Shown here: piece by piece, positions 1-26,110 of the stretch | Numbering within the stretch: position 1 is the first letter of the stretch | Layout of the letters: every line of letters begins with the position of its first letter | From: an uncultured archaeon | Lineage (GTDB): Archaea > Aenigmatarchaeota > Aenigmatarchaeia > QMZP01 > JAFGSV01 | Reading direction: 5' to 3' | Length of the DNA: 26,110 nt | Assembly (NCBI GenBank): GCA_964529545.1 | Contig: CAZGWZ010000002.1 | Location: forward strand, 1-26,110 | Made by a program: the position numbers and the translations under genes | The notes under the pieces: model-generated | Databases searched by the model: none | What the model was told of the DNA's origin: nothing | The model's input: only the letters and a program-made list of their open reading frames with translations

Positions 1-2
1 GC

Positions 3-3000
3 TCCACTGAAAGCGAGGCCGACGGCTGGTACAACTGCACGTGGCAGAGCGCCACATACGACTCATCGTCATGGTGGAACATCAGGTTCGACATAAGCGC
101 GCCCTTCTACATGCCGAACACAACCATAAAGGAAAACGCCTTCTACCTCGGCGAGATACCTGAGCTGACCAACCCGACCGTGAACGGCCAGACCCAGTAC
201 CTGGGCGGGTGGGGGGAGGACTACGACTTCCTGCTCCACATAAAGGACGACGACCAGAACTGGAACAACGTCAGCCTTATGAAGAGCTTTGACACATATT
301 CATGGAACGAGACCGCGATGCAGAGGATACATGTAACCTACGAGAAATACCTTCCCTCCGACTTCCCGGAGTTCCAGGACCTGTCATTCGCATGCGCCGA
401 TTACCTCAGCGGGCCGCTGAACTACTTCAAGTACTACACAATAGACGAGCCGGGTGGTTTCACCGACGAGACGGGTACCAACCTGTCCAAGTCCATGCAC
501 ACGGCTTCCACGCCTGACTCGGGATTCGGGCACAACGAGAACGTCCTGGAGATAAACATAGTGAACTACTTCATTGTAACTGTCCAGAACACCAACGGCA
601 CGGACATATACGTGAACGTCAGCGTCAACGGCTACCCGCTGGTCACGGATTACATGGTCACTGACGGCACTAACATGACGGTGGACGCCAGGACAAACGG
701 TTCCAGCTTCAGCCTTCCGGGAATGCAGACGATAAACGTCACCATACTCAACTCTTCAGGCTCCGTGGCCAACGCCACTTACGCGGCCTTCCTCAGGTAT
801 TACGCGGGCCTGCTGGAACTCGAGCTGCAGCCCGACAACGTCACCCTCACGGTGAACGGAACGGCAAGCGATGATGACGTGAGGAGGCTTGGCTCTGACA
901 CAGCCAAGCTGCAGTACACTATACGCGACTATGACAGGAACCCGGACGTCTATCCGAGCGGGGTCGACGGGCTTGTATGGATAAGACAGTACGGCGACAC
1001 GCCGCTGTACGAGACGGTCCATGAGACTTTGGACGAGTATGCCATTCTGCACCAGACCTCTTCGGACACGGGATTCAACCACACCGAGGACGTCTCCTCT
1101 TACGGTGAGATGAGCACGTTCAACGTCACGGTCACAAACGGCAACGGGAGCACCATATACATCAACATGACGGTCAACGGCGTCCAGATAGCATCCAACC
1201 AGTCCATCGCGAACGGAGCAAGCTTCAGGGCAGACGCCATAGACCAGGGAGCGGGCTTCACCGTGCCTGGAACACAGACCATCAACGTCACCATGTACGA
1301 GGTCCTCGGAAACATCACCAACTCGACCAAGGTGATAAGGAACATGACCTATTACCAGGACACAGGATTCGTCTACAACGAGACGGTCTCAGAGCCATAC
1401 GTACTCAACTACACGAAGATGAACTACTTCAACATGACGGTGATGAACCTCAATGCAACTCCGATACTCTTCAACCTGACATTAAACGGCTTCCAGCTCG
1501 CGGACAACCAGTCCATTCCCGCGGGAGGAAACGTGTCGATAGGAGCGGTGGATCTCGGCGCAGGCTTCAACATTCCCGGCGACCAGGAGATAAACATGAC
1601 GGTTCTCGGGCCGTCAGGACAGCCAGCCAATGCGTACTATCTGGTCCTTCTCAAGTACTCTTACGAGAGGCTGTTCATACCGCAGGCCACGTACGGCGCA
1701 TACCTGGAGTACGCGGTCAAGGACAGCGGATTCGATTACAACAAGTACATAAACGGCACGGGCGAGGTGATATCCTTCAGCGTCCGCGTAGAGAACCTCA
1801 ACGAGAGCACGCTCTACGTCAACCTCAGCGTCAACGGCGTCCAGATAGCCTCGAACCAGTCGGTGGCCTCGGGGACAAACCTGACGGTGGATGCCATCTC
1901 GGCCGGCGCCAGCTTCAGCGTGCCCGGATACCATCCGATAAACCTGACGGTCATGGACTCCTCCGGCCAGCCGGCCAACGCCTCATACAAGGCTCACATA
2001 ATATACCTTCCCGGCCTGATAAGCCTCCCGTGCACGTCCGTTGCAAACGGCCAGTGCAGCATAAACTACAACCCGAGCTGCAATTCATTCGCGGGCATAC
2101 AGAGATGGAGGGGACAGACCGACGACGTGTGCTATGACACGCCCTACGGCCCGTACGAGAACGTCATCGTGTACGGCCAGCTCTACTCGCATCCTTACAT
2201 TCCCGTTCCTGGAAGCATCATAAACAAGAACACGTACATAACGTTCAACGCGACGGTGACAGACGACTGCGGGAAATTCGTAAACGACAGCTCGGTAGCA
2301 TGGAGGAACCAGACTGGCGGGCTCATAGGAACGGGCTACGGTGCCAGCTGGTTCGTGCCTCCTAACTACAACCTCAGCCTGAACCCGAGCACGTTCTATG
2401 TCAACGCGACGCGCCAGTACTACGATCCCAACGGCACGTACTTCAGTCTGTGGGTCTATGGGTGGAGCGGCATAGACTGGATAACCCCCGCGAACTCCAG
2501 CGAGTTCTCCGCAGGAGACGATGTCCCGGTCACGTGCCATGTCGTAGACGTCGACACCGGCGAGTCCATACAGTCATATCCCGTGTACTTCTACGAGAAC
2601 GGCAGCCTTGAGAACGTCAACGTCACCGACGAAAACGGCTCGGCCCACTGGGTGTGGGACACCTCCACTGAGATAGCAGGATATCACAACATCTCGTGCT
2701 CCATAACAGACAACGCGACCCTCTACTTCAACGCGACGCAGTATGTCAACTACAGCACCATCCTGATCCACAGGCCTCTTGGCATATCCGAGATATGGCA
2801 GAACTACTCGTGGGTATACAGGAACGACTCGTTCGCTCCGAACCAGACCTACATAAGGGTCAGGGTCAAGGATGCCAACCTCCCGCCGCCAAACGAGTAC
2901 GCTCAGAACGCTTTTGTGCACTTCTACAACAGCACGCACTATCTGGGCAACTGCACCACGAACAGCCAGGGATACTGCTTCTTCATATTCAATCCTGACG

Positions 3001-6000
3001 ATTCCGCGACGCCCTCGGCCAACGTCATTTACATAAATGCGACCAAGCCGTCCACTAACGACCCGTCGCCGACGAACACCACGACCGTGACTGTGAGGGG
3101 CATACTGTACATGAACATGACATCCCCGCTGAACGGGACCCTGATACCGAAGACCGTCTCCAACTTCCTTGGAAACGTCAGCGTGTGGGACGAGAACGGG
3201 AACTACACTCTCTCCGTGACGGTCAAGTGGTATGACAAGAAGATGGGGCTGCTCATCATATTAGGTGGCAGCGGAAGGGAGCAGTACATAGACCCAGACC
3301 CGATGGAGACGGGCATCCAGAACATAACGGCAGTCACCAGCAAGACATATTTCGATACGACCAGCCAGAACGTCACGGTAGTAGTATCGGCGGCCGCGAG
3401 CGTCCTCTGGATTTCCCCGCCCCACCTCAGCACGGTCCCGTATCCGAGCCCCTTCAACTTCACGTGCAGGGTGAGGGACGACAACGGCCTCATGGGCGTT
3501 GAGAACTACCCAGTCGAGATATGGTACATGAACGAAGGGGAGAGCAGTTACACCTACAACGGCACGTTCTACACTAACGCGACGGGCTACGTCACAAGGC
3601 CCTGGATACCAGTAGACAAGCTGGACGTCAACCTCAAGTGCAACATAACCGACAACCAGACGCTGCTTTACAACGCATCCACCACTGACGCCGACGCGCT
3701 CATATACATACAGGACAACGAGCCGCCGCAGATACACAGCGTTACCGTGGTACCTAATGCCAGCATGGAGGCCAACCTGAACATGACGAACATAACGGCA
3801 GTCGTGACCGACAACTACAAGGTTTACGAGGTCTACGCCCGCATATTGGTCCCGGGCCTCGGATATAACGATACCAAGATGATGAACACATCGGAAGACA
3901 CGTTCACGATAAACTACATGCCACCTGTGGGCGGCACGTACAACCTGACGATCAGGGCGTGGGACCCCTTCGACGAGCACAACCTCAACGAGTCCGAGAT
4001 ATACCAGTTCACCGTATGGGGAAAGAACGACGGCATAATAAACTCCTCGCCGAGCACCGTCATCGCGTCCGGGATAACCCAGACGGATGACTTCAAGTTC
4101 AACATAACCGTCAATTTCACCAACCCAGGACCGGCCAGGATGTACGGGGTCAACCTGACGCTCTATGACGACTCATCCAATGAGACGGCCTACAGGAACA
4201 TAACCACGCAGCAGCTCCAGAACAACTACACATGCGGGACCTTCGATGTCTCAAGGGGCCTGTGGACGCTTTATCCGGGAGAGTCCTGCGCCTTCAACCT
4301 GTCCGTGACCGTGAAGGAGAAGACATGGCCCAAGCTCATAAGCGTGCACGCCAACGGCACGTGGACGAACCCCGACAAGACCATAAACAGCACGGAGGAC
4401 ATGACCTTCGTCGTGGTATCATCGAACCCTGTGGTCGACATAATAGAGGACATCATTGAGCAGACGACCCCGCACGGCCAGACCACGTTCGTAGACAACA
4501 TAACGGTCGCTTCGGTGGGCAATGACTGGATCCAGAAGGTCAACGTCATAACCTTGGGAGGCAGCATAGGCCTGCCCACGTCACAGGGCGGCTGCCCTGG
4601 ATGCGCGGTAGATATAGACCCGAGCGATTACCAGACGTTCATAATGCCGGGAACGAACTTCAGCACCGACATAACGATAACGGTTCCTGCCGGCCAGCCG
4701 CCAGGCTACATTTGGACGCTGCTTGTAGCCAACGCGAGCAACACCGGGAACGACGAGGCGATAATGAACGTCACGGTCCCGCTTGACAAGACATGGGACA
4801 GCGGCCCGTCCACCTTCGGGACCATTTTCACCCCGCTCGGAACCAACGGCACGATAGGGGTGATAAACTACACGAACACTGGTAACGTCAAGCTGACGAT
4901 ATCATTCGGCAAGAGCGGGCAGAAGGCGAACCTGGTACGCATGAACGACGAGATCTCCGGGCTCATATCATTCGATGTTGACAGGCAGATAGGCGGAGAG
5001 GTGGGCATCACATATTCGATTCCCGTTACCGAAGACCCAGGACTTCATGACATAACCATAAGCATACTCGCCACGGTGACAGACGACGGCGCCATCGCTA
5101 ATCCGCCTTCGAGACAGGTCACTTTCACACTCAACATAACCAACCCGCCGCCGACGATAGGGAACATAACGGTCGACCCCGTTGAGTTCGAGCCTCTGTT
5201 CGGCAACACGAACGTAAGCGCCACGATAACGGATAACGGCATAGTCGATTATGCATGGATGACGGCAACGTGGCCAGACGGCACGAACGTAACGTACCCG
5301 ATGGACCATAACGCTTCCTACTACTGGAGGACCTTCACGGCAGACGTCATAGGCGTCTATGCCTTCCAGGTGTGTGCAAACGACACGGAGAACCTCATAA
5401 GCTGCGAGACTGTCTACGGCCTTGCGACCCTGAATACCACCGTGCTCGCGGTGCCAAACGAGACCACCCTGTACATATCCAATATGACTGTCTATCCGAA
5501 TGCCACGACCGAATACAACCTCACGTTCAACACGACCGCCGGATACGTGCGCGCCTTCGGGATCAACGTGACGATAACGACGCCCAACTCCACGACATGG
5601 AGCGTCACGCCTGACTACTTCGCATTCCCGGTAATCTATGCGAACAAGAGCGAGACGAGGAACACCAGCATAGTCGTGCCTCCGGGCCTCGTCGCAGGCA
5701 ATTACAGCGTCGTGTTCAATGTAAACTGGTCCAACGTGGACAACACCACCGCTAACAGCACCACCAACTTCACGGTCGTCGTGCTGGAGAACGAGCTGAT
5801 GGACGTCCTGAACGACAATGTCACGGTCTGGATAACCAACGGCACTTACGGCGATGAGAACATCACGATACTGTCCGCGGGAAGCGTCAACATATCGAAC
5901 GTGACCGCTGACTGCATCTCAGGATTCGTATGCACTGACGGCAACTTCACGGTCGTATTCAACCCCGACAACATAACCACGATAGAGCCAGGGCATACGG

Positions 6001-9000
6001 ACAACATAACCATAGGCGTATACATACCGTCAGAGCTGCCGGCCGGGTCATACACGGGAATCATAAACGTGACCGCGGATAACTGGCTTTACGAGGTGCT
6101 GAATCTCACGCTCAGAATACCCGAGAACCTGACATGGCTCCAGACACCGTTCGTCATAGAGAAGACCATCATACACGGCACCAGCGGAATAGCCGACATA
6201 ATAAACATAAAGAACATAGGAAACGTGGACCCGACCGAGATAGACGTATACATGGATGAGACGAGAGGCAACTACACGTACTTCGGCCTGGACAAGGACG
6301 TCGTCATACTCAGCCCGACCATGAACGAGAACGTCACGGTGAACTACACCGTTCCCCTGCTTTCCGGGTACGCTAACATAGTGGGCTATGTGATGACGAA
6401 GAACGTGTCTGCCAAGACAGGGACGCTGATAAACGAGACGCTCGTGAACCTGAGCGTGCATCCATACTCGATAGACATACTCAGTCCGCTTGAGACCGAC
6501 CCGGTAATGGGCGTCATGTACACCCAGGAGCTCCAGATAGAGGTGAACCTCACTTACGCCGGAGCCGGCATCAACGACACCAACAACGTCACCTGGGGCG
6601 CGGGGCTCTTCAACACCACGGGAGCCTACCCCGTGAGCATAACCAACACCACATACAACGCCTCTTCCGGGACGTGGCTTTTGAACTTCACCGCCCCGAA
6701 CCTCCAGAACGCGACGGGATACCATATGAACCTCAGCGCAAACTACAGCCATGTCATGGGAGCCGGCGCGAACGCGACTGTGGTAAACCTCTACTACTGG
6801 GACGTCGAGTACAGGTCCGTGATATACGTGGATCCGGTGCCTCCGGACATAGTCATAGGCATAAGCCCGTTCCCGAAGGTCTCCAGAGGCAACCCGGCGA
6901 CCATAACGGTCAACGTGACCGACGCCGGCGGTGTCGCCAACGTGTCAGCCTTCGTCGAGCATCACAACATTACCGAGAGCGTCAACCTCAGCTTCATCAA
7001 GTGGGTAGGCGACACGTACTTCTACAGTGGCGTGTTCACAAATACCACAGAGAAGGGAATATACAACGTCAACGTCACGGCCTACGACATATCCTCCAAC
7101 TACAACACTACGAACAAGAGCTTCCAGGTCTCGGTGCTCGTGTACTTCCACGGATACGCGCTCGATCAGGACGAGCCTGACCCCAAGCCTCCAGTGAGCG
7201 TCAACTACAGCATGTACTTCCTGGATGCGGGCAGCACCATGTCAAGCATAGCGACGGACGCAAACGGATACTACAACAAGACCCTTGACGCCGGGCTATA
7301 TGACATATTCATACGCGTCTGGAACGAGACGCTGTATGTGAGAAGCACGGACATACAAAGACACATGTATAACCCCCTAGTATTCGGTAACATAAAAGAC
7401 ATAGGTCTCGTCGGCTACAACACGAGGGGACTTTTCGAGGCAAGGATATTCGAGGCCAACGACAGCATGTTCGCAGGCAACAAGAGCGACAACACCACGT
7501 GGAACGACACCTTCGAGTTCACGTTCGATAACGTGACTCTGAGCTTCAACTACTCCTCATATTCAGGCGACATAATAAGCACCAACCTGCTCGGCATATA
7601 CCAGTGCACTGACTGGGTTCAGGGAACCGGATGCACGGGCCTGTGGAACAGGCTCAGCGGCGCAGGCGTGAACAGCACGCAGAAGACCATATCAGTAACG
7701 CTTACGTCACTTTCGGGCGGTTATGCCGTCGCCGAGTACATCTGCGGGAACGAGGAGTGCGAGAACGCTTATGGCGAATCGGTCGGTAACTGCCCGCAGG
7801 ACTGCGAGGTAAGCGAGGAGGAGCAGCCGCCTCCTGAAGAGGGCGGAGGCGGCGGAGGCGGAGGCGGCGGAGGCGGCGCCGGTGCTGCAGCCGCGGCAAT
7901 AACGCCACCAAGGATGCCCGTGGAGATAGACTCGCAGCTCATATTCGTGACGCTGCGCCCGGGCGAGCACGAGATACACAGCATAGACATAAAGAACAGC
8001 CTCCCGGCCACGATAACAGCTGACGTGAAGGCTACAGGCAATGCTTGGGAGCTCGTGATGATAGAGCAGCCCAGCATAGACATAAGGGCAGGGTCTACAG
8101 GCACCATAAAGATAAAGGTCTTCACGCTCCCGTCGACCATGGAGGGCATATACACGGGCGACATAGTGACGACCATAAGGGACAGGAACATAACGCACGT
8201 TACGCCGATAACAGTGAAGGTTGAGAGGCCCAAGGAGCCGCTGCTTGACGTCAAGGTCAAGGCGCTAAGCAAGACGGTGGAGCCCGGGACGAACCTTTCG
8301 CTTGAGGTAACGCTTCTCAACATGGGAGAGACCGCTGAGATAGACGACGTTGTGATAACCTATGAGATAAGGCATCTGGACAATCCGGAGATTGTGATAA
8401 GGGAGAGGGAGACCCTGGCGATAGACCAGGTCAAGACTTTCAAGAGGAGCATGTTCATACCCGAAGACACCCTCATAGGAAGGTACTCCGTCGAGCTCAA
8501 CGTGACCTACTGGGACGGACAGAAACAGGCATTCGCGATAGACTCCTTCGACGTACTCTATGTGGCGCCGCCTCTGAAGATGCTTCAGGCGCTGTTTTCC
8601 AGCTGGATAACGTATGCCATAATATTCGCTCTGATACCAGGCTACCACTTCGGCTCGCAGTTCTACCGCGACTGGAGAAAGAAGAAGAAGGCCAAGACGA
8701 GGTACATATTCCCGATGAACGTCAACAAGCTTCCGAAGGCGGGAGATGCCTCGCTTCTCGTAGGAAAGGTCGCAGAGACTGAGATAAAGGCGTACATGAC
8801 CATGAGCGACCTGACGACGCACAGCATAGCCGCAGGTTCTACGGGTGCCGGAAAGTCGGTGTCGGCACAGGTCTGCTCCGAGGAGCTTCTCAAGAGGGGC
8901 GTTCCGATAGTCGTAATAGACCCGACCGCGCAGTGGACAGGGTTCATGAGGCCGTGCAAGGACCCGGCGATGCTAGAACTTTATCCGAAGTTCGACCTGA

Positions 9001-9776
9001 GGCCTGAGGACGCCAGGGCGTTCAAGGTCAACGTAATGGTCGCGGAGAATGCAGACTTCCAGGTGCCTTGGAAGGAGGTCATGGAGAGGAAGGGCGAGAT
9101 GACGGTCATAGTGACGGAGAAGCTTCCGAACAAGGACATGGACACGTTCGTGAGAAAGACGGTCGAAGGCCTGTTCGCCATGAGGCTTCCGGAGGCCCGC
9201 GAGATGAAGATGATGATGATATACGACGAGGTCCACAGGCTGCTTCCGAAGTACGGCGGCAAGGGCGGCTACATAGTCCTTGAGAGGGCATGCAGAGAGT
9301 TCCGTAAGTGGGGCATCGGCATATTCATGATATCCCAGGTCCTTATGGACTTCCGTGGGGCGATAAGGGCGAACATATCCACGGAGATACAGCTCCGTTC
9401 GAAGTACGAGGGCGACATAAACAGGGTAAAGACCAAGTACGGTCCGGACTATGCGAGCAAGATTACCAAGCTCGTCACAGGCACGGGTCTCATGCAGAAC
9501 GCTTCCTACAACGACGGTAAGCCGTGGTTCGTCTCCTTCAGGCCGCTTCTTCACGACACGAAGAGGCTGACAGCAGAGGAGATAGACAAGTACGTCAAGA
9601 TAAGCAAGGAAGCTGACCAGATAAAGGCGCAGCTTGCCGCAGTGAAGCAGAAGGGCGTCGATACAGGAGACGTCGAGGTCGAGCTCAACCTTGCCCTTGA
9701 CAAGCTCAAGCAGGGACTGTTCACCATGGCCGAGAGCTACATGGAATCCGTGAGGACAAGGGTGAAGGGACTTTAG
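3..9776 (+). CDS. Giant membrane-anchored surface glycoprotein fused to a C-terminal cytoplasmic HerA/FtsK/VirB4-superfamily (DUF87-like) ATPase; 5'-partial, >3257 aa
   Basis: The frame is open from base 3 (STESEADGWYNCTW...APFY) into the track's ATG at 111, so the true start lies upstream of the window. More than 2860 aa of beta-rich, N-x-S/T-dense sequence come first. They are followed by a Cys motif (7743-7805), Gly12 linker (7842-7877), Ig-like domains, hydrophobic span LFSSWITYAIIFALIPGYHFGSQFY (8592-8666) and basic stop-transfer RDWRKKKKAKTR. The ATPase has Walker A GSTGAGKS (8835-8858), Walker B MMMIYDEVH (9210-9236), REFRKWG (9294-9314) and ISQ. Confidence 0.9.
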   Translation, partial: STESEADGWYNCTWQSATYDSSSWWNIRFDISAPFYMPNTTIKENAFYLGEIPELTNPTVNGQTQYLGGWGEDYDFLLHIKDDDQNWNNVSLMKSFDTYSWNETAMQRIHVTYEKYLPSDFPEFQDLSFACADYLSGPLNYFKYYTIDEPGGFTDETGTNLSKSMHTASTPDSGFGHNENVLEINIVNYFIVTVQNTNGTDIYVNVSVNGYPLVTDYMVTDGTNMTVDARTNGSSFSLPGMQTINVTILNSSGSVANATYAAFLRYYAGLLELELQPDNVTLTVNGTASDDDVRRLGSDTAKLQYTIRDYDRNPDVYPSGVDGLVWIRQYGDTPLYETVHETLDEYAILHQTSSDTGFNHTEDVSSYGEMSTFNVTVTNGNGSTIYINMTVNGVQIASNQSIANGASFRADAIDQGAGFTVPGTQTINVTMYEVLGNITNSTKVIRNMTYYQDTGFVYNETVSEPYVLNYTKMNYFNMTVMNLNATPILFNLTLNGFQLADNQSIPAGGNVSIGAVDLGAGFNIPGDQEINMTVLGPSGQPANAYYLVLLKYSYERLFIPQATYGAYLEYAVKDSGFDYNKYINGTGEVISFSVRVENLNESTLYVNLSVNGVQIASNQSVASGTNLTVDAISAGASFSVPGYHPINLTVMDSSGQPANASYKAHIIYLPGLISLPCTSVANGQCSINYNPSCNSFAGIQRWRGQTDDVCYDTPYGPYENVIVYGQLYSHPYIPVPGSIINKNTYITFNATVTDDCGKFVNDSSVAWRNQTGGLIGTGYGASWFVPPNYNLSLNPSTFYVNATRQYYDPNGTYFSLWVYGWSGIDWITPANSSEFSAGDDVPVTCHVVDVDTGESIQSYPVYFYENGSLENVNVTDENGSAHWVWDTSTEIAGYHNISCSITDNATLYFNATQYVNYSTILIHRPLGISEIWQNYSWVYRNDSFAPNQTYIRVRVKDANLPPPNEYAQNAFVHFYNSTHYLGNCTTNSQGYCFFIFNPDDSATPSANVIYINATKPSTNDPSPTNTTTVTVRGILYMNMTSPLNGTLIPKTVSNFLGNVSVWDENGNYTLSVTVKWYDKKMGLLIILGGSGREQYIDPDPMETGIQNITAVTSKTYFDTTSQNVTVVVSAAASVLWISPPHLSTVPYPSPFNFTCRVRDDNGLMGVENYPVEIWYMNEGESSYTYNGTFYTNATGYVTRPWIPVDKLDVNLKCNITDNQTLLYNASTTDADALIYIQDNEPPQIHSVTVVPNASMEANLNMTNITAVVTDNYKVYEVYARILVPGLGYNDTKMMNTSEDTFTINYMPPVGGTYNLTIRAWDPFDEHNLNESEIYQFTVWGKNDGIINSSPSTVIASGITQTDDFKFNITVNFTNPGPARMYGVNLTLYDDSSNETAYRNITTQQLQNNYTCGTFDVSRGLWTLYPGESCAFNLSVTVKEKTWPKLISVHANGTWTNPDKTINSTEDMTFVVVSSNPVVDIIEDIIEQTTPHGQTTFVDNITVASVGNDWIQKVNVITLGGSIGLPTSQGGCPGCAVDIDPSDYQTFIMPGTNFSTDITITVPAGQPPGYIWTLLVANASNTGNDEAIMNVTVPLDKTWDSGPSTFGTIFTPLGTNGTIGVINYTNTGNVKLTISFGKSGQKANLVRMNDEISGLISFDVDRQIGGEVGITYSIPVTEDPGLHDITISILATVTDDGAIANPPSRQVTFTLNITNPPPTIGNITVDPVEFEPLFGNTNVSATITDNGIVDYAWMTATWPDGTNVTYPMDHNASYYWRTFTADVIGVYAFQVCANDTENLISCETVYGLATLNTTVLAVPNETTLYISNMTVYPNATTEYNLTFNTTAGYVRAFGINVTITTPNSTTWSVTPDYFAFPVIYANKSETRNTSIVVPPGLVAGNYSVVFNVNWSNVDNTTANSTTNFTVVVLENELMDVLNDNVTVWITNGTYGDENITILSAGSVNISNVTADCISGFVCTDGNFTVVFNPDNITTIEPGHTDNITIGVYIPSELPAGSYTGIINVTADNWLYEVLNLTLRIPENLTWLQTPFVIEKTIIHGTSGIADIINIKNIGNVDPTEIDVYMDETRGNYTYFGLDKDVVILSPTMNENVTVNYTVPLLSGYANIVGYVMTKNVSAKTGTLINETLVNLSVHPYSIDILSPLETDPVMGVMYTQELQIEVNLTYAGAGINDTNNVTWGAGLFNTTGAYPVSITNTTYNASSGTWLLNFTAPNLQNATGYHMNLSANYSHVMGAGANATVVNLYYWDVEYRSVIYVDPVPPDIVIGISPFPKVSRGNPATITVNVTDAGGVANVSAFVEHHNITESVNLSFIKWVGDTYFYSGVFTNTTEKGIYNVNVTAYDISSNYNTTNKSFQVSVLVYFHGYALDQDEPDPKPPVSVNYSMYFLDAGSTMSSIATDANGYYNKTLDAGLYDIFIRVWNETLYVRSTDIQRHMYNPLVFGNIKDIGLVGYNTRGLFEARIFEANDSMFAGNKSDNTTWNDTFEFTFDNVTLSFNYSSYSGDIISTNLLGIYQCTDWVQGTGCTGLWNRLSGAGVNSTQKTISVTLTSLSGGYAVAEYICGNEECENAYGESVGNCPQDCEVSEEEQPPPEEGGGGGGGGGGGGAGAAAAAITPPRMPVEIDSQLIFVTLRPGEHEIHSIDIKNSLPATITADVKATGNAWELVMIEQPSIDIRAGSTGTIKIKVFTLPSTMEGIYTGDIVTTIRDRNITHVTPITVKVERPKEPLLDVKVKALSKTVEPGTNLSLEVTLLNMGETAEIDDVVITYEIRHLDNPEIVIRERETLAIDQVKTFKRSMFIPEDTLIGRYSVELNVTYWDGQKQAFAIDSFDVLYVAPPLKMLQALFSSWITYAIIFALIPGYHFGSQFYRDWRKKKKAKTRYIFPMNVNKLPKAGDASLLVGKVAETEIKAYMTMSDLTTHSIAAGSTGAGKSVSAQVCSEELLKRGVPIVVIDPTAQWTGFMRPCKDPAMLELYPKFDLRPEDARAFKVNVMVAENADFQVPWKEVMERKGEMTVIVTEKLPNKDMDTFVRKTVEGLFAMRLPEAREMKMMMIYDEVHRLLPKYGGKGGYIVLERACREFRKWGIGIFMISQVLMDFRGAIRANISTEIQLRSKYEGDINRVKTKYGPDYASKITKLVTGTGLMQNASYNDGKPWFVSFRPLLHDTKRLTAEEIDKYVKISKEADQIKAQLAAVKQKGVDTGDVEVELNLALDKLKQGLFTMAESYMESVRTRVKGL
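567..1988 (+). repeat. Four dispersed copies of a 72-aa coding repeat (567-782, 1116-1331, 1425-1640, 1773-1988), each preceded by a D[ST]GF motif
   Basis: Copies share F-x-V/M-x-V-x-N-x-N...N-x-S/T-V/L-NG...G...DA/AV...G-A/S-x-F-x-V/I/L-PG...IN-x-T. Copies 2 and 4 share gtcaacggcgtccagatagc exactly (1173-1192, 1830-1849). Confidence 0.85.
2478..3680 (+). repeat. Two copies of a ~90-aa Ig-like module with a conserved Cys pair (2478-2738, 3408-3680)
   Basis: WITP..TCHVVD..YPV..ISCSITDNATLYFNAT versus WISP..TCRVRD..YPV..LKCNITDNQTLLYNAS. Confidence 0.7.
7842..7877 (+). repeat. Poly-Gly (12 codons GGC/GGA) flexible linker
   Basis: In-frame GGC/GGA run after PPPEE and before AGAAAAA. Confidence 0.9.
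8700..9600 (+). other. HerA/FtsK/VirB4-type P-loop ATPase domain within the giant CDS (approximate bounds)
   Basis: HSIAAGSTGAGKS, VVIDPT, hhhhDEVH, RxFRKWG and ISQ occur in the order typical of the HerA-FtsK superfamily. No N-terminal HAS barrel is evident; the domain follows the membrane span directly. Confidence 0.88.
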
Positions 9777-9784
9777 CATAAACT

Positions 9785-9790
9785 GGAGGT
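9785..9790 (+). promoter_or_regulatory. Shine-Dalgarno GGAGGT for the 9797 gene
   Basis: GGAGGT lies 6 nt upstream of ATG 9797, in a 20-nt intergenic gap. Confidence 0.75.
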
Positions 9791-9796
9791 ATAGAT

Positions 9797-12019
9797 ATGG
9801 CAAAGGATGGCGAAGAAGGAAACGGGAAAGCCCCCGAATCTCCGGGGGAGGAGAAGGAGAAGCTCAGGTCCAGACTGGAGTCTAGGATGAAGGGCTTACT
9901 AAGCAGGCCAGGGAAGGGCGACAGGAAGGATGATGGTACCGGCGGAGAAATGGGCGCTGCCGATGGCGGCGCCGGCGCGGGGGCCGAAGAGAATGCAGAA
10001 GACCAGCCCAAGCCCGGCGAGAGCAAGCCCGAAGAGAAGAAGCCAGAAGAGCCGTCTGCTCCTCCAGCTGACGAGCCCGCGGCTTCTGCCGAAACTGCAT
10101 CTCCTGCAGAGCAGGCCGATGCAAAAGGCATGAAGAACATAAGCGAGTCGCCTGCTAATGCAGAAGAGAAGACTCCTGCTGAAGATAAGAAGGAGAAAGA
10201 CAAGCCTTCCGATGACGGGGAGAATGAAAAGCAGAAAAAGAAGGAATCCGGGAAAGCTCCTGAAAAGAAGGCCGATGAAGACGACGAGCCGGAAGGAGAG
10301 GACGAGGATGATGATTCAGAAGAGGCGAAGAAGCCTGAAAAGAAGGGCGGGAAACGAGAGGACAAGAAGGGAGCGAGCGATGCCGGAATGCCGAATGAGT
10401 CCCTTGAAGAACTCCAGAGCCAGAAGGATGAGATAGAGGCACTCCTCTCATCAGTGGAGGATTCCTACAGGGATGCCACCCTTCCTGACAAGACCTACAG
10501 GGAGGTCAAGGAGAAGAACGAGAAGAAGCTGGCTGACATAAACGTGAAGATAGAGAAGATAAAGAAGGCCGGAGGCGGCAAGGATTTGCCATCCCCAACA
10601 GAGAAGGCGACAGGCGTCCCGTCATCGAGCCAGGAGCTTGAGGATGTGCAGAAGAGGATGGAGGCCGAGGCGTCCTTTGCAGGAAGCGGCACCTCGTCCG
10701 GCTATCCCGGGCAGGTGCCCGGAGGCGCTGCACCTTCTTTATCAGGCGAGCCGCCGTCACTCCAGGATAAGGAGACCAAGAAGGCTGAGGCTCTCATAAA
10801 GATACTGGAGCAGAAGATAGAGGACAGGCTGAAGGACGTCATAGCTTCCGCAAGCGTCGAGGTAACCGACAAAAGGCTCAGGAAGATGGAGACCAAGGTC
10901 GACGAGCTGGAGCTTCTGCTGAAGTCGAAGGTAGACGTGATCACAGGCGAACTGAGGAGCGTGAAATCATCCGCCGAGTCTGTCTCGACTTATGACAAGC
11001 AGTTCACGTCGATGAAAACGGATATAGAGAAGGTCAAGGCTCTGGTGGACAGCGTCAAGGAAGCCAAGAACATAGTGGACGAGAAGATGCAGAGGGTGGT
11101 GGAGAACTTCGCCGAGATAAGGTCCATAGTCTATCAGAGGGAGGCCAATTCAAAGGAGCAGAACGTCCTCATGGACAAGCTCAAGGACACAGTTTCGCAG
11201 ATAGACTCGGCAAGGATACTGCGTGAGTTCACGACAAGGGACGAGCAGATGAGGGATGTCAACACGAGGGTGGAAAGGCTCGAGAGGACCAACAAGATGA
11301 ATTCCGACAGCCTGTCCAAGATAAAGGGTCTCATGACCGACATAGGGAGCCTGGAGAACATAATAAAGGCCAGCAAGCACGTCGGAGAGAAGCTCGAGCG
11401 CATACAGGAGATAGAGGAGAGGCAGAAGGCCACGACGTCGAGGCTTGACGGCGTATATGTGGACATGAAGAAGAAACTGGACGAATTCAACGACTACAAG
11501 ATAAAGCAGGACAAGCTCAACGGCATGGTCGAGGATGTCGTCAAGAACGTCGAGGAGGTCTCAAGGAGGCTATCCGACTATGCGACAAAGGCGGACGTCA
11601 CAAGTGTCAAGGACGAGCTGAAGGTGGTGAGGCAGACCGCGACAGCCGCCGCCTCAGCGCCGCATGTTCAGACGGCATCGCCGGCGGCTTCCGGCACTAG
11701 CCCGGAGGTCTCAAAGCTCAGAGAGCAGAAATCCGAGATAGAGACGATGCTCGCCACGCTTGAGGAGAACTTCAATGCCAAGGCTATGAGCGAGGATGAG
11801 TACAACAGCGCCAGGGAGAAGAACATGCAGAAGCTCGTCGAGCTCGAGAAGAAGATAAGCGCTGCCTCGTCATCAGAGGCTTCCAGCAAGACGGCTTCCG
11901 GGAGCGGAGGAAGCCACTCGAAGGTGATGCTCCTTGCAAAGCTGAAGGAGTCCTATGAGAACGGCGAGATAAGCAGGAACGCTTATGAAAAGAGCAGGAG
12001 GGTCCTCCTCGGAAAGTGA
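9797..12019 (+). CDS. Cytoplasmic protein: disordered acidic/Pro/Lys-rich N-terminus, long coiled coil and three SHOCT-like helical units (740 aa)
   Basis: Good RBS and no hydrophobic span. E/K/P/D-rich first ~200 aa and a heptad-like central region. SHOCT-like segments at 10403-10540, 11708-11845 and 11921-12016 (LKESYENGEISRNAYEKSRRVLL). Confidence 0.85.
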   Translation: MAKDGEEGNGKAPESPGEEKEKLRSRLESRMKGLLSRPGKGDRKDDGTGGEMGAADGGAGAGAEENAEDQPKPGESKPEEKKPEEPSAPPADEPAASAETASPAEQADAKGMKNISESPANAEEKTPAEDKKEKDKPSDDGENEKQKKKESGKAPEKKADEDDEPEGEDEDDDSEEAKKPEKKGGKREDKKGASDAGMPNESLEELQSQKDEIEALLSSVEDSYRDATLPDKTYREVKEKNEKKLADINVKIEKIKKAGGGKDLPSPTEKATGVPSSSQELEDVQKRMEAEASFAGSGTSSGYPGQVPGGAAPSLSGEPPSLQDKETKKAEALIKILEQKIEDRLKDVIASASVEVTDKRLRKMETKVDELELLLKSKVDVITGELRSVKSSAESVSTYDKQFTSMKTDIEKVKALVDSVKEAKNIVDEKMQRVVENFAEIRSIVYQREANSKEQNVLMDKLKDTVSQIDSARILREFTTRDEQMRDVNTRVERLERTNKMNSDSLSKIKGLMTDIGSLENIIKASKHVGEKLERIQEIEERQKATTSRLDGVYVDMKKKLDEFNDYKIKQDKLNGMVEDVVKNVEEVSRRLSDYATKADVTSVKDELKVVRQTATAAASAPHVQTASPAASGTSPEVSKLREQKSEIETMLATLEENFNAKAMSEDEYNSAREKNMQKLVELEKKISAASSSEASSKTASGSGGSHSKVMLLAKLKESYENGEISRNAYEKSRRVLLGK

Positions 12020-12026
12020 TGGGACG

Positions 12027-15000
12027 ATGATAGGCACCAAGAGCATTACGGGGATAGCACTTGTGGGAATCATAGCCTTAGTGTTCATCCTCAATGCCAG
12101 GTTCACGGGCTCCTACGTCTACGTTCCGGGCTCCACTTCCGGGCTTGCAATATGGAGCTCCTATGACCCGCAGGGAGGTTCGATCGTACCCTTCATAAAC
12201 GAGAACATGACTTTCTATGCGAACTTCACTACGCTTGGAGGGGCGCCCATAGCAGGCGCCGGCGTGACATGCGACATAGAGTTCAACTCGACCGGCTTCT
12301 GGACGGCTCCGGCCGGGATGACATACGACCCGGGAAACCAGCTCTACGGGTACGAGGGAAGCTTCAAGTACTCGGGGAACCACAGCTTCAGGGTGACCTG
12401 CAACGGCTCCACGCAGGGATACGATGCGAACCTCCAGGGCAACGACACCTATAATGTGCACAAGAACGAGTGGTGGAATGCGACTTGGACCTACAGAATA
12501 AAGATAAGCCTTTACAATCACGGGGTGCAGCTCGACGACTGGCCGGTGGAGGTGGACCTCAACCTGACAGAGGTGCTGAGGCAGATCAACGTGGAGGGCA
12601 CGTTCGACGACAACTCCACGAGGGTCGTCGAATACAATTCCACTGGCGGCGTCATGCACCCTCTTCCGAGCCAGTTCGACAAGGACCTGCATCACAATCC
12701 GGCGACGAACGCCTTTGGAACGCTCGTCTTCATGGCAAACGGTACTACGCCCGCAAACTACAACAGGACGTTCTTCATGTACTTCGACATAGAAGAGAAC
12801 GGCCTCAAGGAGCAACCTTCCTATCCCACCAACATAAGCTACCTGCTTTCGGGAGACGAGATACACATAAACACCACGTCCTTCAGCTTCTACATGGACA
12901 CCAACAGGAGCGATAACACCTCTGGCCTGTACGACGTCAGGTTCAAGGACTATCCTGTCCCGTTCTTCATTGTGGATGAGACCGGGAGGACGGCCGAATA
13001 CAGCGAGTACTCAAACGGGACCAACAACCTCAGCTTCGATTTCACCTCGGGCGTGGCCATAATAGAGGGCCCCCTGAGGCTCACCGTCATACAGACGGGA
13101 GACGAGGTGCTCTTCGGTGACCTCTCGTCCCCGACGGGCGAGGGCATGATGGTAAAGAAGTACCACTTCTACAACAAGGCCGGGAACGAGACCCTTGGCG
13201 CTTTCATACACATAACCCAGAACTACACGAACATTGCGGCATACCCGGTACAGCGCAATTCCACAGCCATGGGATCGATAGCATTCGATGTCGGCAGGGC
13301 ATGGCAGGGTCTTGGTTCAAGCGTGTCCTTCTACGATGGCAATTCCAGCGACCCCGGCTCGTGGGTCATGGCGGGCTCGGACGCCCAGGAGGTACTGGGC
13401 ATGGTCAATCTCAACGAGACGACGGACGAGTTCTACGTCTACAACTACACACCATATGAGAGGATAGGAGTGCAGCTCGATTCAGTCACCGTAGACCCGT
13501 TCGAATCGATAATACAGACAGCTTTGCTATACATAGGAAGCGGTTCCACGTCGGAGTTCATCGCGGTCAGAGACATAACAAGGGACATGCCTGCAGTGAC
13601 CTCCGGAAGCTACGAGACCATGCCTATGGAATCGATCACACACACAGACTACGACGTGTACAACAGGAACGAGACCATATTCATAGAGTCGAACATAACC
13701 TACGACCCGTACAGCTTCCTGGACACGGTGAACGTGAGCCTGAGCAACGGGACCCCGGGAGCCGGGGACGACATAGAGATAGAGGTCTATGATGACGGGA
13801 GCCATGGAGACCAGGTCGCCGGAGATTACGTCTATTCGAACTTCTTCAACATATCAACCACGGAGAATACGGGACTGTGGACGGCAAGTACCATAGTCTA
13901 TGACATGTTCGGCGTGCCCGTTAACCAATCCCATAAGAACTTCACCATAACTAAGACCTTCTTTGTAAACACCAGCGTGATAAACCAGAACGGCGAGATA
14001 GACAGGGAAGTAAATGCCACGGTCTTTGTGATGAACTACCGGCAGGACACGTGGCAGGAGGGCGCTTTCGTCAACTGCTCGGTCTACGATTCCACGACGC
14101 TCCTGTACACTGTAGATCAGCAGGACGTCAACCAGACCGAGCCCGGAAGGTTCTTCGTCAACTTCACAGCCCCGTGGTATTTCGGATCCTTCACGCTCAA
14201 CTGCACCGCCGGGAAGGATGGCAATGACGGGTCCGACATATCGGACTTCGGCGCCGAGGACGTTGAGACCGACATCGACATAACCGTGCAGCCGGAGAAC
14301 CACACATTCGTAAACATAACTTGGATAACGGGAGACAACATCACCCTCAGGGTGAACGCCACTAACACTCAGAACGGAACCGCGTACAACGCGACCGTCG
14401 ACCTGGAGCTGCCCTCAAACATAACGGCGAACTCGACGTCATACATATGCGAGACCGACGAGGGAGCCAAGCAGATAATGATAGGCAAGGCGTGCTACGT
14501 GGACTTCGTCATAAACGTTATGAACACGACAGCACCGTCCAACTTCACATTGAACGTGAGCGTGACATGGAACAACAGCAACACAATCATCGGTCACAAC
14601 GAGACCAGCATGAACGTCACGATACTTCCGACATACCTCATGAGCGTTCCTCAGGACAACATAATAACCATGATAGCCCGCGGCATAAACAAGTCGCTCT
14701 CAAACATCACCATATACTCTTACGGAAACGCGCCCCTCGAGAACGTCAACTTCGATGTCATCGGGTTCAGTCAGGCATTCCACTTCTCGTTCATACCTTC
14801 AGGCTACACCCAGGTTAATGCGGGCGTGACCACGGAGTTCGCCGCTTACCTCCTCGTGGACGAGGGATACTCGACAGGATTTTTCACGGGGATCCTGAAC
14901 GTGACGACTTCTAACAACGGCTACAAGGAGCTGGAGCTGAACATCACCGTCTCGGGCACCAACGTAAGCATAAACGTGCTCCCGGAGAACATCACGGCCT

Positions 15001-18000
15001 CGAACATAACTTACTATGACAGCCAGAACTTCACGCTCGACTTCAATTCCAGCAACATGGGAAACAACACGGCATACAACACGAACGTGACCATAAACTT
15101 CTCAAGCCCTTACATAAGCACCACCAACTCGACCAACTACCAGTGCGGCGACCTGCAGCCCGGCGAGAACTGCTCCGGAATATTCCTTCTTACCGTATCA
15201 AACGGGACGCCTTCGGGCCTTTACGATGCCAACGTGACCGTGGTATGGGGGAACCCTGAGATAGGGGTCATGATGAACTCGAGCGTCATCAACATAACTG
15301 TTGAATCCAACGTGAACATGACCATAAACGAGACGAGCATAAACGGCACGGTGGTGCACGGCACTACCGGCGTCATAGGAAACTTCTCCATGAACTCGAC
15401 CGGAAACGATCCCGTAACCGGCATAGAACTGACGATAGTTGACACATACGGACAGCTGCAGGACTTCACGGTGAACGTCATACCTAACGTAAGTGCCACC
15501 CAGGGAGGCAACATGACATCCGGACAGCTGGTGTACGTAGACGTCGAGGTGTCGGTCCCGCTCGGCTATCCAAACGGGACGTATGCCGGATTCCTCAACG
15601 TCACAAGCAACAACTCGGGCTACAGGCTCCTTGGAATTGAGGTGACGGTCCCCGAGACCAGGACATGGGACATGAGCCCGCTGGACTGCATGCATCCCGA
15701 GTCCCCGGAGTTCGGCACGGTCTGCAATGTCACAATCGAAAACACCGGCAACGTCCAAATAGAGTTTGACATCTATCCGCCGGCGACCGGCGACAGCAAC
15801 CTGACCATGAACAACTACACCTGGCCGTCTGTGACGTACTTCAGTATAGAGAACCAGTCGTCTTTCATACTCAGCATCTATTATAACGTGACGGACGCGC
15901 CCCTCACGTTCTACAACTCGAGCTACAACGTAACGGGAGTATACACCGTTCCTCAGAGCAGGAACGTATCGATACTTCTTACGCCGTTCGTGAATCCCCT
16001 CATCAACATTTCAGTGTCTCCATCGTCACTTCCCCAGCAGAACTCCACGGAGCTCGTCGCATACGTTCTTGACCAGGGAGGGGTAGCCGGAATCAATTTT
16101 ACACGCGTCAACGTGACGAGGCCCAACGGCACCGTGGACCAGATAGTAATGAGATATCTTGGGGGCACGGACCCTTACATATATCAGGAGTTCTACCCGG
16201 CAGACCCGTTAAACGGGACATGGGGAAGCACCCTTTCAAGAGGCAACTATACCGTCGTCGGCTATGCAGAGGACAACCTCGGGCTCAATCAGACTGCGAA
16301 TTCCAGCTTCTACGTCTACGTAGTCCTCGTTGCCGGAATAAGCACGTCGCGCTCTAACGGCGAATACTATCAGGGGGAGACAGGGACGCTGCTGTTCAAC
16401 GTCACGGAACTTTCGGGAATCCCGTTATCGGGAGTCAACGTCTCGATAGTCATAAAGGATCCCACCAACCATTCCGTGGGCATGCAGAACTCCGAGTTCT
16501 TGACCAATTCCCAGGGAGAGCCGAGCTCATACCCGACATTCGAGCTATTCTCAGACTCTCTCACGGGGACCTACAACATAACCGTGACATCCGCATTCAA
16601 TGACACACCCGTATCCCGTATTTGCTACGACACTTCATATTCAAGCTTCACCGTCCTGGAGACCACGCCGGGCGTGCTCACCCTAGACCTAGAGGCGCCT
16701 TCCGAGGTCAGCACGGGCGACGGCCTTGAGGTTTACGCCACCATAACAAACGGGGTCAATAACATAGATCCTGACTGGATAATGGTGTCCCTATACGACT
16801 CCCTTGACAATGCGATACTCACAAATCAGACGATGACATACCAGTCCACGGGAAGGTACAGCAGATGGCACAACACCTCCGCCTCCGTCAACACGGGCAG
16901 CTGGAGGTGGCACGTCACCATAGGAAAGGACGGAAACGTAATATCAAAGGACGTGTTCACGAGGCTGGTCGGAGGCCTGTTCGACGTGAGGGACATAACG
17001 ATAGTGGACAACACGATAGAGGACCTTCAGATAACGGTAGTCATAGAGAACACGGGAGACATCCCCCAGGACGTGTTCGTCCTCTGGAACCTCACGAGGC
17101 TTGATACGGGAGCGCCGCTTCAGGAGGGACTCGATACCGTGAGGATAGACCCGCTTACATCCTACGTGTATACCATAAACCCAAGCGGGATAACTTACAC
17201 AGGAAGCGCAAGGATACTATTCGTTGCATCCTACTCAGGCACCGAGAAGGCCGCGGCGTTCGAGGACTTCACGATACAGGAGGGCGGCGAGGGGCCAGCT
17301 CCTCCGCCGGGCGGCGGAAAGACGAAGGAGGAGGAGGCGCCTTCCGGAGGTGCGGGTCTGGGGCCGGTAGGAGCACCTGACATAGAGATAACCGACTATC
17401 CGGACGAGATACCGACCGAGGCAGGGAGGCTGCAATACCCGTCGGTGACGGTGAACAACACGGGGTCGGTCTCCCTTCATAACGTCATGATAAGGATAGA
17501 AGGCATACCAAATTCGTGGTACAATGTAACGCCGAAGCTCATACCTATAGTGAATCCCGGCTCCACAGGGACATTCGTAATAAACATGCTCGTCCCGCAG
17601 GGTACCGAGGCAAGGCAATACTATGGCGTCATAAACGCCACCTCTGACGAGGCAAAGGACGAGAAGATAACATCGGTCATAGTCTTCGGCTCCAGGGAAG
17701 AGCTCGTGAGGTACCAGCTGCAGAAGCTCAAGGAGGAGTTCAAGGAGTTCAGGGAGGACGTCAACGCCACGGCTGCCATGGGAGAGAAGGACCTCAGCAG
17801 GGTCTACGGGCTCATAGACGAGATACAGTACCAGATAGACCTTACCGAGGGATACCTCGACGCGAAGATGTACGACGAGGCGCTGGAGGCGGTCACCACC
17901 GGGTGGAGGCTCCTTGACAGGGCCAGGGAGCTGCTTCGTGACGCTCCTCCGCTCAGGCCCGTTACCATACTGGAGATACCCGACTGGATGATAACGCTTA

Positions 18001-18326
18001 TACTGATACTTATAATATTGGCCCTGGCGCTCGTGGTGGTCATAAGCAGGTACAAGAAGAAGCTGGAGAAGGTATTCAAGTTCAGAAAGACCGTGACGGA
18101 CTCTGTCGCGGCAGCGGACGTGTTGGGCTCATTCGGCGGCGGTGGCGCCCCAAGCAAGGTGGAGCAGGAGGCCATAGCCAGGACGAGGCGCGAAGAGGAG
18201 AAGAAGAAGATAGAGAAGGTGCTGTCCCTTCTGGAGAGGGAGTACAAGGAAGGCATAATATCAGAGAAGGCATATAACGAGCTCGTCAAGAGGAACGCGG
18301 ACAAGCTCAAGGAGCTCGGAGGCTAG
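12027..18326 (+). CDS. Second giant surface glycoprotein (~2099 aa): N-terminal signal/TM, DUF2341-like and Ig-like domains, C-terminal TM and SHOCT-like cytoplasmic tail
   Basis: ATG 12027 (7 nt after the previous stop) gives MIGTKSITGIALVGIIALVFILNARFTG, a signal-like start. The track's start at 11985 overlaps the upstream gene. Other elements: WWNATWTYRIKI (12471, DUF2341-like start), YDDGSHGDQVAGDYVYS (13788-13838, acidic Ca-binding-like), Gly/Pro linker near 17283-17370, TM WMITLILILIILALALVVVI (17985-18044) followed by RYKKK, and dense N-x-S/T. Confidence 0.88.
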   Translation: MIGTKSITGIALVGIIALVFILNARFTGSYVYVPGSTSGLAIWSSYDPQGGSIVPFINENMTFYANFTTLGGAPIAGAGVTCDIEFNSTGFWTAPAGMTYDPGNQLYGYEGSFKYSGNHSFRVTCNGSTQGYDANLQGNDTYNVHKNEWWNATWTYRIKISLYNHGVQLDDWPVEVDLNLTEVLRQINVEGTFDDNSTRVVEYNSTGGVMHPLPSQFDKDLHHNPATNAFGTLVFMANGTTPANYNRTFFMYFDIEENGLKEQPSYPTNISYLLSGDEIHINTTSFSFYMDTNRSDNTSGLYDVRFKDYPVPFFIVDETGRTAEYSEYSNGTNNLSFDFTSGVAIIEGPLRLTVIQTGDEVLFGDLSSPTGEGMMVKKYHFYNKAGNETLGAFIHITQNYTNIAAYPVQRNSTAMGSIAFDVGRAWQGLGSSVSFYDGNSSDPGSWVMAGSDAQEVLGMVNLNETTDEFYVYNYTPYERIGVQLDSVTVDPFESIIQTALLYIGSGSTSEFIAVRDITRDMPAVTSGSYETMPMESITHTDYDVYNRNETIFIESNITYDPYSFLDTVNVSLSNGTPGAGDDIEIEVYDDGSHGDQVAGDYVYSNFFNISTTENTGLWTASTIVYDMFGVPVNQSHKNFTITKTFFVNTSVINQNGEIDREVNATVFVMNYRQDTWQEGAFVNCSVYDSTTLLYTVDQQDVNQTEPGRFFVNFTAPWYFGSFTLNCTAGKDGNDGSDISDFGAEDVETDIDITVQPENHTFVNITWITGDNITLRVNATNTQNGTAYNATVDLELPSNITANSTSYICETDEGAKQIMIGKACYVDFVINVMNTTAPSNFTLNVSVTWNNSNTIIGHNETSMNVTILPTYLMSVPQDNIITMIARGINKSLSNITIYSYGNAPLENVNFDVIGFSQAFHFSFIPSGYTQVNAGVTTEFAAYLLVDEGYSTGFFTGILNVTTSNNGYKELELNITVSGTNVSINVLPENITASNITYYDSQNFTLDFNSSNMGNNTAYNTNVTINFSSPYISTTNSTNYQCGDLQPGENCSGIFLLTVSNGTPSGLYDANVTVVWGNPEIGVMMNSSVINITVESNVNMTINETSINGTVVHGTTGVIGNFSMNSTGNDPVTGIELTIVDTYGQLQDFTVNVIPNVSATQGGNMTSGQLVYVDVEVSVPLGYPNGTYAGFLNVTSNNSGYRLLGIEVTVPETRTWDMSPLDCMHPESPEFGTVCNVTIENTGNVQIEFDIYPPATGDSNLTMNNYTWPSVTYFSIENQSSFILSIYYNVTDAPLTFYNSSYNVTGVYTVPQSRNVSILLTPFVNPLINISVSPSSLPQQNSTELVAYVLDQGGVAGINFTRVNVTRPNGTVDQIVMRYLGGTDPYIYQEFYPADPLNGTWGSTLSRGNYTVVGYAEDNLGLNQTANSSFYVYVVLVAGISTSRSNGEYYQGETGTLLFNVTELSGIPLSGVNVSIVIKDPTNHSVGMQNSEFLTNSQGEPSSYPTFELFSDSLTGTYNITVTSAFNDTPVSRICYDTSYSSFTVLETTPGVLTLDLEAPSEVSTGDGLEVYATITNGVNNIDPDWIMVSLYDSLDNAILTNQTMTYQSTGRYSRWHNTSASVNTGSWRWHVTIGKDGNVISKDVFTRLVGGLFDVRDITIVDNTIEDLQITVVIENTGDIPQDVFVLWNLTRLDTGAPLQEGLDTVRIDPLTSYVYTINPSGITYTGSARILFVASYSGTEKAAAFEDFTIQEGGEGPAPPPGGGKTKEEEAPSGGAGLGPVGAPDIEITDYPDEIPTEAGRLQYPSVTVNNTGSVSLHNVMIRIEGIPNSWYNVTPKLIPIVNPGSTGTFVINMLVPQGTEARQYYGVINATSDEAKDEKITSVIVFGSREELVRYQLQKLKEEFKEFREDVNATAAMGEKDLSRVYGLIDEIQYQIDLTEGYLDAKMYDEALEAVTTGWRLLDRARELLRDAPPLRPVTILEIPDWMITLILILIILALALVVVISRYKKKLEKVFKFRKTVTDSVAAADVLGSFGGGGAPSKVEQEAIARTRREEEKKKIEKVLSLLEREYKEGIISEKAYNELVKRNADKLKELGG

Positions 18327-18338
18327 CCCCAGGCGCGG

Positions 18339-18490
18339 TTATACGTTCGTAACAGTACCCTTGTTATTATATGTTCATACTATTTTTTGCAAAAAAATCA
18401 AATCATATGAAACAAACACCTCCGAGCCTCTGGCAAGGGGAGGCATTTTCCGACTTCTGATATGGGGTGTCTTTTTTTATATGTTCATAC
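18339..18490 (+). promoter_or_regulatory. AT-rich spacer with a direct repeat TTATATGTTCATAC (18367-18380, 18477-18490) and a degenerate third copy (18339-18352)
   Basis: An exact 14-bp direct repeat at 110-bp spacing; the third copy TTATACGTTCGTAA matches 11/14. Each begins with a TATA-like TTATA. Confidence 0.55.
18383..18396. terminator. Perfect palindrome TTTTTTGCAAAAAA; possible oligo-T terminator on both strands or a protein-binding site
   Basis: Lies 57 nt after the cluster 1 stop. Oligo-T tracts are the usual archaeal termination signal. Confidence 0.4.
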
Positions 18491-18514
18491 AATAATCATA
18501 AACAGGGTGTGAAA

Positions 18515-19183
18515 TTGGGCAAAGTAAAGTCGAAACTCACTGAATACAAGAACTTCTGGCTGATATGGCTCTCAGCTGCGGGCCAGGAGAACGGGATATC
18601 GCTTTTCCGGATACAGAGCACATGGGGCATAAAGACCAACTACCTGTACCACAACGAGGCGGTCATACAGAAGCCGCTCTTCCGCATAATGGAGGAGGGG
18701 GGCTTCATAGAGATATCCGGCAAGAAGATAATCGCCAAGTTCAGTTGGATACCGGACTACCTCGGCGAGCTCTTCTCAGCCGAGAAACCCGTGGGAGGCT
18801 TCTGGTCACCCGAGCTCGTCATGAAGGCCAAGTGGCCTCTCGTCCAGCCCTTCATGGAGAAGTACAGGAAGTACTTCTTCGAGCTCTCGAACCTTCGCAT
18901 GCTCTACCGCGACGACAGGGACGTCCTCGGTATATACGGAAGGTACGTGTTCCAGCACGTATTCCTCTACGTGCTCTTCTCAAACATCATAGCCTTCTCC
19001 AAGAGGTACAGCGCCGACATAGTGACGAAGATGATAGCTACATCGGTGTCCCTGGGAAGCGGCGCTGACGTCCTCAACTACATGTACCAGCTTCATTCCA
19101 CTATAGGAGGTTCCTCGGATTTCCCGGTGCTCTCCAGCAACGAACAGGAGCTCGGCAGGATACTCTGCACGCTCAGATGGTGA
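18515..19183 (+). CDS. Hypothetical cytoplasmic protein (~222 aa), N-terminal half possibly winged-helix-like
   Basis: Typical codon usage for this window. The start is probably TTG 18515 (GGGTGTGA upstream) or GTG 18509 rather than the track's 18467, which lies in the AT-rich spacer. The helix-helix-hairpin pattern (LFRIQSTWG..NYLYH..LFRIMEEGGFIEISGKKIIAKF) is only suggestive. Confidence 0.7.
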   Translation: MGKVKSKLTEYKNFWLIWLSAAGQENGISLFRIQSTWGIKTNYLYHNEAVIQKPLFRIMEEGGFIEISGKKIIAKFSWIPDYLGELFSAEKPVGGFWSPELVMKAKWPLVQPFMEKYRKYFFELSNLRMLYRDDRDVLGIYGRYVFQHVFLYVLFSNIIAFSKRYSADIVTKMIATSVSLGSGADVLNYMYQLHSTIGGSSDFPVLSSNEQELGRILCTLRW

Positions 19184-19186
19184 GAC

Positions 19187-19197
19187 CGAAATTTATA
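19187..19197 (+). promoter_or_regulatory. Archaeal BRE-TATA promoter (CGAAA TTTATA) for minD
   Basis: A purine-rich BRE directly followed by TTTATA, 33 nt upstream of ATG 19231. Confidence 0.65.
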
Positions 19198-19230
19198 TTA
19201 CAAAGAGTAAAATAATACAGGTCTGTTCCA

Positions 19231-20004
19231 ATGGCAAGGATTATAGGCATACTATCTGGAAAGGGCGGGGTGGGCAAGACGACCACCGTCGCAAACGTCG
19301 GGACAGCCCTCGCCTCGCAATACAAGAAGAACGTGATAATAGTCGACTGCAACATAACCACGTCCCATCTCAGCCTTTACCTTGGGATGTACTATTCGCC
19401 CGTGACGCTGAACCAGGTGCTGACGGGCAAGGCCAAGATACACGAGGCCATATACGACTACCACGTCCCGGGACTCCGGGTCATACCGGCATCTCTCTCC
19501 TTGAAGGACCTTCGTGGCGTGGACGTCTCAAGGCTGTCCAAGGTAGTAAAGAAGATAACCGACGAGGCGGACATAGTGCTCCTGGATGCAGCTCCCGGCA
19601 TGGGACGCGAGGCCATGTCGACGATGCGCGCAAGCGACGAGGTCCTCTTCATATCGACTCCTTTCGTTCCGTCCACGATGGACATAATAAAGTGCCATCA
19701 GGTCGCTCTCGAGGTAGGGACCAAGCCCCTCGGGATAGTGCTCAACATGGTCGGCAAGGAGAAGTACGAACTGTCCACCGAGGAGGTGGAGCAGCTGGCG
19801 GAACTCTCGGTCATACAGGAGATACCGATGGACAAGAACGTCCTTCGAAGCCTCGCCCTCAAGACGCCTGTAGTGTCCTTCGACCCGAACTCTCCCGCAA
19901 GCCGGGCGTTCCTGGAACTTGCCGGCAAGATAATAGGAGAGAAGTACGCGCCGGAGAACTTCTTCACGAGGTTTGCAAGGCTCTTCGGGATAGGAAAGAA
20001 GTAG
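19231..20004 (+). CDS. minD: MinD/ParA-family ATPase, archaeal MinD type
   Basis: Deviant Walker A GKGGVGKTT (19258-19284), VIIVDCN, IVLLDAAPG and a C-terminal amphipathic membrane-targeting helix FFTRFARLFGIGKK (19960-20001). Confidence 0.9.
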   Translation: MARIIGILSGKGGVGKTTTVANVGTALASQYKKNVIIVDCNITTSHLSLYLGMYYSPVTLNQVLTGKAKIHEAIYDYHVPGLRVIPASLSLKDLRGVDVSRLSKVVKKITDEADIVLLDAAPGMGREAMSTMRASDEVLFISTPFVPSTMDIIKCHQVALEVGTKPLGIVLNMVGKEKYELSTEEVEQLAELSVIQEIPMDKNVLRSLALKTPVVSFDPNSPASRAFLELAGKIIGEKYAPENFFTRFARLFGIGKK

Positions 20005-20040
20005 GCGCTTTATACGCTTAGCAATACGTTTCTAGCAATT

Positions 20041-20051
20041 CTATTTAAGCA
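20041..20051 (+). promoter_or_regulatory. Possible TATA element (TTTAAG at 20044-20049) for a near-leaderless transcript starting at about 20073
   Basis: AT-rich spacer; the element ends 23 nt upstream of ATG 20073 and there is no obvious SD. Confidence 0.35.
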
Positions 20052-20072
20052 CTATAACCAATTATAAGACAG

Positions 20073-20354
20073 ATGGGTATGTGGCTAGACATAGGATTGT
20101 CGGTATTCCTTGTTGCATCCGTGGTATTTCTAATCTATGAAATGAGGAAATTCAAGACGCTTCATTCGAAGAAGTACGAGCTTCCGACAGAAAAGATATG
20201 GGAAAAGTTCGTCGGCATCAGGCCGGAGGACATGGCAGACTCAGACCTCACCATGAAGGTCCAGAAGCTCGAGGGGAAGCTCGACCAGATACATAACGAT
20301 CTCGAGAAGCAGAGGAAGCTCACTTTGAAACTCATTGAGGAGCTTGGTAAGTGA
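20073..20354 (+). CDS. Small bitopic membrane protein with cytoplasmic coiled coil (93 aa)
   Basis: Hydrophobic MWLDIGLSVFLVASVVFLIY followed by RKFK. C-terminal heptads KVQKLEGKLDQIHNDLEKQ. The stop overlaps the next start (GTGATG). Confidence 0.8.
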   Translation: MGMWLDIGLSVFLVASVVFLIYEMRKFKTLHSKKYELPTEKIWEKFVGIRPEDMADSDLTMKVQKLEGKLDQIHNDLEKQRKLTLKLIEELGK

Positions 20355-22300
20355 TGTTTGGGAAGGGCAAAGGCGAAGAGGAGAAGATGCAGGAAGAAGA
20401 GAAGAAAAAGAAAGAGGAAGAAAAGAAGAAGATGGAAGAGGAAATGAAGAAGAAAGAGGAAGAAAAGAAGAAGCAGGAAGAGGCGCAGCCACCTGCTGAG
20501 ACGGCTCCTCCTGAGCCAGCCGCTGGTCCTGAATCCCATGGCGGCGGCCTTGAGGGACTCAAGAACATAAGCGAGTCACCTGCCAATGCTGAAGAGAAAC
20601 CGCCTGAAGAAACCGTCCCGAAGACCCCTCCGGAACCCTCTCCCGAGGAGACTGCTACTGAAGAGAAGCCCAAGAAGAAGGCAAGGAAGGAATCCGCGTC
20701 TGAGACCGAGAAGCTCAGGAAGCAGATAGAGACCCAGAAGGAGAGCCTTCGCGCGCTTGAGAAGGAGAAGGAGGATGCGATGAAGAAGGGCGATGAGCTC
20801 GCAAGCCTCATAGAGGACATATCGAGCGAGATGAAGGAAGCCAAGGCCGCGCCTGCAGCCCAGGCTGCACAGCCTGCCCCTCAGATGCCTGACATAACGC
20901 CAAAGCTCAAGGAAATAGAGGAGAAGACCACAAGCCAGATAAGCGCTCTGCAGGCGGCCATCGCGGAGATGGGCAAGAAGAAGGATGATGAGAAGAAGGA
21001 CGAGGAAGACGTCACTGCGACCATGAAGAAGATGTTTGACAAGAGGCTAAAGGAGCTATCAGACAAGCTCGAGGAGGCCAGCGCCAAGCCCGCTCCAGGG
21101 ACCGGTCAAGGCCAGGGCGGGGAGGTGTCCGGCGGCCTCAGCGCCATCGGCGGAGGCGTGGAGTTCAAGAAGGAAGTGGACAGCCTCAAGAAATCATTGA
21201 AGGACATGGCTACGCTGCTGGATGCTTTCAAGGAGGAGGCTGAGAACAGGTTCATGGCGATAGACCGGGAGATGCAGGTCGTCGAGAGGTTCCCGGAAAT
21301 GGAGCAGAAGATGGACCAGTTCGAGAAGAAGCTCGGGCCCGAGAACGTCCAGAGGCTCAGGCTCCTCATATCGAGCGCCGACGACCTAAAGGACGAGGTC
21401 ATACCGCTCGTCGTCAAGAGGGTTGTCGAGGACAAGGTCGAGCCGCATTCCAGGAAGGTAAAGGAGGTCCAGGACGAGAACAGGAAGAACAGGGAGAAGA
21501 TGCTTGAGATATCAGCGGAGCTGAAGGCTGACAGGAAGGACATAGAGAAGCTCTACAAGCTCGATGACAGGATATCAAAGCTCGAGGAGCTCACGAGCGG
21601 CTTCACCAAGCTCATAGCCGAGGTCAGGACGACGATGAAGGACCTCGACAAGAACCAGAGGATCGAGCTCTCGGAGAAGATGAAGGAGATGCTTCCAAAG
21701 ATGATAGAGACAGAGTCCAGCAACGTGAGAAAGGAGTTCGCGGCAAGGTTTGCATTCATGGAGGAGGCGCTGAAGTCTGCCGAGAACGTTGCTTCCGAGG
21801 CCCACAAGGACATAGCGGCGCTCTCCGCCATAAAGGGCGAGATGGACATGCTCGACGACAAGATGAACTCGCTCGACGAGGAGAAGGAGAAGCTCGAGAT
21901 GAAGATAGAAGGCCTCAGGTCGAAGGACAAGGACATAGAGGACAGGCTTGACGACATGCAGACTCCGAAGGAGATAATAACGGAGCTGGACAACAAGACC
22001 AAGGACATACTCGACATAAGGGAGTTCTTCGTGAGGCGAGCGAACCAGCTTGAGGAGAGGATAAACCAGCTGGACGAGAGGGCCGTCCCCACAAAGAAGC
22101 TCCACGAGAAGGTGGACAGCATATTTGCAAACCTTTCCGAGCTCCGCGAGAATTACAAGAAGCTCGACGAGAGGGTCACTGCAGAGAACAAGCAGTTCCA
22201 GACGCTCATAAAGGAGCATTCTGAGCAGAAGGCCAAGCTTGAGGACAAGCTCAAGGAGCAGAAGACGAGGATCTCGGTCCTTCTGAAGGAGTTCAAGTGA
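20351..22300 (+). CDS. Long coiled-coil protein with N-terminal E/K single-alpha-helix segment and Pro-rich disordered linker (648-649 aa)
   Basis: Start GTG 20351 or ATG 20354, coupled to the upstream stop. EEEKKKK-type repeats at 20375-20482; the remainder is E/K/L/I/M heptad-rich; no TM. Confidence 0.85.
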   Translation: MMFGKGKGEEEKMQEEEKKKKEEEKKKMEEEMKKKEEEKKKQEEAQPPAETAPPEPAAGPESHGGGLEGLKNISESPANAEEKPPEETVPKTPPEPSPEETATEEKPKKKARKESASETEKLRKQIETQKESLRALEKEKEDAMKKGDELASLIEDISSEMKEAKAAPAAQAAQPAPQMPDITPKLKEIEEKTTSQISALQAAIAEMGKKKDDEKKDEEDVTATMKKMFDKRLKELSDKLEEASAKPAPGTGQGQGGEVSGGLSAIGGGVEFKKEVDSLKKSLKDMATLLDAFKEEAENRFMAIDREMQVVERFPEMEQKMDQFEKKLGPENVQRLRLLISSADDLKDEVIPLVVKRVVEDKVEPHSRKVKEVQDENRKNREKMLEISAELKADRKDIEKLYKLDDRISKLEELTSGFTKLIAEVRTTMKDLDKNQRIELSEKMKEMLPKMIETESSNVRKEFAARFAFMEEALKSAENVASEAHKDIAALSAIKGEMDMLDDKMNSLDEEKEKLEMKIEGLRSKDKDIEDRLDDMQTPKEIITELDNKTKDILDIREFFVRRANQLEERINQLDERAVPTKKLHEKVDSIFANLSELRENYKKLDERVTAENKQFQTLIKEHSEQKAKLEDKLKEQKTRISVLLKEFK

Positions 22301-22304
22301 TAAA

Positions 22305-24434
22305 ATGGACGAGATAAGAGAGATAGAGACAGAGCTCAGGAGGCTCCGCGATGAGGCGGACCACCAGAAGACCAGGGCAGCGACCATATCAAAGGAGAAC
22401 AGGACGCTTGCAGGCAGGAACGAATACCTGACCAACAAGCTCAAGGAGGCATCATACGTATACGGCGAGGCAGGAAAGAGGCTCCTCTATTTCATAAACA
22501 ACCAGGTCAATCCGATAGTCGAGAGGCTCAACGCGCTCGAGGCCGCGGAGAAGAAGCTCAACGGAAGGGACAAGGTCCTGGGAGATTCCATGCTCTCAAC
22601 AGAGAAGGCAGTAAAGAACGACGTCGCGAAGACCGAGAAGATGATAACTTCCCTTAACAGGGGCCTTGAGGCCACGGAGCTGAAGCTCCAGCGGGCCATA
22701 AAGCTCTCTTCCAGGAAGGGTGAGAAGGGAGACGCCGCGCTCGATGCCAAGGTGTCAGCCCTGATAGCAGACCTCGAAGGAAAGATGCAGTCCCTAAGGG
22801 CAGCCGTCGACAAGAGCAGTACCGCAAAGGCTGCAGCGCTCTCCAGCAGCCTCGGCGCAAAGATGGAGCTCATAAAGGAAAGGAGCCTCATAATGGGCAA
22901 GGACATAGAGGAGCTCTACAAGTTCGAGAAGGACATAGAGGGGCTCGAGGGCAAGCTCCAGGCAGCCATATCCCACATAACCCAGATAAGGCTCGACATG
23001 GAGAAGCTCTCCCAGAGCATAAGAAACGACATGGCAGCCACGAAGACGACAATAGCAAACGACATCCAGTCGCTTTCCGCAGAGGCGGAGAAGCGGCTTC
23101 TTTCTCTTTCATCCGAGCTGAGCAAGACAGACGAGAAGATAATGGGAGACATGAAGCTCGAATTCCAGAAGAGCCAGAAGGCGCTTTCGGACCAGCTCGA
23201 CAAGGTAAGGGCCGACATGGCAGCTTTCGAGTCGTCCGCTGACGTCAGGATGAGAAAGGCAGAGGCAACGCTGAAGAGGATACAGGCGGATTTCAGCGCA
23301 GACGTCGAGAAGAGGATGAAGATGCTAGAGGCCGGCATACAGGGGAACGCAGAAACCAGCAGGGACATACAGAAGATGTGCGACACGAAGTTCGCCGAGA
23401 TAGTGAAGCGTGCGCATATAGACCATGACAATCTGACGCTTGCAGAGACCAAGATACTCGAGGAGCTCGAGGTTTTCAAGGACATGACCAAGAGGAAGGA
23501 GATGACCCTTGCGAACAGGCTGGAGAAGCTCTCCAAGTCGGTTGACGGCAAGCTCGAGAGAGCGAGCGCCGGCCTGGAGAAGCATGCCGACGCCATCGTA
23601 GGCAAGGTGAACACGGACCTTCTCACGAGCATAGGCTCCGTGCAGAAGGGCATGAGCCTCATGGGCAAGGACATACAGGCACTCAGGTCCCTCGGCACCG
23701 AGATGTCGGGTCTCGCTGACGAGCTTTCCAAGAGGAAGGAAGAGACCGCCGCGCTCTCGGCAAAGCTCGATTCCATGTCGCATGCAATAGCCGACAAGTC
23801 TGAGAAGGACGACATGAGGATAAAGGAGCACATGTCTTCCGTAGAGAACGACATAAAGACGAGGCTCGAGACCGCGGAGTCAAGGATAGTCAGGGAGAAC
23901 GTCAGGTCTTTTGCCGCCGCCCGCCAGACGCTGAAGAAGGACATACATGCTCTCAGGGAGGAGAATGCCGCCCTCAAGGCCGAGGTCAGGAACCTCCGCG
24001 GCATGATACCCGTTGTCAACGGAATGCAGAAGTCCATATCCGCGATAGACCACAAGGCCGAGGAGTCAAGGGCCACGGTCGAAAAGATTTCTTCAACCAT
24101 ATCTTCAGACATAGAGAAGGAGGCACTCAAGGTGAGCAAGGAGCTTGCCGGAATATCGGCAAAGCTCAAGGCCGACCTCAGGGACGTACTTGCGAGGGAG
24201 AAGGAGAGGTTCGCCGGCCAGAGCGCTGACATTTCCGCCAAGTACGACGTCATCGCAAGAACCGCGGGCGGCCTTTCCGGCCAGGTAACGTCGAACTCTG
24301 ATGCTGTCGTATTGAACAAGAAGAGGATATCGTCAGTCGATGCCAAGGTCGACAGGATACTCAACGAGATAGTCGGCCTGAAGAAACAGTACAAGGTCGA
24401 GATGGGCAAGCTTCTGAAAGAACTGGAGGGCTGA
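22305..24434 (+). CDS. Long coiled-coil protein (709 aa)
   Basis: Starts 4 nt after the previous stop. Almost entirely helical A/K/E/L/S/I composition; no TM or catalytic motif seen. Confidence 0.85.
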   Translation: MDEIREIETELRRLRDEADHQKTRAATISKENRTLAGRNEYLTNKLKEASYVYGEAGKRLLYFINNQVNPIVERLNALEAAEKKLNGRDKVLGDSMLSTEKAVKNDVAKTEKMITSLNRGLEATELKLQRAIKLSSRKGEKGDAALDAKVSALIADLEGKMQSLRAAVDKSSTAKAAALSSSLGAKMELIKERSLIMGKDIEELYKFEKDIEGLEGKLQAAISHITQIRLDMEKLSQSIRNDMAATKTTIANDIQSLSAEAEKRLLSLSSELSKTDEKIMGDMKLEFQKSQKALSDQLDKVRADMAAFESSADVRMRKAEATLKRIQADFSADVEKRMKMLEAGIQGNAETSRDIQKMCDTKFAEIVKRAHIDHDNLTLAETKILEELEVFKDMTKRKEMTLANRLEKLSKSVDGKLERASAGLEKHADAIVGKVNTDLLTSIGSVQKGMSLMGKDIQALRSLGTEMSGLADELSKRKEETAALSAKLDSMSHAIADKSEKDDMRIKEHMSSVENDIKTRLETAESRIVRENVRSFAAARQTLKKDIHALREENAALKAEVRNLRGMIPVVNGMQKSISAIDHKAEESRATVEKISSTISSDIEKEALKVSKELAGISAKLKADLRDVLAREKERFAGQSADISAKYDVIARTAGGLSGQVTSNSDAVVLNKKRISSVDAKVDRILNEIVGLKKQYKVEMGKLLKELEG

Positions 24435-24435
24435 C

Positions 24436-26110
24436 ATGGCTGATTTCAACAAGATCAGGACCGGCATAAGTGGCCTGAAGAAGGAGAGGGAGGAACTGAA
24501 GAGGAGTTACGAGTTCCTCTCGGCCGAGCTTGAGAAGGCCGTCAGCGGCAATGCCTCTGCCATAGGGAAGCTGACGGACAAGACGGCATCATTTTCTGCA
24601 GGCCTCGCCTCGCTCGAGGAGAGGATATCCAAGACAGACGGCATGCTTGGAAGCACCAGGGCGTCGCTCTCAGACGAGATATCCGCCATAGGAAGCAGGC
24701 TCGAAGCCCAGAAGAAGGCGCTTGCTGACATAGGGCAGATGCTACAGAAGACGAGCGATGTCGCCCAGGGCGCTGCAAAGGACGTAGCTGAGTCTGCCAG
24801 ATTCGACAAGGCTTTATCCAACACGCTGCAGGGCCTGAACTCAACGGTCAGCGCGATGTCAGAGAAGGTCGCTTCGATTGCAAAGTCCCTTGACGAGAGG
24901 ATAGAGGTCCTTGACAAGAAGTTCACCGCCGGGATAGGGATAATAAGGGACAACTCCGAAAGCCAGACGACTGTCATAAAGCAGCACGATGCATCGATGA
25001 ACAAGGTGCTCCTCTCGATACAGTCTCTCAAGAAGGACATCGCGGCGGTCAACGAGAGGGTGGCCCGCGTCAAGGAGAGCTCCTCGGGAAACGCGAAGAG
25101 GCTCGAGGCCATAGGAACGCTCGAGTCCAAGATAAAACACATCGAAGACGTCAAGTCCGGCCTCGTCAAGGGCGTCGAATCGCTCCGGGACATGAGGAAC
25201 CAGATGGCCGCAATCGCCCAGAAGACAAGGGACCTCGAGAAGAGGCTCACTGATGCTGACAAGCTGCTCGACACAAGGATAACCGAGAAGGTCGGCATGC
25301 TCGATACCCAGATAGCCGACAAGACCGGCGTCATCGAATCGCAGATGAAGGAGAGGCTCAAGTTCCTCGAGACGAACCTGGAGGAACAGGGAAGGACGTT
25401 CGAGGCCAGGATATCCGCGGACATGGAGGGTCTCGGAAGGAGCATGACGCGCGAGATAGCTGACTTAAAGAAGCTTCGCGAGAGCGTCAAGAAGGCCGAG
25501 ACGGAGATAGGCGCTCTCAAGGAGAATGCGACAGCCATAAAGTCATACGAGGATGAGAACAAGAAGGACATATCGGCGCTTGCCGCCAGGATGAACTCGG
25601 TTGACGACCTCTACGGCCGCGTCATCGAGATAGAGGAGGCAAAGGATGCGGTCATCAAGGGGATGGGCGTAGCTGACAACCTCGGAAAGGAACTGTCGCT
25701 TCTCTCTGAGCGGGTCAGGTCATTCCAGACCAAGGCCTCTTCAGACGTCTCGTCGCTCAGGACCGACACAAAGAAGAACGCCACCGGCATAGCTGACATG
25801 AGGCTTACGCTCACAGGCCTTAAGAAGGACGTCCAGCGGAGCATATCCGCGGACATGTCTTCAATGGGGGCCGTGCTGAAGAAGAACACGGCGGACATAT
25901 CCAGGATCAACGTCGACATGGCTGGGATAAAGAGCACCATAAACGAGAAGATACCCGGTGACGTCTCGAAGCTCGTGACCACTTCCAAGAGCAACTCGGA
26001 TTCCGTGTCCAGGATAAATCTTGAGCTGGCCGGAATGAGAGAGACCATAAAGAAGAGGATACCGGCAGACCTTTCAAGTCTTGTGGCGGAGTCGAAGAAG
26101 AATTCTGGTG
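24436..26110 (+). CDS. Long coiled-coil/helical-repeat protein, 3'-partial (>=558 aa), missing from the ORF track
   Basis: GGAGGG at 24425-24430 and ATG 24436, one nt after the previous TGA. I translated MADFNKIRTGISGLKKEREELKRSYEFLSAELEK... and found no stop before the window end. Confidence 0.88.
   Translation, partial: MADFNKIRTGISGLKKEREELKRSYEFLSAELEKAVSGNASAIGKLTDKTASFSAGLASLEERISKTDGMLGSTRASLSDEISAIGSRLEAQKKALADIGQMLQKTSDVAQGAAKDVAESARFDKALSNTLQGLNSTVSAMSEKVASIAKSLDERIEVLDKKFTAGIGIIRDNSESQTTVIKQHDASMNKVLLSIQSLKKDIAAVNERVARVKESSSGNAKRLEAIGTLESKIKHIEDVKSGLVKGVESLRDMRNQMAAIAQKTRDLEKRLTDADKLLDTRITEKVGMLDTQIADKTGVIESQMKERLKFLETNLEEQGRTFEARISADMEGLGRSMTREIADLKKLRESVKKAETEIGALKENATAIKSYEDENKKDISALAARMNSVDDLYGRVIEIEEAKDAVIKGMGVADNLGKELSLLSERVRSFQTKASSDVSSLRTDTKKNATGIADMRLTLTGLKKDVQRSISADMSSMGAVLKKNTADISRINVDMAGIKSTINEKIPGDVSKLVTTSKSNSDSVSRINLELAGMRETIKKRIPADLSSLVAESKKNSG
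25771..26110 (+). repeat. Tandem 36-aa (108-bp) coding repeat, 3 copies plus the start of a 4th
   Basis: KKNATGIADMRLTLTGLKKDVQRSISADMSSMGAVL / KKNTADISRINVDMAGIKSTINEKIPGDVSKLVTTS / KSNSDSVSRINLELAGMRETIKKRIPADLSSLVAES / KKNSG, starting at 25771, 25879, 25987 and 26095. Confidence 0.8.

Follow-up and report, generated by a model that had tools for sequence, protein, structure and literature searches.

A MinD-linked giant-protein cassette in an Aenigmarchaeota contig as a candidate version of the SPEARE-type cell-surface apparatus of DPANN archaea

Gene layout of the locus

The window, meaning the whole stretch of 26,110 nucleotides that was analysed, is a contig of Aenigmarchaeota, tiny archaea of symbiotic type. 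It is filled by nine co-directional genes (g1 to g9), which form two tight units, g1-g3 and g4-g9.

3-9776, + strand: g1, at least 3257 aa, frame open at the 5' end of the contig
9797-12019, + strand: g2, 740 aa
11985 or 12027-18326, + strand: g3, 2113 or 2099 aa
18327-18514, + strand: g3-g4 spacer, conserved; contains three TATA-like boxes plus the element AACAAAC...GAGCC
18515-19183, + strand: g4, 222 aa, TTG start
19231-20004, + strand: g5 (MinD)
20073-20354, + strand: g6, 93 aa
20351-22300, + strand: g7, 649 aa
22305-24434, + strand: g8, 709 aa
24436-26110, + strand: g9, frame open at the 3' end, 558 of ~840 aa

All convincing genes of the window lie on the + strand, and the long ORFs of the minus strand all fall inside these genes and have no Pfam match. 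Spacers within the units measure -4 to 68 nt, while 188 nt with TATA-like boxes separate g3 from g4. This spacer is likely the promoter region of the second unit; it has no match in Rfam, and a search for a consensus RNA fold found none. The ORF of g3 is open from position 11985, with the ATG at 12027 as the likely start, and the start of g4 was set by 30 orthologues together with gene call P0156 of the sequence collection. No tRNA genes and no metabolic or housekeeping genes were found in the window; gene layout, Pfam and tRNA check all agree with the first-pass annotation, which had described two coupled clusters on one strand without housekeeping interruption.

g1 combines a giant ectodomain with a HerA-clade ATPase

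The product of g1 is a type-I membrane glycoprotein comprising an ectodomain, a poly-Gly hinge, Ig-like modules, a transmembrane (TM) helix, an ATPase and a cap.

3-8579, + strand: ectodomain, beta-rich and enriched in N-glycosylation sequons
7842-7878, + strand: poly-Gly/Ala hinge, a GGC/GGA tandem repeat (TRF and translation)
8580-8636, + strand: single TM helix (hydropathy scan), next to the positive-inside signal RKKKKAK
8700-9572, + strand: cytoplasmic HerA-clade P-loop ATPase
8835-8858, + strand: Walker A, GSTGAGKS
9213-9230, + strand: Walker B, MMIYDE
9294-9314, + strand: invariant REFRKWG
9573-9773, + strand: C-terminal three-helix cap, equal to the "coiled-coil tip" of SPEARE proteins

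Above Pfam cut-offs, g1 matches NPCBM_assoc, DUF87 and HerA_C. The ectodomain carries 164 sequons compared with 46 ± 6 expected from shuffles, and cytoplasmic parts carry 0-2. The signal peptide and the N-terminal ~1000-2000 aa probably lie off the contig, judging from longer full-length relatives: representatives with tails 52-59% identical to that of g1 have 4179-5201 aa, several of them starting with signal peptides, and full-length relatives overall span 4179-7852 aa. The hinge is the border between a variable distal part and a conserved membrane-proximal base module, and the alignment of short family members of 720 aa with g1 begins only at aa ~2631, just below it.

The HerA-clade ATPase retains both Walker motifs along with 69 invariant residues and is predicted to be catalytically intact. 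Its AF2 model (mean pLDDT 78) has the HerA hexamer 4d2i as top Foldseek match in the PDB (E = 1.7e-7), and the PDB sequence search returned HerA-type proteins only. In the model of the g1 tail, a helix at residues 57-101 covers the TM region, and the helices of the cap occupy residues 392-457 with a pLDDT of ~90. The cap, which has the invariant residues E428, A432, K435, M443 and Y447 (alignment A1), is kept in nanohaloarchaeal homologues. Structural matches of the FtsK/SpoIIIE, EccC, coupling-protein and Ced/Ted type have E = 1e-5 to 1e-3, and curated HerA equivalog models reach 22-24 bits against cut-offs of 800-970. The earlier assignment to the ring-type ATPases of the HerA/FtsK superfamily is borne out by Pfam, fold match and intact motifs alike.

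The SPEARE proteins of Nanohaloarchaeota have this design, in which a giant ectodomain is followed by a C-terminal TM helix, a conserved P-loop domain on the cytoplasmic side and a coiled-coil tip; similar sequences in Aenigmarchaeota were reported at the same time (Hamm 2019, PMC6642349). A reanalysis in 2023 regarded SPEARE as a VirB4/TraG-like "straw" and proposed a T4SS-like role in transfer (PMC10266531). Taken strictly, this published proposal would make the giant a T4SS-like conduit and its VirB4/TraG-like ATPase the motor of effector injection into the host, which we consider improbable here. It agrees with Foldseek matches to the coupling proteins and secretion ATPases TcpA, VirB4 and EccC, ranked under HerA, and with weak Pfam matches to TraG, TrwB and AAA_10 among family members. 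The two published SPEARE annotations appear to rest on weak ResIII, TraG and TrwB matches, which members of the family also show. However, the ATPase groups with HerA in sequence as well as in fold. On g1, AAA_10 scores below its cut-off (19.5 vs 27.5 bits), and the NCBIfam matches to TraC, TraD and CedD cover only the Walker A region, far under their cut-offs. The locus has no VirB4 N-terminal domain, VirB6/VirB8/VirB10, pilin or second ATPase, there is one TM helix per subunit, and the ectodomain is predicted to form arrays of beta-sandwiches rather than a tube. Pfam and curated-model searches confirmed what had been noticed at first reading, namely that pilin, VirB6/VirB8 and archaellum genes are missing from the window; Ced components are missing too.

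The partner g2 and the second giant glycoprotein g3

Among the 72 species-level genome loci with at least 2 kb of flank, 71 have a g2 homologue 3' of the ATPase, at a distance of at most 150 nt in 57 of these. The g2 product is a cytoplasmic coiled-coil protein with an acidic/lysine-rich, disordered N-terminal half, a conserved core of coiled coil (aa ~406-687) and a C-terminal SHOCT-like helix; no TM helix was found in it, and it has 2 sequons. Its C-terminus covers the full Pfam SHOCT model below threshold (E = 0.0016), and GvpG gives a further below-threshold match (E = 1.6e-5). The helix motif of the g2 C-terminus is also present in the tail of g3.

12042-12098, + strand: g3 N-terminal TM helix/signal
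~17280, + strand: g3 G/P hinge, preceded by the ectodomain
~17418-17621, + strand: g3 NPCBM_assoc domain, followed by a helical stalk
17988-18044, + strand: g3 C-terminal TM helix
to 18323, + strand: g3 SHOCT-like cytoplasmic tail

The plan of g3 is that of g1 without the ATPase: a giant distal part, a hinge, an Ig-like module, a stalk, a TM helix and a tail. Its ectodomain carries 108 sequons (31 ± 5 expected from shuffles), and BLASTP aligns the ectodomains of g1 and g3 at 25-30% identity across 150-430 aa, with homologous modules common to both. TM topology and sequon excess thus agree with the initial view that both giants are exposed on the surface. The giant of locus L003 is 30% identical to g3 over 1990 aa, and short g3 versions of 340 aa match only g3 aa 1802-2113. 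SHOCT-like tails occur in nearly all g3 and in many g2 orthologues.

g4, MinD and the coiled-coil proteins

19954-20001, + strand: g5 C-terminal amphipathic membrane-targeting helix, FFTRFARLFGIGKK
20079-20135, + strand: g6 N-terminal TM helix, followed by a short cytoplasmic coiled coil
20375-20483, + strand: g7 K/E-rich repeat; g7 also has a Pro-rich linker and a coiled coil

On sequence grounds, g4 is a new protein specific to Aenigmarchaeota, with 144 homologues, none of which has a Pfam domain. The AF2 model (pLDDT 83, pTM 0.83) predicts a winged-helix-like N-terminal domain and a helical domain for which the fold search of the PDB gave no match. g4 always accompanies MinD, and in two loci (L028 and L050) g4 and g5 are flipped as a unit. 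That g5 is a MinD, as suggested earlier, holds against the curated archaeal model TIGR01969 minD_arch (244.6 bits, cut-off 201.75), and Pfam agrees. g5 has the deviant Walker A GKGGVGKT, and its amphipathic C-terminus is kept among cassette-linked MinDs.

In close relatives, g6 orthologues lie directly 3' of MinD. g7 orthologues in collinear loci are 47-68% identical. g8 encodes a coiled-coil protein with repeated GKDIxxL modules, its orthologues having 669-744 aa and distant relatives 1052-1359 aa, and g9 encodes a coiled-coil protein whose orthologues have 840-844 aa in L091, L094 and L095; the L095 operon stops after g9. The private motifs that had been claimed to link the two units fared differently. 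The SHOCT-like tails are kept in orthologues, and KDIExLYK, found at aa 396 of g7 and aa 199 of g8, is semi-conserved as KDIxxLxK among the orthologues of both. KNISESPANAEEK, which occurs at aa 113 of g2 and aa 71 of g7, is not: it is absent from g2 orthologues, and close g7 orthologues keep only a GLKNI core. At the DNA level the two copies are 84% identical over 51 nt, every difference within the 13 codons being synonymous.

Conservation and distribution

The closest loci are from Aenigmatarchaeota MAGs, with ATPase tails 76-85% identical, in line with the DPANN origin suspected at the outset. As had also been predicted, both units are linked in related genomes: four loci (L095, L103, L105 and L107) carry g1-g2-g3-g4-g5-g7... 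on a single contig, and all MinD-centred metagenome loci, 26 in number, keep g6-g9 in collinear order wherever the flank allows the check. Of 48 loci, 36 carry g3. MinD is present in 22, in several gene orders relative to the cassette, and absent within 10 kb in 26; g4 and the four coiled-coil genes come with it in the Aenigmarchaeota clade, g6-g9 being clade-specific. Short paralogous cassettes keep the order ATPase, g2, short g3, MinD.

Another reading is a housekeeping machine of the envelope, in which g3, and perhaps g1, would be S-layer or stalk glycoproteins. The membrane-anchored FtsK/HerA-like ATPase, MinD, the wHTH-like g4 and the SMC-like coiled coils would then act in assembling the envelope, placing the division site or segregating chromosomes, and not in contact with a host. 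In its favour, g5 is a MinD. g3 follows the classic archaeal S-layer/stalk plan (a signal and a glycosylated ectodomain rich in beta structure, then a helical stalk and a TM helix at the C-terminus), and its length is nearly constant among divergent loci (~1910-2100 aa at ~30% identity). The g1 family is very widespread, occurring in at least 543 species-level genomes and forming 355 clusters at 50% identity, and includes MAGs of Altiarchaeota (L064), to our knowledge a lineage without a known need for a host. g4 beside a ParA/MinD-type ATPase recalls ParA-adaptor and SegAB pairs; its Foldseek search of the PDB gave nothing below E = 0.4, and the weak matches are all wHTH regulators. However, g1 ranges in length between about 720 and 7852 aa among loci and some genomes have two cassettes, which is atypical for a lattice protein, and the distal ectodomains diverge fast above conserved bases, as in adhesins. 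The SMC and Rad50 matches of the coiled-coil proteins are confined to coiled-coil segments and far under cut-offs, MinD ends in a helix that targets the membrane, and a DNA-binding homologue of ParB or SegB was not detected. Overall, we regard this reading as rather unlikely.

HerA ATPases are also known from Sir2-HerA and DUF4297-HerA defence and from conjugative and viral systems. Weak PADLOC matches (HerA, mad8) and haloarchaeal plasmids with distantly related DUF87 genes (24-27% identity) would be compatible with an anti-virus defence or mobile-element (conjugation/packaging) module. Such a module is very hard to reconcile with the locus: neither a nuclease, a Sir2 nor another effector partner was found, 2.9 million viral contigs contained no relatives and the phage search gave a single distant match, the cassettes of L001, L004 and L111 adjoin core genes, among them genes for ribosomal proteins, and a giant glycosylated ectodomain has no role in these systems.

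Proposed apparatus

We propose, with a probability of roughly 0.55, that the contig encodes the Aenigmarchaeota version of a DPANN-wide SPEARE-type cell-surface apparatus, acting as a contact machine as follows. The g1 ATPase would hexamerise like HerA and FtsK enzymes, so that six stalks would be bundled at the membrane. g2 might join the ring cap to the g3 tails via the common SHOCT-like helices, and MinD with g6-g9 could set the assembly site on the membrane. The g1 and g3 ectodomains would attach to another cell, and at the contact the g1 ring may spend ATP on moving or remodelling a polymer, DNA or protein. The function of the apparatus, like the "polar", "transfer" and "cytoplasmic base" roles of the first-pass annotation, is what we infer. 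Several observations count against the proposal: the family's occurrence in Altiarchaeota MAGs, the loci without MinD within 10 kb, the restriction of g6-g9 to one clade, and the second ATPase that halophilic Nanohaloarchaea have in place of g2 and MinD. Moreover, the cassette has no conserved channel protein of the polytopic kind and no conserved pilin, nuclease, relaxase or effector, so that a membrane-crossing conduit is not evident.

Comparison with known systems

The first-pass annotation knew of no system with such an architecture, but g1 has the published SPEARE design (PMC6642349, PMC10266531). Like SPEARE, g1 is giant and mostly extracytoplasmic; its C-terminal TM helix leads to a conserved P-loop domain in the cytoplasm, and the protein ends in a coiled coil. 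The named SPEAREs (NAR1_1133, AOV94740.1) were compared by published architecture and other nanohaloarchaeal ecto-TM-ATPase proteins by sequence, the latter being 42-43% identical to the g1 tail (E about 1e-114). As here, SPEARE can have a second giant as neighbour: SG9 has adjacent versions of 4057 aa and 3315 aa (PMC6642349, PMC10266531), the latter with a TM helix toward the N terminus, and short versions of ~650-720 aa exist too. According to proteomics SPEARE is expressed, with ecto and cytoplasmic parts in separate size fractions (PMC6642349), which would fit cleavage at the hinge. The laminin-G, serine-protease and toxin-like domains of some SPEAREs were not found in the window, nor laminin-G or protease domains in two close orthologues. 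The partner genes differ: in L111, a halophile locus, the giant is followed by another DUF87 ATPase, without g2 or MinD, whereas here g2, g3, g4, MinD and coiled-coil genes accompany it. In the literature we found no description of the g2 partner, the base module plus hinge of g1 and g3, the SHOCT-like tails of g2 and g3 or the link to MinD and coiled coils. Thus, the SPEARE protein type is already published, and its conserved partner genes appear to be undescribed.

HerA (HerA-NurA, Sir2-HerA) is the best relative of the ATPase core in sequence and fold, sharing its RecA-like core and both Walker motifs. Unlike HerA, g1 is membrane-anchored with a giant ectodomain; the N-terminal HAS-barrel of HerA was not identified in it, and the locus has no NurA, Sir2 or nuclease partner. 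FtsK/SpoIIIE, EccC, VirD4/TrwB/TcpA and Ced/Ted form rings of the same superfamily that move DNA or protein across envelopes, tethered by N-terminal TM helices; either their subunits have several TM helices each or a polytopic channel protein is their partner. Pfam and curated models detected none of their defining partners in the window, and we know of no such system with an ectodomain fusion.

MinD/ParA-family ATPases put surface machines at defined membrane sites. g5 resembles bacterial MinD, FlhG, ParC and Haloferax MinD4 by its deviant Walker A, and its amphipathic C-terminal helix resembles the membrane-targeting sequence of bacterial MinD. In contrast to these positioning systems, the window has no MinC or MinE, the partner of g5 is the novel g4, and g5 is genetically tied to a giant-protein cassette.

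Organization of the locus

The window, a whole contig, has a GC content of 51–57% over its 26,110 bp and is filled by nine genes (g1–g9), all on the plus strand. The first-pass annotation had described two tightly coupled clusters, which is accurate because a spacer of 188 nt with TATA-like boxes parts g3 from g4 and the genes are packed within the units g1–g3 and g4–g9, where they lie 1–68 nt apart or overlap by 4 nt. Neither tRNA genes nor Rfam families were found across the window, and long minus-strand ORFs were rejected as genes, all of them lying inside plus-strand genes and having no Pfam match.

Features of the locus
3–9776, plus strand: g1, giant protein with ectodomain, transmembrane (TM) helix and ATPase; open at the 5′ end
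7842–7878, plus strand: poly-Gly hinge of g1, a GGC/GGA repeat
18327–18514 (188 nt): g3–g4 spacer with TATA-like boxes
24436–26110, plus strand: g9, coiled-coil protein; open at the 3′ end

The g3–g4 spacer is kept in 10 close loci and contains three similar TATA-like boxes, TATA[C/T][G/A]TTC[G/A]TA, with an AACAAAC...GAGCC element between the second and the third box. A more distant clade has an analogous layout, ATAGTATATTTATATAA ... AACAAACGGTTAATGTTCC. At related locus L093 (9053–9259 and upstream) the spacer reaches 585 nt with an extra GC-rich insertion of ~380 nt, which matched no Rfam family at the gathering score. Judged from its sequence, the spacer could contain promoters in tandem or operators bound by the wHTH-like g4, or could give rise to a small transcript. 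A small RNA was rejected, with no Rfam match, no RNAalifold consensus and no consistent single-sequence hairpin, which leaves the spacer as a putative promoter or operator region. Scanning for bacterial sigma-70 promoters and terminators was uninformative, the host being an archaeon.

The giant glycoprotein g1 and its ATPase

The g1 protein has at least 3257 aa and consists of a beta-rich ectodomain of at least 2859 aa and a single TM helix (aa 2860–2878), which is followed by the positive-inside signal RKKKKAK. N-glycosylation sequons are enriched solely N-terminal of this helix, with 164 in the ectodomain compared with 46 ± 6 expected. Below the hinge, the order is membrane-proximal Ig-like modules (NPCBM_assoc), TM helix, cytoplasmic P-loop ATPase and a C-terminal three-helix cap that is confident in the AF2 model. 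Beyond NPCBM_assoc, Pfam found nothing in the ectodomains of g1, whose N-terminal ~1000–2000 aa are off the contig, and of g3, the second giant anchored glycoprotein; two close full-length g1 orthologues gave NPCBM_assoc only, plus Big_7 in one of them.

Gly/Pro/Ala runs of low complexity form the hinges of g1 (7842–7878) and g3 (~17280). In g1 the run is a perfect tandem repeat of GGCGGAGGCGGCGGA, and its length may therefore vary by slippage. The separate size fractions published for the extracytoplasmic and cytoplasmic parts of SPEAREs, giant proteins of Nanohaloarchaeota, would fit cleavage near such a hinge.

The features of HerA/FtsK superfamily ring ATPases, namely Walker A, Walker B and a RecA-like core, are present in g1. 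Pfam assigned DUF87 with 33.5 bits (cut-off 23.2) and HerA_C with 28 bits (cut-off 22). Walker A (GSTGAGKS) and Walker B (hhhhDE, here MMIYDE) are intact, as are all 69 residues that are invariant across a 17-sequence family alignment. For the AF2 monomer model of the g1 tail (pLDDT 78), the best Foldseek match was the Sulfolobus HerA hexamer 4d2i (E = 1.7e-7), followed by other HerA complexes and then by TcpA, DndH, VirB4, FtsK and EccC.

The partner protein g2, the second giant g3 and shared motifs

One half of the cytoplasmic protein g2 is charged and disordered; the protein also has a coiled-coil core and a C-terminal helix. In g3, an N-terminal TM helix or signal precedes a 1963-aa ectodomain, a G/P hinge, NPCBM_assoc, a helical stalk of ~90 aa, a TM helix and a cytoplasmic tail of 93 aa. 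Its ectodomain carries 108 sequons compared with 31 ± 5 expected and shares homologous modules with that of g1.

The C-terminus of g2 covers the full SHOCT model (PF09851) with 18.5 bits against a threshold of 27 (E = 0.0016), and Pfam found no SHOCT match in the g3 tail; “SHOCT-like” is used here for a resemblance only. Sharing of this helix between proteins had been noticed in the first-pass annotation and was confirmed in relatives: its consensus, LExEYkeGiISekaYxeLkkRnxxKL, is kept in nearly all g3 tails, including short versions and one Nanohalarchaeota locus, and is also found in many g2 C-termini. As a sequence hint it is the strongest one for contact of g2 and g3 with a common partner or with each other. 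Two further motifs had been proposed as shared. KDIExLYK held in part, as a semi-conserved KDIxxLxK in orthologues of the coiled-coil proteins g7 and g8. The other, KNISESPANAEEK, is a 13-residue identity between g2 and g7 with synonymous differences only; g2 orthologues lack it, and close g7 orthologues retain only GLKNI. It was rejected as a motif conserved across the clusters, and on this sequence comparison it appears to be a lineage-specific copy and not a family feature. The 51-nt segment encoding it (10133–10183 in g2, 20561–20611 in g7; 84% identity) looks like either a selectively maintained copy or the product of recent gene conversion.

MinD, g4 and the coiled-coil genes

The MinD protein g5 scored 244.6 bits with the archaeal MinD model TIGR01969 (cut-off 201.75) and has a deviant Walker A with the signature lysine (GKGGVGKT). 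Its amphipathic C-terminus, FFTRFARLFGIGKK, resembles the membrane anchor of bacterial MinD and is predicted to be a membrane-binding segment. An end of this type is kept in about 50 MinDs linked to the cassette, as we call the g1-like ATPase together with its linked partner genes; g5 itself has no exact-sequence record. The 222-aa protein g4 had no Pfam, NCBIfam or PADLOC match. It has 144 homologues, none with a Pfam domain, and every named one comes from Aenigmarchaeota. AF2 gave a confident model of g4 (pLDDT 83, pTM 0.83), which had no significant PDB neighbour; the weak matches were all winged-helix regulators, which is only a hint that g4 may be wHTH-like.

The remaining genes encode a TM helix with a coiled coil (g6) and long coiled-coil proteins (g7, g8 and g9). 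The N-terminus of g7 is encoded by an imperfect 21/42-nt tandem repeat (20375–20483), which yields the (E/K)-rich run EEKKKKEEEKKKMEEEMKKKEEEKKK. Relatives of g9 have about 840 aa, and in L095 the operon ends after g9. Matches of the coiled coils to SMC, Rad50, apolipoprotein, baculovirus PEP/P10 and spectrin were all below cut-offs and were judged compositional.

Size and forms of the g1 family

In word-indexed protein searches with the ATPase tail, the listed proteins did not exceed about 800 aa, and an exhaustive search was needed for the giants. It yielded 355 clusters (50% identity) at E ≤ 1e-30 with lengths up to 7852 aa. Representatives with 52–59% identical tails have 4179–5201 aa, and several begin with signal peptides. 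An alignment scan with the tail, using one genome per species, gave at least 543 loci with relatives, of which the best 80 were analysed. The loci are mostly labelled Aenigmatarchaeota, the rest being Micrarchaeota, Nanoarchaeia, Woesearchaeota, Nanohalarchaeota, Altiarchaeota or Parvarchaeota; the closest, among them the Aenigmatarchaeota MAG locus L008, reach 76–85% identity. Since the g1-like frame is open over the entire 10-kb upstream flank in 40 loci, the giant form is the norm. A short cassette is found in L001, L002, L004, L079 and L082, comprising a 720-aa ATPase, g2, a 340-aa g3-like protein and MinD, and short and giant cassettes coexist in at least two genomes. The short proteins align solely to the portions of g1 and g3 below the hinges, which defines a conserved base module of both giants.

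Upstream of short cassettes (L001 2203–4434; L004 7663–9907; L079; L082) lie three conserved proteins without Pfam match (~180, ~194 and ~305 aa), which are secreted or anchored, and in L001 and L004 genes for a prepilin peptidase (Peptidase_A24) and a DUF1512 protein follow a few kb downstream. Five family members of ~1300–1700 aa (P0314, P0328, P0337, P0341 and P0371) run 300–700 aa beyond the ATPase cap, with low-complexity linkers and a repeated module (...F..HV...KNDFA.WI...). We rejected a g1–g2 fusion for these five, inspected by eye and without alignment, the repeated module being different from g2; by sequence, the extension would be a cytoplasmic tail solution different from a separate g2 gene. 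The cassette also occurs on short contigs of Heimdallarchaeota-labelled bins (L033, from MAG YT1_048 on a 3.5-kb contig, and P0033), which most likely reflects mis-binning of DPANN DNA and not an Asgard origin.

Linkage of the genes in relatives

The window proteins were compared by phmmer with six-frame ORFs of the loci (the best 80 of at least 543). A g2 homologue lies downstream of the ATPase in 71 of the 72 loci with at least 2 kb of flank, within 150 nt in 57 of them. With at least 9 kb of flank, 36 of 48 loci have a g3 homologue and 22 of 48 a MinD, the latter in several gene orders. A MinD-centred metagenome scan gave 26 loci, all collinear as g3-g4-g5-g6-g7-g8-g9 wherever flank exists, and four metagenome contigs carry g1 through g7 together. 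The two clusters are therefore linked in relatives, as the proposal of a single locus had implied.

In 18 loci (for example L003/L042, 5095–5553, minus strand), a ~154-aa polytopic membrane protein that carries HExxH is encoded between g2 or MinD and g3. This protein, absent from the window, resembles Peptidase_M50B below threshold and might be an intramembrane protease acting on the anchored giants. In L111 (2396–7749), from a halophilic Nanohaloarchaea genome, family members of 1157 and 627 aa stand in tandem with a 4-nt overlap, each with ectodomain, TM helix and ATPase. This one locus lacks g2 and MinD, and its second DUF87 ATPase, located after the long one, seemingly replaces g2; the cassette thus varies between lineages.

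Possible function of the apparatus

The topology of the locus, its intact ring-family ATPase, the gene partnerships, the shared tail helices and the membrane-anchor-like end of MinD form the frame of the following model. By analogy with HerA, FtsK and EccC, the g1 ATPase would assemble as a hexameric ring that bundles six stalks, and ATP hydrolysis might drive movement or remodelling of DNA or protein. The g2 protein may bridge the g1 cap and the g3 tails, and MinD together with g6–g9 could fix the assembly site, as in the positioning systems of MinD, FlhG and MinD4. A simple conduit is disfavoured by one TM helix per subunit and by the lack of a conserved polytopic channel, pilin or nuclease.

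The g1 and g3 ectodomains would contact another cell. The main rival explanation is an S-layer or division-type role in the cell's own envelope, which would agree with a g3 of constant length and S-layer-like build and with a broad family that extends to Altiarchaeota; the extreme length variation of g1, the paralogous cassettes and the fast evolution of the distal parts speak against it. The cell-contact reading can be extended to an unrecognised DPANN-wide organelle, in which a HerA-type hexamer in line with six giant glycoprotein stalks forms a motor-coupled extracellular fibre, g2 clamps the fibre to g3 via the SHOCT-like helices, membrane-binding MinD and g4 place the assembly on a coiled-coil cytoskeleton, and the ring draws DNA of the host or some other polymer into the symbiont or else retracts or rotates the fibre. 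We consider this extended form unlikely, with roughly one chance in seven; if true, the cassette would be the long-sought host-contact and uptake machine of DPANN archaea.

Comparison with known systems

Several described systems differ from the locus. Sequence and structure matches place the g1 ATPase nearer to HerA than to VirB4, because of the DUF87, HerA_C, HerA-type PDB and Foldseek matches and because AAA_10 stayed below its cut-off. Matches of g1 to TraC, TraD and CedD are confined to the Walker A region. HerA in the strict sense, with an N-terminal HAS barrel and a NurA partner, does not include g1: no NurA was found in the window locus, and NCBIfam HerA models gave 22–24 bits against cut-offs of 800–970. 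In none of the nine window proteins was a part of type IV secretion or conjugation systems detected (CagE_TrbE_VirB N-terminal domain, VirB6/VirB8/VirB10-like channel, pilin or relaxase). For Ced/Ted import, no polytopic, CedA-type protein is present in the window, and the sole Ced-related NCBIfam match was the CedD model (36 bits, cut-off 600). PADLOC found only weak HerA and mad8 matches of the ATPase and no Sir2, DUF4297 or nuclease effector; an origin of the cassette as defence system, plasmid, virus or other mobile element was rejected.

The first-pass annotation knew of no system with this architecture, a claim not borne out by the literature on SPEAREs (PMC6642349, PMC10266531); its observations held overall and its interpretation did so only in part. 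SPEAREs were described in Nanohaloarchaeota as proteins of up to 8553 aa that lie largely outside the cytoplasm and have their TM helix close to the C-terminus (Hamm et al. 2019, PMC6642349), and a mud-volcano study added an example of 12,127 aa. The intracellular part is the most conserved region and was annotated ResIII-like in 2019, laminin-G and other adhesion domains and in some cases a serine-protease domain were reported for the ectodomain, and expression was shown via proteomics (PMC6642349). Strain SG9 has adjacent SPEAREs of 4057 and 3315 aa, of which the shorter has its TM helix on the N-terminal side, as well as a 655-aa version; similar sequences in Woese-, Aenigm- and Micrarchaeota and in Altiarchaeales were already stated (PMC6642349). 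A reanalysis in 2023 found no endonuclease domain, disputed the protease domain, described the ATPase as VirB4/TraG-like, with a coiled-coil tip after it, and put forward a T4SS-like “straw” (PMC10266531). Weak Pfam matches of g1-family members to ResIII, TraG and TrwB probably underlie both earlier annotations.

Like SPEAREs, g1 is very long and mostly extracytoplasmic, with a TM helix on the C-terminal side and a cytoplasmic C-terminal region, and its tail is 42–43% identical (E about 1e-114) to proteins from a Nanohaloarchaea genome with the same build of ectodomain, TM helix, ATPase and cap. In contrast to SPEAREs, Pfam detected no laminin-G, other adhesion or serine-protease domain in the on-contig part of g1, nor in the two close full-length orthologues. 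Compared with these Nanohaloarchaea-labelled homologues, g1 is very likely a member of the SPEAREs, of which NAR1_1133 and AOV94740.1 are named entries.

SPEAREs are the leading published candidates for the attachment of DPANN archaea to their hosts and the uptake of host material, and work on them has concerned only single giant genes of halophiles. In the open-access full text, we found no description of g2 as a universal partner, of the base-plus-hinge design common to g1 and g3, of the SHOCT-like tails shared by g2 and g3 or of the linkage to MinD, g4 and coiled-coil genes. The window and roughly 100 relatives place the giant ATPase in a conserved multi-gene cassette in Aenigm-, Micr-, Woese-, Nano-, Nanohalo- and Altiarchaeota-labelled genomes, with g2 as near-universal cytoplasmic partner, with giants whose membrane base is conserved and whose distal part, beyond a hinge, varies, and with a tie to a putatively membrane-binding MinD in many lineages, joined in the window by a set of coiled-coil genes. 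We regard the locus as a variant of the SPEARE-type apparatus, a kind that is already known but experimentally almost uncharacterised, and see its value, rather than in a new class, in a conserved and defined parts list that is usable for pull-downs, multimer modelling, cryo-ET labelling and assays of ATPase and DNA translocation.

Follow-up and report, generated by a model that had tools for sequence, protein, structure and literature searches.

A peptide conserved in a MinD-adjacent coiled-coil protein of Aenigmarchaeota and its putative copying into a second protein of the same gene cluster

An identical peptide of 13 residues in two proteins that otherwise cannot be aligned raises the question of whether it is an ancestral feature of both, a piece of one gene copied into the other, or a site maintained for a common partner. 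The window (the whole stretch of DNA analysed, 26,110 nucleotides) is an entire metagenome contig of a Candidatus Aenigmarchaeota (DPANN) archaeon, and the two proteins, here called A and B, belong to a cluster encoding a MinD, several coiled-coil proteins and two giant membrane proteins, one of which carries a C-terminal HerA-like ATPase (Table 1). The gene order giant1-A-giant2-p238-MinD-small TM-B-C is found again in 17 related loci; the cluster is conserved across Aenigmarchaeota and uncharacterised, and no literature on it in this group was found. A preliminary description of the window took the peptide to be the strongest link between its two gene clusters, a place that belongs instead to this conserved synteny. 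In the near-clade loci that span this part of the cluster (L001, L002 and L004-L009) the order MinD-small-B is retained, and far-clade loci have MinD followed by B. MinD itself is recognised by TIGR01969 (244.6 bits, cutoff 201.75) and matches PDB 1hyq at E 1e-48; its gene ends 350 nt upstream of the start of B and lies 7 kb from A. The TGA stop of the small gene and the ATG of B overlap by one base, so that the pair is probably translationally coupled. Matches of cluster proteins to SMC, Rad50, ZorA and LmuB in PADLOC and NCBIfam were far below cutoffs or very weak and were dismissed as coiled-coil noise. The nearest sampled relative is CAZTRL01, whose B is located at locus L001 and whose A ortholog (P0002) lies on contig CAZTRL010000047 of the same MAG; none of the collections searched contained a closer relative of the organism.

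Table 1. Positions in the window of the genes and peptide copies discussed in the text
Feature	Position	Strand	Description
Gene A	9797..12019	+	740 aa; recipient of the putative motif copy; orthologs in Aenigmarchaeota
A copy, KNISESPANAEEK	10133-10171	+	in frame in the 740-aa ORF 9797-12019; wider context GMKNISESPANAEEKTPAED
MinD	19231..20004	+	archaeal MinD-type ATPase with C-terminal amphipathic tail FFTRFARLFGIGKK; followed closely by the small gene and B
Small protein	20073..20354	+	one N-terminal transmembrane helix, short coiled coil
Gene B	20354..22300	+	648 aa from ATG 20354; carries the putative donor motif
Family-wide B core, GLEGLKNI	20546..20569	+	consensus G[LI]xGLKN[ILFM][GS]; conserved island in an otherwise unalignable arm
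B copy, KNISESPANAEEK	20561-20599	+	in frame in ORF 20351/20354-22300; wider context GLKNISESPANAEEKPPEET

Both copies lie in frame within long open reading frames, as the preliminary description had it. The 39-nt cores are identical at 35 positions and differ at core positions 18, 24, 30 and 39 (tcg/tca, gct/gcc, gca/gct and aag/aaa), and its observation that all four differences fall on third codon positions and are synonymous was confirmed. DNA similarity between the two genes reaches 51 nt at most, at 84% identity (10133-10183 vs 20561-20611), and a Gly codon two codons upstream of the A copy (10127-10129) is also common to B (ggc vs gga). Beyond this tract the flanks do not align, again in agreement with the earlier account: the BLASTP score between A and B comes from the motif alone, and blastn of the two arms gives low-complexity matches of 10-12 nt only. 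The longest peptide common to both arms in 2000 composition-preserving shuffles was 3-8 residues long compared with the 13 observed, which means that the match is not due to chance, and KNISESPANAEEK is the only peptide of at least seven residues shared between any pair of the nine proteins of the window.

The two proteins are alike in architecture. A begins with an amphipathic helix (residues 16-35); its arm, disordered from about 35 to 197, leads into a helix-hairpin unit (203-258), behind which come a long coiled coil and further helix-hairpin units at the C-terminus. B, whose gene directly follows those of MinD and the small membrane protein, is a cytoplasmic coiled-coil protein in which the rod is preceded by a basic N-terminus (MFGKGK), a helix rich in K and E (6-42) and the disordered arm (44-115); its start is most likely ATG 20354, which gives the MFGK... 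beginning of all orthologs, rather than GTG 20351. Transmembrane segments are predicted in neither A nor B. The assignment of the motif to disordered arms is borne out by AlphaFold2 predictions made with ortholog alignments, in which B residues 44-115 and nearly all of A residues 35-197 have pLDDT values below 50 and lack secondary structure; residues 105-113 of A, directly before the motif, barely reach 50.

In B the peptide is part of an older element. A core with the consensus G[LI]xGLKN[ILFM][GS] occurs at the equivalent position of the arm in 16 of 16 near-clade orthologs with an intact N-terminus and in the B proteins of L001-L009, surrounded by flanks that cannot be aligned. The peptide is thus ancestral in B, and the subclade of the window has extended it to ...KNISESPANA; window B and CAZTRL01 B have GLKNISESPANA in common. 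A 16-column HMM of the core, run against 1104 ORFs from 18 loci, matches B orthologs only, and other cluster proteins were therefore rejected as carriers of the motif. The full 13-mer was not found in a back-translated scan of a 185,579-genome collection, nor was NISESPANAEE (11 residues) in a scan of the JGI metagenome collection, the contig of the window itself being absent from both. A relaxed scan for KNISESPAN gave 47 matches, of which only L001 and L055 are real and represent the same B ortholog; the others are degenerate-codon chance or lie in the wrong reading frame. A search of a 5.8-billion-protein set with a 40-residue peptide yielded no candidate and also missed its own parent protein, which makes that result uninformative.

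The situation in A is the reverse: the preliminary description named absence of the motif from orthologs as a refutation of its reading, and this applies to A, while in B all near-clade orthologs with an intact arm carry the core. The motif is absent from at least 22 near-clade A orthologs with an intact arm, whose best 13-mer match is 5-8 of 13 residues, from six far-clade A orthologs and from P0002, even though the B of that same MAG carries GLKNISESPANA. An alignment-based scan for further A orthologs returned 8 loci only, at 53% identity at most, and the motif is absent from A at eight genome loci. In the alignment of A the other sequences are gapped at the motif columns. The peptide is therefore not ancestral in A, and its absence from the orthologs indicates that a piece of B, no longer than 51 nt, was copied into A in this lineage only. 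It is very improbable that the motif is as old as the cluster in both proteins, a docking site that all other sampled lineages would since have lost from A. Their common layout, with the disordered arm ahead of a coiled coil, would suit such an origin, as would the N-terminal helix of one A subclade (SGLKGLHKRIGS or GGIGGLRKRFGS), which bears a faint likeness to the B core; this likeness is however not significant (3.1 bits, E 8.4), and an old motif would require many independent losses. Homology of A and B is moreover not demonstrable (hhalign probability 21%), and with BLASTP giving no support outside the motif they were not retained as ancient paralogs. Finally, the clade-specific extension and the AEEK that follows it, which is common to window A and window B only, match the B of the same genome and not the ancestral form of the core.

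A lineage-specific transfer from B to A is thus the reading that the comparison favours. In the lineage of the window, the disordered arm of A would have received from B, in frame and 10.4 kb upstream of the donor, a copy of up to 51 nt comprising the second half of the core and the extension. Both arms are GA-rich and of low complexity, and the copy probably arose between them by short-tract gene conversion or template switching. As expected of an ectopic copy, the tract is sharply bounded, closest to a non-orthologous gene of the same genome and missing from orthologs. A second case is provided by locus L007, where in-frame units of about 40 nt recur in the arms of A and B; they are about 95% identical and show three synonymous and three non-synonymous codon differences. 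This is an independent exchange between the arms, and it involves a sequence different from that of the window.

The transfer does not appear to be recent. The window copies differ by four synonymous and no non-synonymous changes over 7.3 synonymous and 31.7 non-synonymous sites, and the resulting pS of 0.55 (confidence interval 0.17-0.88) is close to the 0.59 obtained for MinD between the window and its nearest sampled relative. Since silent sites have thus diverged to approximately the between-species level, the transfer is better described as old and subsequently conserved than as ongoing homogenisation, and the near-identity that recent or ongoing conversion produces is not seen. The preliminary description had set its reading against a recent strain-specific copy or gene conversion: the A motif does seem to be a copy or conversion, but not a recent one. 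Divergence of this order without amino-acid change favours purifying selection on both copies, under which only silent changes would have accumulated after the transfer while the peptide was kept in both proteins. The outgroup comparison assigns one of the four silent changes to the A branch, which argues only weakly for selection on the copy in A as opposed to that in B.

What has been conserved appears to be the peptide and not the DNA, as all differences are synonymous both between window B and CAZTRL B (6 of 36 nt) and between window A and window B (4 of 4). It is highly improbable that the conserved unit is a nucleic acid, for instance a regulatory site of RNA or DNA that both genes contain, or that the repeat is an artefact of assembly. 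Window A, window B and CAZTRL B do agree in all of the first 15 nt (AAGAACATAAGCGAG), as a regulatory site might, but every difference, whether between the copies or between species, is at a wobble position, and synonymous variation is seen in the core codons of other B orthologs (aat, atc and several codons for Gly and Leu). Nor would a chimeric join be expected to produce such an island, which is in frame, carries four substitutions and lies inside two orthologous genes. The protein-level selection on a short linear motif proposed in the preliminary description is therefore upheld by the B core island and by the silent-only differences, whereas the old motif in both proteins that it implies is not supported by the A orthologs.

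A stronger challenge is that the A copy is a neutral by-product of exchange between the arms and that its silent-only pattern reflects luck, or a donor from another strain whose B allele had already diverged; the silent differences would then have accumulated before the transfer, through the selection acting on B. We consider this unlikely. The exchange at L007 moved arm sequence without evident function, no A ortholog needs the motif, and the upstream half of the conserved core is missing from the A copy; in addition, B differs between species in the same silent-only manner and at a similar density (4 in 30 nt vs 3 in 30 nt). Set against this, four of four changes being silent has a probability of 0.001-0.004 under neutrality (Fisher P = 4e-4), figures that concern 13 codons picked for their identity at the protein level. 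The closest known donor is moreover the B of the window itself, from which A differs at 3 of 30 nt compared with 5 of 30 nt for CAZTRL B, and the restriction of the AEEK extension to the window likewise speaks against a foreign donor, which would have to be assumed in addition. We therefore prefer, with modest confidence, the account in which a small piece of DNA encoding the conserved peptide of B was copied into A in this lineage and was then retained by selection, the peptide having a docking role.

On this account the peptide would serve to dock a partner that belongs to the same membrane-associated apparatus, and the site of B would have been acquired by A. Modification sites offer little as an alternative, although the preliminary description had entertained one: the N-glycosylation sequon (N-x-S/T) is not conserved, most B orthologs having KNIG, KNFG or KNMG without S/T at +2, and the S-P dipeptide of a proline-directed phosphosite is missing from most of them. 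Proteins that activate ParA/MinD ATPases usually contact them through short peptides in disordered regions, according to PMC13170346, and by analogy with such peptides MinD, which the preliminary description had proposed alongside the ring ATPase, may be regarded as the leading candidate partner. More tentatively, the micro-conversion could have been an adaptive rewiring in which A, by gaining the docking peptide of B, was recruited to the partner of B, for instance the membrane-bound MinD of this giant-protein apparatus specific to DPANN. The A copy may not bind in the way that of B does, given that it lacks the upstream G-L-x half of the family-wide core and scores just 3.6 bits with the B-motif HMM. 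The finding opens no long-standing question. Its use lies in the peptide as a handle for finding who binds whom in the apparatus, and in a clean natural example of a linear motif that would owe its origin not to point mutation but to a few dozen nucleotides taken over from a neighbouring gene, and that selection would then have kept. If the rewiring is real, recurrent exchange between arms, as also at L007, could be a general route by which these archaeal scaffold proteins gain and swap interaction motifs.

Several known systems resemble parts of this picture. In its 8-13 residues, predicted disorder and fixed G, L, G, L, K and N, the B motif is similar to the short linear motifs of eukaryotes, and like these it forms a conserved island in unalignable flanks; the A copy, unique to the window, does not. 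Such motifs are usually thought to arise de novo through point mutation, whereas the second instance, in A, would have come by DNA copying from another gene. Short-patch recombination has been described in Sulfolobus and is an example of short-tract ectopic gene conversion, which the present case matches in its bounded tract of tens of nucleotides and its two same-strand genes 10 kb apart, with L007 as an independent example. Unlike sequences under ongoing concerted evolution, the tract in the window falls short of near-identity, with a divergence at silent sites about as large as that between species.

The G[LI]xGLKN[ILFM][GS] element is a conserved peptide not described before, and the protein that carries it has features in common with the partners of ParA/MinD ATPases, among which are MinE on MinD, the N-terminal peptide of ParB on ParA, and the PomX N-terminal peptide together with PomY helix alpha-5 on PomZ, as set out in PMC13170346 and PMC7993993. 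B too is a coiled-coil scaffold encoded beside a MinD-family ATPase; its N-terminus is basic, and a short peptide in its disordered arm is conserved. It is the extreme N-terminus of B (MFGK...) that fits the usual short basic N-terminal peptide; the motif itself (residues 65-82) departs from it, as in the near clade it is not N-terminal and has a single conserved basic residue, a Lys. In far-clade B orthologs the basic N-terminus adjoins a G/hydrophobic motif. The system described here is archaeal and is embedded in a giant-membrane-protein cluster, which is not a known division-site system. As with PomX and PomY on PomZ, two different proteins, A and B of the window, would present a peptide to one partner, but the peptides of PomX and PomY differ from each other and act at different sites, whereas those of A and B are copies of each other.

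The peptide of 13 residues common to A and B, two coiled-coil proteins with disordered arms, lies in frame in the open reading frame of A (GMKNISESPANAEEKTPAED, core 10133-10171) and in the long open reading frame of B (GLKNISESPANAEEKPPEET, core 20561-20599). Four third-codon positions, each of them silent, separate the two 39-nt cores; a nucleic-acid element as the conserved unit was rejected because every difference falls at a wobble position. Nucleotide similarity between A and B extends over at most 51 nt at 84%, beyond which the arms have only low-complexity matches of 10-12 nt in common, and the BLASTP signal between the two proteins is due to the motif alone. The match is far beyond chance, since shuffling both arms 2000 times gives longest common peptides of 3-8 residues and no other peptide of seven or more residues is common to any two of the nine window proteins. 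In AlphaFold2 models built from ortholog alignments neither motif region is structured, with pLDDT <50 throughout B residues 44-115 and over nearly the whole of A residues 35-197, and the description of the arms as disordered therefore holds. An assembly artefact was rejected as well, as two orthologous genes that contain an island in frame, with four substitutions between the copies, are not the expected product of a misjoin. The preliminary description of an identical in-frame peptide with purely silent differences (4/4 positions) between non-aligning, low-complexity flanks is thus confirmed, and its interpretation as a selected linear motif in both proteins is supported in part.

In B, comparison of orthologs points to an ancestral motif under real and strong selection at the peptide level. 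The core G[LI]xGLKN[ILFM][GS] forms an island at the equivalent point of the arm in each near-clade ortholog whose N-terminus is intact (P0028-P0043, and B in loci L001-L009), examples being GGIEGLKNIGSAT, GGIEGLKNISASAANAGEQ, EGLSGLKNLSSSPAN, GGLGGLKNFGEPE, SGLAGLKKFGSGA and SLAGLANFAAGE. In an alignment of 17 B sequences the G-L-x-G-L-K-N columns are common to 12-15 of the 16 others, with the exception of the leading G (11/16) and the variable x; flanking columns are common to 0-5 of the 16, and the synonymous codons of the core differ among orthologs. The nearest sampled relative is the MAG CAZTRL01, whose MinD is 89% identical to that of the window and whose B arm reads GMDGLKNISESPANAAGEP (locus L001, gap-free in L055); over GLKNISESPANA the two B genes differ at 6 of 36 nucleotides, all silent. 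Among 1104 ORFs from 18 loci, a 16-column HMM of the core matches B orthologs only. The B orthologs also show that what is conserved is neither a glycosylation sequon nor an S-P phosphosite, and the earlier suggestion of a modification site is not borne out for either.

In L001 (3696-3795) the B arm of CAZTRL01 is broken by a stretch of N, an assembly gap with CCCGAGGCCCCGAAGGAG (PEAPKE) on either side, which the JGI contig L055 bridges; these arms are hard to assemble. The far-clade B orthologs (L010-L017; MinD 65-71% identical) have short N-termini, whose first 30 residues comprise a basic start, MAKKK, followed directly by a G/hydrophobic motif (GLEGINDL, FEKMGDLGKGV). In near-clade B a K/E-rich helix lies between these two elements.

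The search of relatives that finds the motif in near-clade B orthologs gives the opposite result for A. At least 22 A orthologs have their arm intact, and all of them lack the motif; each matches the 13-mer at 5-8 of 13 residues at best, in low-complexity sequence. The eight genome loci retrieved with the A alignment lack it as well. An ancient shared motif is rejected on these grounds, and A/B paralogy was rejected too. The A protein of CAZTRL01 (P0002, contig CAZTRL010000047) has no trace of the motif in its arm, and B of the same MAG has KNISESPANA. When A is aligned with its orthologs, the others have gaps at the motif columns. The A copy begins G-M-K-N and is missing the first half of the B core, G-L-x; it scores 3.6 bits with the B-motif HMM (versus 14-23 for B orthologs), and has an AEEK continuation found only in window A and window B. 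These sequences are most parsimoniously read as B-to-A copying, in the lineage of the window, of a tract no longer than 51 nt: the motif is not ancient in both proteins but was transplanted from B into A in a single lineage.

Residues 16-35 of A (9842-9901) correspond to a conserved N-terminal amphipathic helix of near-clade orthologs, L-x-K-R-L-E-S-K-V-x-G-M-L. In one A subclade (P0016, P0020, P0021 and L073) this helix reads SGLKGLHKRIGS or GGIGGLRKRFGS and resembles the B core SGLxGLK[NK]FGS, a likeness which is not significant as it scores only 3.1 bits with the B-motif HMM.

The preliminary description had named a recent strain-specific copy or gene conversion as the finding that would speak against selection; there is a copy, and it is not recent. 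Differences number 4 over the 7.33 synonymous sites of the core and 0 over its 31.67 non-synonymous sites, which corresponds to a pS of 0.545 (Jukes-Cantor dS ~0.97) with a confidence interval of 0.17-0.88 for a sample of 13 codons chosen for amino-acid identity. This is close to the pS of 0.59 obtained for MinD when the window is compared with its nearest relative, and the silent divergence of the two copies is thus like that of two species. The Fisher P is 4e-4; if four substitutions fell at random, all of them would be silent with a probability of 0.001-0.004, the value varying with the transition/transversion ratio. Outgroup comparison assigns only one silent change, gcc to gct, to the A branch, and the silent differences could have come into A with an allele donated by a different strain. 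Selection on a short linear motif is well supported for B by its conserved island and silent-only differences, and is plausible for A.

Exchange between the two arms has a parallel elsewhere in the family. In a set of 12 genomes containing both genes, A and B of one genome have at most 4-7 successive residues in common, except in the window, where the figure is 13, and in L007 of MAG AUK155, where it is 12 (KTEAKPDSAESE). Between genomes the background is 4-8 residues, the motif aside (window A against CAZTRL B: 10). In L007 the A arm (875-1038) and the B arm (11231-11363) have three in-frame units of ~40 nt in common, KTEAKPDSAESE and AQSEPAAQQKTE among them, at ~95% nucleotide identity with three synonymous and three non-synonymous codon differences. 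This is an independent, more recent A/B arm exchange of unrelated and apparently unconstrained sequence.

Genes of the window, all of which are on the plus strand
Gene	Coordinates	Strand	Features
giant1	111-9776 (open at 5' end)	+	one TM helix (residues 2824-2842), then HerA/FtsK-like P-loop domain
A	9797-12019	+	740 aa; disordered arm, coiled coil
giant2	11985-18326	+	TM helices at residues 20-38 and 2002-2020
p238	18467-19183	+	238-aa protein, no family match
MinD	19231-20004	+	archaeal MinD; TIGR01969 244.6 bits (cutoff 201.75); PDB 1hyq E 1e-48
small	20073-20354	+	small TM protein
B	20354-22300	+	disordered arm, coiled coil
C	22305-24434	+	coiled coil
D (MADFNKIRTGISGLKK...)	24432 to contig end (open at 3' end)	+	coiled coil, fourth such plus-strand gene

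The motif had also been regarded as the strongest sequence link between two gene clusters. The order giant1-A-giant2-p238-MinD-(small)-B-C is identical in all those of 17 Aenigmarchaeota loci, retrieved with MinD as anchor, that reach far enough; the two clusters are therefore one conserved cluster, and synteny links them more strongly than the motif does. Homolog searches with A and B found none outside Candidatus Aenigmarchaeota/Aenigmatarchaeota MAGs. The window itself is one entire contig of 26,110 nt. The P-loop domain of giant1 has matches, all weak, to DUF87, HerA_C, CedD, TraC and mad8. NEW3 (NPCBM_assoc) domains occur in both giant1 and giant2, and judging by their layout the two proteins would have very large parts outside the cell and short ends in the cytoplasm. 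With its listed ATG, giant2 has 35 nt in common with the end of A (11985-12019); the true start may be slightly further downstream, as other loci start this gene within a few bases of the A stop. B most likely starts at ATG 20354, judging by the N-terminus MFGK present in every ortholog. This ATG overlaps the TGA of the small gene by one base (20352-20356), which suggests that the two are translationally coupled; the same order recurs in the near-clade loci covering that stretch (L001, L002, L004-L009). Two minus-strand ORFs (24507-25571 and 25611-26048) are S/L-rich antisense readings of D and probably not genes.

The motif belongs to the short linear motifs of disordered arms, and the origin of its second copy is unusual and well documented. 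B, a cytoplasmic coiled-coil protein, has in its disordered arm a conserved linear motif selected at the peptide level, and its neighbour A has a second, derived copy. The motif may serve as a docking peptide, in which case A would have gained the putative docking site of B. The C-terminus of MinD (19954-20001) ends in ...NFFTRFARLFGIGKK, an amphipathic tail which resembles the membrane-targeting sequence of bacterial MinD, and the start of B, MFGKGK, faintly echoes FGIGKK in this tail. Candidate partners other than MinD include the ATPase domain of giant1, which starts near residue 2860, the cytoplasmic tail of giant2 at residues 2021-2113, p238, the small TM protein, C and D. MinD is the leading candidate, albeit a tentative one and on balance doubtful, as B follows MinD in every locus and has a basic N-terminus, the window MinD has a C-terminal amphipathic tail (FFTRFARLFGIGKK), and partners of ParA/MinD ATPases characteristically act via short peptides in disordered regions (PMC13170346). 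PomX and PomY are a case of two proteins acting on one ATPase (PMC13170346), and A and B would be comparable if both presented their peptide to one partner.

Follow-up and report, generated by a model that had tools for sequence, protein, structure and literature searches.

Giants and an adaptor at the locus

The window, a 26,110-nucleotide stretch of DNA from a tiny DPANN archaeon of symbiotic type, carries on its forward strand two genes for giant proteins separated by a gene for a 740-amino acid protein that we refer to as the adaptor. Giant 1 (positions 1–9776, open at the window's 5' end) comprises a sequon-rich ectodomain, a transmembrane segment (8604–8666) and a cytoplasmic HerA/FtsK-type ATPase that matches Pfam DUF87 (5.9e-8) and HerA_C (1.1e-6). 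Its best NCBIfam match, CedD (1.8e-9), is under that family's cut-off. The adaptor gene (9797–12019) precedes giant 2 (11985–18326), and an archaeal MinD-type ATPase (TIGR01969, 244.6 bits against a cut-off of 201.75) is encoded at 19231–20004.

The adaptor is a soluble, acidic, coiled-coil protein. An initial sequence-only reading of this DNA had placed it between the giants and in the cytoplasm, and both placements held up: the protein lacks hydrophobic segments, and its sequon density is 0.27 per 100 amino acids. There are 25 adaptor homologues (the named ones are Aenigmarchaeota), and our adaptor alignment contains 20 orthologues. In the AF2 model, amino acids 36–197 are disordered and long helices span 330–620. 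This central helical core (10784–11656) is conserved, with many invariant residues, and is modelled as helices 330–516, 527–595 and 598–620. A sequence-profile search of the PDB found no relative of the core, and searches of Pfam and NCBIfam returned generic coiled-coil matches only.

Three helix-loop-helix units are predicted in the adaptor, and all three are kept in the 20 orthologues. Units 1 and 2 flank the conserved core. Unit 1 (amino acids 203–258, positions 10403–10570; 39-residue core at amino acids 210–248, 10424–10540) is modelled as helices 203–225 and 231–258 (pLDDT 84–92) around the loop ATLPD. It is nearly invariant among the 20 orthologues (LLSS.ED.YR.ATLP..Y.EVK..NE..L), and distant homologues have a glycine-containing loop, EAGITE. 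Unit 2 (amino acids 636–692, 11702–11872; core at amino acids 645–683, 11729–11845) is modelled as helices 636–660 and 666–692 (pLDDT 85–92). Unit 4, at the adaptor's C-terminus (amino acids 705–740, 11909–12016), is of the short canonical SHOCT type, with helices 705–721 and 727–739 and the loop NGEIS; the fourth copy of the sequence-only reading corresponds to amino acids 709–740 (11921–12016). The sequence-only reading had started its first two segments at 10403 and 11708, 21 nucleotides upstream of the peptides it quoted; 10403 is where the predicted first helix of unit 1 begins.

Giant 2 is a type-I-like surface protein of 2113 amino acids as an open reading frame, probably starting at the ATG at 12027. 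It consists of an N-terminal anchor, a sequon-rich ectodomain, a NEW3 domain (Pfam NPCBM_assoc, 1.6e-12), a three-helix stalk, a transmembrane helix and a cytoplasmic tail, and its hydrophobic segments lie at amino acids 18–42 and 1993–2025. Orthologues of 1956–2104 amino acids are encoded directly downstream of the adaptor. The C-terminal transmembrane helix (amino acids 2001–2021, 17985–18047; Kyte-Doolittle 3.54, helical in the AF2 model) is followed by SRYKKKLEKVFKFRK, a K/R cluster, and by the positive-inside rule the tail is therefore cytoplasmic. Sequon density agrees with the side originally assigned to the tail, falling from 5.5 per 100 amino acids in the ectodomain to 0 in the tail. 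A disordered linker (18048–18194; pLDDT <50 at model residues 145–168), variable in length and sequence among orthologues, connects the membrane helix to unit 3 at the extreme C-terminus (18156–18320; core at amino acids 2073–2111, 18201–18317). Unit 3 is modelled as helices 169–199 and 205–223 of a 224-amino acid model (pLDDT 84–86) joined by the loop EGIIS. No other part of the tail is as conserved: E, G-I-I-S and Y of the unit do not vary even among relatives with 32–36% identity.

Homology of the units and their relation to SHOCT

The 39-residue ungapped alignment of units 1, 2 and 3 described in the sequence-only reading was reproduced, and all four segments are present in the sequence. 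Pairwise identities are 12–15 of 39, with BLOSUM62 scores of 74, 72 and 68. K and E are abundant in these segments, which are located within or close to coiled-coil proteins, so their similarity could in principle reflect chance or composition, a reading to which we give virtually no credence. The next-best 39-residue segments among all proteins of the window (~9,700 residues, including ~2,200 amino acids of similarly charged coiled coil) score 22–35, and none of 200,000 shuffles reached the observed scores (top shuffle 47–55). Profile searches of ~250,000 amino acids of six-frame translation from nine loci matched nothing besides the units, and other helical segments used as negative controls gave no match. 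Together, the shuffle, coiled-coil, profile and helical-segment controls refute chance or compositional similarity.

Profile comparisons connect the units directly. HMMs of units 1 and 2, built from the 20 orthologues, match each other (37.6 and 20.2 bits) as well as the giant-2 tail (14.4 and 15.9 bits); beyond the units themselves, nothing in the six-frame translation exceeded 6.2 bits. Run along the whole adaptor alignment (740 columns), the giant-2-tail profile picks out unit 2 (P 1.9e-7), unit 1 (6e-6) and unit 4 (0.0019), with the next match at 0.23. The proposed count, three units for the adaptor and a single one for the tail of giant 2, is supported. Hhalign gives 98.2% for units 1 and 2, 95.8% for 1 and 3, 96.6% for 2 and 3, and 84.9% for 2 and 4, and orthologous giant-2 tails score 29.5–43.3 bits against a profile built only from the window's tail, unit 1 and unit 2. 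On these sequence comparisons, the four units are homologous to one another, and they are under strong purifying selection.

The long unit is predicted to be a helix-loop-helix of ~45 residues with the consensus eK..Ie.lL.sLEe.y..g.Ise..Y.e.K.kN..KL.eI; across all four copies, the AF2 models have this fold at pLDDT 84–92. Hydrophobic positions follow a heptad pattern, as would be expected of helices that pack inside one hairpin or against another. K7, E18, S27, K35, N38 and K41 (unit numbering) are surface residues conserved across units 1, 2 and 3.

The earlier description of the units as SHOCT-like survives in part: units 1 to 3 belong at the superfamily level, below Pfam thresholds, and unit 4 is canonical but borderline. 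Units 1, 2 and 3 of the window miss every Pfam cut-off, and unit 4 scores 16.1–16.3 bits against SHOCT (PF09851). The unit-4 segment matches that family in 11 of 17 orthologues, the best of which reaches the cut-off (27.6 bits, cut-off 27), and 4 of 6 giant-2 tails match SHOCT_2. Searched against 1.84 billion proteins, the unit profile detects P0130 (E 1.1e-10), which Pfam verifies as a SHOCT repeat protein (SHOCT 70.1, SHOCT_2 38.4 and GvpG 66.4 bits, all above cut-off). With deep profiles, the long unit aligns with the unit-4 type at 96.6% (P 6.8e-10; hhalign) and, in the same register, with the P0130 repeats at 94.2% (P 1.2e-7). Because unit 4 and P0130 connect them to SHOCT, units 1 to 3 are, judged by profile similarity, divergent and C-terminally extended members of the SHOCT superfamily.

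Like SHOCT (PF09851; Eberhardt et al. 2013, PMC3581485) and SHOCT_2 (PF20612), the units have two amphipathic helices, a short loop, the motif L..L...G.I[ST]..[EA][YF] and a core without indels; they occur in cytoplasmic, membrane-proximal contexts, with unit 4 and the tail unit of giant 2 placed at the very C-terminal end. The differences are that the second helix of units 1 to 3 is ~10–12 residues longer with a conserved K.KN..KL.eI, the hallmark glycine is missing from units 1 (ATLPD) and 2 in this clade, and units 1 and 2 are internal. The context of a DPANN giant surface protein and a coiled-coil adaptor is new relative to SHOCT. The family matched most consistently by all four unit types is gas vesicle protein G (GvpG, PF05120), in one register (model positions 29–67). 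GvpG appears to hold a SHOCT-like hairpin whose second helix is longer; however, the window's units reach 13–19 bits where the cut-off is 30.6, GvpG itself is a small protein that stands alone, and the locus is without gas-vesicle genes.

Distribution of units across proteins and lineages

In all nine genomes covering both genes, one distant lineage included, the adaptor is directly followed by giant 2 with its tail unit. Giant 1, the MinD-type ATPase and a 222-amino acid protein are syntenic with this pair in all close relatives, making giant 1, in which profile searches detected no unit, part of a conserved operon context. The MinD-type ATPase is syntenic in loci L001, L003, L006, L007 and L008, and it is present together with a 219-amino acid protein in the distant L018; the 222-amino acid protein is conserved at lengths of 222–238. 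In L020, unit carriers lie adjacent to one another: a giant tail, the tail of a small transmembrane protein, an acidic soluble protein with two units, and a fourth open reading frame.

Among the analysed matches, the 139 proteins without transmembrane segments carry one to three units each, with at least two in 108, whereas all 8 transmembrane proteins have exactly one, C-terminal and after the last transmembrane segment. Pairing of an adaptor with receptor tails predicts just such a clean division into soluble proteins with multiple units and membrane tails with one. Mean charges in the close family are −5.6 for unit 1, −4.3 for unit 2 and +2.3 for the tail (ranges −2 to −9 for adaptor units and +1 to +4 for the tail unit), but this acidic-adaptor/basic-tail complementarity fails in distant lineages, where unit 2 of L018 carries +2 and the tail of the L020 giant −1.

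A possible docking role for the units

Our preferred reading, held at slightly under even confidence, is that the units are like-with-like docking modules. The giant-2 tail hairpin would pack on an adaptor hairpin, for example as a four-helix bundle, and so tether one or more giant-2 molecules to a coiled-coil scaffold under the membrane, in the company of two further products of this operon, the MinD ATPase and giant 1 with its ATPase. A specific interaction is argued for because the tail unit is near-invariant and co-occurs with the adaptor. Direct contact between hairpins, the stoichiometry of such binding and any resulting clustering are inferred; the adaptor may, as first suggested, be a multivalent clamp gathering giant-2 tails, a plausible reading that fits the architecture. 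The accompanying premise, that SHOCT domains are established oligomerisation units, is not supported, as the only published oligomerisation test, by size-exclusion chromatography in the founding paper, found a monomer (PMC3581485). Pairing of unit 1 with unit 2 inside the adaptor is an equal possibility. Conserved in every related genome examined, the combination of adaptor and giant-2 tail is a candidate link between a cell-surface giant and an internal scaffold in a DPANN archaeon, built from a poorly understood type of two-helix module.

Bacterial SHOCT-like domains of PSP, Toastrack and band-7 proteins (Ravi et al. 2024, PMC11237479), likewise divergent bi-helical SHOCT relatives, are found at either terminus of intracellular and membrane proteins that are otherwise unrelated, mostly as single or double copies joined to globular domains, and were proposed to assemble membrane-associated complexes. 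From architectures and gene neighbourhoods, that study proposed inner-leaflet anchoring rather than pairing of a receptor tail with a multi-unit adaptor (PMC11237479). Applied here, each hairpin would stick to the membrane independently, the adaptor would be a peripheral membrane protein with three weak anchors, the tail of giant 2 would lie flat against the membrane, and the common motif would reflect common location rather than mutual binding. The mildly basic tail unit and the cytoplasmic position of the unit after the last membrane segment in all membrane-protein examples suit such anchoring, which we nevertheless consider unlikely. Membrane surfaces are typically anionic and would bind the strongly acidic adaptor units unfavourably; a tail already held by a transmembrane helix needs no second anchor, yet the unit is its most conserved part; and the heptad pattern would be expected for helix-helix packing.

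Docking of the units on a common third partner, which would join or regulate the adaptor and giant 2 without unit-to-unit contact, seems to us just as doubtful as anchoring. The MinD ATPase is a possible partner, as are the HerA-type ATPase domain of giant 1 and the 222–238-amino acid protein: the synteny described above and the surface residues common to units 1, 2 and 3 are consistent with this. However, the evidence singles out no particular partner, and in L020 the unit genes cluster together, and the visible ~9.8 kb includes neither a MinD nor a HerA gene. Least probable of these readings is a purely structural role, with the hairpins as duplicated intramolecular caps or folding nuclei that take no part in intermolecular recognition. 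Two-helix hairpins are common generic building blocks, their Foldseek matches are non-specific, and units 1 and 2 do flank the long helical core; but the giant-2 tail unit stands alone behind a disordered, variable linker with nothing to cap, and a lone ~45-residue hairpin would be unlikely to be stable without a partner.

Two further known systems invite comparison. In the ESCRT-I core and headpiece (Vps23/TSG101, Vps28, Vps37; PDB 2F6M, 2P22, 6VME), several subunits each contribute a helical hairpin of comparable size, and these pack laterally into a hetero-oligomer, which may serve by analogy only as a model for unit docking. Foldseek local matches to headpiece hairpins superpose well (TM 0.73–0.85, rmsd 0.5–2.5 Å over 53–63 columns) but at E 0.65–1.9 are not significant and do not demonstrate homology; Vps23_core and VPS28 are weak Pfam matches as well. 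The three-helix coiled-coil domain of CdvA (PDB 9S9I/9S9G; PMC12818579) resembles unit 4 at CdvA amino acids 151–172, and the Pfam CdvA coiled-coil model weakly matches 7 of 17 unit-4 orthologues, a similarity that is not significant (PDB search E 1.2; Pfam 0.013 at best). The adaptor differs from CdvA in having no PRC domain, and no ESCRT-III partner is encoded in the locus. In CdvA itself, head-to-tail hydrophobic contacts between the coiled-coil domains build a filament (PMC12818579).

A helical unit shared by the adaptor and the giant-2 tail

The sequence-only reading had proposed that the adaptor – a 740-aa coiled-coil protein (9797-12019, + strand) encoded between two giant surface proteins – shares a short helical unit with the tail of giant 2. 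We located the three peptides in question at residues 210-248 and 645-683 of the adaptor (u1 and u2) and residues 2073-2111 of giant 2 (u3), and the short fourth copy (u4) at adaptor residues 709-740. The peptides had been read correctly, though the first two nucleotide starts lay 21 nt too far upstream, which is immaterial. In pairwise ungapped alignment u1, u2 and u3 share 12-15 of 39 residues, with BLOSUM62 scores of 74, 72 and 68. The next-best 39-residue window among all proteins of the window – including ~2,200 residues of coiled coil with similar charge – scores 22-35, and none of 200,000 shuffles matched the observed scores.

Profile comparisons gave the same picture. HMMs of u1 and u2, built from 20 adaptor orthologues, match each other at 37.6 and 20.2 bits; on a six-frame translation of the window they match the giant-2 tail at 14.4-15.9 bits (E ~2-5e-4), and all other matches are at or below 6.2 bits. 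Comparison by hhalign gave 98.2% for u1-u2, 95.8% for u1-u3, 96.6% for u2-u3, 84.9% for u2-u4 and 75.6% for u3-u4, and u1, u2 and u3 align gap-free across 39-47 columns. Run along the complete adaptor alignment, a profile of six giant-2 tails picks u2, then u1, then u4, with no match inside the adaptor's 300-residue helical core. These results confirm the shared unit and exclude chance similarity among its copies. We detected no unit in giant 1; kinship of the giant-1 C-terminal helices with the giant-2 stalk was rejected at an hhalign probability of ≤1%.

AF2 predicts a helix-loop-helix with a five-residue loop for all four units (pLDDT 84-92), consistent with the two-helix layout of SHOCT domains. 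Within the adaptor the unit helices span residues 203-225/231-258, 636-660/666-692 and 705-721/727-739 (pLDDT 84-92); elsewhere residues 330-620 form a long helical core and the N-terminal region is acidic and disordered, and the overall pTM of 0.22 is as expected of a long flexible protein. In the model of the last 224 residues of giant 2, a three-helix stalk (pLDDT 88-96) and the membrane helix are followed by a disordered linker and then by u3 as a helix-loop-helix (pLDDT 84-86).

Foldseek searches of the PDB with both models returned no match at E ≤ 0.001, and sequence-profile searches of the PDB, run with the alignments of the units and of the whole adaptor, gave no significant match. Local hairpin superposition was best on the headpiece hairpins of ESCRT-I (TM 0.73-0.85, not significant); CdvA ranked lower. 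Foldseek matches to a ribosomal protein and PspA/Vipp1 are long-helix artefacts, and profile matches to the mineralocorticoid receptor, syntaxin-6 and a LOV2-DARPin fusion were judged chance. The coiled-coil domain of S. islandicus CdvA (PDB 9S9I chain A, residues 151-172) resembles u4 (11921-12016) at a non-significant E of 1.2. The CdvA polymerisation-interface mutations I149, M153 and I156 carry numbers near residues 151-172, though paper and PDB numbering may differ (PMC12818579). The juxtamembrane extracellular stalk of giant 2 (17694-17939, residues ~1904-1985) is kept in relatives and is weakly, not significantly, like archaeal three-helix-bundle DUF357 proteins (PDB 2OO2, 2PMR).

Relation of the units to SHOCT domains

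SHOCT domains are defined as ~30 residues forming two amphipathic helices, with strongly conserved glycine and glutamate residues and no indels, and lie within ~50 residues of the C-terminus in 89% of members (PMC3581485). Against the Pfam gathering cut-off of 27 bits for SHOCT (PF09851), the window's u4 scored 16.1-16.3 bits; 11 of 17 orthologous u4 copies matched the family; orthologous scores were 16-22 bits, apart from one copy whose match spans positions 3-28 of the 28-position model and reaches 27.6 bits. The window's u1, u2 and u3 had no SHOCT match in Pfam, and two of the 40 sequences in an alignment of u1/u2 orthologues with the window's own u3 matched at E 0.0068 or weaker. A more distant giant-2-like tail matched SHOCT at 18.1 bits, and four of six giant-2 tails matched SHOCT_2 (best E 0.011).

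GvpG (PF05120, cut-off 30.6 bits) was matched weakly but consistently, in one register, by all four unit types. These matches take in just model positions 29-67, the hairpin, and stay under the cut-off (window units 13-19 bits, best orthologue 23.3), as do those to the CdvA-like coiled coil (PF18822, 13.7-14.6 bits against a cut-off of 30). Sub-threshold Pfam matches of u1-u3 to FIMAH, DUF883, cortexillin and Topo-V HhH were judged noise. CdvA combines its coiled coil with a PRC barrel and an ESCRT-III-binding tail; a Pfam scan of the adaptor found no PRC domain.

The defining residues of SHOCT are distributed unevenly among the units. The loop glycine is invariant in u4 (G723, in the loop N-G-E-I-S) and in the giant-2 tail, and is replaced in this clade by alanine in u1 (DATLP) and by lysine or asparagine in u2. 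Across 300 long units of the wider family glycine is the consensus residue, and u1 and u2 of distant lineages contain it, with EAGITE in distant adaptors at the place of this clade's DATLPD; its absence from the window's u1 and u2 is hence a derived state. The glutamate before the second aromatic residue ([ST]..E[FY]) is present in u2 (S-E-D-E-Y), and its position is taken by alanine in u3 (S-E-K-A-Y) and u4 (S-R-N-A-Y) and by threonine in u1 (P-D-K-T-Y). u4 is ~30 residues long; u1-u3 are longer, at ~45-55 residues, because their second helix, and partly their first, is extended. In position, u4 ends at the adaptor's last residue and u3 two residues short of the giant-2 stop, u2 ends 57 residues from the C-terminus, and u1 is internal (210-248 of 740).

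Searching 1.84 billion proteins with the long-unit profile identified a protein of five tandem repeats (P0130) at E 1.1e-10, which exceeds the Pfam cut-offs for SHOCT (70.1 bits), SHOCT_2 (38.4) and GvpG (66.4). The units and the SHOCT repeats of P0130 are gap-free in one register in hhalign, in keeping with the absence of indels from SHOCT. In the same program a deep profile built from the 300 long units matched the u4 type, represented by a deep profile of 69 units, at 96.6% (P 6.8e-10); against the P0130 repeats it reached 94.2% (P 1.2e-7) – a significant profile link to superfamily members above the Pfam cut-off. The proposed SHOCT-like character of the units thus holds at the superfamily level but not, for u1-u3, at the Pfam threshold: u4 is probably a borderline canonical SHOCT, and u1-u3 are an extended SHOCT-superfamily variant outside PF09851 by its own threshold, set apart by a second helix ~10-12 residues longer with a conserved K.KN..KL.eI.

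Distribution and possible roles of the units

Giant 2 (11985/12027-18326, +) consists of an N-terminal anchor, a NEW3 domain, the three-helix stalk, a C-terminal transmembrane helix and the tail. The transmembrane helix (residues 2001-2021), a strong one and the only one on the C-terminal side, precedes a K/R cluster, and the tail is ~90 residues long. The ectodomains of giants 1 and 2 carry 5.5-5.8 N-x-S/T sequons per 100 residues, and cytoplasmic proteins 0.3-0.5. From the positive-inside rule and this sequon distribution, the giant-2 tail is predicted to be cytoplasmic; the adaptor, which is devoid of hydrophobic segments, is likewise predicted to be cytoplasmic.

All three adaptor units are kept in 20 of 20 orthologues (overall identity 44-56%), with u1 almost invariant. 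u3 is present in all giant-2 orthologues, its E, G-I-I-S and Y invariant down to relatives at 32-36% identity, and the linker that joins it to the membrane helix varies in length and sequence. A homologue search with the giant-2 C-terminal region returned five proteins, and a genome scan nine loci. We searched ~250,000 six-frame residues of nine loci with a combined unit profile in which the window's own tail was the sole u3 representative, and found exactly two long units plus a weak u4 in each adaptor, one unit ending each giant 2 (29.5-47.1 bits) and no further unit. The same pairing of adaptor and giant 2 recurs in L011, L017 and the distant lineage L018 (adaptor 553 aa, giant 1,956 aa), and holds without exception in the nine distinct genomes showing both genes. 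On an unrelated metagenomic contig (L020, 7815-9795), four adjacent genes each carry the unit. One encodes a giant with the unit in its cytoplasmic tail, and another a 200-aa membrane protein with the unit likewise in its tail; the third product is soluble and acidic, 291 aa long, with two units, and the fourth gene is a partial ORF in the opposite orientation.

The long-unit profile had 279 matches at E ≤ 0.001 among the 1.84 billion representative proteins, and we counted architectures in the 147 that were analysable. A membrane segment is absent from 139, which have 1-3 units each (at least two in 108); the eight with a membrane segment have exactly one, at the very C-terminus past the last membrane helix. 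The family spans at least Aenigmarchaeota and Micrarchaeota.

This split in unit number and the strict adjacency of the genes together are what one would expect if a soluble protein meets membrane tails through the module. Our best single hypothesis – a tentative one, a little short of an even chance – is therefore the clamp proposed at the outset, in which the adaptor would gather giant-2 tails through its units, a multivalent soluble protein and monovalent membrane tails meeting through a shared module. Each tail hairpin would pair with a second hairpin to form a four-helix bundle. A two-helix hairpin standing alone after a flexible linker would probably be unstable, and such pairing would be the simplest account of the strong conservation of u3. 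Conserved hydrophobic positions of the unit have heptad spacing, and helix 2 carries an almost invariant asparagine at a core-like position; buried asparagines in coiled coils commonly enforce partner and register specificity. Charges are complementary within the close clade, with acidic adaptor units (means -5.6 and -4.3) and basic tail units (+2.3), but distant lineages lack this pattern, and we down-weighted it as an argument for heterotypic binding. The premise that SHOCT is an established oligomerisation unit was overstated: in the sole such experiment found, Cd4-SHOCT fusions were monomeric by size-exclusion chromatography (PMC3581485).

Independent anchoring of the units to the inner membrane leaflet, a role proposed for bacterial SHOCT-like domains (PMC11237479), is at odds with the strongly negative charge of the adaptor units, and we consider it unlikely here. 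It is also improbable that the units dock on a common third partner – for example MinD, the ATPase of giant 1 or the 238-aa protein encoded downstream – and a purely structural role is very unlikely.

If the units do bind each other, as in the clamp, SHOCT-like hairpins would be docking modules and would offer a first handle on how DPANN giant surface proteins – presumed host-contact structures – are linked to cytoplasmic ATPases and scaffolds. In the absence of such binding, protein constructs of these units could still serve to examine the rival idea of membrane anchoring. SHOCT and SHOCT-like domains are already known; SHOCT is widespread, yet since 2013 its function has not been defined by experiment, in part because most model organisms largely lack the domain. 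The literature searched holds no description of this operon, of the extended variant or of the unit in DPANN archaea, nor of a multi-unit coiled-coil protein paired with the tail of a giant DPANN surface protein. The locus is an unusually clean natural system for one specific SHOCT function: a soluble protein has three units, the next-encoded membrane protein has one on a flexible cytoplasmic tail, and the pairing recurs in other arrangements in distant lineages.

A broader proposal, which we regard as distinctly unlikely, is that the hairpin is a modular zip code in DPANN archaea (at least Aenigmarchaeota and Micrarchaeota) coupling the tails of glycosylated giants to an internal machine. Such a linkage across the membrane would position and cluster the apparatus with which these episymbionts contact their hosts and possibly transfer DNA or cargo, and would give SHOCT heterotypic hairpin-hairpin docking as its first defined biochemical function. 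In this dedicated machine, multivalent coiled-coil adaptors would be accompanied by a membrane-binding MinD ATPase and by a giant that has a HerA/FtsK-type translocase fused to it.

Organization of the surrounding locus

All long genes of the window lie on the + strand. Adaptor homologues bearing names belong to Candidatus Aenigmarchaeota/Aenigmatarchaeota, which identifies this as a DPANN archaeal locus. Five related loci (L001, L003, L006, L007 and L008) share the order giant 1 (HerA), adaptor, giant 2, 222-aa protein, MinD, 90-aa membrane protein and coiled coil.

The giant-1 ORF (1-9776, +; counterpart at L005 1-9969) is open to the window's first bases and exceeds 3,221 aa; one orthologue is called at 10,499 aa. 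At its C-terminal end giant 1 has a membrane segment (nt 8604-8666) and, after it, a cytoplasmic P-loop ATPase of the HerA/FtsK/VirB4 type (Walker A GSTGAGKS, 8835-8858), whose best NCBIfam match, the DNA-translocating ATPase CedD, is far under its cut-off. Such a fusion of a translocase-type ATPase to a giant glycosylated ectodomain is unusual. As listed, the giant-2 ORF (from 11985) overlaps the last 35 nt of the adaptor. Orthologous giant-2 genes begin 5-8 nt past the stop codon of the adaptor, except for one with a 4-nt overlap; in their products the membrane anchor sets in ~5-10 residues from the start, so the real start is probably ATG 12027 (Met15 of the ORF).

Between giant 2 and MinD lies a conserved protein of 222-238 aa (238 aa in the window; 18467-19183, +), syntenic in every relative examined; it matches no family of Pfam or NCBIfam and lacks hydrophobic segments. 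The archaeal MinD ATPase (19231-20004, +; TIGR01969, 244.6 bits against a cut-off of 201.75) has a C-terminus, FFTRFARLFGIGKK, that we take to resemble a MinD-type amphipathic membrane-targeting helix. A 93-aa membrane protein (+) is encoded downstream of MinD, and three coiled-coil proteins (+) in the 3' part of the window, the third starting at ATG 24436 directly after the previous gene's stop and running off the 3' end (24436-26110). Two long Ser-/Leu-rich ORFs on the minus strand (24507-25571 and 25611-26048) are antisense artefacts of the purine-rich coding strand.

The adaptor and the coiled-coil protein at 20351-22300 were considered as paralogues and rejected: common to both are a 17-residue motif and weak coiled-coil similarity, and a profile search of the coiled-coil protein found no units. 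KNISESPANAEEK is encoded by a 51-nt direct repeat (10133-10183 and 20561-20611, 84% identical) whose copies lie in the disordered N-terminal regions of the two proteins. The repeat is not conserved among adaptor orthologues, and may have arisen by recent local copying or by gene conversion, or may be a genome-specific short linear motif.
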